A stretch of DNA of 64,000 nt from positions 1 through 64,000 of the forward strand of contig JBHLRP010000006.1 of the NCBI GenBank assembly GCA_048882485.1, given 5' to 3'. Each line of letters opens with the position of its first letter. Position 1 is the stretch's first letter. The position numbers were made by a program, and so were the translations under genes. Of the stretch, positions 1 through 64,000 are shown piece by piece. The notes below the pieces were generated by a model. That model was not told where the DNA came from. It saw only the letters and a program-made list of their open reading frames with translations, and searched no databases. The stretch comes from Candidatus Thorarchaeota archaeon (GTDB lineage: Archaea; Asgardarchaeota; Thorarchaeia; Thorarchaeales; Thorarchaeaceae).

Positions 1-55
1 GAGCCGCATTGATCTTCTCTACTTCTTCTTTCCAAATCTCCTCGAATCTGCTCAT
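1..55 (-). CDS. 5' fragment of a gene running off the left edge (MSRFEEIWKEEVEKINAA...)
   Basis: ATG at 55-53 preceded by purine-rich GAGAGGG; frame is open to the window edge and co-oriented with tldD/tldE. Confidence 0.5.
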   Translation of the reverse strand, partial: MSRFEEIWKEEVEKINAA

Positions 56-156
56 GTGGAACCCTCTCTTCAAGCGAGCTACATCCGATTTTGGGGCACC
101 CTCCTTTTTAGGATTTCCAAGTGCCGAGATTCACTTAGCATTTAGACGAAATGCGT

Positions 157-1518
157 CTATTGACCAACAATCTCTGTGCCTGATATTGCGATGGTGGGCA
201 TGACACGGTTGTTATGGACTTCCAAGTCTGAACCAAACACAACTTCGCTCTGGATAGATTCAAAGAGATTACCTACAAGTAGCGCATATTTGATCTTGGT
301 TGTCAGCTCTCCATTCTCAATAAGCTGTGCATTTCGGATTTCATTGGAAAATGTTCCAGTAAGAGGCTCTACTTCAGGCCAAGCAAAGTGCTCAATGTAG
401 ACACCACGCTTCACCTCATCAATTATGTCATACACGCTCTTTGCACCAGCTGGTACTTCAAGCGTTGTTGACCTGCACCGAACAGGGCTAGAAAACGAGC
501 CATGTGCGTCGCGAGAATCTCGTCTTATACCGTTTCCAGTCGATTTCAAATCAACTTGTGCTGCATTGTAGCTGTCATATAGGTATGATTTCAGTACACC
601 TTTCTCAATAATGGATGTCTTCTGCATTGGGGTCCCTTCATCATCGACCAGGGCACTCAACAGACCTTTCTCAGAGAGACCATTATCAACAACTGTCACG
701 CTTTCGTGCGCAACTGACTCACCCATTTTGTCACTCCATGGGCTTGATCGATTGTTTACATTCTCAGCTGATACGGCATATCCAATCATGCTTCCAAGCA
801 TCTCGCTGCCCTCGCTGGGAGCCAGCACTGCCACAGCATCTTTCCAGTTCTCTTTGAACCCTTCAGATTGGATCACGTCCAGGGCTTGATGCTTCAGCTT
901 TGCCCCAATTTTTGCAAAATCTATGTCATCAAGAGCCCGAGACCAACATCGCTGCACACCTTCACCAACCGAGCCAGATTCTTCAGCCTTTGCTGTGAAA
1001 TAGCCAAAGACCATTGTAGACTTAGATTCTGCATCTGCACCAAGAGAGTTCGTGATTCGGAAATCACTAGAACTCGTTCTGAGAACTCCATTTGGAACAC
1101 TCACACGATCCCCAACTGCTGATGAAACAAGTGTCATTGTCTTCTCAAGCAAGACATCACTATCTGCATCTCCAGTAAATCGGTCATAGAATTGGTCAGC
1201 TGAGCCGCTAGGATTTTTAGGATCAGGTAGTGAAACGAACTTTTCATCTTCTGCAGAAACCTTTGCCATAGACCCCGCACGCGTGACTACATCTTCAATA
1301 GACTCAGACAGAAGAGTGGAACTTGTGAAGCCAATTCTCTTGCCTATGATGAACTTGAGTCCGACTCCTACCTCCTCCTTCACATCTGCAATCTTTGGGA
1401 TATTGTCATCAATGTAGATGCTGGAGGTCTTAGCCAGGACCGCATATGCCTCAGCTTGTGTTGCACCAGCACTCTCCGACTTAGTCACTAATACTCTAGC
1501 AATCTCACTCAGATTCAT
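157..1518 (-). CDS. tldE: TldE/PmbA family protein
   Basis: DDEGTP and GNG motifs, TGTFS, no HExxGH; directly follows tldD; likely start MNLSEI at 1518 after GAGGTGGGTGA. Confidence 0.88.
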   Translation of the reverse strand: MNLSEIARVLVTKSESAGATQAEAYAVLAKTSSIYIDDNIPKIADVKEEVGVGLKFIIGKRIGFTSSTLLSESIEDVVTRAGSMAKVSAEDEKFVSLPDPKNPSGSADQFYDRFTGDADSDVLLEKTMTLVSSAVGDRVSVPNGVLRTSSSDFRITNSLGADAESKSTMVFGYFTAKAEESGSVGEGVQRCWSRALDDIDFAKIGAKLKHQALDVIQSEGFKENWKDAVAVLAPSEGSEMLGSMIGYAVSAENVNNRSSPWSDKMGESVAHESVTVVDNGLSEKGLLSALVDDEGTPMQKTSIIEKGVLKSYLYDSYNAAQVDLKSTGNGIRRDSRDAHGSFSSPVRCRSTTLEVPAGAKSVYDIIDEVKRGVYIEHFAWPEVEPLTGTFSNEIRNAQLIENGELTTKIKYALLVGNLFESIQSEVVFGSDLEVHNNRVMPTIAISGTEIVGQ

Positions 1519-1519
1519 T

Positions 1520-2908
1520 TCACCCACCTCCAACAATGAGCTCGGCGCGCATGTGAGGACCACCACTAGTCACATTAACCCAGTCCTCTTCACCTTTGCC
1601 GCATGTTCCTCCAGAGAAGTGAATGTCTTTGCTTACTGCATCAACAGTTGCTAAGATGTCCAGCACCTTTCCAGTCAAGGCATTGCTTCTCACAAGCTGC
1701 TGTTTCTCTCCATTCTTGATGACATAACCCTTCAGACAGCTCACCTGAACTCCACCACCAACCACATCCTCCATGCCGCTGATAGGCTTCAGAATGTATA
1801 GACCATCCTTGGTGTCTGAAATCATTTCATCTATGGACCACTCCCCGGATCCAAAGAATGTGTTACTCATTCGAGCGAAGACTCTGCGGTTATAATCCTG
1901 AGCGCGTCCATTCCCTGTCGGCTCTACTCCCATCAAAGCCGCGGTCTCCAAGGTATGCATGTAGCCACGGAAAATCCCATCTTTGATGATGAAGGTCTTC
2001 CCAGCAGGTGTACCCTCAGAGTCATAGGGGAAGGACCCCATTTTGCCTTCAAGTGTTCCATCATCAACCATTGTGACCAAATCTGACCCGACTCTCTTTC
2101 CAACCAAGCCTGTTAGAAATGAGCGTTCTTTGACAACCTCATCAGCTTCACTTCCATGACCACATACCTCATGAGCAATAGTTCCAGCTGTGTCACCATC
2201 CATTATGATGGTCATCTTTCCTGAAGGCGGCTTCTCCGCTTTCAGTAAGTCCAAAGCACCTTTCGCGATTTTCTCGGTGAATTCGTTTGCGTCTACTCTC
2301 CTAATCAACTCGTATCCAGTCTGACCGCCAACTACATCATAGTCGTAATGCATCCTGTCACCCTCTCGTGCCACGGGATATGCAAAGGCTCGAATTCTGA
2401 GTTCATCCCACTCAAGTCTAGCCCCTTCTGTATTGACTAGTCTAAAGACTAATTTCCCGTCTTGGTAGCTTGTGTTGGTATTGATAATTCGGTCATCAAT
2501 CTTCAGACCTTTGTCAACAGCCATCACAAACTCAATCTTCTCCTCTGTGGAAACGTACTGCGGGTCTTCTTTCACAGAGAGCCAAACGGTCTTTTGTTCT
2601 GAATTGACATTAGAAAGGTCAATGTCCTTCCGAGAGTACTTTGCGCTTGCCTTTGCCATCTTAGTTGCTTCAGATAGAAGTGTTTCAAGCCGCTCCTTAG
2701 TAGCCTTTTGCGTTGTTGACGCTTGTCCCCAAGTCTCACCAACTAGGACTCTGGCAACTGTGCCAGCTCTATTCGTACGATTGAAGCGCCTTAATGCACC
2801 GTTGATAACAGCAAGCATAGTACCTTCGCGAGATTCCTGGCGGATATCTGCGAATGTAACCTTCTTGTCAGAAATGCTTTCTGTAGCTTTGCTCATGAGG
2901 TCTAACAT
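1520..2908 (-). CDS. tldD: TldD family metalloprotease
   Basis: HEVCGHGSEAD (HExxGH), YDSEG, GNGRA, RMSNT and C-terminal GTCGK. Confidence 0.92.
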   Translation of the reverse strand: MLDLMSKATESISDKKVTFADIRQESREGTMLAVINGALRRFNRTNRAGTVARVLVGETWGQASTTQKATKERLETLLSEATKMAKASAKYSRKDIDLSNVNSEQKTVWLSVKEDPQYVSTEEKIEFVMAVDKGLKIDDRIINTNTSYQDGKLVFRLVNTEGARLEWDELRIRAFAYPVAREGDRMHYDYDVVGGQTGYELIRRVDANEFTEKIAKGALDLLKAEKPPSGKMTIIMDGDTAGTIAHEVCGHGSEADEVVKERSFLTGLVGKRVGSDLVTMVDDGTLEGKMGSFPYDSEGTPAGKTFIIKDGIFRGYMHTLETAALMGVEPTGNGRAQDYNRRVFARMSNTFFGSGEWSIDEMISDTKDGLYILKPISGMEDVVGGGVQVSCLKGYVIKNGEKQQLVRSNALTGKVLDILATVDAVSKDIHFSGGTCGKGEEDWVNVTSGGPHMRAELIVGGG

Positions 2909-2978
2909 AGGTGTTCACTTGGCAAGAAGCAAAGCACTGCTAAGATAAGGCTTTGGAGCAGGGCATGACCACGTTCAG

Positions 2979-3902
2979 TCAGATGTAAAGCGTCCCGGTC
3001 ATGACCAGAATGCCAGTCCCGCTCACCTTTACAAGCTCGATGCTTTCTCGATCTCCTTTGACTTCGACAAAGCTCTTACCAGGACGGCCAACGCTATGGC
3101 CCTGCTCTATGACAATACTTGCGACTCCAAGCGTGTCATCAACTATCCCATATCTAATCATGTAGCTAGCTACGCATGCAGCTGCTGCGCCACTCACCGC
3201 GTCTTCATTGACACCAAAAGAGGGAGCAAAATGCCTCACCTGCGCATCCGAAGTTTCGTCATGTGTATCCCTTGTGAAGACGCAAATAGAAGCAAAATCA
3301 GTGTCCTGCTGCAATTCTACTAGACGTCCCCAATCGCAGCTGATCCTCTTAAAAGCCTTCGACGTTGAGAGTGGAATAACAAGAATAGGAATGCCAGTTG
3401 AAACTGTTTGCATAGGGACTAGACGGTCAATATCCGCGAGTGTGAGTCCAAGTGCCTCGTTGAAATCATTCGGGTCGTATGTATCAAGAAACTGTGGTTT
3501 CTGATGAGTAATCTGCACCTCATGCAATCGTGTGGTCTCGTTTTTCACGATGTCAGCTTGCATTAGACCGGCCTTGGTTTCGAAACTCACCATTGTTTCA
3601 TCCCTATATATCTCCACTAGGCCTTCATGAATCAGGGCATGAAAAGCTGCTATTGTGGCATGTCCTGAGAAATCTATCTCTCCCCGCGGGGTCATGTATC
3701 TGAATCGATGGTCAGCAACTTTCGACTTGAGGACGAAGACAGTTTCTCGGACATTCATTTCTTGTGCTATCTTCTCCATGTCGCTATCATCCAGACTCTC
3801 TGGAGCTAGAATGACTGCTGCAGGATTCCCACCATAAGGCGTATCGGTGAAAACATCAACCTGCAGTAGCTTGAGCTCTCGCCTATGATTCATAATTAAC
3901 AT
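2979..3902 (-). CDS. PhzF family isomerase/epimerase
   Basis: QVDVFT..YGGNPAAV, ETVF, EIDFSGHAT, EDAVSGAA, EQG..GRP. Confidence 0.9.
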   Translation of the reverse strand: MLIMNHRRELKLLQVDVFTDTPYGGNPAAVILAPESLDDSDMEKIAQEMNVRETVFVLKSKVADHRFRYMTPRGEIDFSGHATIAAFHALIHEGLVEIYRDETMVSFETKAGLMQADIVKNETTRLHEVQITHQKPQFLDTYDPNDFNEALGLTLADIDRLVPMQTVSTGIPILVIPLSTSKAFKRISCDWGRLVELQQDTDFASICVFTRDTHDETSDAQVRHFAPSFGVNEDAVSGAAAACVASYMIRYGIVDDTLGVASIVIEQGHSVGRPGKSFVEVKGDRESIELVKVSGTGILVMTGTLYI

Positions 3903-3969
3903 CCGACATCGAGAAGGGCTGTCTGCTAATTAAGGATTTTATCTGGCATCATTTGAGTGAATGAGAATT

Positions 3970-4100
3970 AGGAGGTGGCGAGCACGCGGGAAATCGTGGT
4001 AGGAGGGGGGAGTTTCGTAATTGAGGGCATGTAACGAAAAACTAGCCCACATGCTCGCCTTGCGTATATTGTAGCGATGGACATGTCCCACACCCACCGC
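3970..4100 (-). ncRNA. candidate structured small RNA A
   Basis: TATA-like TTTAATAA at 4133-4126; hairpin GCGGUGG/CCAUCGC; 14-bp helix GGCGAGCAUGUGGG/CCCGCGUGCUCGCC whose G-U pairs form only on the minus strand; no credible ORF. Confidence 0.5.
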
Positions 4101-4311
4101 GTTCAAGGCCTAGTGCTTAGCTAACTTATTAAAGTTATGGCATGCGGATAGAGCATCTTGTTAAGTATTCTTAAAGTCCCTTCTGAAGTTGGTTTTCTGG
4201 ACCTCTGCAAAGCGCGCCTTTGCTGCATTTTCAAGGGGGCGGAGCTGAGAAATAGAAACATTCTCTAAGTTTCAGCACTGTCCAAATTTCTTTCTTAAAG
4301 TAAAAGCAGAG

Positions 4312-4340
4312 AGGGATGAGGAGCAGAGCCCCTTCATCCC
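4312..4340 (-). terminator. hairpin directly after the tes stop codon, followed by a pyrimidine/U-rich tract
   Basis: GGGAUGA...UCAUCCC stem then UCUCUGCUUUUACUUU. Confidence 0.4.
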
Positions 4341-4350
4341 AGCTGGAGTA

Positions 4351-5994
4351 CTATCCCTTGTAGGGCTTTGAGATACTATCTTCTTCAACCTGACTGGGCT
4401 TGTGTCTGCCCCTCCACTGATCCAATGGCTGAGCGAACTTGTCTTCCAGTCTTGACCTGTGGATGGTGTTCATGGTGCAGAACGGAATAATCCGGCCATC
4501 AGGTGCTGCGTAGTTGACATCGCAGTGTTGGACACGTTCCAGATCCAGATTGTAGGGGTCCTGGAAGTGCATCAGGCCAACCATGATTATTCTTCGCATG
4601 AACTTCGCCAATGACTCGTAGTCGCCTCGATTGAGGAAAGCTGAAAGAAGGTCCTTGATTATTCCCTTTCTCTTAATGTGCCTGGCACCAGCGGCAAGCT
4701 TTGCCTTTGCGCGTGCACTAGCACCAGTCTTTTGCTGTGCAAAGAGGTTGGAAATGTCCTCAAGTAGAACCAGGAACTTGGAAACATCAATCAGGTTGGT
4801 AATTGGCTCGTAATCACCATCATCGTTAATGTAGATGAATGTGGACATCCCACACGCAAAGTGAGTGCTGAGCTCAAGCTGGGGAGTTCCTTTCATGAGA
4901 CCAAGTGCTCTACCTACAGGCATCATGGCTGGAACTGGATACCATGCGTCCGCTGGTATCTTTCCACCAGTCTGTTCCTCAATCAGATGAATGACATCAG
5001 GGATGGTGATCCTCATCTCGTTACGTGCTTCATGGTCAATGCGACCTGTGATGCTCACTGGCTGAAAGTTCACACAACGAATGACATCTCTGTTCTCAAC
5101 TGCATACTCGATGATACCGCCAACTTGGTCGTCATTTACACCTCTCACGACGGTTGGTACAAGAACGAGAGACTCCATCCCAATTTCTCGAGCATTCTGA
5201 ATGGCTTGCTTCTTGACAGGCAGCAAGTTTGAACCACGTGCTTCGATGTAGGGATCAGGCGTGATGCCGTCGAACTGCATATACACAGTGGACAGTCCTG
5301 CGTCTCTAAGTTCCTGGAAATACTCCTTGCTCTTTCCAATCCTGATAGCATTGCTCGCAATCTGGACATGTCTAAAGCCCAGCTCCTTCGCCCATCTTAT
5401 GTACTGAGGCAGATGCTTGCTGACTGTGGGCTCACCGCCTGCGAACTGAAGAGCAGGTGCGGGAACTGGCTCATTGCTCCTGAGATTCTTCATCATATCG
5501 AAGACTTCCTCAGGTGTAGGCTCATAGACTGTTCCGCCTTCTGCAGCTACAGCGAAGCAGATTGGACATCTGAGATTGCATCTATTCGTGACGTCCAGAA
5601 GAGCCAGTGCAGTGTGTGATTTGTGATCGGGACATTGCCCGCAGTCCTCTGGACATCCCTTTACTGTTTCAGTTCTGGGATTGTCTAGACCCACTGACTT
5701 GTACCACCATTTCGACGCCTCTCTAAACATCTTGGCGTCGCCCCAATAAACGTCAATAAACTCGCCATGCTCATCACAGGTCTTCTTGTACATGACCTTC
5801 CCATCTTCCTCATAGAGCGTGGCATCTATTACCTTAACATCATCATTTGTCAAGAAGCACTCAGGACAGATCGATTGTGTCTTGTAGGGAAGCTGCCTCT
5901 CAGGATACTTCTCTACCTGAAACCTAGCATAACCGCCAGAATCCTCATGAGTGACGGGTTCCTCTGGAACCGGCTTGACTTCATCAGTTGCCAT
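4351..5994 (-). CDS. tes: tetraether lipid synthase (GDGT-MAS/Tes), radical SAM enzyme
   Basis: N-terminal SICPEC..KTCDEHG, GCPEDCGQCPDH, radical SAM CNLRCPIC, QFAGGEPT, MHFQDPYN..RVQHC and IIPFC. Confidence 0.9.
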   Translation of the reverse strand: MATDEVKPVPEEPVTHEDSGGYARFQVEKYPERQLPYKTQSICPECFLTNDDVKVIDATLYEEDGKVMYKKTCDEHGEFIDVYWGDAKMFREASKWWYKSVGLDNPRTETVKGCPEDCGQCPDHKSHTALALLDVTNRCNLRCPICFAVAAEGGTVYEPTPEEVFDMMKNLRSNEPVPAPALQFAGGEPTVSKHLPQYIRWAKELGFRHVQIASNAIRIGKSKEYFQELRDAGLSTVYMQFDGITPDPYIEARGSNLLPVKKQAIQNAREIGMESLVLVPTVVRGVNDDQVGGIIEYAVENRDVIRCVNFQPVSITGRIDHEARNEMRITIPDVIHLIEEQTGGKIPADAWYPVPAMMPVGRALGLMKGTPQLELSTHFACGMSTFIYINDDGDYEPITNLIDVSKFLVLLEDISNLFAQQKTGASARAKAKLAAGARHIKRKGIIKDLLSAFLNRGDYESLAKFMRRIIMVGLMHFQDPYNLDLERVQHCDVNYAAPDGRIIPFCTMNTIHRSRLEDKFAQPLDQWRGRHKPSQVEEDSISKPYKG

Positions 5995-6119
5995 AAATCA
6001 TTCCACTCCATAATCACTATACGGAACCACCACTGAACAGGGTGGTATTCTGAAGCGGGGTGCGAGGTTTTTCCAATATAACCTTTGTCCGAAACTTCCG
6101 AGTATGAAAAGGGGCATGT

Positions 6120-6431
6120 TCAATCTTGCATCTCGAGGACAAATCCTTTCTCAAACCCACCCCTTTCAAGGCGTTTCTTCAAGCGTGCCTCCTCTATTGT
6201 TGCACGGTTCATTGCTCGATGCTCTATTAGAGCGTCTAATGCTTCGAGAACATCTGCTATCTCCTCATCCTCCCCAGAGATTAGCAGTTCTTGAGCTTCC
6301 TCTGCTACTTTGCGCCTGATCAGCTTGTCAAGTTCAGTTCCAGTAGCAATCCGAATTTGTGGATCTCCACCCTTTTGCCTAATGATCTCAGGAATCCTGT
6401 CACGAACTAGCTTCTCTGGCAACATTGTCAC
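6120..6431 (-). CDS. MazG-like/PRA-PH nucleoside triphosphate pyrophosphohydrolase
   Basis: KLVRDRIPEII, EEAQE, EEIADVLE, KRLERGGF. Confidence 0.88.
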   Translation of the reverse strand: MTMLPEKLVRDRIPEIIRQKGGDPQIRIATGTELDKLIRRKVAEEAQELLISGEDEEIADVLEALDALIEHRAMNRATIEEARLKKRLERGGFEKGFVLEMQD

Positions 6432-6443
6432 CTAATACATTGT

Positions 6444-7112
6444 TCAAAGGACAAGTGCAACTTCAATTTGATGGCGAGCTACATCCAAAAATGCATCAAT
6501 TGCGTGACGCAAGTCTTCTGGAATCTCTGAGGTCCATGGCTCCTCAGCGTCTCGTGCATTGGACTCGATCATAGCAGTGAAGGCGAGATACTTTGGAGTG
6601 AGCGCTTTGTCAAAAGAAACTGTGCCTATCCACTGTCCATTGTAGATGACTTCGTATGTTGGCTGGTATTTCTTTAATGAATCAGGAACAATTGCATTCC
6701 AAAAGAAGGACGTCCCATTAAATTGTCCAGGCTTCCCAAGTGCGATGTTGTAGGTGTCCATTGTAGCCTTCGCAGATGCCAAATCGTAGAGAATCCCGAT
6801 ATGGCAGTTCAAGCATTGATTGAACTCGAGACCATCGCCGTTCGGCTTCACATATGCAATGCCATTCTTCTCAATGTTGCCATCATTGCAGTGAACACAC
6901 AAGTCCATTCCCCAACGAACTTCGAGATGATCTGCGAAGGGTCCTTGGAGGAATCTGCCTCTGGCTTCTTCAAAAGCCGTTCGAACGGCATCCTCACCTT
7001 CAGTGTCCATCTTGTTTCTAATAGCGCTCCAGACTTCAAGAAGGTCTTGCCAAAGGACATTCAGTATCATATCTGCTAGCTTATCTAATGGCCTGTCCTC
7101 AAGAGAACTCAT
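6444..7112 (-). CDS. hypothetical protein with two CxxC pairs (possible Zn ribbon)
   Basis: 222-aa ORF with SD-like GAGGA; CVHC and CLNC. Confidence 0.7.
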   Translation of the reverse strand: MSSLEDRPLDKLADMILNVLWQDLLEVWSAIRNKMDTEGEDAVRTAFEEARGRFLQGPFADHLEVRWGMDLCVHCNDGNIEKNGIAYVKPNGDGLEFNQCLNCHIGILYDLASAKATMDTYNIALGKPGQFNGTSFFWNAIVPDSLKKYQPTYEVIYNGQWIGTVSFDKALTPKYLAFTAMIESNARDAEEPWTSEIPEDLRHAIDAFLDVARHQIEVALVL

Positions 7113-7252
7113 TTCCTCAGGTCACCTTCAAGTTCTTGATTACAAAGATTCTTCCTTCGCAAGTGACAATTAAGTCTTGGTTGTTTCAAGGGCACAATAT
7201 GAAAGGTCAAGTATGCTTAGCCTAAGCTTTTTAACGGGGTCGGTTGCAGGGA

Positions 7253-7359
7253 GGAGTACTAAAGGTGGACAAGGATGGATTGCCAAATTCACTAGCACAT
7301 GTGAAACTCAACGTAGTCCATTCTTTGATTGCGAACCTGTTCGGCTTTTGGAGTGCTCT
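7253..7359 (+). promoter_or_regulatory. structured 5' leader of ileS
   Basis: TATA TTTTTAA at 7228-7234; helices GGAGUACU/AGUGCUCU and AGGAUGGAUUGC/GUAGUCCAUUCU. Confidence 0.45.
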
Positions 7360-7397
7360 AGCTGCATGGATTATCAGAACCAGAGTCGGTGATATAG

Positions 7398-10300
7398 ATG
7401 TTCAAACCAGTATCCAGCCAAGTTGATTTCGTTGCTCAGGAGAAGGAGATGCTCAAGTTTTGGGAAGCCCAGCAAATCTTTGAGAAGCTGAGGAAATTGA
7501 GGGCGAAAGGCTCGATATGGTCGTTTATTGACGGTCCTATCACCGCAAATAATCCTATGGGCGTTCATCATGGATGGGGACGGACATACAAGGACCTATA
7601 CCATCGATTCAAGGCAATGCAGGGGCATCATACACGATATCAGAATGGCTTTGATTGCCAGGGACTCTGGGTCGAGGTCAACGTTGAGCGAGATATGGGA
7701 TTCAAGGGAAAGCAAGACATAGAGGATTTTGGGCTTGAGAAGTTCATCATAATGTGCAAACAACGAGTCTTGAAATATGCTGCAGTGATGACGGAACAAA
7801 GCAAACGTCTAGGCTTTTGGATGGACTGGGATAATCTAGAGACTCTCAAGACACTCCATGATGCACTTGATGATGATCCGCTAGCAGTCATGACACTCCA
7901 AGGTGTTGATGGTCCCGTAACGGGGACAGTCGAGCAGCTAGTAGGAAGGCTTGGAATGCCTGAGCTCGGTGGTTCATACTACACGTTTTCCGAAGAAAAT
8001 AACTATACTATTTGGACTGTTTTGAAGTCATGTCATGATAGAGGATGGATATACAAGGGCAGAGATGTAATGCCTTGGTGTGCCAGGTGCGGAACAGCAA
8101 TCAGCCAACATGAGATAGTCACTGAAGGCTATCGTGAGCTGACACACCCCAGTATAACGCTGAGATTCCCCTTGGTTGATCGACCCCGTGAGAGTCTTCT
8201 GATATGGACAACGACTCCTTGGACTCTGAGCAGCAATGTGGCTGCTGCAGTGGGTCCTGAGCTGACCTATGTTAAGGTACGTCAGGGCAAGGAAGTATTC
8301 TACTTGAGTCGAGGGACCCTGCACATGCTGAAGGGCGACTACGAAGTCGAGGAGGAGCTACTTGGCTTTGACATAGAGGGATGGACATATCATGGTCCAT
8401 TTGACGAGCTTCCGGCTCAGAAGGAGAGTGGAGTTTCAGGAAAGCACAAAGTGATACTCTGGGATGAAGTGGGAGAAGAGGAAGGAACGGGTATAGTGCA
8501 CATAGCACCTGGATGCGGAGCTGAGGACTTCCAACTCTCCAAGGAGTTTGATCTTGTCGCAATAGCGCCTCTTACAGAAAATGGTATCTTCATCGAAGGG
8601 TTTGACTGGTTGTCTGGGATGAATGTCAAAGAGGTCGCCCAACCAATCTTCGACAATTTGACTGAAAAGGGATTGACCTACAAGGTTGAGGACTATACGC
8701 ATCGATACCCTGTGTGCTGGCGTTGCCAGGAAGAATTGGTCTTTCGTCTCGTTGATGAGTGGTTCATCTCGATGGGGACCAAACTTGACGTACCCTATGA
8801 AGAGGTCACGGAAGAGCAGAAAGATGAGAATCTCCGATACCAGATAATGGAGGTAGTTACTGAGGAAACCAACTGGTATCCTTCCTTTGGCAAGGAGAGG
8901 GAGTTGGATTGGCTGCGGAACATGGATGACTGGATGATCTCCAAGAAGCGATATTGGGGTCTTGCATTGCCCATATGGGAATGTACGAGTTGCAGTCATT
9001 TCGAGGTGGTAGGGAGTAGAGAAGAACTACAAGAACGAGCTGTGGTTGGATGGGATGCCTTCGAAGGTCACTCACCTCACAGACCATTCATCGATGAGAT
9101 CGAGATAGAATGTAGCGAATGCGGCGAGAGAATGAAGCGAATACCAGACGTGGGTAATCCCTGGCTGGATGCGGGAATAGTTGCAATGAGTACAATGAGG
9201 TACAACTCAGATAGGAAGTACTGGAACAAGTGGTTCCCTGCAGATCTCATCAGCGAGAGTTTTCCAGGTCAATTCAGAAACTGGTTCTACAGTCTCCTCG
9301 CAATGAGCACTATACTCGAGCGTAAAGCACCTTTCAGGAATGTCTTCACCTATGCCCTCTTGACAGCTGATGATGGAAGAGAGATGCACAAGTCATGGGG
9401 GAACATGATAGAATTCAATGAGGCTGCTGATTCAATGGGAGTGGACGTTATGCGTTGGCTATATTGTTTACATAAGCCTGAGAAGGACCTTGCCTTTGGG
9501 TATGCTCGTGGTGACGAAGTACGGAGGCATTTTCTCATACCGCTCTGGAATGTCTATTCTTTCTTTGTCACGTATGCCCTCATTGACGGTTGGATTCCCG
9601 AGAAGGACTTGAAGACAGCGCCCAGCTTGCTAGACCGGTGGATACTCTCCCGTATGAACGAGGTTACTCGAGAAGTCACTGCGTACTTGGAGTCATACGA
9701 ACCCAACATGGCGGCTGCTGTTGTCGATCGATTCATAGATCATCTGAGTAACTGGTATCTCCGACGAAGTCGTCGTCGTTTCTGGGTAGAAGCCGGATCG
9801 AGCGATGAGGAAGATGCTGACAAGAATGCGGCTTATGACACATTATATCAAGTCTTAGTCAAACTCTCTCGATTGCTAGCACCATTTGTACCGTTCGTGT
9901 CTGAAGTCATGCATCAGAATTTAGTCCGTAATGTGGATTCGGATGCGCCGGAAAGCGTTCATCATTGCGAATGGCCAGTCAGTGATTCCGTTGATGAGGC
10001 CCTAAACAGCGAGATGGCGCTGGTACTCAGATTGGTTTCATTGGGTCATGCAGCAAGAAATAAGGCAAACCGTAAGCTACGTCAACCATTGTCTGAAATC
10101 GCTTTCGCTGTTGGATTGGACAAGGAACGAGATGTCGTGACGCGCTATGCAGAGTTAATCGGCAATGAATTGAATGTTAAGAATGTTCGATTGCTGGATG
10201 TCACTGCAGAGGTAGTAAGCTACCAGCTCAAGCCTCTCCCCAAGCAACTAGGTCAAAAGTACGGCTCTCAGTTCCCTGCTCTTAGAAATGCAATACTGAG

Positions 10301-10751
10301 TCTAGATCCAAGAGAGGCTTCAACTAAGCTACAAAATGGCAAATCCGTTGAGGTCGAGGTGAATGGAGAGAAGTTCGACATACTACCTGGGGAAGTCGAA
10401 GTGATAGTTGAGGCCAAAGAGGGATTCTCGACAGCTTCCGAGGGAGGATACCTTGCTGCTCTGACAACGGAATTGACACGGGAACTAGAACTTGAAGGAT
10501 TGGCACGAGAATTCGTAAGACGGGTTCAAGATGTGCGCAAGTCTGCCGATCTGAATGTCAATGATAGGATAGAGGTCCAATATTCATCAAGCAGCCGATT
10601 AGCCAAAGCGGTTGAGTTCCATCAGCAATACATCACAGAAGAAACGCTAGCGACCAGCGTGAAACAGGTTAAGAAACCGGGTGGGGACTTCCAAGAGGAA
10701 TACAAATTCGGCCAGGAGAAGCTTGTGGTAGCGATAGCTCTCAGTGAATAG
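7398..10751 (+). CDS. ileS: isoleucine--tRNA ligase, IleRS2 type
   Basis: DGPITANNPMGVHH, GFDCQGL, WTTTPWTL, GTGIVHIAP, DWMISKKRYWG, EMHKS, NWYLRRSRRRFW and IleRS2-type C-terminal domain (EGLAREFVRRVQ). Confidence 0.96.
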   Translation: MFKPVSSQVDFVAQEKEMLKFWEAQQIFEKLRKLRAKGSIWSFIDGPITANNPMGVHHGWGRTYKDLYHRFKAMQGHHTRYQNGFDCQGLWVEVNVERDMGFKGKQDIEDFGLEKFIIMCKQRVLKYAAVMTEQSKRLGFWMDWDNLETLKTLHDALDDDPLAVMTLQGVDGPVTGTVEQLVGRLGMPELGGSYYTFSEENNYTIWTVLKSCHDRGWIYKGRDVMPWCARCGTAISQHEIVTEGYRELTHPSITLRFPLVDRPRESLLIWTTTPWTLSSNVAAAVGPELTYVKVRQGKEVFYLSRGTLHMLKGDYEVEEELLGFDIEGWTYHGPFDELPAQKESGVSGKHKVILWDEVGEEEGTGIVHIAPGCGAEDFQLSKEFDLVAIAPLTENGIFIEGFDWLSGMNVKEVAQPIFDNLTEKGLTYKVEDYTHRYPVCWRCQEELVFRLVDEWFISMGTKLDVPYEEVTEEQKDENLRYQIMEVVTEETNWYPSFGKERELDWLRNMDDWMISKKRYWGLALPIWECTSCSHFEVVGSREELQERAVVGWDAFEGHSPHRPFIDEIEIECSECGERMKRIPDVGNPWLDAGIVAMSTMRYNSDRKYWNKWFPADLISESFPGQFRNWFYSLLAMSTILERKAPFRNVFTYALLTADDGREMHKSWGNMIEFNEAADSMGVDVMRWLYCLHKPEKDLAFGYARGDEVRRHFLIPLWNVYSFFVTYALIDGWIPEKDLKTAPSLLDRWILSRMNEVTREVTAYLESYEPNMAAAVVDRFIDHLSNWYLRRSRRRFWVEAGSSDEEDADKNAAYDTLYQVLVKLSRLLAPFVPFVSEVMHQNLVRNVDSDAPESVHHCEWPVSDSVDEALNSEMALVLRLVSLGHAARNKANRKLRQPLSEIAFAVGLDKERDVVTRYAELIGNELNVKNVRLLDVTAEVVSYQLKPLPKQLGQKYGSQFPALRNAILSLDPREASTKLQNGKSVEVEVNGEKFDILPGEVEVIVEAKEGFSTASEGGYLAALTTELTRELELEGLAREFVRRVQDVRKSADLNVNDRIEVQYSSSSRLAKAVEFHQQYITEETLATSVKQVKKPGGDFQEEYKFGQEKLVVAIALSE

Positions 10752-10773
10752 TTGAGATAGGCCGAACAGAGTG

Positions 10774-12105
10774 TCATAGTCCTCCTGGCTTTCTCAAGAG
10801 CACATCGATCAGAGTATGATAGAAATTAGCGTTCTCCTCTATTGAGGAAACTGATACCCACTCATTCGGCCCATGCGTGTTACCACCACGGGGGCCAAAG
10901 TCGAATAGCTCACATCCCTCTCCAGCAAAGAAGCGAGAATCAGAGGCGCCATATCCCTCTATCACCCTGTGGGGAATCTGTTCCTTTTCAAGCGCCCAAC
11001 GTGCGGCTCGTATCAGGCGCGAGTTTGGATCAGTGTCGACATATCCGACGCCAGGGCTCACACGCAATGAGAACAGATCAACACGCCCCTCCAGTGCTCT
11101 CTGAATCGCCCTCTCCACAGCTTCTCCGTCATTTGTCATTGCACGAATATCACAATAAAGAGTCCAGAGATCACCCTCAATAGATAACAGATTGGGCGAA
11201 ATTATTCTTCCGTGGTCTGAATGTTCTGTTGGAAAGGCTGCGTTTGATAAGGGAAGAAGTGCTCTCATAAGGCCAGATAGAGCTTCGTCGTATTCTGATT
11301 CTGGTTGTGACTCATCGGGATGGAGGAGGTCAACCTCAATCCATCCAGGTACGACATTCGATTTCAGGAAAGCACCTCTAACATCCTTCACGACAGTGTA
11401 AGGGTTTACATCAAGATATTTGGAGGCAGCAAGCATCGCATGCCGGTCCACGCTTGGCCGCATGTAAGCTGAGTGCCGAGATGTTGAGCCGAAAACATCG
11501 GTCTCAAATCTAATTGTTTCTGCTCTGCCTCGCATCTTAGCTACAGATTTCTTTGCCTTGATGTAGGTAGGCAACACATTCCGTCGGCGATGAATGATTT
11601 GCTGGCCAACACTATCAGTTATGACTGCATAGTCTGGAAAAAGACCCTGCTTGATGAGATGTTCCTTGAGCTTGAAAGCGCCATTTCTTCCGCCAATCTC
11701 CTCATCACCGCTGGCAGCGATGATAACAGTGCACGGGAATGCGCTCTCTTTCAGTCTATCCGCCAAGAGAAGAAGTGACACGATATTTCCCTTGTTGTCG
11801 GATGAGCCTCGGCCATAAGCAACATCTCCATCAACACGGAGCTTGAAGGGATCAGACTCCCAACCTTCGCCCACAGGAACAACATCAAAATGGGCCAGGA
11901 AGAGTATTTTGAACTCGCCTTGGCCATACCGACCATAGACCGTGTGATAATTCTCAAACTCGATTATTTCTGGGATGAAACCAGCGTCTTCAAGTCTGTT
12001 GCCGATATATTGTGCGCAGTCGAGGTTTGCTCTTTTATCCAGTGGATCACTTATTGTCTGAAATGACACCAATGTTTCCAGTTCTTCTACAACATCCCCG
12101 TTCAT
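10774..12105 (-). CDS. M20 family metallopeptidase/deacylase (DapE/ArgE-like)
   Basis: AHFDVVP, YGRGSSDNKG, DEEIGG, GASD, HGPNE; start taken at MNGDVV. Confidence 0.88.
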   Translation of the reverse strand: MNGDVVEELETLVSFQTISDPLDKRANLDCAQYIGNRLEDAGFIPEIIEFENYHTVYGRYGQGEFKILFLAHFDVVPVGEGWESDPFKLRVDGDVAYGRGSSDNKGNIVSLLLLADRLKESAFPCTVIIAASGDEEIGGRNGAFKLKEHLIKQGLFPDYAVITDSVGQQIIHRRRNVLPTYIKAKKSVAKMRGRAETIRFETDVFGSTSRHSAYMRPSVDRHAMLAASKYLDVNPYTVVKDVRGAFLKSNVVPGWIEVDLLHPDESQPESEYDEALSGLMRALLPLSNAAFPTEHSDHGRIISPNLLSIEGDLWTLYCDIRAMTNDGEAVERAIQRALEGRVDLFSLRVSPGVGYVDTDPNSRLIRAARWALEKEQIPHRVIEGYGASDSRFFAGEGCELFDFGPRGGNTHGPNEWVSVSSIEENANFYHTLIDVLLRKPGGL

Positions 12106-12217
12106 GGTAGTTGAACAAGTCGCACAGCAGGACAAATATCCATCGAAAGCGTGTGACTATCAAAAAGAAAGGAGTTTGAGCGAAGAAGCGCTGGTCCTCG
12201 CTCACAATTGTTCTGAT

Positions 12218-14431
12218 TTAAGTCCGCTTGTAGACCCAACGACTCCAAGAACTTGTAGACGGCATCTCCTCTGGCATGCCTTTCCGTGCCCGAATCTCCA
12301 GAATCTTTTCTTCCTGCATATTTCCAGGCAATGGCTCGAATCCTCGAAACTCATAGCCAAAAAAGCTTCTACCGGCAGCAGCACTGCGAAACTCATCTGC
12401 AATGCCAATTGTCTCCGCTGTTGGTAATGTTCCTCTGATTGTGACTGTGTCTTCCTCAGCCTCAATCGTAACAATCTGACCTCGATGACCAGTAAGCACT
12501 TTGATGATGCCCCCCTGCGTATCAGTCGGAGTCTTGATGTCTGCATTCAAAATGGGCTCGTAGAGACCTGCAGCACCAGTGAGGAAGCTCATGTTAAGAC
12601 CAGAACTGGTCATCGTGGCAACTTCGTTGTAGCCAGTGTGTGCAGGGTCAGTGTGAACCGTCGCATCTGTAAGTACTACCTTAACACCCATGACGGGCTC
12701 TTTTGCTATCGGTCCTTGGTCTATGAACTCACGAAATGTGGTTTCGAGATATGAGTAGATTCTGTCGAATCGCTGCACACCACTCATGGCATCGACAAGC
12801 ATGCTTGATTCGTAGATATCCAGAATCTTGCGAGCTTCCTTCGCATCCCATCCTGCCTCATCGCGGAGAATGGCTGCGCGCTCACGCGAGTTCATGTCCC
12901 TAGTAATCCTCTTCTTCTTAATGAGTTCGATAGTCTTCTCATCTAGAGGCTCTACGAACAGTCTTAGACGATTATGACCGTTTGGAGATTTCGTGTGAAA
13001 CTCCTGACCACGTTCGGTGATCTTCTCACGATAGACAATGATTGGCTCCGATATGATAATCTTCACCTGTTCGTTGATTCGTTTAGTCAGAATCTCAATT
13101 TGTAGAGGGTCTATTCCATCAAGACGGTACTCGCCAGATTCCTTATCATGAATGAATCTTGCTGTTGGATCAGCCATAATCCATTTTGAAACAACTTCAC
13201 CCAGTTTTGCAATGTCCTGAGGGTCAACTGGTTTGATGCTTCTGCTAACAACAGGTTCACTGACATACTCTATGGCCTCAAAGCCCTGCATATCAGAGTC
13301 CACCGTCACAAAAGACTCACCAGAAGGACACATGAATCCGAACACAGAGAACAGGTTCCCTGCTGGAACTTCATCCATAGGCAAAATGTCAGTAATCTCT
13401 TGAACACCTAGCCGTTTTACTGTAGCATTCTGCTTCATATTGACCAAGCGAATAGATTGCCCAGATTTAACAGTACCAGAAAAGACTCTCCCAATAAGAG
13501 TGGGTCTCTTGCTTTTCGGGTCGACGAAGATCTTGGTAATCATTCCAAGCAGAGGGCCATTGCGATCACACTCAAGAAGAGCCTTGCCTTCCACGCTTTC
13601 AAGATCACCCTTCCAGATGCGTGGAATCTTGTATTTTTGAGCCTCCTTTGGATCTGGAAGGTGGTTTACAATCATTTCCAGCAGGGCATCATCCAGAGGC
13701 AGGTTTTCCCTTAGCCATCTCTCATCACCTTCATTGTACTTCTCAAACACAACGATAGGCTGAATCTCCTTCTTTTGAAGTGTCTTCATAGTGAAGGCCC
13801 ATCCAGTCTTTGCACTACCAATCGCAACACTGCCGTCCTCGAACTTGACTCTCCAATCCTTCGCATATTCTTTGGGGGCAACCTTCTTGATGAGTTCGTT
13901 GACCTTTGCAACAATGATGTCAATTCTCTCGTAGACTTTCTTTGGAGGCAGTTTCAACTCGTTGATCAGCCTATCCACCTTGTTTACAAAAAGGACTGGC
14001 TTACATGCTTCTCCACCAACTGCAAGCCGAATGTTAGTTTCGGTCTGAGTCATCACTCCTTCAAGAGCATCAACTAGAATTACAGCCCCATCGCTGGCTC
14101 GCAGTGCACGAGAGACCTCACCAGTGAACGAAAGATGGCCCGGAGTATCGGAAAGCTGCACCAAATACTCTTCTCCATCAACTTCAAAGTTAAGCAGAAC
14201 AACAGAGGTGAAAATTGTGATACCTCTTTCCTGCTCTTCCTCGTCGCTATCCGTCATTAGAGCTTGACCCGCAGCGGCGTCACTCATAAGACCTGCACGG
14301 CGCATAAGATAGTCTGTGGTAGTAGTTTTGCCGTGATCGATATGAGCGCTGATTGAGATGATTCTCTTATGCTCATAATCGTCTGAAATAATGAGTCTCT
14401 TAATTGCGTCTGGGTCCTTAATCTTGACCAA
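12218..14431 (-). CDS. translation elongation factor EF-2 family GTPase, probably the aEF-2p paralog
   Basis: AHIDHGKTT, ERGITI, DTPGH, NKVD, SPNGHNR, IRARKG; domain IV tip reads HTDPAHTG rather than HRG; no S12/S7 neighbours; TTG start after SD AAGGTGA. Confidence 0.9.
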   Translation of the reverse strand: MVKIKDPDAIKRLIISDDYEHKRIISISAHIDHGKTTTTDYLMRRAGLMSDAAAGQALMTDSDEEEQERGITIFTSVVLLNFEVDGEEYLVQLSDTPGHLSFTGEVSRALRASDGAVILVDALEGVMTQTETNIRLAVGGEACKPVLFVNKVDRLINELKLPPKKVYERIDIIVAKVNELIKKVAPKEYAKDWRVKFEDGSVAIGSAKTGWAFTMKTLQKKEIQPIVVFEKYNEGDERWLRENLPLDDALLEMIVNHLPDPKEAQKYKIPRIWKGDLESVEGKALLECDRNGPLLGMITKIFVDPKSKRPTLIGRVFSGTVKSGQSIRLVNMKQNATVKRLGVQEITDILPMDEVPAGNLFSVFGFMCPSGESFVTVDSDMQGFEAIEYVSEPVVSRSIKPVDPQDIAKLGEVVSKWIMADPTARFIHDKESGEYRLDGIDPLQIEILTKRINEQVKIIISEPIIVYREKITERGQEFHTKSPNGHNRLRLFVEPLDEKTIELIKKKRITRDMNSRERAAILRDEAGWDAKEARKILDIYESSMLVDAMSGVQRFDRIYSYLETTFREFIDQGPIAKEPVMGVKVVLTDATVHTDPAHTGYNEVATMTSSGLNMSFLTGAAGLYEPILNADIKTPTDTQGGIIKVLTGHRGQIVTIEAEEDTVTIRGTLPTAETIGIADEFRSAAAGRSFFGYEFRGFEPLPGNMQEEKILEIRARKGMPEEMPSTSSWSRWVYKRT

Positions 14432-14459
14432 TTGGATTCACCTTATTTGCGAATAGTCT

Positions 14460-14518
14460 GACCCCAACTAAGTCATAGTTCCAAGAGAACTAGGTTGGGG
14501 TCACCGAAAACCTCGGTG
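14460..14518 (-). promoter_or_regulatory. two-hairpin 5' leader of the EF-2 gene
   Basis: CACCGA/UCGGUG and GACCCCAAC/GUUGGGGUC stems downstream of TATA TTTTAA (about 14550-14545). Confidence 0.5.
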
Positions 14519-14568
14519 GCTAGCGCGGAGAGCCTTACGGATTCTTAAAAGATTATCGTCATGGGACT

Positions 14569-15348
14569 CTATTTGGTGGCCACTACAACCATACGCTCAG
14601 AGTTTGCGGCATATGGCATCTTTGGAAGTTTGTTTTGCCCGTAGAGCTCGCTCTTGGAGAAGCCCACCTGATTTAAGAGCTCACGAATTTCAAGTGCAGT
14701 GTACATTCGGATGTCATTGCCAGCGAGTGCATCTTCATTCATCTCGATTATGCGACTATTAGCCACGTCAATGAATGATGCAGGACGCCCTCTCAGTACT
14801 CCTGATGGTGCATCAAGTACATGAGGCTCACTTAGCAGATAGCCTTCCTCTAGCTTTGTCCATGTCTTTTGGAAACGCGGAAGAGTGTAGGGGTTCATTA
14901 GGTCAAGAAGAAGTTTCCCGCCCTCAATGAGGGCATTGAATGATCCCTCAAGAACACGCTTGTTCTCATCATGATTAAAGAAGCCAAAGCTGTGACTGAG
15001 AAGCACCGCGGCATCAAACTGACTTGGAAAATCAATCTCCCTCATGTCGCCCGTCGAAAAATCCACCTCAAGATTGGCCTCAGCTGCTTTCTCCTTGGCA
15101 ATTTCAATGAGCTTTGTGGAAAGGTCAAACCCGGAAACAGTGATTCCGTGCTTTGCAAAGAGGATGCTCTGATCACCGGCTCCACAGGCTATGTCGAGCA
15201 GCTTCATTCCTTTTTTCAAGCTCAAGGCATCTAGGCAGAATTCAACGACCATCTCGTCATATTGCTGAATTCCCGGAATCATTTGACGATATTTGACCCT
15301 GAACACCTCAGCCCAGAATTCATCCCAGCCGAAATCAACGCGCTCCAT
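14569..15348 (-). CDS. class I SAM-dependent methyltransferase
   Basis: LLDIACGAG, GFDLS, GDMRE, FDA, SFGFF, L..GGKLLLD. Confidence 0.92.
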   Translation of the reverse strand: MERVDFGWDEFWAEVFRVKYRQMIPGIQQYDEMVVEFCLDALSLKKGMKLLDIACGAGDQSILFAKHGITVSGFDLSTKLIEIAKEKAAEANLEVDFSTGDMREIDFPSQFDAAVLLSHSFGFFNHDENKRVLEGSFNALIEGGKLLLDLMNPYTLPRFQKTWTKLEEGYLLSEPHVLDAPSGVLRGRPASFIDVANSRIIEMNEDALAGNDIRMYTALEIRELLNQVGFSKSELYGQNKLPKMPYAANSERMVVVATK

Positions 15349-15439
15349 GTTCGCTCACTCAGCGAATTTTCTGCGTGCAGGTTGATAAGAAGCTTGTTAT
15401 GAGATTGATAGCAATCATCGTTATCGAGAAGTAGGATAA

Positions 15440-15548
15440 TGTGGAGAAGACCCGCAGCCTGTTGATCTCCGCCGGGAGGGACGCAGACTGAAGCAACAGG
15501 AACACAAAGCGTGAACGCGGGCCTTGCGTCTCCAACTTTCTGAGACGG
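15440..15548 (-). ncRNA. candidate structured small RNA B
   Basis: TATA TTTATA (15564-15559) inside palindrome ACCTATA-AATC-TATAGGT; helices AAGGCCCGCG/UGCGGGUCUU and CCUGUUG/CAACAGG; G-U pairs favour the minus strand. Confidence 0.5.
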
Positions 15549-15704
15549 ATGTTTGACCTATAAATCTATAGGTTTTCGCTAAAATGCGCGCTGTGTTCGA
15601 AAAATCGAAAATCCTTTCTTTTAGTTTTATATAGCAAAAATCGAATTCAAATGTCCGTTTTTGACCGAATAAGAAGCCTAGTGAACGGAAATTGCGTAAA
15701 GGGG

Positions 15705-15780
15705 TGGTAGCCCCGCCAGGACTCGAACCTGGGTCCAGTGGGCCAGAACCACTGATGCTGGACCGCTACACCACGGGGCT
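15705..15780 (-). tRNA. tRNA-Gln(CUG), intronless, CCA encoded
   Basis: AGCCCCG acceptor stem (A1-U72), GTGTAGCGGT D-arm, anticodon arm CAGTGG-TT CTG GC-CCACTG, GGTTCGAGTCC T-arm, ACCA end. Confidence 0.96.
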
Positions 15781-15878
15781 TTTGATAGGGGATTGACCTC
15801 AGGGGCTTCGCTCACTCTGAACTCCAAATTACCTTTTCGGTCATGCTCGCTCGAAAGCAGCACATGGCAAATGATGGA

Positions 15879-16772
15879 TTAAACGCCGACCTTGTAGATG
15901 AGAGAGTCTCTGAGGATACGCTGGAACATTCTAAGGAGGTTCTTTCCTTCAGTGGCAACTGTGGCAAATACGGGATATCCTTCAAGGCCTAGCATCTGAA
16001 TCATGCGGTCCACTGGCAGAGCATTTGGCAGGTCTCGTTTGTTCAACGAAACTACAATGGGTAATGTTGCCAAGCGATCAGTCCCAAGTGCGATACGAAG
16101 CTCCTGTATTGATGCCAAGTTCTCATTCATCTGCTCAGGTGTGGAATCTGCCATGAAGATCATGCCATCTACTCCTCGAAGAACGTTTATCCGCTGAGTA
16201 GCATGTCTTCGTTGACCTGCCACTGTGAAAACATCAAAAATCACCTTTTCACCTGCAGAAACTGGTATGAAGTCAAAGTAGGTAGTCCGGCCCAGCTCGT
16301 CTGAAATCTCGACTATCTTCCCCTTGGCTAATGCCCTCACATTGGCAAAAAGCCATCTTAGTGCAGTAGTCTTGCCTGAGAGTGATGGGCCATAGAACAC
16401 GATTTTGATGTGGATACGCCCTTGCTCATCTCGTTTCAAGGCTTCTCCTGCAACAATCTCCGACACGGACTGAGGACGGATTCGGGCGGCTCGTGCAATA
16501 TTAGATGTTGCTTCTTCGTCAATCCTCAGCTCGGTTGTTTCTGTACTGGCAACAAGAGTTCCTGTTGGAAGTGGCTCACGAAGTCCTACACGTGGCGTTT
16601 CTCGAGGTGCTGTGAAAGGCTGGCCGGGGGCCGCCTCGATCTCTTCAGGAGGCGTTGTTTCACGAGGCTCTGCGGTTATCTTAGTTGTTTCAGGACGGGC
16701 AACTGGTGCATCCTCTAGCTTTGGCTCTTCCTTCTTTTTGCCTTTGAATCGAGAAGCCAGCCTCCTGAACAA
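15879..16772 (-). CDS. MglA-like small GTPase with N-terminal basic helix and Pro/Glu-rich linker
   Basis: G1 GPSLSGKTT, G2 GRTTYFDF, G3 TVAGQ, G4 NKRD; the MglA-type RT..FDF and TVxGQ variants. Confidence 0.88.
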   Translation of the reverse strand: MFRRLASRFKGKKKEEPKLEDAPVARPETTKITAEPRETTPPEEIEAAPGQPFTAPRETPRVGLREPLPTGTLVASTETTELRIDEEATSNIARAARIRPQSVSEIVAGEALKRDEQGRIHIKIVFYGPSLSGKTTALRWLFANVRALAKGKIVEISDELGRTTYFDFIPVSAGEKVIFDVFTVAGQRRHATQRINVLRGVDGMIFMADSTPEQMNENLASIQELRIALGTDRLATLPIVVSLNKRDLPNALPVDRMIQMLGLEGYPVFATVATEGKNLLRMFQRILRDSLIYKVGV

Positions 16773-16883
16773 TTAAAACCTCTCTCCAGAGTTTTACGGA
16801 GATGAAACCGGTCTTAAATCTTGGGGGGATTGTGTCCGCAGAGAGAGTGAGCTTTATCTGGCACTTCAACACGAAGACTAAGC

Positions 16884-18008
16884 ATGCCCGAAGCGATTGA
16901 CTCCGATTTTGTCCGGGAGATGTTTCCTACTTTATCAGACATGGCCTATCTCAATAATGCTGCAACTGGCATCCCACCGATGACATGCGTGACGGCCATG
17001 AAGGAGTACTTGGACAATAGAATAATAGCCAAGGGGGATTTTGACGAAACGCTTGAGAAAATAAAGGAGATTCGGGAACTCTTGGCGAATCTCCTGGGTG
17101 GAGCACGAAGGAACTTTGGGTTCATGCCCAACACTACATCGGGTGTAAACGCGTTTGCTCACAGCATAGAATATGCCAAGGGCTCTAATGTGGTGCTTTG
17201 CGACTTGGAGTTTCCAGCCAATTACATTCCTTGGCAACATCTTTGTAGACAGGAAGGAGTGGAGTTGAGAGTTGTGAAGTCAAAGGAAGGGGCCGCTCCA
17301 TCTGATGCCTTCAAGGAACTGGTTGACGAAAATACAAGAGTATTAGCGGTTAGTCAAGTGCAATTCGGTTCAGGATTTCGGTCAGACTTGAAAGCGCTTG
17401 CTGGGATCATTCACGATTCCGGGGGCTACCTTGTAGCTGACATCATTCAGGCTGCTGGATGGGCTGATACAAATCTCGTCAAGGAGGAAGTTGACTTTGC
17501 GGCAGGCCAGGCACCAAAATGGATGCTTGGCCCAATCGGAGCTGGCTATGTCTATGTAAGTGATAGGATTATAGATGATCTAACACCAAAGTACTTGGGT
17601 TGGTGGGGAGTCAAGGAATTGAGAGAGTTCGGTTACTTCGAGAGAGAACCATTTCTGGATGCAAAGATGTTCCAGATAGGGTCTCCAGCAATGATTGCGT
17701 ATGTCGGACTACTTGAGACTCTCCGAATGCTCACTTCACTGCCAGCAAGAGAACGTGAAAGAAAAGCGCTTGAAAATGCGGACTATCTTCGGAAACGTCT
17801 TCGTGAGAAAGGTATTGAATACTACGAATTCCAAGAGAATCATAGATCTCCTATTGTTTCATGTTCACCTGAAAATGTGGAACAGCTTGAGCAGAAGCTC
17901 AAGAAGAATAGAATCTACTGCTCAGTGCGTAATGGAAGACTCAGAGTTTCGCCGCATTTCTATAACAATGAAGGTGACATTGACAGACTAATGGAGCACA
18001 TGGGGTGA
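16884..18008 (+). CDS. aminotransferase class V (PLP-dependent) enzyme
   Basis: YLNNAATG, NTTSG, LEFPAN, D.IQAAG, PKWMLGP.GAG, LRVSPHFYN. Confidence 0.9.
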   Translation: MPEAIDSDFVREMFPTLSDMAYLNNAATGIPPMTCVTAMKEYLDNRIIAKGDFDETLEKIKEIRELLANLLGGARRNFGFMPNTTSGVNAFAHSIEYAKGSNVVLCDLEFPANYIPWQHLCRQEGVELRVVKSKEGAAPSDAFKELVDENTRVLAVSQVQFGSGFRSDLKALAGIIHDSGGYLVADIIQAAGWADTNLVKEEVDFAAGQAPKWMLGPIGAGYVYVSDRIIDDLTPKYLGWWGVKELREFGYFEREPFLDAKMFQIGSPAMIAYVGLLETLRMLTSLPARERERKALENADYLRKRLREKGIEYYEFQENHRSPIVSCSPENVEQLEQKLKKNRIYCSVRNGRLRVSPHFYNNEGDIDRLMEHMG

Positions 18009-18012
18009 CGAG

Positions 18013-18696
18013 ATGTTTAGGCAAGTCAGTGATAACATCTACATCAAAGTGAGCAACTCCTTTGACTCAAATATCATCTTCATCAACGGAGGAAAAAGAC
18101 AGATTCTAATCGACGCTGGGACTGGAATGAACCCAGGCGCGCTAAATCAAGACCTTGAGAAAATTGGCGCATCTGTGCAGGTATTGACAGACATCATACT
18201 CACTCATAGTCATATTGACCACATCGGTGGTGTTCTACCGATCATAGCAGAATACAGTCCTATATTGCATCTTCACAAATCAGAGGGTGACATGATCAAC
18301 TCTGGTGATATGAGATTGACTCTTTCTAACACTTTTGGAGTGGAACTACCACAGATTAAGATCGATAGCCTGCTTGAGGAAGGGCAAGACCTTTTCCTTG
18401 GTGATGTTTGCTTCAAGGTGTATAGCACTCCTGGTCACTCTATTGGTAGCATATGTCTGCATATCGAAAATCAGGGGATTCTAATAACTGGTGATACTCT
18501 ATTCCCAGGAGGAAGTTTCGGACGAGTTGACTTTCCTACAGGAGATCCTCACCAACTGGTTGAATCGTTGCGAAGAATCACAGAGTGGGATTTTGTCATT
18601 GCACTTCCGGGACACATGAATGCAATCACAAGTAATGCGAAACAACATGCAGAGGCATCATTTGCGATGGCAAGTAGAATGTTCAGGTACCAGTGA
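18013..18696 (+). CDS. metallo-beta-lactamase fold hydrolase (glyoxalase II-like)
   Basis: THSHIDHIGG, TPGHSIGS, TGDTLF, GRVD, PGH. Confidence 0.92.
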   Translation: MFRQVSDNIYIKVSNSFDSNIIFINGGKRQILIDAGTGMNPGALNQDLEKIGASVQVLTDIILTHSHIDHIGGVLPIIAEYSPILHLHKSEGDMINSGDMRLTLSNTFGVELPQIKIDSLLEEGQDLFLGDVCFKVYSTPGHSIGSICLHIENQGILITGDTLFPGGSFGRVDFPTGDPHQLVESLRRITEWDFVIALPGHMNAITSNAKQHAEASFAMASRMFRYQ

Positions 18697-19672
18697 TTGC
18701 CCGTTCTACCTCTTCGACTGACAATCTAGATATCTTGTCTGCATCTTTATCGAATTTGGTGACTTTCGACTCGAGAGCCTTTACAAGTGCATATACAGAC
18801 TCGCTCAGAGGCGTTTCAATGCCAAGCTCTTTCGCCAGTCGTATTACTTCTCCAGTGATTGCGTCAATTTCTGTCTGCTTACAGCATCGGATGTCTTGAA
18901 GCATGGAGTTGATGTTATCAGAAGTGGCCTTTGCAGTTCCAAGTGCATATCGAACCGGATCGTCAGTGGTGAGTTCTATGCCCAGAGCATCAGCCACGTG
19001 GGCGGTTTCCTCTACAAGCTTGATGACAAGTTCCCGAAGGCGCATGTCATTATAGATCTCTCCATTAGTCATACCTGTCAGCGCGCCTATGGGATTGATC
19101 CCGCAGTTGACAATAGTCTTAGTCCAGACAACTCCCTCGATATTCTCAGAAGAAACTACCTGGAACCCTGCATTTCTTAAAATGGCGACCACTTCCTCTA
19201 CCATTTCTTGATTCTCTGGGAAGTGAGACCCTATCTCAGTGATTCCAACACCAGTAGCAGTGACCTCTCCAGGTGCAGTCATCAATGCACCCATACAGGT
19301 TGTAGCTCTCAGCACTCTATGAGTTTCGAGAACTTCAGCTACTTTCTTCTCTGTACCAATTCCATTCTGAAGGACAAGAAAGTATGTTCCAGTCTTCGCC
19401 AGATTCTTCATTCGCCGTGCCGCTTCAACTGCATCATACGCTTTGGTTGTGATGAGAACCAAATCAGCAGCATCGATATCCTCACTGTTTTGTGTGGCCC
19501 TAAGCGGGAGTGTATGTTCGCCTAACACGCCTTTGATTTTCAAACCACGTTTGTTGATAGCCACCACATGGGGCTTTCTCCCTACTAGAAGGGTCACTTC
19601 TTCGCCAGCAATGCTCAGCAATCCGCCATAGAGACTTCCTATTGCTCCTGAGCCCATAATTACAATCTTCAA
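18683..19672 (-). CDS. panE: 2-dehydropantoate 2-reductase
   Basis: GSGAIG, TTKAY, LQNGIG, W.K..VNCGINP, SMLQD, TEIDAITG. Confidence 0.94.
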   Translation of the reverse strand: MKIVIMGSGAIGSLYGGLLSIAGEEVTLLVGRKPHVVAINKRGLKIKGVLGEHTLPLRATQNSEDIDAADLVLITTKAYDAVEAARRMKNLAKTGTYFLVLQNGIGTEKKVAEVLETHRVLRATTCMGALMTAPGEVTATGVGITEIGSHFPENQEMVEEVVAILRNAGFQVVSSENIEGVVWTKTIVNCGINPIGALTGMTNGEIYNDMRLRELVIKLVEETAHVADALGIELTTDDPVRYALGTAKATSDNINSMLQDIRCCKQTEIDAITGEVIRLAKELGIETPLSESVYALVKALESKVTKFDKDADKISRLSVEEVERAITGT

Positions 19673-20457
19673 GGTTCATCCTCCCTGTGAGCTGCTTCTA
19701 TTTGGCTAGCAAGATGTGCCTTTATGAGAGAAACCTCTCTACTAAGATTTCTCTGATTGTCAAAATCCGCCAAAAGAGCATCCAATTTCTCATGGGGCCA
19801 ATCCTTCATCTCACGCGCATACTGCACCATAAGTGGTGCGGCCCTTACAACGTTATCAACAATAGTGATGTCAGAGAATACCGCTGTGCGTGACATCGGA
19901 TTCAGATCAATAGTTATCACAAACTTGTCAATTGCCTTCAGTGCCTCTGTCCTGTCTCCATCTTCAAGAGGAACCAATACCACATCAGCCTTGGCTATCC
20001 CTTCGGAGTCAACCCTTCTTCTATTGCTACTTAGTTCTGGGATTGTCTCAGATGGTCTGTCGTGTGTTCCCAGTACTTCTTTTGCACCAGCAGCCAATAG
20101 GGCTTCAAGAATAGCGTCTTCCCTCTCTGGTCGATAATAGAACAGGTTGATCTCAAGTGGTGCCCTAGTGAGCTCAGACAACTCAACAATCTCATCTGGA
20201 ACCAGAGCACAGACATTTCCGTTTACACTGATGACAGGATGCGTTGCTAGCAGCAATGCAGCCACTGCGGCGCTGCATGCAACTATAGCCTCAGCGTTTG
20301 TGATTTCGCCAATCATATAGTCGAATGCTTCTCCGCGTCCATGAGCTAGGAGGCCAGCAGTAGCAACAATGTTCTTCTCATGCCCCTCAATGATTTTCTC
20401 TCGGATATCCAACGAAACCTTTCGTGGATGGTCTGCAGGCACTTCGATTTTCGTCAC
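19669..20457 (-). CDS. 4-phosphopantoate--beta-alanine ligase (archaeal phosphopantothenate synthetase)
   Basis: HPRKVSL, AHGRGEAFDY, SVNGN, VPLEDGDR, IDLNPMSRT. Confidence 0.95.
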   Translation of the reverse strand: MTKIEVPADHPRKVSLDIREKIIEGHEKNIVATAGLLAHGRGEAFDYMIGEITNAEAIVACSAAVAALLLATHPVISVNGNVCALVPDEIVELSELTRAPLEINLFYYRPEREDAILEALLAAGAKEVLGTHDRPSETIPELSSNRRRVDSEGIAKADVVLVPLEDGDRTEALKAIDKFVITIDLNPMSRTAVFSDITIVDNVVRAAPLMVQYAREMKDWPHEKLDALLADFDNQRNLSREVSLIKAHLASQIEAAHREDEP

Positions 20458-21395
20458 AGGATTAGCCTCCCACCATCTTCTGAAATGCCAGTCAACTGGA
20501 CCTGATTAATCTCCCAGAACCTTGACAGGATGTCAATAGCATAATCAGACTCATCATTCCGGCAGAAGCAGAAAATTGAGTCCCCCAGCATCACCATACT
20601 TGAGTCATTGAGTCCGGTTTCTTCGAGTTCATTGAGTGCCGTTTGAACTCGAGGTGTCATCAGTCCTATTGAATATGCGAACTGTTTTGAATAATGTATA
20701 AAACTGTCAACTGTAGGGTTCGCTCTAAGCTCCTCCATTAGTTCATCAGCTGCTTTGATAATGCGCCCTCTATGCTCCTTGTTTGTGAGTACGCTCTTGG
20801 TTTCAAGACCCGGAGCACCAGCTAGGACTATTTTGAAGGATTCATTCATCGGAATCTTGATAACTTCACCAATTCCGGGTGCACCGGGTTTTGTACGGAT
20901 TTCTATCCCCCCTGTTGTCTGTGCAATCACATCTCCAAGCCCAGTGTGATTGACGACCTCAGCATAATGTGCATGCTTTGCAGCATCTAGAGAATAGGAA
21001 TCAGCATCAACGAGACTAGAGAGTGCAATTGCAGTTCCCAAGGCTCCTGCCCCGGAAGCGCCAAAGCCGACACCGATAGGCAGCATTGACTCATGGTCAA
21101 CTTCCACTTTGCAGACTCTGTGATGTTGTCGTAGCAATCTCTGAATCACCGTCGTTGTTACTGGGGCGTTGATTGGTCTGCCGTTATACGCGACTGACAC
21201 CTCTAGTTTCGTGCTGTCCACCAATTTCACAGCCGTGGTAGTTCCTATATCCACACAAAATCCCGCTCCAACGGACCCACAACGGAGCGGGTCTTCATGT
21301 CCATCATGGATTCGAAAGATCCCTGTGATGTGCCCTGGCACAAAGGCTCGGGCAATATCTAGCAGGTTCTCTCCCTGTGATTTCAAGGTGGTCAC
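20454..21395 (-). CDS. pantoate kinase (GHMP family)
   Basis: AFVPGHITGIF, GSVGAG, LPIGVGFGASGA, AEV..TGLGDV, PGAPG, MLG; start uncertain (GTG 21395 or slightly downstream). Confidence 0.92.
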   Translation of the reverse strand: MTTLKSQGENLLDIARAFVPGHITGIFRIHDGHEDPLRCGSVGAGFCVDIGTTTAVKLVDSTKLEVSVAYNGRPINAPVTTTVIQRLLRQHHRVCKVEVDHESMLPIGVGFGASGAGALGTAIALSSLVDADSYSLDAAKHAHYAEVVNHTGLGDVIAQTTGGIEIRTKPGAPGIGEVIKIPMNESFKIVLAGAPGLETKSVLTNKEHRGRIIKAADELMEELRANPTVDSFIHYSKQFAYSIGLMTPRVQTALNELEETGLNDSSMVMLGDSIFCFCRNDESDYAIDILSRFWEINQVQLTGISEDGGRLIL

Positions 21396-21491
21396 TCCAT
21401 CGCCTGTTTTTGCGCCTAATATACTCAACCATATACAATGTATCTGGCGTATATACATATACGTATTGAACTATACATAGTTCCTTCTGGC

Positions 21492-22331
21492 TTACTCCTT
21501 CCCGAGGGGAACTAGACTGGTATATTGCTTGATTCGAGGGTCCGTATTCCGCGGTGCGGGAAATCCCCATCTAGCATCTATGTCTCGCCCGCTAAGGTCG
21601 AAAACCTGAAAGCTTCCAGAGGACCATGTAAGGGGACTAAAGCCGAGAAGTAGCGTCTGAGTCCTCCAACTTGTGACAACCATATGTTGATGCATACCAG
21701 CAGTTGGCACAACAAGAAACACGTTTGACAACTCCATGAGCAGCGAGGTGCTGATTCTGTAGAAGAAGCTATACGTCTTGCGATGCTCCTCAGTGCCTTG
21801 TTCACGAAGGTCATTGAGATAGCGAACGATTGTTTCATCATGGACTGCAGGATCCATCACATCAGAGAGCTCCTCAACATCTACTACTACTGCGGTTTCA
21901 AAGTAGTAAGCAAGAGGAAATTCCGTGATGTGAAAGAGAATAAACTTGTCTTGAGTGATTATGTTGTAGAGATGTTGGAATATCGCCTGTTTTGAGAATA
22001 GCATACTTACATCCAATTTAGCTGGTTGGAACTTGTCGGAGGCTTCAGAAACAACGAGGCGGAACATGTCATCAAGCATATCGCCATCGTAGCCAATACG
22101 AACCACATGATAAGGCAATTCGCCAGAATTTGGGTCCTTGTGCCCTCTATAGGTCAAAAATTCATTAAAGTCACGCTGAAAGATGTCAACTTCATTATCG
22201 TTGTCAAGCACAAACAGTGATTGACTCGGAGTCCCGAAAGATGAGTGTACCTTGTCATAGGCCTGAAATCTAGCCCTCTTCTCAGGAATGAACTCACTGA
22301 AGATGTCAGGATCATGAGAAGATTTAGCCAA
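21492..22331 (-). CDS. hypothetical protein inside the CoA gene cluster
   Basis: long ORF; probable TTG start at 22331 after SD GGCGGTGA; no family recognised. Confidence 0.7.
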   Translation of the reverse strand: MAKSSHDPDIFSEFIPEKRARFQAYDKVHSSFGTPSQSLFVLDNDNEVDIFQRDFNEFLTYRGHKDPNSGELPYHVVRIGYDGDMLDDMFRLVVSEASDKFQPAKLDVSMLFSKQAIFQHLYNIITQDKFILFHITEFPLAYYFETAVVVDVEELSDVMDPAVHDETIVRYLNDLREQGTEEHRKTYSFFYRISTSLLMELSNVFLVVPTAGMHQHMVVTSWRTQTLLLGFSPLTWSSGSFQVFDLSGRDIDARWGFPAPRNTDPRIKQYTSLVPLGKE

Positions 22332-22615
22332 AGTATTCACACCGCCCTTAATGCTGGAAGATTTATGCTCATTTATCATGTTGTTGTCGGTCTTGCGCAA
22401 GAAACGTGCCCAACATGGCTTGATTACCGCATCTGCCCTGTTTTGGCACCCCCGCACATTCAAGTCGACTCATATATTCTTTACCCACCTCTTGTCAGAC
22501 GGTATTAAAGAAATGGTGTCCCTCTTCCTAAGAAGCTTGGTGTGATAGATTGAAGGAGAATGGAGTTCGTTCAGTTTATCAACATGTGTTCATTGGTGTA
22601 TCATGGGCGATTCTG

Positions 22616-23854
22616 ATGACACACACATCCAAACTCATCATCGGAAGCTTGAGTCAGATGCTGAAAGGCAAGAAGATCGCATTGGGCGTCACTGGTAGCG
22701 TAGCGGCAGTTGAATGTGTGACCATTTCAAGACTTCTGATGCGACATGGTGCAGAGGTATATCCAATAATGAGCCCAATGGCTCACAAGATAGTACATCC
22801 TCACTTGCTCGAATGGGCGACGGGAAATCCGGTAGTTGTCGAACTCACGGGGCAAATTGAACACGTTGATCTTGCTGGCAAACATGCCGAGCGTGTAGAC
22901 CTATATCTAATCGCACCTGCGACTGCAAATACTATTGGCAAGATTGCCAACGGCATAGATGATACGCCAGTGACTACTACTGCTACTTCTGCGATTGGCG
23001 CAGGAATCCCGCTTCTGATTGTTCCAGCAATGCATCGCTCCATGTATGATCACCCGGGTGTTCTTGAGAATATGGAGAAGCTTAGGAGAATGGGAGTAAA
23101 GGTGATGAGGTCTAGGATGGAGGAAGCGAAGGCAAAGATTCCCTCGCCTGAGGCAATTATTGAACAAGCCATCTCAATGCTCAGTCCACAAGATCTTGAG
23201 GGTAAACACTTCATTGTTACAGCAGGACCAACGAGAGGATGGATAGATAGAGTTAGATTCATCACAAATCCCTCAAGTGGAAGGATGGGGATTGAAGTAG
23301 CGCGAGAGATAGTCTTCAGGGGCGGCACTGTAGACCTAGTTCTTGGTCCTACGGAATCAAAACCACCGATGGGTGTAGATGTTACCAATGTAGAAACCAC
23401 AGCCGAAATGTTGGAGGCTGTATTGAACTCTCTGAAGAAGACGAAGACTAGCGCTGTGGTTTCTGCAGCGGCAGTTCTCGATTATGTCCCACTTGAGAAG
23501 GAGGAGAGCAAGATGGCGTCAGGCAAAAGCGAGCTCTCAGTCAAACTCAGACCAACTCCAAAAATAATCGAGGAGGTACGGGACAAATACAAGAGGATGT
23601 ACATTGTTGGGTTTAAAGTAGAGTCTGAAGTGTCGGATAAAGAGCTAGAGAAACGAGCCAAGGCAAAGATTGACGCAGGAATCTGCGATTTGGTAGTGGC
23701 TAATGATGCGCATCGAGAAGGAGTTGCTTTTGGAACTGACACAAACGAGGTGCTAATTGTCAGCTCCGAGGGAGTAGTAAAGAAGGTTCCACTATCTTCG
23801 AAGAGAGATGTGGCTAGAGAGATAGTTGATGTCATGATTCAGAGAATGAAATGA
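22616..23854 (+). CDS. coaBC: bifunctional phosphopantothenoylcysteine decarboxylase / phosphopantothenate--cysteine ligase
   Basis: GVTGSVAA, APATANTIGKIA.GI.D, PAMH, TAGPT, VRFITN.SSGRMG, AAAV.D, VGFK.E, VAND. Confidence 0.95.
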   Translation: MTHTSKLIIGSLSQMLKGKKIALGVTGSVAAVECVTISRLLMRHGAEVYPIMSPMAHKIVHPHLLEWATGNPVVVELTGQIEHVDLAGKHAERVDLYLIAPATANTIGKIANGIDDTPVTTTATSAIGAGIPLLIVPAMHRSMYDHPGVLENMEKLRRMGVKVMRSRMEEAKAKIPSPEAIIEQAISMLSPQDLEGKHFIVTAGPTRGWIDRVRFITNPSSGRMGIEVAREIVFRGGTVDLVLGPTESKPPMGVDVTNVETTAEMLEAVLNSLKKTKTSAVVSAAAVLDYVPLEKEESKMASGKSELSVKLRPTPKIIEEVRDKYKRMYIVGFKVESEVSDKELEKRAKAKIDAGICDLVVANDAHREGVAFGTDTNEVLIVSSEGVVKKVPLSSKRDVAREIVDVMIQRMK

Positions 23855-23889
23855 GAAAAAGGTCACAATCGTTGCATTCGGCGATGCAT

Positions 23890-24252
23890 TCAGAGAATCT
23901 CTATTAATTTGTCAGCCATTCTTCGCATATCTACGAATATGAGACCCAACTGAGCATCGGGTCTTGCCAGAACCAGAATGAGCGCATGGTCACCGACTGA
24001 AGTCATAAGCGTGTAGCCTTTGTCACCTTTCACATAGATTTCCATAAGACTACCCCGATCTAATTCATTCGTTGCTTTCTCCCCCAAGGAGAGTATCGCG
24101 GCACTGATGGCTGCAACCATCTCTTGTTCACTCTCGGGCAATGCTGATGAAATGGGAAGTCCATCGAGAGAAACTAGAGCAGCGCCTTCCACTCCAGGCA
24201 CTGTTTCAAAATCGCGAATAATCTTGTTGATGGTATCTACACGGCTGGACAT
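23890..24252 (-). CDS. roadblock/LC7 (MglB-like) domain protein
   Basis: GVEGAALVSLDGLPISS, AAISAAIL, EL.RG, LVLA...AQLGLIF; start MSSRVD at 24252. Confidence 0.93.
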   Translation of the reverse strand: MSSRVDTINKIIRDFETVPGVEGAALVSLDGLPISSALPESEQEMVAAISAAILSLGEKATNELDRGSLMEIYVKGDKGYTLMTSVGDHALILVLARPDAQLGLIFVDMRRMADKLIEIL

Positions 24253-24352
24253 ACTAAAGCCTCTGAGCTGTCCTAACGGAGATAGGTCGATTGGTGATGC
24301 TATAAAACCTTGCTGTAACAGAGTCACAACATACGAGTATTTTTGCGCATTT

Positions 24353-27300
24353 CTAGACTCCAAAGAACTCCTTTGGATCGACCTTTGCATCCTCTTTCTT
24401 ACGCCGTTCACGCTCAGCCTTCTGACGACGACTCTCCTCCTTCTCACGTCGACGCTCTTCCTTGCTCATACGCTTCGTCTTCTTGGGTACTCTATCGCCA
24501 CGCCTTCGCCTAGTATAGATTGAGGCTCCAACAATTGCAGCAAACACTCCCCCAACCAATAGCAGTGGCGCCCATGGGAAGGCACGGATAGTCATGAAAC
24601 CAAGTAGGACTATTGTGAGTGAGTCATATCCGGCTTTTGCACCAGTCAAATACAAACTGTACGTACCAACACGACCTCGTGTCCAGTCTTCAGTCAGTGT
24701 CATTGTGTACAGACCAGGTTCTGCTGATGCAACGACTGTGATCTCAGTCGAGTTCAACCATGACTGCAAGCTAACTTGTCCAATACCAACACCGCTGCGA
24801 GTCGTGATTTCCAGAGTTATAATGACTCTATCGCCCTCCCAAATGATAATCTGATTTAGACTTGCATCATGAAGAACCAACGATGGCATGCTACTCCACA
24901 GTGCAGCATTTTCAACTGTCTGGTTGCGAGCAGTCCCTGCGGGATGCGTTGTAGTCACAGCAAGCTTTCCCGAACCTACTACGCCTGCCAAGATCACGGG
25001 ATTTGTACCATCTGTGGCCAGAATAGTCATGTTCTCTGGGAATGAAATGAAATGATCTTGATAGTCAACTGCTGATGCCAATGCATTTGGTATTGACATA
25101 AGTGGATGACTAGTGTCTTCAATCACAATTGTTGAACCGGAACTTGTACCAGTTGATAGTACCCAAGGCAGCCAACTCAAATCACCAGAAACACCCATCA
25201 TGACAAGCGTGCCGCCCTCCTCGACATATCTCTCCAGAATTTGACTCATAGGAGCCAAGTCAGTTGAGAGAGATGGAAGTGAACCCGGTTCAACCAACAC
25301 AGTGAATCGTAGAGATAGGAGCCATTGAGAGTCTGTGAGATTTGAATCATCATAGAAGTCATGATCTATTGAAAGGTCATCCAGAGTTTGAGGCAGGTAA
25401 TTAGTTGCGCCAAAAGCAGCCACAGCGGGAACTCCTCGACCCGGCTGATGCCCATCAAGTGCAATAGAGCTTGGGTCAACAGAAGAGATTCGCGGCGAAC
25501 TTGTCGGAGAGTAGAGATGTACTTCCGGATCGCCAAAAAGAACCTGCTGGTTTCCATAGTCACGCGGATCACGACCTATCAACGGGTCAGAATAGTCGTG
25601 CGAAACCCTAACAAGGGCATCACTCAAGGCGGAACCTGTTGTGTTGCCATTACATAGAGCGTCAGTTATCTGAATTGAGAGAGTGCCAGCGGGCTGGAAA
25701 TATACTGTCCGGGGAGAAGCGATCACTCCCACAGCCCCATGCTCCATTAGCATGATGGGAAGCCTCGTCCCACCTAGCAGGCAGGCTGTCAAGATGACGA
25801 TTGGAGAACCAATGTTGCCTATTGCAGCCTCCAAATCATCAGTTGTTCTGATCACATGATGCGCGAATTCAGCTTCATAAGCAACTGGGTTCACCAGATG
25901 GTCAACATCCGAAGGACTCTCGCGTGTTGTTTCACTGACTTCAAATCCCCAGTTGGCATCTTGATCCCTCAAAGAGAACAGTCCTGGACCACTCGGTCGC
26001 GCAGGAGGGTCTCGAGGGCCTTGGGTTAGGGTACCATGAGTGCTCATAGACCATAGAGCAAGCTGGGTGTCTACTGTGGCAAAGACTTCATTAGCGCCAA
26101 CATGAGTGACTACATTGAAATCAGCGTTCTGAAGAGCCGATGTGCTATCTTCAATCTGCCAAATCTCGTATCCATTGAGAAAGTTATCTACAAAGGGCGA
26201 TCCATCTGTGTATGCATAAAATGTTAGCATCGCATCTTCGGCTGAATCAGATGTGAGAAACAGAAATCTATGATGAGCAGCTCTGTTAATCAGGACTGAA
26301 GCAAGTGCGGGGTCTCCGGTTGGTATGCGTCCAGCTTGGAAATGACTCTGCAACGATCTATCGAAACTGACTTTGATGAGCTCTGGTGAAGATACAATTA
26401 CGACCGATTGCGGACCAGTTACATTGTATGCGCCGCGATTAATAAGAAAGTCTTCAAAATCATTCACTGTTTGCCTCATTGAGAAGGTGTTTGGAATTCG
26501 CTCATCATACCAGCCATTTTCATTTCTCGTAGTCCATCTAGTTGTGATGTAGATGTCAATATCGGGGCCTACCAGATATGGCGCCCAGGTCTCCTCGGCT
26601 CTTGTTGTCAGGTAATTGTCATCTCCACAAAGGGAGAATATTGGCGCGCCATGAAATGCTGCCGAATATGCGGCAGGTGCAAATATCTCATTTCCATTTC
26701 CAAGAGGTACGGTCAACACAATGTCGCTTTCCTCAGACAGCACCTGAATCCATTGTGTCATAAGAGAATAGCTCTCTAAAGAAATCAAGAAAGAGAAGGC
26801 ATTGAGTTCAGTTTCGAGTGCAGTGGCATGTATGTTCGCAGGATCGACCAGAAAGCTGACATTGACACCTAGCCTCTGCACCGCATTAAGTGTGGCCTCT
26901 GGAATTGAGTCCTCTGTCACGTAGAGTAGAGGCGCATTCAACAATGATGCAAGAACAGCTCCATTAGCTGCGGATTCGAGATGTGCCTGTAAGCCGGAGG
27001 GCAATGCTGAAACGGACCAGGATAGATCCACATTATTCTCCTCTTCAATGGCATCAATCCAGGATAGCATAATTGTCCAGTCCCCAGCCGTGGGGTATGG
27101 AATTTCCACTGTTTCGCTGCTGAGACCAGCTAAAATGCTGCCTGCAGGAGCCCACTGGACCAGCCTACCATTCGGACCAACTAGTGCCAGATTGAGATCG
27201 GTTGCTGTGTTATCCCAAGTTATTGTTGCATTGAGCCATTGAGCATCCGATGGAACAGATACTGTTTGAGTAAAACCTGGATGATACTTCACCTCACAGC

Positions 27301-28195
27301 TTAGGTCGGTAGTCCCAGATGACAGACGTTCTACGGCCATGGTCCAGGTCCCATCCTGTGTCTTTGGATACCAGAACTTCAGGGGAACCAGGGATGCAAC
27401 ATATGACGGATGTCGCTCGAAGTACACCTGAGTATAAACTGAGTAGTCCACTATTGCACCACTGGGGTCGCGAAGTTGATGCGTATGTAAGTCACTGCCG
27501 GACCAATCGAATGTTCCTTCCATCCAAACTGCAGATGATGGAGGTGTGAAGGTAATGTTGGCAATCTCTGTGTAATTGACAACTGCATTTGAGGTATAAG
27601 AAGACACGCTAGCGTCCTGAAATGTGAAGCTTGCTTCTCCGGATGTGACTGAGGGTGCTGCGAAGCTGTCCTTTGCCAAGGCGAAGACCGCAATATCACT
27701 TGTAGCCCAATCCATTGCCGCAAGTTGTGCTGCGACCTCTGCGGAGTTGGACCCTGTAATCCGAGGATATACCTGTACTCCGGTCATGTCCTGAATGCTA
27801 TCAACAAGAGATTTGGACAGGTTTCCGACACCAATTATCTGGGTCGGACCCCCATCCGGTTCAACAGATTCAGCCCAATCATTTACAAACCATTCTTCAG
27901 ACTGAGAACCGGAGGTCATGATAAGAGGAGATACATATTGATTTCCTCCGGATAAAAAGACACTATTCGGAATGCCAGCCATATATGCGAACTCATCAAA
28001 ATAAGAGGAGGAATCCTGTGCAACAAAAGTCGCTCTTCTCATTGGAATGGATTCATTTGGCATATTGCTTAACAATGATTCTTGCAGCGGGACAAGGGTC
28101 CCAGTGCTATACAATGTGCTAGGCTGTGTTACAATTGGCACAAAGAGAGGCACCATGACCAAGATTAGCACCAAAACTGCCATTGGCTTCAGCAT
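24353..28195 (-). CDS. large secreted, C-terminally membrane-anchored protein with PPC-like domains and a C25/gingipain-like (caspase-fold) domain
   Basis: signal peptide; DLNLALVGPNG/GDWTI PPC-like motifs; STHG...VILTACL...GAVGVIA...LFGDP; C-terminal TM helix then K/R/E-rich tail; start uncertain (28195 or 28234). Confidence 0.75.
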   Translation of the reverse strand: MLKPMAVLVLILVMVPLFVPIVTQPSTLYSTGTLVPLQESLLSNMPNESIPMRRATFVAQDSSSYFDEFAYMAGIPNSVFLSGGNQYVSPLIMTSGSQSEEWFVNDWAESVEPDGGPTQIIGVGNLSKSLVDSIQDMTGVQVYPRITGSNSAEVAAQLAAMDWATSDIAVFALAKDSFAAPSVTSGEASFTFQDASVSSYTSNAVVNYTEIANITFTPPSSAVWMEGTFDWSGSDLHTHQLRDPSGAIVDYSVYTQVYFERHPSYVASLVPLKFWYPKTQDGTWTMAVERLSSGTTDLSCEVKYHPGFTQTVSVPSDAQWLNATITWDNTATDLNLALVGPNGRLVQWAPAGSILAGLSSETVEIPYPTAGDWTIMLSWIDAIEEENNVDLSWSVSALPSGLQAHLESAANGAVLASLLNAPLLYVTEDSIPEATLNAVQRLGVNVSFLVDPANIHATALETELNAFSFLISLESYSLMTQWIQVLSEESDIVLTVPLGNGNEIFAPAAYSAAFHGAPIFSLCGDDNYLTTRAEETWAPYLVGPDIDIYITTRWTTRNENGWYDERIPNTFSMRQTVNDFEDFLINRGAYNVTGPQSVVIVSSPELIKVSFDRSLQSHFQAGRIPTGDPALASVLINRAAHHRFLFLTSDSAEDAMLTFYAYTDGSPFVDNFLNGYEIWQIEDSTSALQNADFNVVTHVGANEVFATVDTQLALWSMSTHGTLTQGPRDPPARPSGPGLFSLRDQDANWGFEVSETTRESPSDVDHLVNPVAYEAEFAHHVIRTTDDLEAAIGNIGSPIVILTACLLGGTRLPIMLMEHGAVGVIASPRTVYFQPAGTLSIQITDALCNGNTTGSALSDALVRVSHDYSDPLIGRDPRDYGNQQVLFGDPEVHLYSPTSSPRISSVDPSSIALDGHQPGRGVPAVAAFGATNYLPQTLDDLSIDHDFYDDSNLTDSQWLLSLRFTVLVEPGSLPSLSTDLAPMSQILERYVEEGGTLVMMGVSGDLSWLPWVLSTGTSSGSTIVIEDTSHPLMSIPNALASAVDYQDHFISFPENMTILATDGTNPVILAGVVGSGKLAVTTTHPAGTARNQTVENAALWSSMPSLVLHDASLNQIIIWEGDRVIITLEITTRSGVGIGQVSLQSWLNSTEITVVASAEPGLYTMTLTEDWTRGRVGTYSLYLTGAKAGYDSLTIVLLGFMTIRAFPWAPLLLVGGVFAAIVGASIYTRRRRGDRVPKKTKRMSKEERRREKEESRRQKAERERRKKEDAKVDPKEFFGV

Positions 28196-28325
28196 TCCAA
28201 CCTTCAAGGTAGGCACTCCTATCTCTGAATGCAAAATACATCAGAATGTAGCATATAGTGTTTTTTCATGTGGTTGCTTGTGGGAAATGCCAACTGAAAT
28301 TCGCAATAAGAGAAGCAAAATAGTG

Positions 28326-29258
28326 CTACTCTACGAAATCCAGAAGTTCCTCATCAAAGTCGTCATCTGAGCCTTCTGGTTCCTCTTCTTCTTCAGGCAA
28401 TGCATCGATTATATCATCAATCACTCGTCTCAACCTACGTCTAGTGGACTTGGGTATGTCCCAGAGCTTCTGCTCAGCGCGCTCCACGACTTCTCTTGCG
28501 ATATCGAAAATCTCAGCTTCCATATAGTTCTGTGCTGCCTCAGTGAAGTGCTCCGCGGACTTCCTCTGATTCCCATCCATCTCCGCAATGTCTCCCAGTA
28601 GAGAGAGTGCATCTGCAATTCCCGCCTTGTCGTCAATTTCACGATAGATCTTGAGAGCCTTTTTGAACTCCTTATCAGCTGACACCCAATCTTCCTTATC
28701 CGCGTAGGCGTTCCCAACGTCCATAATAGTACTAGCCACACCCTGCTGATTGTCAACTGCTTTGTAGGCTTTCTGAGCTTTCTTGAACAAGGACAGAGCC
28801 TGATCGAACTCACCGAGACCATGCTTTGCGAGGGCTAGTGCATACATGGCATCAGCAGCACCGTCATCGTTGGCGGTTTTTTGGAAGAGATCTATTGCTT
28901 TCTCACACGATTTGGAGGCTTCCTCCCACTGCTCAAGATTGATTTGTGCCACTCCGAGGTTGTATAAGGCATCACTGACGCCAGCTTCATCCTTCAGCCC
29001 GGTGTAAATATCCAATGAGTCCTTGAAACAGTTGAGCGCTTCTTCATATTCAGCTACTGACATGTAGATGTTTCCGACTGCGTTGAATATTTTCGCTGCA
29101 TCGTCTTTTGCTCCAGCTTCAAGTGCTGCATTTGCTTGTTCCAGCAGCTCAGCTGGGTCCAAATCATCTAGTCCAGTATCTTCATCGCTCAAGAGGGACT
29201 CACCTTCACTTGAAGAAAGTGGCTGACTCTCTCTCTTTTGAGCCTTTCTGCGTATCAC
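28326..29258 (-). CDS. tetratricopeptide repeat protein
   Basis: about five 40-aa repeats of the A..L.NLG..Y..L..YEEA...F..AL.IY type; acidic termini. Confidence 0.9.
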   Translation of the reverse strand: MIRRKAQKRESQPLSSSEGESLLSDEDTGLDDLDPAELLEQANAALEAGAKDDAAKIFNAVGNIYMSVAEYEEALNCFKDSLDIYTGLKDEAGVSDALYNLGVAQINLEQWEEASKSCEKAIDLFQKTANDDGAADAMYALALAKHGLGEFDQALSLFKKAQKAYKAVDNQQGVASTIMDVGNAYADKEDWVSADKEFKKALKIYREIDDKAGIADALSLLGDIAEMDGNQRKSAEHFTEAAQNYMEAEIFDIAREVVERAEQKLWDIPKSTRRRLRRVIDDIIDALPEEEEEPEGSDDDFDEELLDFVE

Positions 29259-29959
29259 TAACGAGCCATTATCAAGTTTGGATTCTCTAGAAGAGCTCTC
29301 ACAGCATCCTTGACCTCGAATTGCTCGTCGCCAACCTGCACCTCAAGGAGCTTTCTAAGTTCAAACCTCCGAAGATATCCGACTGCCTGCTCCCTTTCAA
29401 CATTGAGTCCCTTCATTAGTTTCGCGAGGCCATTCTTTGATCCGCTATACTCTGCGAATTTGGAGAATACGCTACTCCATTGCATCATAGTGAGGAAAAG
29501 AAGTGTTCTTAGAACCCTGTCAACGTTTTCGCCAGTCTTCGCAGAACAAGGAATCACTGCTTGACCAGCTAAGAAAGTCATGTTATTGCGTAGTTGGTCC
29601 ACTGGCCGGGCATCAGGCAAGTCCTGTTTGTTTGCAGCGACAACGCAGGGGACTCCCGGGAGAAAGAATGCAATCTCTCTGAAAAACAACTTGGCTCTCG
29701 CATCGGACTCTGAATCAGCTGAGTCAACGGCAAAGATTATTCCATCTGCTCCCTCACTCAGGATTTTCCTTATGGTTCTGAATCGAAGAAGGCCTGGTGT
29801 TCCGAACAGAAACACAGTAAGCCCCCCTACGTTGGTTATGCCATGGTCCATGGCAATTGTGGTGCCTCGACGTTCGATATTGATGCATTGGCCATCAGTA
29901 ATGTGATTCACAATAAGGCTCTTTCCAGATTCGTATGGCCCTGTGACGATAATCTTCAT
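29258..29959 (-). CDS. small GTPase (MglA/CvnD-like) with C-terminal wHTH-like extension
   Basis: G1 GPYESGKS, GTTIAMDHG, G3 GTPGLLRF, G4 NKQD, G5 CSAK. Confidence 0.88.
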   Translation of the reverse strand: MKIIVTGPYESGKSLIVNHITDGQCINIERRGTTIAMDHGITNVGGLTVFLFGTPGLLRFRTIRKILSEGADGIIFAVDSADSESDARAKLFFREIAFFLPGVPCVVAANKQDLPDARPVDQLRNNMTFLAGQAVIPCSAKTGENVDRVLRTLLFLTMMQWSSVFSKFAEYSGSKNGLAKLMKGLNVEREQAVGYLRRFELRKLLEVQVGDEQFEVKDAVRALLENPNLIMAR

Positions 29960-30115
29960 GGAACTGCACCTGTGTTCTTGCGGAGGGTTGATTCCTGAGT
30001 AAAACTCTGAGTGTTAAATGGTTTGCCGTCTTCTACTTAGTGTGTTATAATCCGCTCCTTATCGTCCACACTTGGAGAATTGAACGGTAAATGGAGACCG
30101 GCTGCTTGCAGCAGC

Positions 30116-30167
30116 AGTCCTCCGCCTTCATCCCAATAGTGGTTTACGAAAGCTATCATGGGAACTC
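30116..30167 (-). promoter_or_regulatory. eukaryote-type (form 2) SECIS element overlapping the selD stop codon
   Basis: mRNA GAGUUCCC-AUGAU-A-GCUUUCGU-AAA-CCA-CUAU-UGG-G-AUGAAGGC-GGAG-GACU: AUGA/GA core, 8-bp helix II, unpaired AAA, apical mini-stem, helix I AGUU/GACU. Confidence 0.75.
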
Positions 30168-31199
30168 GGTCTCAATGAACTCTACATCCTCAGCCAGTCT
30201 AGCTGCGGGCGTTCCCTTGGACTTTGCCGATTCGCCAATGGTCCAGCAAGGCAGCTCTTTTCCTCTCAGAATCTCACAGAACTCTTCTGCGGTTTCGGGG
30301 CGGAGGAAGACTAGCATCCCTCCAGCTGTTTCAGCAGCTAATCCCTCTCTGAGTTTGTGACCAAAGAAGGCGGCCAAATCAAGACTTCCCGGTATGACGG
30401 GAACCTGATTTATTTGAACATCTACACCGCTTCTGGTGGCAACAGTGCCAGCATGGCCTAAGAGGCCAAAACCTGTAATATCTGTTGCCGCCTGAGCACC
30501 AACCTCCTTCATAGCTTCAGCAACCTCAAGATTGCTGGATGTCATGATATTCACCGCAGTTTCCTGCATCTTGCGAAGTTCTTGTTCATTGAATTCAGCA
30601 AGAAGAGCATCACGTTTCTCATCCTGTAGATCTCTGTATGACCTCATTGCAGATTGGATGCCAAGAGGTTTTGTCAAGACTATTTTGTTGCCAGGTTTGG
30701 CTCCATGGGAGTAGATTATTTCGCCTGGCTGGGCAGTGCCAAGGCATATTCCTCCAAAGACGGGGATGGGGTTCGTAATTGTCTGGCCACCTGTAACGCT
30801 GCTATTGTGGCGTTTCATGAATTCATCCATCCCCTTGAGAACTCCAACAACGATATCCACATTCATTTCCTTGGGATAGCCAACAAAAGCCTGAAGGGAT
30901 ATGAGTTGAGTCGCTCCCATCGCGAAGACGTCATTGGTGGCATTGCAGGCAACAATCTCTCCCTGTATGTGTGGGTCATCATGAATAGGTGTAAAAACGT
31001 CGACGTTCTCGACTATTGCCACCTGGTCGTTGAGGATCCGAACCACAGCATCATCGCCGACCTCACTCGCGCACGAAGTACCTAGCGACAGAATACCAGT
31101 CTTCTCTAGAAGACGGTCTAGATCGCCTTGCTTGACTTTACAGCTTCATCCATGGGAAGTAACCATTGCAGTCAGTCGCTCCTTATGCACCTGGCACAT
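30156..31199 (-). CDS. selD: selenide, water dikinase (selenophosphate synthetase), selenocysteine-containing
   Basis: frame extends upstream of 31046 through an in-frame TGA at 31148-31146: MCQVHKERLTAMVTSHG-U-SCKVKQ...GDDA; SD GGAGG before ATG 31199; DVFTP..DDP, ND.FAMG, GGQT, LTKPLG, ATDITGFGLLGH, ETAGG. Confidence 0.93.
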
Positions 31200-31331
31200 C
31201 GCCTCCGATATTTGTGGCCATAGGCCCAAAGTGCTTAGTGGATGGCCCAGTAATAAAATGTCTTGTAGGCTGCTTCACAATCCTTATAGCAACATCCAGA
31301 AACCTATCTTGTCAACCAGGAGTGAGAGGCA

Positions 31332-32777
31332 TTGAATATCAAAAAGCTGTCTGAGAACCTATATGAGATTCCTCAAGAAACAAAACCATGCATGACTGTG
31401 CCTGTCAAAATCTTCGCATCTGGTGCTCTAGTCCAGAAGATGAAGCAAGACAAGACTTTCGAGCAAGGCGCGAACGTAGCGTGTTTGCCAGGCATATATT
31501 CTCACAGCACAATTCTTCCAGATGGCCATCAAGGGTATGGATTTCCAATTGGCGGAGTGGCTGCCACGGATTATGATAATGGAGTGATATCACCCGGTGG
31601 AGTAGGCTATGATATCAATTGTGGAGTTCGTGTGCTAACAACAAATCTGGACGAAGGAGACGTAAGACCAAAGCTTAGGTCCCTTATAGAAACGCTCTTT
31701 CGTGATGTGCCAACTGGAGTAGGAAGAAGCGGTAAAATCCAGCTCGCGGGAATGAGCGGTGTTGATGAGGTCCTTAACAGCGGCGCAGCATGGGCGGTCG
31801 AGGAGGGGTATGGGTGGGATGAAGACCTAGACCATATTGAGGCTGGAGGAAATCTCGATATCGCGGATGCGTCAAAGGTTTCACAGCATGCAAAGAAGAG
31901 GGGGATGAGCCAGGTAGGAACACTTGGCTCAGGAAATCACTTCCTCGAGATACAACTCGTCGATGAGATTTATGATGAGCCCGCTGCAAAAGCCATGGGC
32001 ATAACCAGAAAGGGACAAGTAACAGTCATGATTCATAGCGGCTCAAGGGGACTGGGTCATCAGGTATGCAGTGATTACATCAAGACTATGACGCAGGCCA
32101 TGGTGAAATACAACATACAAGTCCCAGACAGAGAGCTCTGCAGTGCGCCTACAACATCTCCGGAGGGACAAGCGTACCTCGGTGCAATGAGTGCAGCTGC
32201 CAACTTTGCATGGGCCAATCGACAGACCATGATGCACTGGACACGTGAAGTCTTCACAAAGATCATGGGACAGTCGGCAGAGGACATGGAGATGAGGCTG
32301 ATTTATGATGTTGCTCATAACATGGGAAAGGTAGAGGAGCATGATATCGAAGGGCAGAGAAGAAAGGTTGTTGTGCATCGAAAAGGCGCAACTCGTGCAT
32401 TCCCCGCAGAGCATCCAGAAACTCCATCTGAATATAGTAGCATAGGACAGCCCGTCCTGATTCCAGGCACAATGGGAACGGCATCCTATATCCTTGTAGG
32501 GAACCCAAAGGGCATGGAGCTGACATTTGGCTCAACAGCCCATGGAGCAGGCCGTTTTATGAGTAGAAGTCGAGCCAAGAAGCAGTTCTACGGCAAGGAG
32601 ATTCAAAGCAGTCTTGCACAAGAGGGCATCATCGTGAAGGCTGCAAAGGGAATTGTGATTGCAGAAGAAGCTCCAGGCGCCTACAAAGATGTAGATGAAG
32701 TTGTAAGGGTTTCTGACTCAGTCGGAATCGCTACCAAGGCTGTGAGACTTCGTCCCATTGGCGTCATCAAGGGCTAG
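31332..32777 (+). CDS. rtcB: RNA-splicing/repair ligase RtcB
   Basis: PDGHQGYGFPIGG, GYDINCGVR, GTLGSGNHFLE, HSGSRG.GH, HRKGAT, STAHGAGR, EEAP.AYKD. Confidence 0.97.
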   Translation: MNIKKLSENLYEIPQETKPCMTVPVKIFASGALVQKMKQDKTFEQGANVACLPGIYSHSTILPDGHQGYGFPIGGVAATDYDNGVISPGGVGYDINCGVRVLTTNLDEGDVRPKLRSLIETLFRDVPTGVGRSGKIQLAGMSGVDEVLNSGAAWAVEEGYGWDEDLDHIEAGGNLDIADASKVSQHAKKRGMSQVGTLGSGNHFLEIQLVDEIYDEPAAKAMGITRKGQVTVMIHSGSRGLGHQVCSDYIKTMTQAMVKYNIQVPDRELCSAPTTSPEGQAYLGAMSAAANFAWANRQTMMHWTREVFTKIMGQSAEDMEMRLIYDVAHNMGKVEEHDIEGQRRKVVVHRKGATRAFPAEHPETPSEYSSIGQPVLIPGTMGTASYILVGNPKGMELTFGSTAHGAGRFMSRSRAKKQFYGKEIQSSLAQEGIIVKAAKGIVIAEEAPGAYKDVDEVVRVSDSVGIATKAVRLRPIGVIKG

Positions 32778-33704
32778 GCCTTTACTACGCTCTTTTGAGG
32801 CAATATCCAGTAAGACTAATGCGATTCCAATTAGAATCACACCAAAGCCAATCATAGTGAGCCCGGTTGGAATTTCGCCAAGAAAAATCACTGCGAGTAG
32901 CGTAGCACCAATCGGCTCGCCTAGTACTGCAGAGGATACCACGTAGGCGGGCACCAAAGTGAGCAGATAGTTGTTTACTGAGTGTCCTAGCGCGGTTGGA
33001 AAGATGGCAAGGGCCAGAAATATGATGACTTCACGCGGGTCAAAGACAAGAACATTCAGGCCCAGTGCCAAGCAAAACGGCAGAGTGACAACTGCTGCGG
33101 ATAGATAAACAACCGAAGTGTACACCGTGATGGGCAATCCTTCAGCATACCTCCTTCCACCTATGAAGTAAACTGCTAGAAAGAAAGCACTAAGCAACGC
33201 AAGAGCATCACCAGTAAGCGCACCAAATCCTTCGGATATGAGGTCATTCCAGGCAAGAAGAATTGCGCCTCCCACTGCCACCAGAACTCCTGCCCATGAT
33301 TTCCTTCTCAGCGATTCACCGAGAACTAGTGTGGAAAAGATAGCTGTGAAAATTGGTGAGGTGTTCACAAGGACTACACTTGCGGCAACGGTTGTCATGA
33401 ATAGAGATGTAAACCAAGTAGAGAAGTGAAAAGAAAGGACAATGCCGATGGCTGCCAACCAAAACCAAGTTGTCTTGAGTTTCGATCCCCGAAATGCTTT
33501 GAGGTCCCCTCTGACTGCTCCGACACTTGCCATGATTATTGAGCCATAGAGTGTTCTCCAAAAGACGATTACCAAGGGAGGAGAGAGAATTGGATTGGTG
33601 AATCTGATTAGTATGCTTGCGCTCGAAACCATTGAAACAGCAAGAATCAGGAGCAGAACAGTGCGTGAATTGATGCCTGACTCAATCCTTGGCTGCTCAA
33701 TCAT
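32718..33704 (-). CDS. DMT/EamA family transporter
   Basis: about 10 TM helices in two EamA repeats; T.PIF, GD.LAL, EP.GA. Confidence 0.9.
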   Translation of the reverse strand: MIEQPRIESGINSRTVLLLILAVSMVSSASILIRFTNPILSPPLVIVFWRTLYGSIIMASVGAVRGDLKAFRGSKLKTTWFWLAAIGIVLSFHFSTWFTSLFMTTVAASVVLVNTSPIFTAIFSTLVLGESLRRKSWAGVLVAVGGAILLAWNDLISEGFGALTGDALALLSAFFLAVYFIGGRRYAEGLPITVYTSVVYLSAAVVTLPFCLALGLNVLVFDPREVIIFLALAIFPTALGHSVNNYLLTLVPAYVVSSAVLGEPIGATLLAVIFLGEIPTGLTMIGFGVILIGIALVLLDIASKERSKGLALDDANGTKSHSLGSDSD

Positions 33705-33717
33705 CTCAAAATCACAC

Positions 33718-34206
33718 TCAGGTTGTCATCGAGTTGCACGAAACACAGCGAAGTTGGTCCTTGGAAGCTTCAACGACCTGAGACTCACAAATGGGACAGT
33801 CATCAACAATGAGGTTAGCATAGTCAATTCTGTCCAGCACTTGCGTCACGTCATCGATATCCAGATAATTGAAGAGCGCCTTGCCTGGTGCTCCTTCTAC
33901 CATTTTTGATAGGCGACCGGATGTGGAGTCAAAGAACAGAAGGATTGGCTTTGATAGCTCAATTGCCAACATAATCTCCATTCCAACACCATGTGAAGGA
34001 CTTGAAACTTCTGCGACAAGAAAATCGCAGGCACGCACATTGCGAACGTCGCGTTCATAGATTTCTCCTGCATTTGCAGGAGGGTAGAATTGAGGGGCAA
34101 AGACCTCAACGCCTTTCTCTTCCAGCAGGTCAATGACAACTCTGTAGAAATCATCACGCCTATCTTCAGAATGGATTATCGGACCAGATAGATATGCCAA
34201 GGTCAT
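33718..34206 (-). CDS. nucleoside 2-deoxyribosyltransferase/Rcl-like N-glycosidase with C-terminal Zn ribbon
   Basis: YLSGPI, D....RACD..VAEVS.PSHGVGMEI, KPIL; CPIC...CVSC. Confidence 0.82.
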   Translation of the reverse strand: MTLAYLSGPIIHSEDRRDDFYRVVIDLLEEKGVEVFAPQFYPPANAGEIYERDVRNVRACDFLVAEVSSPSHGVGMEIMLAIELSKPILLFFDSTSGRLSKMVEGAPGKALFNYLDIDDVTQVLDRIDYANLIVDDCPICESQVVEASKDQLRCVSCNSMTT

Positions 34207-34237
34207 CTTTGACTTCACCACAATCCACAATTGCGAC

Positions 34238-34597
34238 CTATTCGCTTATCTCATCAGTCGGCGGCCTTTTTCTTAGTTCTGAAATGGATGGAAGGGACTC
34301 ATCGTCTTCTATGATTTCAAACCGTCCAGAGTGTCCAAGTGAGAGCTGCATCTTGCCCTGCCACTCCTTAGCCCAGCCGTCGGTGATTTTGATGACCAAT
34401 CCGGCAGAAAGCGCGGCGCCTTGACCAAAGCCCCATAGACTTAGAATAGTGGTTCCTGTATGGTCAGCCACAAGGACCTCAGTGAGCTGCGTCTTGCGAC
34501 CTCCTCGTGCTCGAACAATGCGGGGAGGTGCAACTGAAACTACCCGCACAATTAGATCAGATACATTCTTTCCTATCTCGACTTCATTCAATTTCAA
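34238..34597 (-). CDS. single OB-fold ssDNA-binding protein (SSB-like)
   Basis: VRVVSV, VADHTGT..LSLWG, VIKI.DGW.KEWQGKMQL.LG. Confidence 0.85.
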   Translation of the reverse strand: MKLNEVEIGKNVSDLIVRVVSVAPPRIVRARGGRKTQLTEVLVADHTGTTILSLWGFGQGAALSAGLVIKITDGWAKEWQGKMQLSLGHSGRFEIIEDDESLPSISELRKRPPTDEISE

Positions 34598-34701
34598 ATA
34601 GTACTACCTCGCAGTGACCAGAGTGAGTGGAACGCATTACAAGATGGATATACAGTAGCAGTTGAGTCTTGCGATAGTCGTACTCAAATGAATAACAGGT
34701 G

Positions 34702-36453
34702 CTATTGGTCAGATTTGTCGGACTCATCATCTGTGGTGATGCCTAGAATGGCATCAATCTCATGAATGGCATCCAGATCCACTGAACCCATCTCATCAGA
34801 TTCATCATCATCTCGCCTTGAACGTTCAGAAACCCCCAGAAACATGGCCAATTCCCTCTTCGAGTCCTCGTCAAGGTCCTTCTCGACCTCTCCTTCTTCA
34901 CCATTGGGAGGAAGAACTTCATCGTGAGAGAAGGCTTCTAGCGCCGTATCAAGCTCTTCTTTTGACACTTTCTCAATCTCAGCACTGATTAGCTCGTCAG
35001 CCTCCAAAGCGTCAAAGATAAGGTCGATTGCCATTTGGCGCCCATTGTCCTCAGCAACAACCACTTCCTCTTTAGATGGCTCATCAGCAGCAAATTCGAT
35101 GTCCACCTGATTAGCTGCTTCCGAGATTGGTTCGCCCTCAATTTCCACGATTTCGATTTCTTCCTCGGGCAGCTCAACTGGCTCTTCAGGAATCTCTTCT
35201 TCCTCAACCACTTCAGTTGTGACGTCATCAGTTTCCTCAACTTTAAGGACTTTCAGAGTTTCCACTTCTGCAGGTTCGACTTCGACTATCCCTTCTGCCT
35301 CTGGTTCTTCCTGTTCAGCACTTTCATCTTGTAGGGCTTCAATTGGCTCGATTTCTGGAGGTTCAGCCTCCTGAGATGGTGCTTCATCAATCTCCTCAAC
35401 AACTTCTTCGATTATCTCGTAATCCTCTATATCCTCTATTACATGACCATCTTCGTCGACCAGAATCTCCTCAATTACCTCCACTTCCTCGTAGTCCTCA
35501 TCCTCTTCCTGCAAACGCGCAGCCCTTGCCTCCACTTCGGCGATGGCATCCTCAGTTGCTTCGTCTGCAAATCTAAGAAGTTGTCTCGCTGGTAGGTCAG
35601 GTAGGGCGACGCCAACATATGTTGCGGCAGCATTCATGAGAATCCGTAGCATCTCATCGCGTCTGCTCTTATCTATGGCCACCATTGGATAAGTAGGAAC
35701 TCCGAGAATTTTCTGCACAACTTCAGGTTTCATCACATTGGGCTTGTCCTGTTTGTTCGCGATTGCAAACAGAGGCACTTTGGGAGCGTCCCTTCTAATC
35801 AGTTTTAGAATATCCTTGCTAATGATAACATTACGAAGAGATGAGTCACAGACCAAGAAAATCACATCGGCACCGTGGAAGTAGAAACGCCATAGTTTTC
35901 TGAAGCGTTCCTGACCTGCGAAATCCCACAAAACCAGAGAATAGTTCCCAAAATGGATATTCTCCACTGTTTCCAGATTTAGAGCGATTGTTGGCACATA
36001 CTGGGTTGGCGGTGTATCTCCCAGAAGAAGATGTAGAGTGGTTGTTTTCCCGACACCTCCCTCACCCACCAAAGCTATCTTGAGTTTGGTAATTATCGAT
36101 GACTCAATAACAAATTCGTATTCATTTATCATAGTCTGTAACCCAGACTGAAGTATGCGACTCTTGATGGCCGTCGCTCCATCTCGCAGCTTATCAGCAA
36201 TCGCTCGTTCATCCTCTTGCGCATCTGTAACATAGACCAGCAAGAGGTCCTCGACTACCTCAATCGCCATGTACTTGTTGTCATCAATTACAAGTGGTAG
36301 CTCCGTGAAACTATCGGGAGAAGATTCCTTAATCTCACTTCTTGTCCCTAGAAACTCACGAATTTCGCCTTCTGGAACATCGATTGGCCAGTACTTTGAA
36401 CTTGCTAGAATCTGGCTTGTGGATATGCGTATCAGGTAGGTCTTGATGATCAA
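34702..36453 (-). CDS. Arf-like small GTPase with N-terminal longin-like domain and long acidic tail
   Basis: GEGGVGKTT, YVPTI, WDFAGQERFRKLWRFYF, NKQD; roughly 280-aa D/E-rich C-terminus. Confidence 0.88.
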   Translation of the reverse strand: MIIKTYLIRISTSQILASSKYWPIDVPEGEIREFLGTRSEIKESSPDSFTELPLVIDDNKYMAIEVVEDLLLVYVTDAQEDERAIADKLRDGATAIKSRILQSGLQTMINEYEFVIESSIITKLKIALVGEGGVGKTTTLHLLLGDTPPTQYVPTIALNLETVENIHFGNYSLVLWDFAGQERFRKLWRFYFHGADVIFLVCDSSLRNVIISKDILKLIRRDAPKVPLFAIANKQDKPNVMKPEVVQKILGVPTYPMVAIDKSRRDEMLRILMNAAATYVGVALPDLPARQLLRFADEATEDAIAEVEARAARLQEEDEDYEEVEVIEEILVDEDGHVIEDIEDYEIIEEVVEEIDEAPSQEAEPPEIEPIEALQDESAEQEEPEAEGIVEVEPAEVETLKVLKVEETDDVTTEVVEEEEIPEEPVELPEEEIEIVEIEGEPISEAANQVDIEFAADEPSKEEVVVAEDNGRQMAIDLIFDALEADELISAEIEKVSKEELDTALEAFSHDEVLPPNGEEGEVEKDLDEDSKRELAMFLGVSERSRRDDDESDEMGSVDLDAIHEIDAILGITTDDESDKSDQ

Positions 36454-36607
36454 CTAGGTTTCACCATCTAATTGGCAAATCATGATATATTTCCGGTACT
36501 AAGTCTAGGTTTGAATGCTATTTTAAAGCATTCACGGTCAACCCTTCGTATTGGGCAATGCATTGACTTATACACGATTCTAAGGTGGCATAAGCAAATA
36601 GATTATG

Positions 36608-36842
36608 TTAGGACGCAGAGGCTCGCCAGGCGATCCTCCGCATCCGTCGGGCCTTCAGGCCGAACGCACGCGAAAATTCTCTTTGCGCAAGTATTGTTTG
36701 CAAGGGGATTCATCCTCTTGAAGCGTATGCTCCAAGAGTCCAATGCTAGAACTCGTAAGGGACCGTGTGTTGTGAATGCGAGTTCTTTTGACGGGGAAGT
36801 CGTGCGTTCCGCGACAAAGGCAGCCTACACCATAGAGTGCAG
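36608..36842 (-). ncRNA. candidate multibranch structured RNA C (about 235 nt)
   Basis: promoter-like AAAGCTTCTTAT at 36880-36869; helices GAACGCACG/CGUGCGUUC, AGAACUCG/CGAGUUCU, CUCUUGGAGC/GCUUCAAGAG, GGCC-UGAA-GGCC, GGAUGCGGAGG/CCUCUGCGUCC. Confidence 0.6.
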
Positions 36843-37001
36843 ACCAATCGACACTTTGATGATGCAACATAAGAAGCTTTCTGGTTTCCGAAATAACGAA
36901 AAGACGGTTCATAGACGGTTAGTGGCCCCAAAAAAGGGCTCCTTTGGTAGAACAGCATATACTGTCGGCTATAAGGCACGAAACGGATTAGGAGCCTCCA
37001 T

Positions 37002-38141
37002 CTATCGCGGAAAGTTATCCCTCAGAAGTCGAAGGTGGTGATGAACCATCTCCATCGCCTTTGTATCATCAGGAGTTTTCTCCAGCTCAGTGACCAATGT
37101 CTGGAGGAAGTATTCAGGGAAGAAGAGCCTCACACGAATATCATTGAGAAGGAACAGCCATTTGTCATATTCACCAGATGCTCCCTTTCGTCTTCGTTCT
37201 GAAACCACTCTATACTTCTTCAATGTCTGAATAGCCTGCTTTAGTTCCTTCGGAGGAATGCCCAGGGTGGCTTCGAGCTCCGAGATGTTTACGGGTCTAC
37301 GTCTGAGCTCATTTAGAGTGTCATAGCAGTCTGGATCTGCAAGAATAGATGCCACTGATACTGTATCCTCCGGTGTCTTCTGCCATTCTGTGAGGAACTC
37401 AAGCACCTCTGACTTGTATTCTGCAGTGAGCTCAGGATCAAGCACAGATCCTGCAGATTCCATTGCCAGCAATGGAGGAGCACGAAACACCTCAAGGTCT
37501 TTTATCATGAATACACAGGTTCTGCCGATTTCATCGACCCATTCACTCTTTACAAGACCTAACTCTTCGAATGGAGCGATGATTGAATCGACTGACACAC
37601 TAGGTAGACCAGTAACCATCTTGAGCCATTCCTCAAGATCCTCTTTGGAGATGCCTCCCTTCCATAGTTTTGGAAATACTGCTCGTGAAATCTCATCTGA
37701 AAAGAGACGGGCTAGTCTGGATTCATCAGTCATGCCAGCGAGTCTAATAATTCGTCTGTATGTGTTGTCGAGCTCTGTCTTGAGCTCTGCATCTGTCATC
37801 GCCACGACTGCATTCGTCAGCGGTGATACGATGGAGGTGATTGCAGCCTCATAGATCTTGGGATCTTCAGAGGGCGTAAGAAGCAAACTGATGCAGTATT
37901 GCTCCTCTTCTCTCACAATCCCAGTGTAATAGGAGGCGACATTGTACTCTTCTCCTCCAATGCGAACACTGAGGGATGAGAAACCAGCTGTGGCGTCACC
38001 CATAGCGTGCGAGGTAAAAATCCTCATGATCTCGGTGTTCAAGTCTTCTCGGTAATAGTCCGCGAAGTCGGCTGGAACCTTGGCTTTCAGCACTGCGCCG
38101 ATTTTGCTGTCCCAGTCGATCAAGAGCATGGCAACGGGCAT
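37002..38141 (-). CDS. protein with N-terminal longin/uDENN-like domain and two winged-helix regions
   Basis: N-terminal LIDWDSKIGAVLKAKVP pattern; ISKEDLEE..FEELGLVK and NISELEATLG...LKKYRVV wHTH-like segments. Confidence 0.65.
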   Translation of the reverse strand: MPVAMLLIDWDSKIGAVLKAKVPADFADYYREDLNTEIMRIFTSHAMGDATAGFSSLSVRIGGEEYNVASYYTGIVREEEQYCISLLLTPSEDPKIYEAAITSIVSPLTNAVVAMTDAELKTELDNTYRRIIRLAGMTDESRLARLFSDEISRAVFPKLWKGGISKEDLEEWLKMVTGLPSVSVDSIIAPFEELGLVKSEWVDEIGRTCVFMIKDLEVFRAPPLLAMESAGSVLDPELTAEYKSEVLEFLTEWQKTPEDTVSVASILADPDCYDTLNELRRRPVNISELEATLGIPPKELKQAIQTLKKYRVVSERRRKGASGEYDKWLFLLNDIRVRLFFPEYFLQTLVTELEKTPDDTKAMEMVHHHLRLLRDNFPR

Positions 38142-38276
38142 TTTTCTATCTCCGGTCCCTGTATAGACTGGTCAATTGGAGCTAGTCTGAGACGTTCAGC
38201 GGTGAGTACCTAAAAAAGCTTGTCACTAGACGCTCCGCATAACGCTCTGGGGCTCCCTTTTGGAGCCATTTGGAAC

Positions 38277-38939
38277 TCAAGTTTTGCCATTTTTCTGCTC
38301 TCGAATGTACTCGGTGATATGATAATGTACCTCGGCGGTCACAAGCTCTATTGATCTTCTTGCGTCTATGAAAATGAAATTGCCCATGTCCTCCTCAATC
38401 ATCTCAAGGTATGCCTTTCGAACCCTGACCAAGCGGTCATATTGCTCAAACTGCACATTGAGCCGGCCCTTTCTTTCACTGACTCTTTTCAGACCGATTT
38501 CAATTGGGACATCAAGTATGAACACGATGTCCGGTTCTGGAGCCGATATCTCCTCTCGATTCCGCTTCAAGATGTCCTTCCAATATAATCCAGTGCTTGC
38601 GGACTGATAGGCTCCTGTTGCAAAGAAATACCTGTCCATGAGGATAATTTTCCCTGAGTCTAGAGCCGGTAGAATACGATTTTGGACATGCCACTCTCTA
38701 TCCCGAATAAACAACTCTAGCTCTTCTTCTGGGGTTAGTTCACCCTTGATAGAACGAGCACGAATCTCTTGACCCCAATCGCTCTCATCTGTTGGCTCTC
38801 TTAGCCTCTTGACATCATAGCCTTCGTCAATCATTACATCAACTAATCGGTCACATACAGCTGTTTTTCCAGCACCATCTATACCCTCCAGGACAAAGAG
38901 CATTCCTTTCACAGCTGAGATTTCTCCTACGTCATGCAT
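38277..38939 (-). CDS. tmk: thymidylate kinase
   Basis: LEGIDGAGKT, REPT, LF..DR..H, MDRY..AT.AYQ, PD..F.LDV. Confidence 0.95.
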   Translation of the reverse strand: MHDVGEISAVKGMLFVLEGIDGAGKTAVCDRLVDVMIDEGYDVKRLREPTDESDWGQEIRARSIKGELTPEEELELFIRDREWHVQNRILPALDSGKIILMDRYFFATGAYQSASTGLYWKDILKRNREEISAPEPDIVFILDVPIEIGLKRVSERKGRLNVQFEQYDRLVRVRKAYLEMIEEDMGNFIFIDARRSIELVTAEVHYHITEYIREQKNGKT

Positions 38940-39069
38940 TAGAGTTCCGGACTCATTACAGTATTAGATGCTTCGGTCATGTAATGTATCCAGACAACAC
39001 CTTCTACTCACCTGTGAGTAGCTTCCTATCGCCATACAATGTTTATTAGGAACATGAATCAGTATTCAC

Positions 39070-39292
39070 GTGAGGACCAAAGGGGATCTCAAGGTATTCT
39101 CTCGACGTGGACACTCGAGGTGAGAAATCGGTAGGGCATCCCCCTCCCATGTAACAAACTGCGATAGCGACTTGCGTCCAACCGCGTTCGTTCGTTCTTT
39201 GGGTCCCCTTTATAGGGGGGCCAAGGTCCCCTTGCAGAGTTCTCATGCCCCCGATTCGCTATTCCGAGTGTCCTCGACCCCGTTCGGATCTA
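39070..39292 (+). ncRNA. candidate multibranch structured RNA D (about 220 nt)
   Basis: promoter-like CAATGTTTATTA at 39037-39048; nested helices GGACACUCG/CGAGUGUCC, AAUCGG/CCGAUU, GGGCAU/AUGCCC, CUGCGA/UUGCAG, CCCC/GGGG. Confidence 0.6.
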
Positions 39293-39326
39293 GAGTAAAT
39301 CAGCAATGTTTATTACATAATTATCG

Positions 39327-39348
39327 TAGGATAGGTTAACCTATCCTA
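39327..39348. promoter_or_regulatory. perfect 22-bp palindromic operator TAGGATAGGTTAACCTATCCTA
   Basis: self-complementary; 11 bp downstream of promoter-like CAATGTTTATTA (39304-39315), so it covers the expected transcription start. Confidence 0.7.
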
Positions 39349-39362
39349 GGGATTGAGCAAGC

Positions 39363-39881
39363 TTGAACCGTCTGAAAATACTGATGCTTGTAATTGCATT
39401 AATTTTGATTCCAGTTGACGCTTCAAGCCACAGTGTAGCCACCTCGCACAATCTTAGACCAAATGCCAGTGGCGTGTCACTGCACATCGACTACGGTAAT
39501 GGGACCACATCAACATATACCGAAGTTGAAGGGCAAACTGTTCTTAATATCACCGAATCCGTGGCAATAGTTGGGGTGGACTGGACCGGCAATCTTGCCT
39601 TTGTATATTCCATCAATGGAGTGTCAAGCAAGGAAGAAACAGGACTCTGGTGGCAGTTCTGGGTCAATGGTGAATTCTCTTCAGTTGCTGCTAACCTCTA
39701 CGAAGTTCAGGACAATGATACGATAGTCTGGCGATTCACAGATTCCCAAGTGGAACCTCCATCAACCACACCGACCGATGGCCTTGAGCAGTATGCACCA
39801 CTCGCTGTTGCGTCCGCCGGACTTGGATCTTTGGGAATAGGTTTCTTGGTAGCGCTCTACCTAATGAGAAGAAGGAACTGA
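39363..39881 (+). CDS. DUF4430 (transcobalamin-like C-terminal domain) secreted, membrane-anchored protein
   Basis: signal peptide; IDYGNG, FVYSINGV, WWQFWVNG, GA/AA..Y...D.D.I.W pattern; C-terminal TM plus RRR. Confidence 0.82.
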   Translation: MNRLKILMLVIALILIPVDASSHSVATSHNLRPNASGVSLHIDYGNGTTSTYTEVEGQTVLNITESVAIVGVDWTGNLAFVYSINGVSSKEETGLWWQFWVNGEFSSVAANLYEVQDNDTIVWRFTDSQVEPPSTTPTDGLEQYAPLAVASAGLGSLGIGFLVALYLMRRRN

Positions 39882-40636
39882 TGACAGATATGAAGAAACA
39901 TGCCATTCCATTCGTTCTTATTGCGCTCTTCTTCATTGCGCCAGCCGCAGGAGGCCCAACTGATTATAGTCCAAATCTCATGCCAAGGGATTCTGTTCCC
40001 ACTAGAATCACTTGGAATGTGATAGAAGCTCCTGAAGTGGCGTTTTCCCTGTGGTTCTCAGGGACTGAGAATTGGCTGGCTCAGGAAGGTAGTCAGATGA
40101 CGTTCAATATAACCGGTATCAATGGCGACGTAGAAGGGCAATTGGAACTTGGAAATGTGACCTTGACAGCAAATGACACAGACATAGCCAAGGATCTAAC
40201 TCTGGGCGTGTGGGGTCTCACTCCCTGGCATCCAGGCCTAGTAGTGAAAATTGGAGATAGCAACCTTGTGAGTCTGAACCAGACCGCATTCGCTGCTGCC
40301 GAGAGAGTTGCGGGCAACTATCTTAATGGTACAATGGTGTCATCCTTTGAACCGGTGGAGTCCAATGGAGCACTTTATGATTGTATCGTCTTCGAGTATG
40401 AACAAGACCCTACCGGATTTGGCGAACCACAAATGACCTCTCTTGCCTATGATACTGAAACGGGAGTTCTTGTAAAAGCTAACACTAGTTACTCGTTTGG
40501 GATTCCTTATACTCTGATTCTTGAGCTTGAAGGAATTCATATACCCACAGTAGACCCAGTTTTGCTCTGGGTGGGAGTAGCGATTGCTGGAGTGGTCCTA
40601 ATTATGGTTGCCGTTGCTATTAGAACCAGAAAATAG
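39881..40636 (+). CDS. secreted, C-terminally anchored hypothetical protein
   Basis: signal peptide, YDTETGVLV motif, C-terminal TM plus RTRK. Confidence 0.78.
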   Translation: MTDMKKHAIPFVLIALFFIAPAAGGPTDYSPNLMPRDSVPTRITWNVIEAPEVAFSLWFSGTENWLAQEGSQMTFNITGINGDVEGQLELGNVTLTANDTDIAKDLTLGVWGLTPWHPGLVVKIGDSNLVSLNQTAFAAAERVAGNYLNGTMVSSFEPVESNGALYDCIVFEYEQDPTGFGEPQMTSLAYDTETGVLVKANTSYSFGIPYTLILELEGIHIPTVDPVLLWVGVAIAGVVLIMVAVAIRTRK

Positions 40637-40653
40637 ATTGGAGTTGTGTAGAA

Positions 40654-41253
40654 TTGCAGTTGGAGATCAATCGGCAGGTTTCGATAACACGAAGCCGCCA
40701 GGTCGCCATAACTGCAATCATGACTGCGCTCGCGCTTGTGGGCAACTATGTCTTTGTTGCTATACCCAATGTAGAACTCGGGTCAGGGATTCTCTTTGTG
40801 ACCGCGTATCTCTTTGGATTTCAGACTGGTGCCTCATGCGCAGTGCTAATGGCGATTATTTTTGGATCCATTAATCCTTGGGGAGGGCTCATTCCTCAAA
40901 TCTGGATAACACAAGTAATCGGCTGGGTGTATATAACAGCCGCTGGTGCACTCATGGGGCGAAACAGAAGTGGTATTAGGCACTCCATTAGAGAGATTTG
41001 GCTACTTGGCTTTACAGGGGCATTCCTGACGTTCTTCTTTGATATGCTCACTAATCTTGGATATTCATGGGCATTTGGCATTCCCTATTGGCTTGCTATT
41101 GTTTCAGGATTGCCTTTCATGGCTGTTCATGTAGCATCAAATGCCATAATCTTTGGAGCTGTGACTCCCCGGCTGGACATTATTGTCCGGAGTCAATTTT
41201 CGTCACTAATATGGAATACTGAAGCAGAAATTTCGGGTCTGAGCGAAGAGTAA
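40654..41253 (+). CDS. ECF transporter S component (CbrT-like)
   Basis: AIMTALAL, IPNVE, 5-6 TM helices, FD..TN, GLPF...HV.SN. Confidence 0.82.
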   Translation: MQLEINRQVSITRSRQVAITAIMTALALVGNYVFVAIPNVELGSGILFVTAYLFGFQTGASCAVLMAIIFGSINPWGGLIPQIWITQVIGWVYITAAGALMGRNRSGIRHSIREIWLLGFTGAFLTFFFDMLTNLGYSWAFGIPYWLAIVSGLPFMAVHVASNAIIFGAVTPRLDIIVRSQFSSLIWNTEAEISGLSEE

Positions 41254-41276
41254 AAAGTGAGCCTGGATAGAAGAAT

Positions 41277-41924
41277 TTGGAGCGGCCTGGCGTGTCTTGG
41301 AAAGAGAAATTCATTCAACTTGTAGGAGCAGCAGATGGCAGAGTGGCTCCCGCATTTGGACCTCATCATGCAGCAGTTGCTTTGGTGATGATTGGACGTG
41401 AACAACCACTCGGCAGATATGAACTCTGTCAGAATCTTTCCGTGGGAGAGGGAAGTGCGCGCACTCTTTTGAAGCGTCTAACAGAATCTGGGTATATATC
41501 TCCAGAGGGAAAGCAGGGGCAGAGGTTGACTGATAGAGGACAGGAGTTGTTTGATGAAATCTCTAGGGAAGTTCCCATAGGCCTATTCCTTGATGCACCA
41601 GCTCTTGTCATGTATAAGAGTGCATACGCAAATCTCGTTAGAAAAAAAGGAGATGATGTGAAGGACGGGATCCGGCAAAGAGATGAAGCTATCATTCAAG
41701 GAGGAGGGTATGATAGTGCAGGAGCTACTACTCTGATTATGAGAAACGGCTCCATCGTCTTGCCACCAGATGACTTTCATACACTCATCGAATATGAGAG
41801 AGAGACCCTTCTCATTCTTGAGAGCTTAAGACCTGAAGAAAATGATGTCATTATCATTGGGTCAGCGGATGACCCCAATCTTGCACGCGAAGTTTCAATG
41901 GCGGCTGTTATGACGCTTTTCTGA
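41277..41924 (+). CDS. winged-helix protein with C-terminal DUF2111/DUF4443-like domain
   Basis: PLGR..L...L..GEGS.RTLL.RL; G..QRDEAI...AGATTL; D.IIIGSA. Confidence 0.78.
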   Translation: MERPGVSWKEKFIQLVGAADGRVAPAFGPHHAAVALVMIGREQPLGRYELCQNLSVGEGSARTLLKRLTESGYISPEGKQGQRLTDRGQELFDEISREVPIGLFLDAPALVMYKSAYANLVRKKGDDVKDGIRQRDEAIIQGGGYDSAGATTLIMRNGSIVLPPDDFHTLIEYERETLLILESLRPEENDVIIIGSADDPNLAREVSMAAVMTLF

Positions 41925-41935
41925 GAGGAATCAAA

Positions 41936-42763
41936 ATGCAGATGGACTTGTTTGGGAATGTCCCCGAAGTTGTGATTGATGTCCACGAAACAGGCGGAAA
42001 ACGAACAAATGCCGTCAAACAGCTAATGAGTATGCTTGACAAGGAAGAGATTTCCTACACTGTGGAGAAGATACCTATTGGAGACGTTTTGGGACCTGAG
42101 GGCATTGCAATAGAGAGAAAGACAGTGTCTGATCTTGTCAACACCCTAAAAGGCAGTGCAGCTGGAGTGCCTCGATTCACAAAGCAAATGGATGCACTGC
42201 TAGAGTACGACAAGCCATATCTTCTGATTGAGAACATTCTGGCAATTCGACGTGACCCCTTAAAGGGCTGTGTGTACGTTCCATTCAAGACAAAGCAGAC
42301 AAAGGGTAGACCATATGTCGTCACAATGGAAAGGGCGAGCTACATTCACCCAAGTTCTCTGGATGCCCTAATTGAAAGCGTCAGGGAGAGAGGAATTCAG
42401 ATAATCTCTGGGTTTAATGCGTCACACTCAGCAGGACTGCTATTTGGCATAATCACAGAACAGACTGAGAGCGAGAAAGGAAAGGGAAAGAGACTTCCAG
42501 TAATCAGAACTCGAAAAGGACTAGACTCAGTTGAGGATGAACAGGAATTCTTCATCGCGGGATTCCCTGGAATCAATGTAGTTCGGGCACGAAGTCTGCT
42601 AGAGAAATTCGGTTCCCCCATTGAGGTGGTCACAAGAACCGACGAATGGACTAAACTGCCTGGAATAGGACCAAAGACAGTTGTATCTGCAAAGAAATTA
42701 CTCTACTCAGACTACGTACCCCCTAAGGACGATGATGAGGTAAAAGCAGAAGAAAAGGACTAG
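41936..42763 (+). CDS. xpf: short XPF/ERCC4 endonuclease with (HhH)2 domain
   Basis: ID..E, IGD, IERKTVSDL, Q...L..Y..P.LLIE, PGIN..RA..LL..FGS, LPGIGPKT. Confidence 0.88.
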   Translation: MQMDLFGNVPEVVIDVHETGGKRTNAVKQLMSMLDKEEISYTVEKIPIGDVLGPEGIAIERKTVSDLVNTLKGSAAGVPRFTKQMDALLEYDKPYLLIENILAIRRDPLKGCVYVPFKTKQTKGRPYVVTMERASYIHPSSLDALIESVRERGIQIISGFNASHSAGLLFGIITEQTESEKGKGKRLPVIRTRKGLDSVEDEQEFFIAGFPGINVVRARSLLEKFGSPIEVVTRTDEWTKLPGIGPKTVVSAKKLLYSDYVPPKDDDEVKAEEKD

Positions 42764-42829
42764 CTCGTAAGTTTTAAAAAGTGAAACTATTCTATGGTGA
42801 TAGAATACCTAAGAGAAAGGTGTCATCTC

Positions 42830-43918
42830 ATGGGAGACGTTCGCATAGCGATTGCAGGACTTGGGAACTGTGCATCTGCATTGATCCAAGGAGTGCATTA
42901 TTACAAAGACGCAAAGGCCGAGGATGAAGTACCAGGCCTGATGCATGTTGATTTCGGAGGATACTTCCCCAAAGATCTGAAGTTCGTGGCTGCTTTTGAA
43001 GCAAATAGGAGAAAAATCGGAAAGGACATCGCAGACGCAATATGGGAAGAGCCAAACTGCTGTGTGCCTTTCTATCGTGATGTCCCAAAGACGGGTGTGA
43101 AAGTCCTGCCAGGACCGATATCGGATGGAGTAGCGCCACATATGAGAGAATCGTTCTTCGCCTATGACGAGAACGAGATGGAATCTGTCGATGTTGTTGA
43201 GGAGATTAGAAGGTCCAAAGCAGATATGTTAGTTTCATATCTTCCTGTCGGCAGTGCAGAAGCTGCGAGAATCTACGCAGATGCAGCGATTGAAGCGGAA
43301 GTCGGTTTTGTGAATGCATTTCCTGAATTCATCGTTTCTGATCCGAATAGCCCCCACGCTCAAGCCTTTGAAAAGAAAGGAATTCCTGCTGCAGGAGATG
43401 ATATAAAGAGTCAGCTTGGCGCCACTATTCTGCATCGTGTTCTAGCTCAACTCTTTGACAAGAGGGGTTTAATCCTCCAAAACACATACCAGCTAAACAT
43501 AGGCGGAAACACAGACTTTGAGAATATGCAGGTCGAGAACAGACTTCAATCCAAGAGAATCAGTAAGACCGAGGCTGTCACAAGTTGTGTTGAGTATGAA
43601 CTACCTACAAAGATTGGGCCCAGTGACTATGTCCCGTTCCTTGAGGACAACAAGGTATGTTACATCAGTATGCGCTCCAAGGCTTTTGGCGACCTGCCAA
43701 TAGACCTTGACCTGAAGCTTTCTGTGCAAGATTCACCAAACTCAGCAGGAGTAATAATCGATGTTGCCAGAGCTGTCAAGATAGCTCTGGATCGCGGAGT
43801 CGGCGGCGAACTCTCAAGCATCAGCTCCTATAGCTTCAAACATCCAAGATACCAGATAGATGATTTTGAAGCAAGAAAGCGCGTTGATGAGTTCATCGAA
43901 GGAAAGCGCGAGAGATAG
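42830..43918 (+). CDS. ino1: myo-inositol-1-phosphate synthase
   Basis: AIAGLGNCASALIQG, YLPVGS, GDDIKSQLGAT, QLNIGGNTDF, SKRISKT, DSPNSAG. Confidence 0.96.
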   Translation: MGDVRIAIAGLGNCASALIQGVHYYKDAKAEDEVPGLMHVDFGGYFPKDLKFVAAFEANRRKIGKDIADAIWEEPNCCVPFYRDVPKTGVKVLPGPISDGVAPHMRESFFAYDENEMESVDVVEEIRRSKADMLVSYLPVGSAEAARIYADAAIEAEVGFVNAFPEFIVSDPNSPHAQAFEKKGIPAAGDDIKSQLGATILHRVLAQLFDKRGLILQNTYQLNIGGNTDFENMQVENRLQSKRISKTEAVTSCVEYELPTKIGPSDYVPFLEDNKVCYISMRSKAFGDLPIDLDLKLSVQDSPNSAGVIIDVARAVKIALDRGVGGELSSISSYSFKHPRYQIDDFEARKRVDEFIEGKRER

Positions 43919-43984
43919 AAACAGAGAGGATGGAATCCATCTGGTCCAGTTTTTATATACTGGATCAGATAGCTCTTCCAAGAA

Positions 43985-45127
43985 CTAGAGTTCAGTGAAG
44001 CTCTTGACAGTCTTCTCATCGAGCCTCTTTATCACTTCAACCAGAAGCTGGACGGCATTCTCGATATCTGATAAATCAAGCATTCCGTGATGAGAATGAA
44101 TATGTCTTGTTGGAATTCCGATGAACAGCGAAGGGGCACCCATTCCTGTGATGTGGATAATTCCGGCATCAGTGCCTCCAGACTTCAGAAATGCTGGTTG
44201 ATGTCTGATACCTTTCTCCTCTGCAATATTTAAAACGAACTGACGGAATTTCGGATTTGGAATCATTGATCCATCTCCGGCGGAAATTGCTACGCCTTTG
44301 CCCATCTTCTGAACGAGGCCCTTGACTCCAGGCACATCACCAGAAATATCGACATCAAGCGCAAATCCAATATCAGGTAGAAGCATCTGCGCAGCTGTTC
44401 TGGCTCCTCTCAGTCCAACCTCCTCTTGAGTCGTGGATACTGCATAGACAATGTTTGGATGCGAGATGTCCTCCTCAGAGAGTCTTCTTAGAACCTCCAG
44501 CGCTATAAAGACTCCAATCCGATCATCGAATGCTTTTGCCACCGCTAGAGTGACTTCTCTTCCTTCTTCCTCTGCATTTTTGTCGTCTTCGCTCTTCTTC
44601 TCTTTCCGCTTTCGTTCCATTGTCCTGAAAATGGAATTTGGTACACCGGGATCACCAACTCGAATTCCTAGTTCCTTCACCTCTTTGGCTGAGTTGCAAC
44701 CGATGTCAATGAACATCTTCTCCTTGGTTACCACCTTGGAACGTTCTTCAGGACCCAAAACATGGGGCGGAGGAGCTCCTATGACACCGATGACTTTCTT
44801 GTTTCCTTGGGAAGGTTTGATTATGACCTCTTGCGTTAGTAGAGTCTGATCCCACCATCCTCCCAGTTGATGAAAACGGAGAAATCCATTCTTATCAATC
44901 TCTGTTATCACAAAACCAATCTCGTCAACATGCCCGGCCAACATGATTTTTGGGCCTTTGTCCCCTCTGCGGAACACAACTGAACCCAATCTATCATAAA
45001 GAACCTCATCGGCGTACTTGGCCCCGTAATCCCTGGCGATCTTCTGTGCCTCATGTTCATGGCCACTTGGCCCGAATGAATTGCATAAGGCTTCTAGGAG
45101 TTTGACATCAAGATTTTTTCCTGCCAT
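43985..45127 (-). CDS. M42 family aminopeptidase (TET-like)
   Basis: GPSGHE, AGHVDEIG, LGGW, KAFDDRIG, QEEVGLRGA, GGTDAG, PTRHIHS. Confidence 0.94.
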   Translation of the reverse strand: MAGKNLDVKLLEALCNSFGPSGHEHEAQKIARDYGAKYADEVLYDRLGSVVFRRGDKGPKIMLAGHVDEIGFVITEIDKNGFLRFHQLGGWWDQTLLTQEVIIKPSQGNKKVIGVIGAPPPHVLGPEERSKVVTKEKMFIDIGCNSAKEVKELGIRVGDPGVPNSIFRTMERKRKEKKSEDDKNAEEEGREVTLAVAKAFDDRIGVFIALEVLRRLSEEDISHPNIVYAVSTTQEEVGLRGARTAAQMLLPDIGFALDVDISGDVPGVKGLVQKMGKGVAISAGDGSMIPNPKFRQFVLNIAEEKGIRHQPAFLKSGGTDAGIIHITGMGAPSLFIGIPTRHIHSHHGMLDLSDIENAVQLLVEVIKRLDEKTVKSFTEL

Positions 45128-45223
45128 TGAACTCACTTCAGAATAGTTTCTGTAGAATGGAACTCTCGGGATTTGCAAATGGGTATAGTAGTTTCGGTCC
45201 ATGCACGAGAGGCGATAGACCTG

Positions 45224-45760
45224 CTAAATACTCGATTTAGCGAGCAGACTGAATGCTTCTTCCACGTTTTGGCCAGTCAATGCGCTGGTTTCTAGATAGG
45301 CAACCAGATTGTGTTCTTCAGCAAATTGCTTGCCCATCTCAGTTGTGATTATGCGTTCGTTTGCAAGATCAACCTTGTTGGCAAGGAGGATTATTGGAAT
45401 CCGTTCACCCAATGCATTTTCCGTTTCCTCAATCCATTTGGGAAGCTCAATGTAAGTACTCTTTCTTGTTGTGTCAAAAACAAGCAGGGCTCCTTTCGAC
45501 CCCCTATAGTAGCTTCCACGTATGAAATCGAATCGCTGCTGTCCAGCCAAGTCCCAAACCAAAAGTTTGACAACAACAGAGTTGCCGTTGTTATCTGGAA
45601 CAGCCACAGTCTTCACTGCAAACTGCGAACCAATGGTTACGATATACTGCTCGGAGAATTTCTGCGTAAGGAAACGATTTACGAGTGCGGTCTTGCCACT
45701 GCCACCAGCTCCAATCATGACAACCTTACGCATGAAATCAAATTCCGCAGCTTTCGCCAA
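45224..45760 (-). CDS. Rab-like small GTPase lacking a C-terminal prenylation motif
   Basis: GAGGSGKT, F...Y..TIG..F, WDLAGQQRF, YYRGS.G, NKVD, ETSAL. Confidence 0.92.
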   Translation of the reverse strand: MAKAAEFDFMRKVVMIGAGGSGKTALVNRFLTQKFSEQYIVTIGSQFAVKTVAVPDNNGNSVVVKLLVWDLAGQQRFDFIRGSYYRGSKGALLVFDTTRKSTYIELPKWIEETENALGERIPIILLANKVDLANERIITTEMGKQFAEEHNLVAYLETSALTGQNVEEAFSLLAKSSI

Positions 45761-45992
45761 GTTGGTCCCTCGTGAGATCGATTATAGTAGTGCATATCTC
45801 AACAGTGCACAATGCTTGAATCAATGAGAGCTGGGCTTTGACCATATTTAGCCTTTTATGGCATTTAATGGAGCAGCAAACCCATTCTCACATCAAAATA
45901 GGTTGGCGCCCTATTCATTGTTTCTAGTCTTAGTCTGGAAGAGATTATAACGGGTATTACCGGGGTGGTACCTGTCGGGAGGACAACGCAGC

Positions 45993-46178
45993 ATGCGGCT
46001 AATCACTGTTAAGATGAGTGAGATTTATGCGGATGGCTTGGACAAGCTGGTCGAGATTGGTATGTATCCCTCCAGGAGCGAGGCAATCAGAGTTGCAATC
46101 CGAGACCTATTGCGTCGCGAGCTGTGGCCAAGAGATGGAGGACCCCTCTTGATGGACGATGAAACCGTGTCAGGATGA
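45993..46178 (+). CDS. ribbon-helix-helix regulator (CopG/CdrS-like)
   Basis: MRLITVKM...LDKLV..G.YPSRSEAIR.AIRDLL. Confidence 0.9.
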   Translation: MRLITVKMSEIYADGLDKLVEIGMYPSRSEAIRVAIRDLLRRELWPRDGGPLLMDDETVSG

Positions 46179-46260
46179 GTTCTATTCCCCCCCAAAACAC
46201 AAATTAGTATAAATCTGTGAATCAAATCACACAGGGCGTACAATCGGAGGTTTCACGCCA

Positions 46261-46782
46261 TTGAATCTCAGAGTTCTTTTCAAGAGTATAAAATTCGCTT
46301 TCCGCGCCAAGAGACGTGTGTTTACTTTCATTGTAATCTATGCGTTTCTTATTGTAATGGTGTCACGCGGACTGGCCTCAGGAGTAGATCAACTCCTTTG
46401 GCTCTTTGCCGCATTTGTGTTGGCAACATTATATGCAGTCCTGATTGCACAGTCTAGGGCGAAGGATATCGCGATTCTCAAATGTGTTTCATGGAACAAC
46501 AACGACATATTCCTAATCATGGTTGGAGAAGTGGTTCTTGTATCACTCTCGGCATTTCTATTGGTGTTTCAAATAAGTGTCGAACTGCTGGGTTTAGTGG
46601 CTTACTTCGAGCCATTGTTTGACACAGGCTTTCTCGATGGTCTGCAAGCGTTGCTCGCAGTTCCCCTTGGGGACCTCATGGTTACTCTATTTGTAATTGT
46701 GGTATTGCAGCTACCAGGCCTATATATGGCGCAACGTAGAGCCATGATGATTGCACCAATGAGAGCACTGAGGGAGGAATGA
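46261..46782 (+). CDS. minimal FtsX/MacB-type ABC permease
   Basis: R.KDIAILK..SW, GEVV, P.RALREE; 4 TM helices and no extracellular domain. Confidence 0.78.
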   Translation: MNLRVLFKSIKFAFRAKRRVFTFIVIYAFLIVMVSRGLASGVDQLLWLFAAFVLATLYAVLIAQSRAKDIAILKCVSWNNNDIFLIMVGEVVLVSLSAFLLVFQISVELLGLVAYFEPLFDTGFLDGLQALLAVPLGDLMVTLFVIVVLQLPGLYMAQRRAMMIAPMRALREE

Positions 46783-47462
46783 AAATGGCAAATGCAATAA
46801 TCCAACTCGAAGATGTAAACAAGGAGTTCGGCAAGGGAAAAAACACTGTTGCTGCACTAAAGGACATCAATCTTGAGATCCAACAAGGTGAATTCATAGC
46901 TGTTGTCGGACCGTCAGGCTGCGGAAAATCAACGTTGCTTCATGTTATGGCAGGTCTTGAACAACCGACAACAGGAAGAGTTCTTCTAGATGCTGTTGAT
47001 GTCACTCTAATTAGTGAGAGGGATCTCCCTAAGGTGAGGGCTCAAAAGATAGGGTTCGTCTTTCAGGCCTTCCTTCTCATCGAGGATCTCACCGCATATG
47101 AGAATGTTGAATCAGTCCTCTGGCCAAATGAAGAGCTGACAAAAGAAACCCAAGAAAAGATGGCCCTGGAAGTTCTCCGAGATGTTGACATGCTCGAGAG
47201 AAGGGATCACTTTCCGCGTCAGATGAGCGGCGGCGAACAACAGCGTGTGGCAATTGCGAGGGCTCTAGTGAACAGGCCTCCAATTCTCTTCTGTGATGAA
47301 CCCACCGGAAATCTAGACAGCAAGATAGGCGACAGCATCATGAAGGATATCGCGAATCTTGCCAGAGAAAAGCACATGACCGTCGTATTGGTCACACATA
47401 ATGAGGACCTGACCAAGTACGCTAAACGCGTTCTTCGGATGAAGGATGGAGCTATAAGATAG
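46779..47462 (+). CDS. ABC ATP-binding protein (LolD/FtsE/MacB-like)
   Basis: GPSGCGKST, IGFVFQ, MSGGEQQRVAIARAL, DEPTGNLD, VTH. Confidence 0.95.
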   Translation: MKMANAIIQLEDVNKEFGKGKNTVAALKDINLEIQQGEFIAVVGPSGCGKSTLLHVMAGLEQPTTGRVLLDAVDVTLISERDLPKVRAQKIGFVFQAFLLIEDLTAYENVESVLWPNEELTKETQEKMALEVLRDVDMLERRDHFPRQMSGGEQQRVAIARALVNRPPILFCDEPTGNLDSKIGDSIMKDIANLAREKHMTVVLVTHNEDLTKYAKRVLRMKDGAIR

Positions 47463-47555
47463 TCTATGCAGATTGAGTTGCCTCGACCTGGCTGAACCAA
47501 AGCTTAAGATGGATAATCAGCCAGGTCTGCACATCTTTTTGGAGCGTAGACCAAA

Positions 47556-48386
47556 ATGCAAAAGGCCGACTGCAGCAAACAAGAGGAACTCGCCGAAGAG
47601 AAAGCTGCAGAAGGTTTCAATGAGTACTCGATGGAGCTCTTTGCATCAGCTGCAGAGTGTTGGAGACGTTGGGAGTTTTTTGCTAGAGCTGCCAATTGCT
47701 TCGAACGTGCCTACGAGCACGCAATGTTAGCTCATAAGTATTCAAGAGCAGCTAATGTAATGATTGAAGGAGGGTACTCATGGATCAAAGAGGGACAGCA
47801 TGAGAAGTTTGAGATTGACTGTCAAATAGCATCAGAAGCATACATCTTAGCCGCTGAGAATGAAAAGGATCCATCCTATTTTGTGGAAGGGTCCTTGTGC
47901 GCTATTACTGGCGGTGATATTGAGCTAGCAAAGCAGCTTATACATGCAGCCGCTGAAACTACGAAAGGCCAGATTAGAGAGCTGATTATCTTCGCACTGA
48001 TGTTGAGCGAATATCACTTCGGAGATGCAGACCTCTATATCGAAGAAGTTCTCCAAACAGCGGTTGATAGGAAAACTTTCCGCAAGGCGCATCAATACCT
48101 CTACTTGATTCTTACTGGTTTCATTCGCACATCATTGGAATCAGAAGCAGCTGTTACAATGACAAGTCTGGTTGAAAGCACTGGCATGAAAGAGGCAAAA
48201 CTAGCAAAATTGGTGAGAAAGGGCATTCAGGAAGGACTGATTCCTGCATACTATGATGCCGACTCGAGGGAGCTTGTTGTAGATACTGATAGATACGATG
48301 TTTCTGCACTCGCGAAAAGAAAAGGCCCAATTATGAGCCGGGACCTCGATGATCCTGGTGCATGGGACCTTGATTTGGGGGAGTGA
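47556..48386 (+). CDS. helical-repeat (SNAP/TPR-like) protein with C-terminal PCI-like winged helix
   Basis: A..F..AA.C / AA.CF..A repeats; VTMTSL...GM....L..LV...I.EG.I.AYYD....LV. Confidence 0.7.
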   Translation: MQKADCSKQEELAEEKAAEGFNEYSMELFASAAECWRRWEFFARAANCFERAYEHAMLAHKYSRAANVMIEGGYSWIKEGQHEKFEIDCQIASEAYILAAENEKDPSYFVEGSLCAITGGDIELAKQLIHAAAETTKGQIRELIIFALMLSEYHFGDADLYIEEVLQTAVDRKTFRKAHQYLYLILTGFIRTSLESEAAVTMTSLVESTGMKEAKLAKLVRKGIQEGLIPAYYDADSRELVVDTDRYDVSALAKRKGPIMSRDLDDPGAWDLDLGE

Positions 48387-48536
48387 GTGCTACTGCAACA
48401 TCCGATTAACATTGATATTCGAATCATAGCATGATTGAAGTTGCATTCGCTGGCTTCACTAGCTGAAGGAGCAGCAAACGTTTTTAGTACGATTGCAGAT
48501 TCTCAATCGCCGGCTCCTATTGCAAAGGTGGTTTAG

Positions 48537-48758
48537 ATGGCTGAAGGCCTAAAGTGGTTGCAGTGCCCTGTCTGTAAGAAGACGATTTCTTGGAAAGTTC
48601 CAGACCAGGCACTCAAGAAAGTTACACGCTTTCCTGTGGCTATAGTCGTCAAACACGATGACCACAATCTGGTCTGTTATGTTGATAGTCATCTGCAACT
48701 CGCAGACACCGAGGTTGCAGCCGCCTATGTAGAAGGCAAATCAAAAGATGAGGATTGA
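48537..48758 (+). CDS. small putative Zn-binding protein
   Basis: CPVC...FP....H.DH....YVD; SD AAGGTGG. Confidence 0.75.
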   Translation: MAEGLKWLQCPVCKKTISWKVPDQALKKVTRFPVAIVVKHDDHNLVCYVDSHLQLADTEVAAAYVEGKSKDED

Positions 48759-48775
48759 CTGTCCAAACCTGCTTT

Positions 48776-49339
48776 TCACTCCAGATCATTGTCCATAGCC
48801 CATTCAAGCACTCTCGATGCTTGCGCGCTGGCCATGCCCCAATTCATAAGTTTGTCAATCAAGCTGCGGATGCCAGACACCCAATCAGAGAGAACATCCT
48901 CAATCCTTCCTCTCAGGCCTGGCTCATGGACCTCTTTAAGAAATGGCAGTAGCTTATCGACCCAAGTCTGAGATAGGACCAATAGAGTTTCGAGTCTTGC
49001 AATCCACTCTTGTCGGGGCAAGCCACTAAGAGTCTGAGCAACAGCAAGATGATAGTCATACTGGGCGGTAATATACCTCAGGCGCCAGCTAATGACCTCA
49101 ATCAGAAGTGTGCGATAGTCGTTATTCGGTGCGGTTCTGACCAGAAGAGTAAGGAAACGTTCGGACATCTCGTCTGCAGACTGACTCGCTTCATAGTACA
49201 ATGCCATTGCCTGCTGATGCTGCTCATTAGCCAGAAGCTCATCGGCTTCACTCACGGCGCTCTTGAAACGGTCAAGCAGCTCGCGAGTAGTGTTGTCTGA
49301 GGAGGCTTCTGCATCATTTTGGTTCAGGTTCACTGGCAT
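48776..49339 (-). CDS. hypothetical all-helical protein
   Basis: 187-aa ORF with amphipathic helices; no family recognised. Confidence 0.7.
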   Translation of the reverse strand: MPVNLNQNDAEASSDNTTRELLDRFKSAVSEADELLANEQHQQAMALYYEASQSADEMSERFLTLLVRTAPNNDYRTLLIEVISWRLRYITAQYDYHLAVAQTLSGLPRQEWIARLETLLVLSQTWVDKLLPFLKEVHEPGLRGRIEDVLSDWVSGIRSLIDKLMNWGMASAQASRVLEWAMDNDLE

Positions 49340-49503
49340 TCACCGTAGCTTAGTGGGTTTCTTACAGGACAAATAGACAGCCTGGATGACGGTTGCATCA
49401 TCGATGAAGTCCACACATCAATGTGGTCTCCCTGCGACAATTTTGTCCATTGGTTCCTCGCATGATTCGCAATTCTTCATGCCTTAGATGCCCTAAAAGA
49501 TGT

Positions 49504-50511
49504 CTATGATGTCCTCCCCATATCTAGAGCGGTGTCATTTAGCGGTGGAAGGTTATTCTTCTTGTAATCATCGGTAGATTCAGTCCAATGGATGAAATCA
49601 GATGATGGTGGATACTCAGAGTAAAGAAACGCCCTCATTGATTCCAGACACCGATTCTCAATTTCAAGCGACTCGGCAACACTTACAATTCGGTTGCCTG
49701 CGCTTTCTGCTGCCGCCCTGATGGGACGCAGCCAATCGAGCCACTCCGTTGATCTCATGAGATGATGGTCAACTACAACCAGTGGAAGCTCTGTGGCAAG
49801 TCTTGTCAGTGATAGAGATGCAGATTGTCTGTGATGCTCCTCGAATCTTCTCAAATAAATCGGAGGGCCACCAACCAGCAGTATGTCGGGAGAGGTTGAT
49901 ATGATATACTCCAAATCATCTTGAACTGTAGGACCTTGAAGGTCAGGGGCAAACAGCACAGAATGACCTTCATGCTCTATTGAAGTTGCGACTACGTATC
50001 CTAATTTCGTATTAGAGGGGCCATGTGATAGTGGCTTTGAACAGACGACTTTTGTTGCTCCGAATTCGAAAGTTTCACCATCACTCCAATGTATCTTCTC
50101 TGTAATTGGTTGAACATCCTTTTCGAAGTAGAATCCTCTGCGTCGCTGAGAGGGATTGATATTGTCTCTATTGTCCTTTGCAAGAATCACCTTTCCATCA
50201 AACAGCCTTTGGAGTTCCTCACGCGAACTTAAGTTGTAGCGGAAATCTGTAAATCCCGGACTAACATGGTCATAATGATAGTGAGATACTGAGAGAACAT
50301 CAGCCTTCCTTGACTCCACAAAGATTCTTTCGAGGCTCTTAATGAGTGTTTGATACTCAATTGGATGCGGCTCGAAACGCTCTCGCATTGCCAGGGCGGC
50401 AGAAGGATCAAGCACCATGTGTATATCGGGAGTCTTCACTAATGTGCAAAATGATCGCACTCCTAGACTTTCTGCGGCTAGGGGCACTACTTCTATTTCT
50501 CCAGTTTGCAC
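49504..50511 (-). CDS. MBL-fold hydrolase, UPF0282-like
   Basis: PLAAESLGVRS, DP..AL, SHYHYDH, SQ.RR, HG, D.QGP, GGPP.YL, DHHLMR. Confidence 0.88.
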   Translation of the reverse strand: MQTGEIEVVPLAAESLGVRSFCTLVKTPDIHMVLDPSAALAMRERFEPHPIEYQTLIKSLERIFVESRKADVLSVSHYHYDHVSPGFTDFRYNLSSREELQRLFDGKVILAKDNRDNINPSQRRRGFYFEKDVQPITEKIHWSDGETFEFGATKVVCSKPLSHGPSNTKLGYVVATSIEHEGHSVLFAPDLQGPTVQDDLEYIISTSPDILLVGGPPIYLRRFEEHHRQSASLSLTRLATELPLVVVDHHLMRSTEWLDWLRPIRAAAESAGNRIVSVAESLEIENRCLESMRAFLYSEYPPSSDFIHWTESTDDYKKNNLPPLNDTALDMGRTS

Positions 50512-51002
50512 TATACAGCCTTCCTATAGTAGTTGAGTTTGTATACTCTCTGATCATGTTCCAGCTCAGCTTCGTATACTTGAGCAGCGCTATTTACCGT
50601 CCTAAAACAGTCAAACATGAACCGATCAGAGGGTAGGAATTCGGATTGACGCGCATTGATCTCATCCAAAGTAAAGAGTGCCAGTTCACCTTCTCTATGC
50701 GATTCGTTGTAGTCGCTAATCTCTCCATGACCAACGAATATCAAAAAGTGATTCACAAGTTCTCCATCTCTTTGGACCAATCTTTCCGAAACAATCCCTC
50801 TGTACTCATAGTTAGTGAGAGAGGCCGCACCAGTTTCTTCTAGAACCTCTCGTTTTGCTGCTTCAAGTATATGCTCTCCAATCCCTACCTTGCCGCCCAC
50901 CAAGCTCCATAGGTTCTCGTATGGATAATTAGTGCGCTTCAAGAAGAGATACTGCCCTTTGCATCGGAGAATGCTAATCACTATTGGGATCATGGAAGCC
51001 AC
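50511..51002 (-). CDS. NUDIX hydrolase
   Basis: Nudix box GGKVGIGE....AAKREVLEETG; start GTG 51002 or ATG 50993. Confidence 0.9.
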   Translation of the reverse strand: MASMIPIVISILRCKGQYLFLKRTNYPYENLWSLVGGKVGIGEHILEAAKREVLEETGAASLTNYEYRGIVSERLVQRDGELVNHFLIFVGHGEISDYNESHREGELALFTLDEINARQSEFLPSDRFMFDCFRTVNSAAQVYEAELEHDQRVYKLNYYRKAV

Positions 51003-51107
51003 TGGGAACTCCTCACACTGGGTTGTTTGGACAGCAGTTATTTCAACGAGCTCGGCTTTAAACCTAGGGGGTGATGAGGCGAACATTCAAAGCACCCGCT
51101 ACCTCTT

Positions 51108-52571
51108 GTGCTGTGGGTAGTAAACTTGGGCTCAGTAATCTCCAATGCAATTGCTTCTGCAGTTCTGTCAGAGATTATGCCTACTGATGAGGAGATTGAG
51201 AAACAGATTACAGTAATTGAAAGCCTCAAGTTCGCACTTGAACGCTACGCGACTGATAACGGCTTTCCATATCATTCAATTGAACCTCAGGGCTCAACAG
51301 GGAGAAAACAGACTCAGCTCAGGGGAGCTTCGGATATAGACCTCTTTGTGATTCTCTCACAAGACGATTACCCAGAGGAACTAAGTCAAGATCCGAAGAG
51401 GAGGAGAGATGCTATTGACAACCTCATGAACGGTATGGTGGAAAACTGGTTCAAACCCGCGCTTTCTGGAATCAAGGTCAATTCGCTTCAAAAGACATAC
51501 TCCCAGCATCCGTACTTGTCCCTTGAGATGATGGGGTTCGAGGTCGATATAGTGTCGTGCTTCTTCATTCCTCAGAGTGATTTGAAGAGAACTGGCCCAA
51601 TCACTGCGATGGACAGGACTATCCATCATTCGGAATATGTCTTCAATAACATAGGATTACTTAGAGATGATGTCAGGATTCTGAAATCATTTGTTCGCGC
51701 TTGTCATGCCTACGCTGATAGGTGCGCGGTTGGACAAATGGGATTTACAGGCTATGCCTTAGAGCTCCTAGTCATTTTGAAGGGTGGAGTTGATGAAGCT
51801 ATCAGAGCGATTCTTGAGCTCGATGTTATTCCTGTTGATCCATTCCATAGGAGTCTAGAGGATTTAGGAAAGATGCCAGCCTTTAGAGATGACAAAATCT
51901 TCATCATGGATCCTATAGATCCAGGTAGGAATGTCGCATCAAGTTTTGACAATAGATCTTTTCGGCTATTAAAGGTACTATCAGCCCGCCTAATTTCTGC
52001 AGCTGAGAAAGGGAATTCCAGCAAGGTCCAGGAGCTACTCTTGGAGAAACCAATACCGACCACTGCAGTGCCAAAATGGTTTGAAAAGCATAGTTCTGTC
52101 CACGAATTCAAATCAGATGGCTCGATTCACTATACGATTTTGAGAGACAAGATTCATAGCTTTGCAAGAAAAGCAGCTAACGAATTGTCTAGAGAGAATA
52201 CAGGAGAGCCTCGATTCGGTGAAATACTCACCGAGGTATACTTAGAGGGATCATCATACGCTGTTGGGTTCATAATAGAGAAACCTATGATATCGGAGAA
52301 ATACGAGAGAAAAGGTCCACCAATGTCACTGAAAAATGCCTCGGACAGCTTTCGTCAGGCGCATCCCGATGCTATCGAAAGAGATGGATATCTTTGGATA
52401 GAAGAGTTTCGTAGGTGGACCTCTGCAGAGGACCATGTTGCTTCACTTATAGAGAGTGTTTCTATCAATGGCCTTGCACTGACAAGCAAAAGCGAAACCT
52501 CTTCCAAGCTGCTGAATATCATGATGAACTGGGTACTTCTCGCTGAGCCCGACTTCCCATCATTGAAGTGA
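51108..52571 (+). CDS. cca: archaeal class I CCA-adding enzyme
   Basis: GS...T.LRG.SDIDLF, Y..HPY, VDIV.C, TAMDRT.HH, GFTGY..ELL, DP.DP.RNVA, GPP. Confidence 0.9.
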   Translation: MLWVVNLGSVISNAIASAVLSEIMPTDEEIEKQITVIESLKFALERYATDNGFPYHSIEPQGSTGRKQTQLRGASDIDLFVILSQDDYPEELSQDPKRRRDAIDNLMNGMVENWFKPALSGIKVNSLQKTYSQHPYLSLEMMGFEVDIVSCFFIPQSDLKRTGPITAMDRTIHHSEYVFNNIGLLRDDVRILKSFVRACHAYADRCAVGQMGFTGYALELLVILKGGVDEAIRAILELDVIPVDPFHRSLEDLGKMPAFRDDKIFIMDPIDPGRNVASSFDNRSFRLLKVLSARLISAAEKGNSSKVQELLLEKPIPTTAVPKWFEKHSSVHEFKSDGSIHYTILRDKIHSFARKAANELSRENTGEPRFGEILTEVYLEGSSYAVGFIIEKPMISEKYERKGPPMSLKNASDSFRQAHPDAIERDGYLWIEEFRRWTSAEDHVASLIESVSINGLALTSKSETSSKLLNIMMNWVLLAEPDFPSLK

Positions 52572-52605
52572 AAGTGTTTAAGGAGGGCCTTGTTCTTTCT
52601 GAGAG

Positions 52606-53691
52606 GTGGAGTTGGAATTGACGACTCATGGAATGTCCTTCATCCATCAACCTCTATCTGACACACATGCCCAACCATTCCCCAAGCCGAATATCGAAGC
52701 GTTTGAGAATCCGCTTAGAATTCAGATGGCTTACAAGTACCTTGAAGAGAATGGCGTGCTTAAAGGGATGAAGGTGTCCAAGGCAAATCGAGCAAAGTTT
52801 GATGATGCACTGCTAGTCCACTCACCATACCTCGTTCATACTGTTGAGATAATGTCTGACTTGGGAAGTGGATATCTTGGCGAATCGTCATATGCAAGTC
52901 CCGACTTACTTCGCTCTGCTCTGCATGCACTCGGCGGAGCAATTGAATCTGCAAAGCTAGTATCAGAAGGGAACACCAGACATGCCTTCGCACTAGTAAG
53001 GCCGCCTGGGCATCATGCATCGACTTCAACATCGATGGGTCTGTGTTATTTCAACAATGTTGCTGTTGCTGCGAAGACTGCTATGGCAAGAGATGACGTG
53101 AATCGAATCACGATTCTTGATATAGACAATCACTTTGGAAATGGGACGGCTGAGATATTCTATGCAGATTCGAATATACAGTATATCTCGATGCACGAGT
53201 ATGACTATGAGAATTTTGGCGTGGGACATTTTGACGAGATTGGGCATGGTGAAGGGAAAGGAAAGAACATCAACATTCCCCTCGTTGAAACGAGTCCTAA
53301 CATCTCATACGAGTCAGCATTAAAGCAGATTGTAACTCCAGCTTTGGAAAGCTTCAAACCTGACATCATAGCAGTTTCTGCTGGATTCGATGCCCACTAT
53401 GCGGATCCCGTAGGGAACATGGATGTTGATTCGAGAACATACTGGCTTATTGGAAACCTCGTAGAGAAGACGGTGTCTAAGCTGGGAATTAGAGGCTCAT
53501 TTTGGATTCTTGAGGGAGGATACAATCCATTTGTGCTTGGTTCAAGCATAAGAGCGAGTCTGGAAGGGCTACAAAACAGGAAACTCCCTCAACTCGATGA
53601 TCAGATCGATCGTGAGAAGCACAAGATGTTGATAGAATCCAATGAGGAGATTATTGAGAAGGTCCTAGAAACGGTTTCGCCCTATTTCTGA
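52606..53691 (+). CDS. histone deacetylase family protein
   Basis: E.P.R, RPPGHHA, GLCYFNN, DIDNHFGNGT, NIPL, SAGFDAH..DP, LEGGY. Confidence 0.93.
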   Translation: MELELTTHGMSFIHQPLSDTHAQPFPKPNIEAFENPLRIQMAYKYLEENGVLKGMKVSKANRAKFDDALLVHSPYLVHTVEIMSDLGSGYLGESSYASPDLLRSALHALGGAIESAKLVSEGNTRHAFALVRPPGHHASTSTSMGLCYFNNVAVAAKTAMARDDVNRITILDIDNHFGNGTAEIFYADSNIQYISMHEYDYENFGVGHFDEIGHGEGKGKNINIPLVETSPNISYESALKQIVTPALESFKPDIIAVSAGFDAHYADPVGNMDVDSRTYWLIGNLVEKTVSKLGIRGSFWILEGGYNPFVLGSSIRASLEGLQNRKLPQLDDQIDREKHKMLIESNEEIIEKVLETVSPYF

Positions 53692-53794
53692 TGAAAGTGT
53701 GTAGCTAATTTGCGGTACTTCTGAATCGTTCCATGCACAACGTTTTAAGGCCAAGCAACTTCGGCGATTTCAGAACCAGCAATGGTGAGTATAT

Positions 53795-54082
53795 TTGGGT
53801 AAAAAGAGAAAATCCGGTGGCAGAAGCAAGGGCAGCGCAGGAAAGTCCAAGACAGTCCAGTGCTCAAAGTGCGGACGAATGGTCCCAGCTGACAAGGCCA
53901 AGAGATATACAAAGCGGGTTTCAGCTGTCGATCCACAGCTTGCACGTGAACTCCGCCAACAGGGGAGTTTCATTCAGACTCGCAAGACCACATCATACTA
54001 CTGCGTTAGCTGTGCAGTGCACTCTGGAAAGGTCCAGATTCGACAAGCATCTGAGCGGAAAACAAAACCTGGCCGCCGCTAA
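53795..54082 (+). CDS. rps26e: ribosomal protein eS26
   Basis: KKRKSGGRSKG, VQCSKCGR.VP.DKA, YCVSCAVH...V.IR. Confidence 0.96.
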   Translation: MGKKRKSGGRSKGSAGKSKTVQCSKCGRMVPADKAKRYTKRVSAVDPQLARELRQQGSFIQTRKTTSYYCVSCAVHSGKVQIRQASERKTKPGRR

Positions 54083-54157
54083 TAGATCAAACACAACATG
54101 TCAGATATTATTGCCTCGCGAATATCAAAGGACCCATCATAATAGCTGGTTCTCCAA

Positions 54158-54760
54158 ATGATGGAACAAGTAACACATCTGAGATTCATTTTGTACATCC
54201 CAGAAATCTTTGAAGCTGGAAATTTCCATTTAAAAGACCTACCAGGATCAGGAAAGAGAATAGATGTTCTATGCCGCGCTCTAGCCGCATGTTTCGACTG
54301 GGGACCAGCAAGTCTTGATAAATCGAGTCTGGAGATTATCGCCCTTGATGACAAGACCTCTTGTCTTCGAATCAAAAACCCAAACGCAGAGATGCCAAGA
54401 GGTGAGGTTTGGTGGGCAGATGCAGTCAAGGATGCATTGAACGGAAACCCCCCTCCTTTCATAGGTGTTGAGAATAAGACCTTGAAAGACGTTATCATGG
54501 AAATCTTGGCCGGCAGGGAAGATAACCTGTGGGTGCTAGATGAAGGTGGAGAATCATTGGCTCAAGAAAAGAAGCCGTTATTCAATGCGCAGAACAGCTT
54601 CATTATTGGGGGCTATAGAGGGTTTGATTCCGAGGCGCTGAAAGCCTTTGAAGACCACAGCATTTATCGACTCTCTCTAGGAACAACTAGCTACCTTGCG
54701 AGTCATTGCATTGCAGCGATAATATCAATGTATGAGGAGATGATTCATGATGTCAGGTGA
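54158..54760 (+). CDS. trmY: tRNA (pseudouridine54-N1)-methyltransferase, SPOUT family
   Basis: F.LKDLPGSG.RIDVLCR, L.E.G, FIIG...G, SLG...YLASHCI. Confidence 0.85.
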   Translation: MMEQVTHLRFILYIPEIFEAGNFHLKDLPGSGKRIDVLCRALAACFDWGPASLDKSSLEIIALDDKTSCLRIKNPNAEMPRGEVWWADAVKDALNGNPPPFIGVENKTLKDVIMEILAGREDNLWVLDEGGESLAQEKKPLFNAQNSFIIGGYRGFDSEALKAFEDHSIYRLSLGTTSYLASHCIAAIISMYEEMIHDVR

Positions 54761-55097
54761 AACTTCCGAAAAGCAGTCAAGAGCCGTAGAAAGACTAGTG
54801 AACAAACTGACCAAGGAGATGCTCTGGATATACATTCTTCGACTCCTCCAAGAAAGACCCCACTACGGGTATGAGATAAAGGAGCTCGTAACAAAGAGGT
54901 TCGGGTTTTCGCCTGCTACAGTGAGCGGCTATGCAATCATATATCGCTTGCAGAGAGACGGTCTCATACAGAGCCAAGCGTCCAGTGAATCAACAAGAAA
55001 ATACTACGAGATAACAGAGAAAGGCAGTGAAGCAATGAAGCTAGCCAGAGATTTCCTCTTTTCAACCATATCAAGAGTATTTGATATCACTGAATAA
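54747..55097 (+). CDS. PadR family transcriptional regulator
   Basis: LWIYIL.LL...P.YGYEI, Y...Y.L..DGLI, RKYY.ITEKG. Confidence 0.92.
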   Translation: MMSGETSEKQSRAVERLVNKLTKEMLWIYILRLLQERPHYGYEIKELVTKRFGFSPATVSGYAIIYRLQRDGLIQSQASSESTRKYYEITEKGSEAMKLARDFLFSTISRVFDITE

Positions 55098-55988
55098 TTA
55101 ACGAATAGTGATTTCCTCAAGCAGTTGCTTGGTTCTTTGTTGTACGACCTTGCTATCAAGTCTGAAATCTGTACCCCCTGAGGACTCAACAACAATACTA
55201 GCAACAGCTGAGGCAAAGGCTCCACATTCAGCAATTGAACGCTCTTCTATCATCTTTGCGGCAAAAGCGGACAAATATGAATCACCCGCACCAGTACCAT
55301 TCGCTGTATTAATCTTGTATGCAGGAATCCGGTAGAAATCCATCCCATCGAATACAATACTACCTTCATCAGAAAGGGTGACTATTCCTACTTCGGACCC
55401 AGATTCAACTAGCATCTCAACAGCCAGAAAAGGATCATCTTCACCAGTCAAGATCTTGGACTCTAAGCGATTTGGCTTCACAACATCAATGAGGTCCAGT
55501 ATTTCCTCTGCTACGCGATGATTCCCCATGAGCCGGACCCGATTGTCTTCGCTAACTCTCCTAAATCGGGGGTCGAGAAGAATGATTGAATCTGAAGATT
55601 CATGGAGCCACTCAATGAATTCAGCGTGAATCTCACGAAGCACGGGGCTTAGCAGAATCATCTTTGCATGGAGGAATTCGTCCGGAATATCGCGAATTCC
55701 TATTTCGCTCTTTGTTCCGACCAAGTTCGCGAATTTGCTTCCTTCTAGGTCTAGTGCAACTTGAAACCTACTGGTTTCAGCAGAGTTGGTCAAGAAGAAC
55801 TCGATATCGTGCTTGTCTAGAACCTCTGTTGCCTTGCTACGTAGCTCGCTGCCAACAGTTCCAACCAATGCGACATTTCCTACTCCCAGCTTCGCCGCCA
55901 CGACTGCAGCATACACAGCTCCACTTGCCAGTCGTATGGACTTTTCCTCGTAATAAGCTGGATTTCCAATCACGACAATGTCATACAT
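55098..55988 (-). CDS. PfkB/ribokinase family sugar kinase
   Basis: G...YA...A.KLG, KPN..E, VT....GS, TGAGDSY..AF; start MYDIVV at 55988. Confidence 0.9.
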   Translation of the reverse strand: MYDIVVIGNPAYYEEKSIRLASGAVYAAVVAAKLGVGNVALVGTVGSELRSKATEVLDKHDIEFFLTNSAETSRFQVALDLEGSKFANLVGTKSEIGIRDIPDEFLHAKMILLSPVLREIHAEFIEWLHESSDSIILLDPRFRRVSEDNRVRLMGNHRVAEEILDLIDVVKPNRLESKILTGEDDPFLAVEMLVESGSEVGIVTLSDEGSIVFDGMDFYRIPAYKINTANGTGAGDSYLSAFAAKMIEERSIAECGAFASAVASIVVESSGGTDFRLDSKVVQQRTKQLLEEITIR

Positions 55989-55992
55989 TGAG

Positions 55993-56712
55993 TCATTCTT
56001 CACCTTCCATTTGTAGGATGACTTTCCGTGCATATGCCAACCGCTGAACTACAGTGATGTGTGACAATATTCCGACGATTACAACACACAACGTAAGGAT
56101 GTTCGTTACTCCAGCTGTGACAAACAGATCCATAATACCAGCAGGTAGAAAAGCCAAGAATTCAAGCCAGATATTTGTGGGAGGCAGAGCCAGAAGGAGT
56201 ATCCCTGCGAAAGTCAGTATTAGCTTCTCCTGTCTCTCTGCAATTCCGACCGAGCAGCTTTCCATTCCTCCGACCGACTCGGCCTTGGCTCTCGAAAAGC
56301 TCGCCATGATCATTCCGAATAATGAGAACACTCCCCAGAACCATGGGAGATAGCTCTCATTTGGTGTTATTATCCACCAAGCTACCGGTGTCATGACTGT
56401 GGGCCCCATCATCAATCCTAGGATAAAGAGAAACTCAGCATATCTGTCGAGGGTATGGTCGAATGTTGCCCCGAACTTGGTCATTAGATTTGCCGCGCGG
56501 GCAACTGCTCCATCAAGCATATCCATAACGACAGTGAGGAGCATCAGAAGAAAGCCTCCCATGAGATCACCCAGGAAGAAAAAGTATGCGCTCACCAAAG
56601 CAACTAGCACCGTAAGTCCAGTTATCACATTTGGAGTAATTCCAGTCCTAGCTAGTAGTCTTCCCACTGGCATCATGACCTTCTGATATCTCTCTCTCAA
56701 TTTTCCAAGCAT
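55993..56712 (-). CDS. CDP-alcohol phosphatidyltransferase (archaetidylinositol phosphate synthase-like)
   Basis: TPN.IT, DMLDGAVAR...T.FGA.FD..LDR, S..RAKAE, G..ER.E, T..QR. Confidence 0.9.
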   Translation of the reverse strand: MLGKLRERYQKVMMPVGRLLARTGITPNVITGLTVLVALVSAYFFFLGDLMGGFLLMLLTVVMDMLDGAVARAANLMTKFGATFDHTLDRYAEFLFILGLMMGPTVMTPVAWWIITPNESYLPWFWGVFSLFGMIMASFSRAKAESVGGMESCSVGIAERQEKLILTFAGILLLALPPTNIWLEFLAFLPAGIMDLFVTAGVTNILTLCVVIVGILSHITVVQRLAYARKVILQMEGEE

Positions 56713-56786
56713 GAGCTTCACATTTCCAGGATTCGAGGTCGGGCTTCGCCGACCTGACTTGCGTTAATAAACGTGTTGTGGGCTGC

Positions 56787-58454
56787 TCAAAGCACACTCA
56801 TAATGCGATTGAGAACCCACTCATTACCAAGCAGGTTCAAGAAGCCGCCCAATCTTGGACCTGATTTTCGGGATATCAGAACCCTATAGAGAACGACAAA
56901 TGCTCTCTTGTCTTTTAGGCCCACTGAACGAGCGGTTTCAAAGACCTTGCTCTGCAATTCCTCATCATCAAGAGGCTCGCCCTTCAGGACCTCGGAGAAT
57001 TTTCGGAGAAATTCGCGGTCATTCTCAGTAATAGTATCAATAATTTCCGTAGGCACCGATTCTGAAACCTCAACCTTGTCACGTTCAGTTCCATACTCAT
57101 GGGCCCAAGTCTTTGCTTGATGCAGTCTGATGGGGATCAGCTCTTTTGCTTCAGGAGGTACAGTATCGAGACCATACTGCTTCTTGAGTACTTGCTCGCA
57201 TCGATCGAGAATACTCATAGACCCAAGAATATCCTCCATCTGTGAGGTTATGACTGCGAATTTGAATGGTAGTTTTGGAATATACTTCCCTGAAACCTCC
57301 CCAGCAAGACATAGAGGGTACAATAGCTGAATGTATTCGGCTCGCTCTTCGGTAGTTTCCTCAAGACCATAGTAAGCTCTCTCGAATCTATCAAACTCAT
57401 CCACCATGTCAGGAATTCGTTCAGGCTGCAAGTCAATTGCTCTCTCAAGAGGTGGTCGTAGCACGATATATCGATAAAGCTCAGGAGGCGCGATTGATAA
57501 CCAGACCCTTGGGCTGAATACAATACCTTCAGAGGTTGACATATCGCGTCCACCAATGCGGACCCACTCAAAAGGAACTTTCACTGGACCCTCCCAACCA
57601 AAGACTCGTCGAGATATCTCTAGACCAGTGTCGAAGGAGCCCCCTTTTACAGAGTGGTCTTTTCCTGCAGGCTCACATGTCACGTTTAGCACATACCATT
57701 TAGCTGGCCAATCAATTCGCCAGGAGAGTTTTACTTGAAGGCCATCAAGAGGCGCCTCATCACTGTGACCACATGACGGACATGAAAATGACGCCTTGTC
57801 AGTAACGGGATTATAGTCTGTGATTCTATTAACAACTATTTCCCCCTTCGCGCCTGCCTGAATACGTCCGCAGGAAGGACAGAATACAGAGGCAGGATAC
57901 CAATTCTTCATAGATTCAACATAGTCTGCCTTTTGTTCTTCATTGAAGTCACTGGCTACATATTCAATGAGTATCTCTCGAATGATTTCCGTGTTCTTCA
58001 AGCACAGCCTAATGGCTTCCAGCATTTCCGGAGTTTCGTATAGTTTGCTTTGCCATATCACTTCTGGATTTACACCAAATTGTGGGAATGTTTCTATGAA
58101 CTCATTGGCTGCATGAGCCGCGAAACTCTCACAACAACCAAACTCATCAGGAACTTGAGAATACGGTATTCCAAGCCAATCTTCAAGAGGGAGTGACACA
58201 CTTGCGGGAAATGAACGCACCGGATCATAGTCATCGGCAACAAAGAGAGTCCTGGCATTCTTTCCAGCTTCAATGAGTTTTCGCTTGATGACATCAGCTA
58301 TTATGAGCTCGCGGACGAAGCTAATGGGGATGCTACCACTTATGCTCTTCCCGGTAGAAACCAAGTACTCATCGACATCGCGTTCTAGAACAGTGTCGAC
58401 TACATCACTTATCCAGTGAATGCTGTAATCTTCATCTGGAACATCATCGGACAC
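56787..58454 (-). CDS. lysS: class I lysine--tRNA ligase
   Basis: HW, DDYDP.R, CPSCG, CPSCGH, KL.WRIDWPAKW, EPAGKDH...GGS, MSTS.G, SGPRLG; the HIGH-equivalent reads PISF. Confidence 0.9.
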   Translation of the reverse strand: MSDDVPDEDYSIHWISDVVDTVLERDVDEYLVSTGKSISGSIPISFVRELIIADVIKRKLIEAGKNARTLFVADDYDPVRSFPASVSLPLEDWLGIPYSQVPDEFGCCESFAAHAANEFIETFPQFGVNPEVIWQSKLYETPEMLEAIRLCLKNTEIIREILIEYVASDFNEEQKADYVESMKNWYPASVFCPSCGRIQAGAKGEIVVNRITDYNPVTDKASFSCPSCGHSDEAPLDGLQVKLSWRIDWPAKWYVLNVTCEPAGKDHSVKGGSFDTGLEISRRVFGWEGPVKVPFEWVRIGGRDMSTSEGIVFSPRVWLSIAPPELYRYIVLRPPLERAIDLQPERIPDMVDEFDRFERAYYGLEETTEERAEYIQLLYPLCLAGEVSGKYIPKLPFKFAVITSQMEDILGSMSILDRCEQVLKKQYGLDTVPPEAKELIPIRLHQAKTWAHEYGTERDKVEVSESVPTEIIDTITENDREFLRKFSEVLKGEPLDDEELQSKVFETARSVGLKDKRAFVVLYRVLISRKSGPRLGGFLNLLGNEWVLNRIMSVL

Positions 58455-58502
58455 CTGACTGTCACCACCTTCACCCTCGGGCCTGTGCTAAAGAAGATTG
58501 CT

Positions 58503-60356
58503 CTAGACAGAGAACTCAGTGACACGAAGTTCTGATTTACTCTGGAACAGGATGTATACTGGGACAGCGGCCAATACTACAACTATCAGAAGAGCAACAA
58601 GTGTTGTCACCATAGCGATTGGTAGATAGAGAAGAGAGGGCACCGCTGCTTCAGGAATCAGGAAGTATATGCTGAAGAGCGTCGCTGCAAATACTGCTGG
58701 AATCCCTGACTTCATTCCGATGTCAGTGCCCTCAGCAATCATGACTTTAACGATAAATGACGGTTTGGCACCGATTGATTTCATTATGATGTAGTCACGC
58801 AGCCTGCCAAATACGGAAACAAGCAGGTAATTCATCAGACTAAGAAAGGCGCTCAGCAATGCCATCACTGGGAGTGGTTGAAGCAACAACCAGAATGCAC
58901 CAATCGTTTCTAGGTTTTCTTCCAGGAGGGATTGTTGAAGGTAGATTTCAAATCCATAGTCATGTACAAGACTCTCAATCTGAGCTATTGCTGTAGAATC
59001 GTATCTTTCGAGTTGAACCAGGACGAGATTTGCTCCTGACGCGCCAAAGAGGGCTTGCATCAGTTCCAAGTCCATAAAAGCTACTTCTCCACCATTCAGA
59101 ATATCAAAAGCAATGGCACTGACATTGAGCGACGAGCCACTGACTTCCAGCTTTTGTACAAGAGGATCATCATACATTGTTGTGGCTATCTGGCCACCAA
59201 TCCATACATCTAGGTCTGAACTGACTTCCTGACCATCGAAGAACCAGTTTGACACCGTGGAATCCCAATTAAGACCGACAATCAATGCGGTGCCTTGTCG
59301 TCCTTGGCCAATGCTTTCATACTGCTCGAAAGTGGGATTCCATATGATGCCAGGGCCCTCACGTATGTTTGCATAGGATAGCAACCGCATGTCCACTGTT
59401 GCGACACCCGGCAACTCTGTCACATTTCCAATGAGATTTGAGGGAATCATGAAAGTGCTATCTATGTAGTCAAACGACTCGTCCAGCAGTTCGCCGCCAC
59501 TGAGAGAATATGCACCAAAGTATTGGTCCAATAAGTCGGGATCTCCAATGGCTACAACATCCGAACCCATTGATCTAATAATATATGCATCAGTAGTTGA
59601 TTCTACTACACCGCCGCCAATCCATAGCATAGATGCCAATGATATACTTAGAAATAGACTAAGCAATGTGCGACCAGAGCCTCCAATTCTACGCCCTGTA
59701 GCTTTAGTAGCTATTCGAAAAGGCAATCCAAGGGTGTCAAGATATCCCGCTCTTCGGATCTTGGACCCAATCTCAGGATTCAGTGCGGCTATTGGTGATT
59801 CATGGACGGTATCATAGATTGGCTTCTGTGCAGCAAAGAAACCGATGATAAGGTAGATCGCTGCATATGCGAGGACTTGGAGCCATGGGAAGTCAAGAGA
59901 GAAGCTAAGCGTTGGGATAAGTGATGCAAGCCACGCCAAACCAAGAATGTAGAATATTGCTCCTACAGCAATTCCAACTATCACACTGGTCCCAAGAAGA
60001 ATCAAGGCCTGAGCCATGAAGTGATCGAAAATAGTGTCCATCAATGTGCCAATTGATTTCATTAGCCCGATGTCCTTGCGTCGTGTGACAACCTCCAGAG
60101 AAATTGTGCTTGATACTACGACGACTCCAAGTGATAGAGCCAGCAAAAGCGTTGCCCAGATGAAGGTTTCGAAGAAGATTGTAAACGCACCTGTAGTCCC
60201 TCCCGAAGTGATAATGGAGGTCACGTCAAGCAAAGCATTGCCAAAAAGAAGAAGGAATGTAGTTGCGGCAACTACTGTTGATAAAGATGCAAAGACAAGC
60301 GTAGTCCTGAAGGGACGTCGTTTCAGGTCCTTTGATGCATAATCTTGCTCAGACAT
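58503..60356 (-). CDS. ABC permease with two FtsX domains
   Basis: RRKDIGLMKSIG and R.RD..IMKSIGA motifs, P..AL, large extracellular loop; start MSEQDY at 60356. Confidence 0.88.
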   Translation of the reverse strand: MSEQDYASKDLKRRPFRTTLVFASLSTVVAATTFLLLFGNALLDVTSIITSGGTTGAFTIFFETFIWATLLLALSLGVVVVSSTISLEVVTRRKDIGLMKSIGTLMDTIFDHFMAQALILLGTSVIVGIAVGAIFYILGLAWLASLIPTLSFSLDFPWLQVLAYAAIYLIIGFFAAQKPIYDTVHESPIAALNPEIGSKIRRAGYLDTLGLPFRIATKATGRRIGGSGRTLLSLFLSISLASMLWIGGGVVESTTDAYIIRSMGSDVVAIGDPDLLDQYFGAYSLSGGELLDESFDYIDSTFMIPSNLIGNVTELPGVATVDMRLLSYANIREGPGIIWNPTFEQYESIGQGRQGTALIVGLNWDSTVSNWFFDGQEVSSDLDVWIGGQIATTMYDDPLVQKLEVSGSSLNVSAIAFDILNGGEVAFMDLELMQALFGASGANLVLVQLERYDSTAIAQIESLVHDYGFEIYLQQSLLEENLETIGAFWLLLQPLPVMALLSAFLSLMNYLLVSVFGRLRDYIIMKSIGAKPSFIVKVMIAEGTDIGMKSGIPAVFAATLFSIYFLIPEAAVPSLLYLPIAMVTTLVALLIVVVLAAVPVYILFQSKSELRVTEFSV

Positions 60357-61098
60357 TAGAGGACAGCACTCCATTGTCCATAGTGAGATGACGGGCACCC
60401 TTTGTTCTGACGATAGCATTGTCATGCGTCATCACAACCACCGCCTTGCCAGACTGATGCAATATTTGTAGAAGGTCACGTACCATCTTTGCACTCTCTG
60501 TGTCCAGATTAGCCGTTGGCTCGTCAGCTAGGATAATTGGGGGATCATTCGCCATAGCTCTGGCAATTGCGACCCTCTGCTGTTCACCCGAGCTTAATTG
60601 CCATGGAAGATGATTAGTCCTTTCTTCAAGCCATACTCTCTCGAGCAGTTTGTGTGAGTCATTTTGAATCTCCTCCAGACTCTTGTCAGTCAATTGCATT
60701 GGGAACATGACATTCTCGAGTGCAGTGAGAGTCGAAATCAGATTATAGCTCTGAAATATGAAGCCAGTATTCGAGAGACGAAAAGTTGCCCTGAATGACT
60801 CATCATAGTCACCTATTGGAACATCCATAACAAACACTCGACCCTCTGTTGCATAGTCTATCGCACCGATGATGTTGAGAAGAGTCGTCTTGCCGGATCC
60901 TGATGCTCCTGTAATCGCTACGAAATCCCCCATCCCGACTTCGAGTGTGACCTTGTTGAGGGCGGTGATTTCTCGTCGCCCTAATGAGTATCTTCTCGAT
61001 ACATCTTGGAGCCGCACTGCAAACTTGACTCCGTCGCTGCTTACAGTTTCAACTGTGTCGTAGGTTTCATCTGCTACCCAGGCATCATCATCTGACAT
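60349..61098 (-). CDS. ABC ATP-binding protein (LolD-like)
   Basis: GASGSGKTT, GFIFQSYNL, LSSGEQQRVAIARA, DEPTANLD. Confidence 0.94.
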   Translation of the reverse strand: MSDDDAWVADETYDTVETVSSDGVKFAVRLQDVSRRYSLGRREITALNKVTLEVGMGDFVAITGASGSGKTTLLNIIGAIDYATEGRVFVMDVPIGDYDESFRATFRLSNTGFIFQSYNLISTLTALENVMFPMQLTDKSLEEIQNDSHKLLERVWLEERTNHLPWQLSSGEQQRVAIARAMANDPPIILADEPTANLDTESAKMVRDLLQILHQSGKAVVVMTHDNAIVRTKGARHLTMDNGVLSSNV

Positions 61099-61200
61099 AT
61101 GTAAGGTCTCTCCTTTGCCAATCTGATACTACTATGCGAGATCATCATGACCTCATCTCAAGTCAACTCTGGTTGAAAGATAAATCTAGAGGTACTTCAA

Positions 61201-61992
61201 CTACTGTACTAGTAGGCCTAGAGAGTTTATCGAATTGCGAGCCCAATCACTGAGGATGAGAGGTTTCTCTCGTCCAAAGACACGAATAGTTCTGAGGATA
61301 TCAGCGTCAACGAGCCCACTAACATAGTAACTAACGAGGCTCTTGTCAACCGAAAGGGTCCTACTCAGTTCTGCCTGGGTAATTCTACCGTTGCTAGCAC
61401 ATTCTACCAAGATGGAATGAATGGTTGGATTCCTAGAGAATGCAGCCAATCGCAACACGTGATTCTCTGAGGAATAGCCCTTGAGGAACAAATGCCTGGA
61501 ATTACCATTCCTCACTGAAACTATCATGCCTTCATTCTCAAGATTGTTTAGATGGTACTGAAGAGCTCCCATTGCACACCCTATGCTTCTATGTAGTTCT
61601 CTAAGATGAATACCAGGATATGAAGAGATTTCATCAATAACACGATCACGTAGCTTCTCCAACCGTTCTTGGTCTCTTCTTTCAAGGGAGATAGTACCTA
61701 ATGCTAAGATGAAGGATCCTGGCAGAATTGAGTTAGATAGATAATCAATAGAAACGACTGAGGTTCCAATTTGAAACAAAAACGAACTGCAATCAACGGT
61801 TGAAGTATTGTGCAGCCATTGCATACTGGTTTGAAAGTCAATAACCGGCACCGCAGAGGAATCAGAAACCTCCTGAGCAATGATTTGAGTGCCAGTTGGG
61901 CCAAATCCAGAGAGAACTAGGCCAGTCAGACTTGTCGCAAGGAGAAGAAAGGACAGTCCTACTATGAAGTTCCTTAATGTCTTTGAGCCCAT
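61201..61992 (-). CDS. membrane-anchored double winged-helix transcriptional regulator
   Basis: N-terminal hydrophobic segments; R..I...I...PGIHLREL...G.LQYHL..LE; second HTH ITQAELSR.L....S.VSYY...L. Confidence 0.82.
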   Translation of the reverse strand: MGSKTLRNFIVGLSFLLLATSLTGLVLSGFGPTGTQIIAQEVSDSSAVPVIDFQTSMQWLHNTSTVDCSSFLFQIGTSVVSIDYLSNSILPGSFILALGTISLERRDQERLEKLRDRVIDEISSYPGIHLRELHRSIGCAMGALQYHLNNLENEGMIVSVRNGNSRHLFLKGYSSENHVLRLAAFSRNPTIHSILVECASNGRITQAELSRTLSVDKSLVSYYVSGLVDADILRTIRVFGREKPLILSDWARNSINSLGLLVQ

Positions 61993-62074
61993 TGTCTATC
62001 TTCCGCCTGGAATAAAGTTTCTATCAATATCAATTAAGCGATTGGAATGATTAAGGAACGTACTATTTTTTAAC

Positions 62075-62623
62075 TTATCCACGTGCAGGATAAGTGAGGG
62101 TTATCTTGAACCTGCAGGCATCACCCTTGGCAGACATGCATGTCTCTTCCATAATGAGTAGCTTTTCATGCCCCATTCTATTGTAGTCTGTCAGGTACTC
62201 CATCACGGCTTCTATGAATCCTCTGAGGAAGTAGCATGATGGTTCTTCCGCCTCATAACCAGATGCATAGGGATTGTCTTGAATTCGAACAATCGCCTCC
62301 TCATCGAGAAACAGCTTGTACAGGTTCTCAATCTCAACGTCGCCAAATGGCACAATCAGTGTCTTTAGAGCCATTTTGAGAAACTCAACAATTCCCTTGA
62401 AATCGCTTGGGGGCTTTTGATTTGCTACTTTGAAATACTCACGCTGCGCCTCCAGACCAGCCAGTCGTCCAGCGCTGTAATAGAGATCTCTGACACGATC
62501 AGGGAACATTACCTCAATGCGATTTCCAAGCTTATTCCATGTCTTGGCGAAAAACGCTCTCATCAAGTCTTTTTCTTTGACTCGGCTTTGCCACCAAGGA
62601 ATAACAGGATCTCGTTTAGACAT
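62075..62623 (-). CDS. V4R/TRAPP-fold protein
   Basis: Y.AG..AG, DNPY, PSCYFLRGFIEA, EETC...G..C.F; start MSKRD at 62623. Confidence 0.8.
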   Translation of the reverse strand: MSKRDPVIPWWQSRVKEKDLMRAFFAKTWNKLGNRIEVMFPDRVRDLYYSAGRLAGLEAQREYFKVANQKPPSDFKGIVEFLKMALKTLIVPFGDVEIENLYKLFLDEEAIVRIQDNPYASGYEAEEPSCYFLRGFIEAVMEYLTDYNRMGHEKLLIMEETCMSAKGDACRFKITLTYPARG

Positions 62624-62683
62624 TGTAGAGTCTCCGAAGCTGGAGGAACGCAAGGGCGGTGTTAAGTGCTTTGCTACGACTTG

Positions 62684-63157
62684 CTAGACAAGACGTATGT
62701 TCCAGGTGCAATTGTCAGCTCCAGTGGCTTTGCATAGCTCTTGGAAGACCTTGGCATCAACACCTTTGAACTCTAGGATTACCTCCAGAATCCCGCTGAA
62801 CGCCTCGCAATAGCCAAATCCTCTCATTCCCTCTAGCGTGATTTCCTGGCACCAAATGCAATCCCTATCAGCGACTCTTATAGAGCCCCGTGCAGATTTC
62901 AGATCCACATCAGTGGGTTTCCGATCAAAAAGCAACCTGTAGATGCCATCTATAAGCTTTGCAACATCCTCGCGGGTCATCACTGTATCCTTTGTCTTTG
63001 ATGCGAGCTCGGTTGTAAGGTAAAGATGAGACCCCATCTCCCTTCCCGTGTCGCGAAGCCGTTGATTAGCCTCATCTATGTTGCTGGTTTCTGATAGGAC
63101 TCTTTCAACCCATTGAGCATAAAGACTTACGAATAGTGGGTTTTCGACTTTTGCCAT
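62684..63157 (-). CDS. Bet3/TRAPPC3-like V4R protein
   Basis: LFVSLYAQWV......IDEANQRL...G..MG..L resembles the Bet3 N-terminal helices; CIWC, YCEAFSGILE..LE, C...G...C. Confidence 0.78.
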   Translation of the reverse strand: MAKVENPLFVSLYAQWVERVLSETSNIDEANQRLRDTGREMGSHLYLTTELASKTKDTVMTREDVAKLIDGIYRLLFDRKPTDVDLKSARGSIRVADRDCIWCQEITLEGMRGFGYCEAFSGILEVILEFKGVDAKVFQELCKATGADNCTWNIRLV

Positions 63158-63181
63158 TTATGTGGACCTCACTCAAGTTGT

Positions 63182-64000
63182 CTAGATAGTCTTGCCAATC
63201 ATGTTGATACCAAACTTCTTGTTGCGAGCGATTGTCTGAATCACTTCAGCATTTTGAATGCCTAGTAGTTCTGCGATTTCCTCAGTAGTCCTACTGCCAT
63301 CACAGAGTCTCAATATCTCAAGATCCTCCCCTTTGGCCTTGGACAAGTCTCCGATAAACTTGGGACACTTCACAAATCGACCCATCGTGTCCTCAGAAAC
63401 AGCTACGGTTTCTTCATCACACAACGGAGCCTCCACCATACCCTTTGATGCAGCCCACTTGATAAGTTCAGCAACTCTCTCATTTGGCTGAAACATTGAA
63501 TCAGCAATTCCTGCAACTGTAGCAGAACCATCCACTAACATCAGTACATCAAAGCCGAAGTTCCCATGCACCTGCTTCATTTCATTGTGTAGATCTGAAT
63601 CCAGATTGAGGGCATCTCCGTAACTTGGACCTCGCTTCGGAATTGTAGTGGGCTGTACATTGAATGCTTCTGGAGGCTTGGCCGCTTCTTCTGCAATATG
63701 TTCGGGCTTTGTCTCAATCAGATCCTCAGGTTCCGGCACTACAAACTCAGGCTCACTAGCTTCAGGTGTCGTTGATGCCGCTTGCATTGCTATGCTTTCG
63801 AGTACTTTCAGGTTGGATTCTGCTGATTCCTCAAATTCATCAGGCGGCGGCGGAAGCTCAATGCCCTCCAATAATCTTAGAACATTCTTAGTCTTGGCAA
63901 TAGCAAGGCCAAGCTGCAACTCCGTGACATAAAGAACAGTCAGTATCCAATTCAAATCAACGGGAGAGAGGACCACTAGACCTCGGTCCGTGTCGATTGT
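63182..64000 (-). CDS. 5'-truncated protein: roadblock-like domain, Pro/Glu linker and two wHTH-like domains
   Basis: frame open to the window edge (TIDTDRGLVVLSPV..WILTVL....QLGL); L.L.DG..T...IA repeated twice. Confidence 0.7.
   Translation of the reverse strand, partial: TIDTDRGLVVLSPVDLNWILTVLYVTELQLGLAIAKTKNVLRLLEGIELPPPPDEFEESAESNLKVLESIAMQAASTTPEASEPEFVVPEPEDLIETKPEHIAEEAAKPPEAFNVQPTTIPKRGPSYGDALNLDSDLHNEMKQVHGNFGFDVLMLVDGSATVAGIADSMFQPNERVAELIKWAASKGMVEAPLCDEETVAVSEDTMGRFVKCPKFIGDLSKAKGEDLEILRLCDGSRTTEEIAELLGIQNAEVIQTIARNKKFGINMIGKTI

Follow-up and report, generated by a model that had tools for sequence, protein, structure and literature searches.

Four intergenic gaps, here called A to D, in a 64,000-nt stretch of DNA from a Candidatus Thorarchaeota archaeon (the window; contig JBHLRP010000006.1, positions 1 to 64,000) raise the question of whether they hold stand-alone structured small RNAs and, if so, what such RNAs might act upon. 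A first-pass annotation had grouped them as a possible family with C-rich loops resembling an anti-Shine-Dalgarno (anti-SD) sequence. Judged by sequence, the four gaps are real, uncatalogued, structured small-RNA genes retained across Thorarchaeota (Asgard archaea). The lineage of Thorarchaeota is the archaeal lineage nearest to eukaryotes.

RNA A (approximately 4102–3974, minus strand) is multicopy and comprises a variable 5′ leader hairpin (4074–4100, minus) followed by a conserved domain (3974–4059, minus). Its TATA-like box CTTTAATAAG (4125–4134, minus) is placed 24 nt upstream of that hairpin, and a YTTAWTAGG-type box is found at a fixed distance in every paralogue elsewhere. RNA B is a single-copy RNA of ~94 nt with a three-way fold (15440–15533, minus), whose TATA box GATTTATAGG (15557–15566, minus) ends 23 nt before a conserved GGAGAC and is nearly invariant across the family, with variable flanks. 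The single-copy, multibranch RNA C (~237 nt; 36608–36844, minus) is preceded by the promoter motif AAGCTTCTTATG (36868–36879, minus), which is conserved in all genus members. RNA D is a single-copy rod of ~210 nt with a branched head (39072–39284, plus), and its TATA box AATGTTTATTAGG (39038–39050, plus) is conserved across the genus. The TATA-like box predicted for each gap was thus found at all four, conserved in relatives and ~24 nt 5′ of each conserved RNA. The gene that follows each RNA has a promoter-like box of its own in 4/4 cases, as had been proposed (after A, 3925–3935; after B, 15384–15395; after C, 36517–36529; after D, 39305–39317). The promoter motif of C, AAGCTTCTTATG, also precedes the methyltransferase gene, at 15384–15395. 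We infer that A to D are transcribed as discrete small RNAs, each from its own archaeal promoter.

In all four RNAs the helices covary in homologues, and the conserved G-U pairs and the covariation agree with the strands originally assigned. Folding was likewise more stable than in shuffled sequences. With the boundaries of the first-pass annotation, the z-scores were −2.9 for A, −1.8 for B, −4.8 for C and −1.5 for D; with boundaries set by conservation, B reached −3.1 and D, for the rod domain only (39105–39277), −4.4. The originally proposed span of B is real at 15533–15440, but the 5′ half of its first hairpin (15548–15534), which is unconserved and follows the TATA box but precedes the conserved 5′-end, probably falls outside the RNA.

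The conserved domain of A is closed by a 14-bp stem (4046–4059 with 3977–3990, minus) that covaries around a core of ~50 nt invariant across genera. Ten of its 14 pairs have changed on both sides, and the observed score was reached by 0 of 500 shuffles. The cores of the RNAs are much better conserved than the sequence around them; for A, identity within the genus is 99% in the core, against ~80% in the flanks. On the minus strand, the domain also contains an inner stem UUUCGU/ACGAAA, the loop ACAUGCCCUCAAU (4020–4032), the unpaired segment CUCCCCCCUCCUACCAC (3996–4012) and a 3′ ACC (3974–3976). The leader hairpin folds independently in 13 of the 14 copies tested, and its sequence is unconserved beyond close relatives. 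In B, an apical hairpin CGUC/GGCG (15470–15483, minus) presents CCUCCC as an invariant apical loop; two P2 pairs covary from CG to UA. RNA C combines a variable 5′ hairpin, the C-rich boxes GACUUCCCCGUC, CGGUCCCUUA and AAUCCCCUUGCA, a long-range helix (36801–36809 with 36662–36670, minus) and an 11-bp terminal hairpin (36611–36645, minus), with covariation at 11 of 42 predicted pairs. RNA D has a rod (39109–39139 with 39245–39273, plus), the internal loop CCCCCUCCCAUGUAACAAA (39140–39158, plus) and the junction strand GGUCCCCUUGCAGAGUUCUC (39225–39244, plus), with covariation at 13 of 52 pairs.

The single family originally proposed for A to D was not borne out. Covariance and HMM profiles of one RNA failed to detect the others: the covariance model of A (R1), run with filters off, found only A in the window, its next matches being elsewhere at E ≥ 0.24, and all 12 nhmmer profile-versus-sequence comparisons were empty or gave E = 1.8. 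The distributions also differ. RNA A (123 bits with R1 at the window locus) is present in 26/26 family genomes and in the one genome of the sister family (27/27 of the order sampled), at 1–9 copies per genome and three in this one, with no match in any of the 123 other Asgard genomes searched. RNA B (model R2) occurs once in each of 26/26 family genomes, and none of the 124 other Asgard genomes searched had a match. The single-copy C and D are found in fewer genera than A and B; the model of D (R3) scores 150 bits here and has matches in four genera. Positions of A, B and D are maintained across genera.

The short motifs quoted in the first-pass annotation were all present where it placed them, and of the words said to be shared, UCCCCUUGCA has been conserved in C as well as in D, two RNAs that have GGUCCC(C)UU.C.GAGUUCU in common despite no overall homology. 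UGCGUCC does occur in B, C and D; in C, however, it is not a conserved motif, since it lies within the covarying terminal stem. The excess of shared words over shuffles is only modest: A to D share 25 7-mers against 11 expected (p ~0.002), and one 7-mer common to three RNAs has p ~0.08. On present sequences, A to D are best regarded as a class defined by motif and made up of four separate lineage-specific genes.

Rfam 15 was searched at the gathering threshold for the window and at E ≤ 10 for the four gaps. The gathering scan found only a tRNA-Gln (15705–15780), and the best match in the gaps was a chance match to CRISPR-DR10 on the wrong strand (24 bits against a threshold of 39). Far-sub-threshold C/D-box chance matches also appeared at E ≤ 10, with no riboswitch family, and the other two copies of A had no Rfam match. 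The four gaps thus hold no meaningful match, in agreement with the lack of known signatures noted by eye. Identification of A to D as RNase P RNA or as SRP RNA was rejected; contig C110 carries the RNase P RNA (163 bits) and contig C58 the SRP RNA (90 bits). A 23S rRNA was also found on another contig.

What the four RNAs do share is the composition of their exposed parts, which the first-pass annotation had described as C-rich. The conserved unpaired columns contain 58 C against 17 G, and CCUCC, the anti-SD core, is exposed in A, B and D. The invariant pyrimidine-rich tract of A is CUCCCCCCUCCUACC, unpaired in the minimum free energy fold of 13 of 14 copies; that of B is the loop CCUCCC; that of D is CCCCCUCCC, in an internal loop of the covarying rod; and C carries GGUCCCU and UCCCCUU boxes. 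A distant homologue of D has the loop CGCCCCAUG, without CCUCC. In one member of the family, 16S rRNA terminates in GGAUCACCUCCUAC (also given as ...GAUCACCUCCU), so that CCUCCUAC in A is an 8-nt copy of the 16S end. The organism itself uses SD-led initiation that could be masked by such a motif. GGAGG is enriched at −16 to −8 of starts (187 versus 27 occurrences), and GGAG or GAGG accompanies no fewer than 28% of starts, compared with 9% in a control window. In this genome the region from −20 to −10 of starts holds a 5- to 9-fold excess of GGAGG, GGAGGG, GGGAGG and GUAGGAG, and GGAGG(UGA) sites are enriched 5′ of start codons. In having an exposed motif held by covarying stems, A to D fit the class of C-rich-loop anti-SD sRNAs, which is a functional class and not one of homology.

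Because the conserved unpaired C-rich tracts resemble the mRNA-docking sequence of the ribosome, A to D probably act on translation starts. We tentatively favour, as the most likely single role, trans-acting pairing with purine-rich ribosome-binding regions that would tune translation initiation. The genes, folds, conservation and exposure of the tracts are observed; transcription, the targets and the effect on translation are inferred. Covarying helices would hold the invariant tracts open, and the exposed tracts would pair with GGAGG, GGGAGG and AGGGACC-GGAG regions of mRNAs, in competition with the same CCUCC that 16S rRNA carries at its 3′-end, with the outcome that translation initiation or mRNA stability is adjusted. 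RNA A, of which each genome has 1–9 siblings, would act as such a regulator in multicopy form. In RNAduplex modelling, the loops of A, B and D reached −10 kcal/mol or below at ~0.20 of start windows versus ~0.12 of CDS windows. Shuffled loops matched in composition came close, at 0.14–0.19, so that the modelling failed to tell real loops from shuffled ones, and the boxes of C had no preference for start regions. An extended complementary target of at least 14 nt was found nowhere in the genome. One candidate target of the GGUCCCU box of C is AGGGACCGGAGA (38149–38160, minus), which occupies −20 to −9 relative to a neighbouring gene of 379 aa (37002–38141). The site touches the SD sequence of that gene and contains an 8-nt perfect complement, conserved in genus relatives, to CGGUCCCU of C; it is a single 8-mer with a chance expectation of ~0.1, and across the genome GGGACC shows no enrichment at gene starts.

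It is rather unlikely, though the strongest of the alternatives, that A to D are instead RNA parts of ribonucleoproteins (RNPs), or act as decoys for a protein with affinity for C-rich or GGUCCC-type single strands, the tracts being protein-binding sites; tRNA enzymes might then handle A as a minihelix-like RNA. The ~50 invariant nucleotides of A, kept across the order, and the ~100 of D are far longer than any seed, and so point to a protein partner or tertiary structure. GGUCCC/UCCCC boxes recur two to three times in C, D and distant homologues, the long word shared by C and D stands without overall homology, and the duplex preference is not specific to the real loop sequences. In most copies of A, an unpaired ACC that is conserved comes after a 12–14-bp terminal helix, and the bases beyond it vary, but the ACC tail is absent from the sister-family copy and from some paralogues. 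Nor does gene neighbourhood tie a candidate protein to the RNAs, the neighbours of A copies being unrelated; K-turn, C/D, H/ACA and Sm-site signatures were absent from A to D by eye, and in Rfam only the far-sub-threshold C/D-box matches appeared.

A role as cis-acting leaders or riboswitch-like sensors is very unlikely, although each RNA sits upstream of a same-strand gene (phzF-like after A, a methyltransferase after B, an Arf/Roc GTPase after C and DUF4430/ECF uptake after D) and the locations of A, B and D are stable from genus to genus. In bacteria, the DUF4430 family is often under cobalamin riboswitches. Against such a role, a separate conserved promoter box stands between each RNA and the next gene, the DUF4430-type operator is more than 2 kb from D in two relatives, and no riboswitch family appeared even at E ≤ 10. 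The paralogues of A lie beside unrelated genes or converge on the next gene, and the copies of A are therefore not leaders.

It is scarcely credible that A is a miniature transposable element or DNA repeat whose terminal inverted repeat mimics a stem: its copy number, the several copies at contig ends and the tandem pairs in some genomes would suit such an element, but A has the reverse pattern, with ends that vary through compensating changes around an invariant interior, G-U pairs valid on one strand only, a TATA box at a fixed distance in every copy, no recurrent transposase, TnpB or integrase alongside, and a main copy that is syntenic across genera. Equally hard to credit is coding for small proteins in the gaps, or their conservation as nothing more than control regions in the DNA; an ATG lies within the invariant loop of A, ORFs of 189 aa (plus) and 85 aa (minus) overlap C and a conserved palindromic operator adjoins D, but the frame in A stops after three codons in the second subfamily with an unconserved stop codon, Pfam gave no match for the ORFs that overlap C, 1- and 2-nt indels in conserved parts of C rule out coding, and compensatory changes keep the helices.

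A bolder reading is quite unlikely: that a dedicated Thorarchaeota RNA set copies the 16S 3′-end as a genome-wide control of SD initiation, or else that A serves as the RNA component of an unknown RNP. The copying set may consist of B, D and multicopy A, in whose loop CCUCCUAC from the rRNA tail recurs. As an RNP RNA, A may be a minihelix that carries a 3′ ACC and is acted on by RNase P and the CCA-adding enzyme, and its invariant 50-nt core may dock on the ribosome or on factors for maturation of the small subunit.

In the window, four RNA genes are thus well delimited, and each has a promoter, a covarying fold and a clear phylogenetic range; A forms a multicopy family that occurs in every Thorarchaeales genome sampled. 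Should they be RNP components, they would be pointers to unknown machinery; on that reading or as maskers of ribosome-binding sites, they are ready targets for metatranscriptomics, for covariance models that RNA catalogues could take up and for improving how Asgard MAGs are annotated.

A literature search found no description of small regulatory RNAs in Thorarchaeota, and the closest analogues of A to D, by resemblance, would be cuckoo/CcsR, RsaE/LhrC and Methanosarcina sRNA154/41. The cuckoo RNAs of Alphaproteobacteria (CcsR1–4/RSs0680, alpha-r14) are multicopy sibling sRNA genes that carry an invariant, anti-SD-like, C/U-rich CCUCCUCCC in loops held by variable stems (PMC4615179), a likeness that suits A best and also B and D. 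They are bacterial and made of two to four adjacent simple hairpins, each with the same loop, whereas A is one closed domain with a ~50-nt invariant core and a 3′ ACC; there is no sequence or profile similarity and no Rfam match between them. The UCCC-motif sRNAs of Firmicutes (RsaA/C/E/G/H, the hairpins of RNAIII, LhrC1–5) are unrelated RNAs united only by a conserved, unpaired C-rich motif that binds SD sequences, with a 5′ stabilising hairpin before the functional domain and, in LhrC, multiple copies (PMC2790875; PMC4132741). They differ in being bacterial, in having intrinsic terminators, in the shortness of the motif (UCCC) and lesser conservation of the remainder, and in a function demonstrated by toeprinting, that of A to D being a prediction. 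In Methanosarcina mazei, the intergenic sRNA154 and sRNA41 are archaeal and mask ribosome-binding sites with loop sequences, repressing initiation (PMC5867862), but they belong to Euryarchaeota, are single-copy with defined, experimentally validated targets and have no sequence or structure in common with A to D. If masking of ribosome-binding sites is true of A to D, post-transcriptional control of the bacterial cuckoo/RsaE type would have arisen independently in Asgard archaea.

The RNAs of the four flagged intergenic gaps, A to D, are very probably real structured RNA genes, each promoted independently. The window is part of contig C6 of a 3.96-Mb metagenome-assembled genome (MAG) that is 90.5% complete, and the nearest public relatives of this genome in an EF-2 comparison are Candidatus Thorarchaeota MAGs. 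All four gaps are conserved within the genus (BLASTN against 40 relatives), and in other genera the gap cores are 85–100% identical while their flanks fall to about 75–80%. The same anatomy recurs in the homologue alignments of all four: a conserved TATA-type box, an RNA start ~24 nt later, helices whose sequence varies while pairing is retained, invariant single-stranded tracts, and a pyrimidine-rich trailer followed by a second conserved promoter box belonging to the downstream gene. Two of the gaps are flanked by Arf/Roc-type GTPase genes. Two checks proposed in the first-pass annotation agree with its description of these gaps: folding z-scores are −3.1 for B, −4.8 for C and −4.4 for the rod domain of D, and a covariance scan against Rfam places no known family in any of them. 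At gathering thresholds tRNA-Gln is the sole Rfam match of the window, and a permissive scan of each gap returned no credible match. Given these negative scans, and since RNase P RNA, SRP RNA and 23S rRNA are located on contigs other than that of the window, no known housekeeping RNA is among A–D. A search of sequencing runs for the locus listed no RNA run that contains it; it returned three runs from one study, of unrecorded type, in the form of contigs, with 0.22–0.37 of the sampled words.

In RNA A (~4102–3974, minus strand), a variable 5′ hairpin precedes a domain of 86 nt, whose closing stem is 14 bp long. In ten of these 14 pairs both sides have changed, 88.5% of the stem's cells are paired versus 36–58% in slid controls, and none of 500 shuffles reached the observed score. 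The domain interior is essentially invariant over about 50 nt, among them the ACAUGCCCUCAAU loop and the CUCCCCCCUCCUACCAC tract, which is unpaired. A second subfamily reads GUAACAUG and has no leader; in one subfamily the TATA box immediately precedes the closing stem. Many leaders contain G(G)UAGGAG, which is complementary to CUCCUACC. Pairing between leader and core was nevertheless rejected, because 13 of 14 copies leave the C-rich tract free in their minimum free energy (MFE) folds and the second subfamily is leaderless. Covariance model R1, built for A, finds three copies in the window's genome (on C6 and C16, with a longer variant on C43). By this model every family genome (26/26) and the one sister-family genome (1/1) has 1–9 copies; the 123 other Asgard genomes searched gave no hit. 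These copy numbers are lower bounds, since contigs begin or end inside A copies (several contigs of genomes G007, G009, G130, G155, G158 and G165), where near-identical copies have apparently broken the MAG assemblies. The neighbours of the copies are unrelated, and every copy has its own TATA box.

A miniature transposable element (MITE) is excluded as the identity of A by the covarying ends, the invariant interior and pairing that holds on just one strand. A tRNA, a tmRNA-like RNA and an H/ACA RNA were likewise rejected (no D or T arms, an unconserved ACA, and negative ARAGORN and Rfam results), and no conserved reading frame begins at the ATG in the loop. An unpaired ACC after the 12–14-bp terminal helix is conserved in most copies (3974–3976 in the window) and is followed by variable bases, an arrangement like the 3′ end of a tRNA minihelix. 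The full CCA of the window's tRNA-Gln is gene-encoded. The third copy in this genome (C43, ~11920–12060; L115 / L051:420–560) is a variant enlarged to about 130 nt. It has an additional hairpin, GGCUUUCUCUUCGGAGAAGGCC, lacks the inner ACGAAA strand, terminates in a T7 run and is convergent with the neighbouring gene. One copy in a relative (G023:C1, about 130627–130764; L041:98–235) has a 31-nt insertion within the invariant C-rich tract, which reads ACUCCC, the insert and then CCUCCUACC; the insert forms its own hairpin.

RNA B (15533–15440, minus strand) has a 94-nt three-way fold in which the CCUCCC loop of the apical hairpin is invariant and helix P2 has compensatory CG-to-UA changes. With its model, R2, the family genomes (26/26) each yield exactly one copy, and the genomes searched outside the family yield none. 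The additional 5′ hairpin half described in the first-pass annotation is unconserved and upstream of the likely start. A pseudoknot between GACGCA and the loop UGCGUC was rejected, as the sole informative variant alters both segments at non-compensating positions. Between tRNA-Gln and the B promoter (~15595–15650, minus strand), two direct repeats, TTCGATTTTT, bracket a second TATA-like CTATATAAAAC and are conserved in the genus.

In RNA C (36844–36608, minus strand; about 237 nt), 11 of 42 predicted pairs covary, including those of a long-range helix, and the boxes UUCCCC, GGUCCCU and AAUCCCCUUGCA lie in loops. Two ORFs overlie it, of 189 aa (36472–37041, plus strand) and 85 aa (36655–36912, minus strand). 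Both are almost certainly spurious, with 1- and 2-nt indels in the alignment and no Pfam match, and annotation pipelines could miscall them. An H/ACA identity was rejected here too (ACA unconserved, Rfam negative). The segment CGGUCCCU of C is perfectly complementary to AGGGACCG near the start of a neighbouring 379-aa gene, where AGGGACCG adjoins the GGAGA Shine-Dalgarno (SD) site and is conserved in the genus. The leader of this gene, which carries AGGGACCGGAGA, is a candidate target leader for C, for which a single 8-mer match is weak evidence. A wider GGGACC regulon was dropped, the motif being unenriched at start codons genome-wide and within the window.

RNA D (39072–39284, plus strand) is a rod, in which 13 of 52 pairs covary, with a branched head; the internal loop CCCCCUCCCAUGUAACAAA and the head strand GGUCCCCUUGCAGAGUUCUC are invariant. 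Its model, R3, finds it in four genera only; a fifth genus gave a weaker BLASTN match. A perfect 22-bp palindrome, TAGGATAGGTTAACCTATCCTA (39327–39348), sits after the second promoter box and ahead of the downstream DUF4430 gene, and its 96–100% conservation in several genera suggests that it is likely the operator of a dimeric transcription factor. This operator lies more than 2 kb from D in two relatives, which argues against D as a leader of the DUF4430 gene; a cobalamin riboswitch was rejected, with no match in the Rfam scan of the gap. Both D and the DUF4430 gene stand behind the same CAATGTTTATTA box (promoter 12-mers at 39037 and 39304). The complementarity of GUUACAUG and CCUACC in A to CAUGUAAC and GGUAGG in D was rejected as a pairing: GGUAGG varies in D (GGCAGG, GGUUGG) uncompensated in A, the second A subfamily has GUAACAUG, and D occurs in far fewer genera than A.

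The first-pass annotation had proposed that the four RNAs might form a single family. They are not a family by homology: R1 matches nothing else in the window, and cross-profile searches were all empty. Short words common to A–D exceed shuffles only modestly, and UGCGUCC, put forward as a motif of B, C and D, is probably shared by chance. Both UCCCCUUGCA and GAGUUCU are common to C and D and conserved in both alignments, and may represent a common binding site. The trait that A–D do share is composition, their conserved unpaired columns being C-rich and G-poor (58 C, 34 A, 33 U and 17 G).

The window's genome uses SD sites: GGAGG(UGA) peaks at −16 to −8, with a 5- to 9-fold enrichment of G-rich variants. 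SSU rRNA is absent from the assembled window genome. The 16S rRNA of one family member ends GGAUCACCUCCUAC; A, B and D thus display the anti-SD core (CCUCC), with 8 nt of the rRNA end repeated in A. In a genus relative (G012:C2; L205:3020–3140) the 16S rRNA gene has an insertion, ~26 nt long, following AAGUCGUAAC and runs from GCGGAUGGA into AGAAGUAG instead of the canonical UCACCUCC; an intron, an expansion and an assembly artefact are possible causes. In RNA duplex modelling of the loops against 2,443 start regions, start regions were preferred, though no more than by shuffled C-rich loops. The genome contains no exact 11-mer complement to the A tract and, beyond chance E-values, no complementary match of at least 14 nt to any conserved segment. 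The invariant tracts might instead serve a protein or ribosome partner, as a ribonucleoprotein or decoy; the extent of invariance suits such a partner at least as well as mRNA pairing, and this reading, while rather unlikely, is to be weighed. SD usage, the anti-SD core in A, B and D and the precedents tentatively favour pairing in trans, by which A–D would act on ribosome-binding regions, the evidence being circumstantial. The closest precedents are the cuckoo RNAs (PMC4615179), the UCCC-motif Rsa RNAs (PMC2790875), the multicopy LhrC (PMC4132741), and sRNA154 and sRNA41 of Methanosarcina, which mask ribosome-binding sites (PMC5867862).
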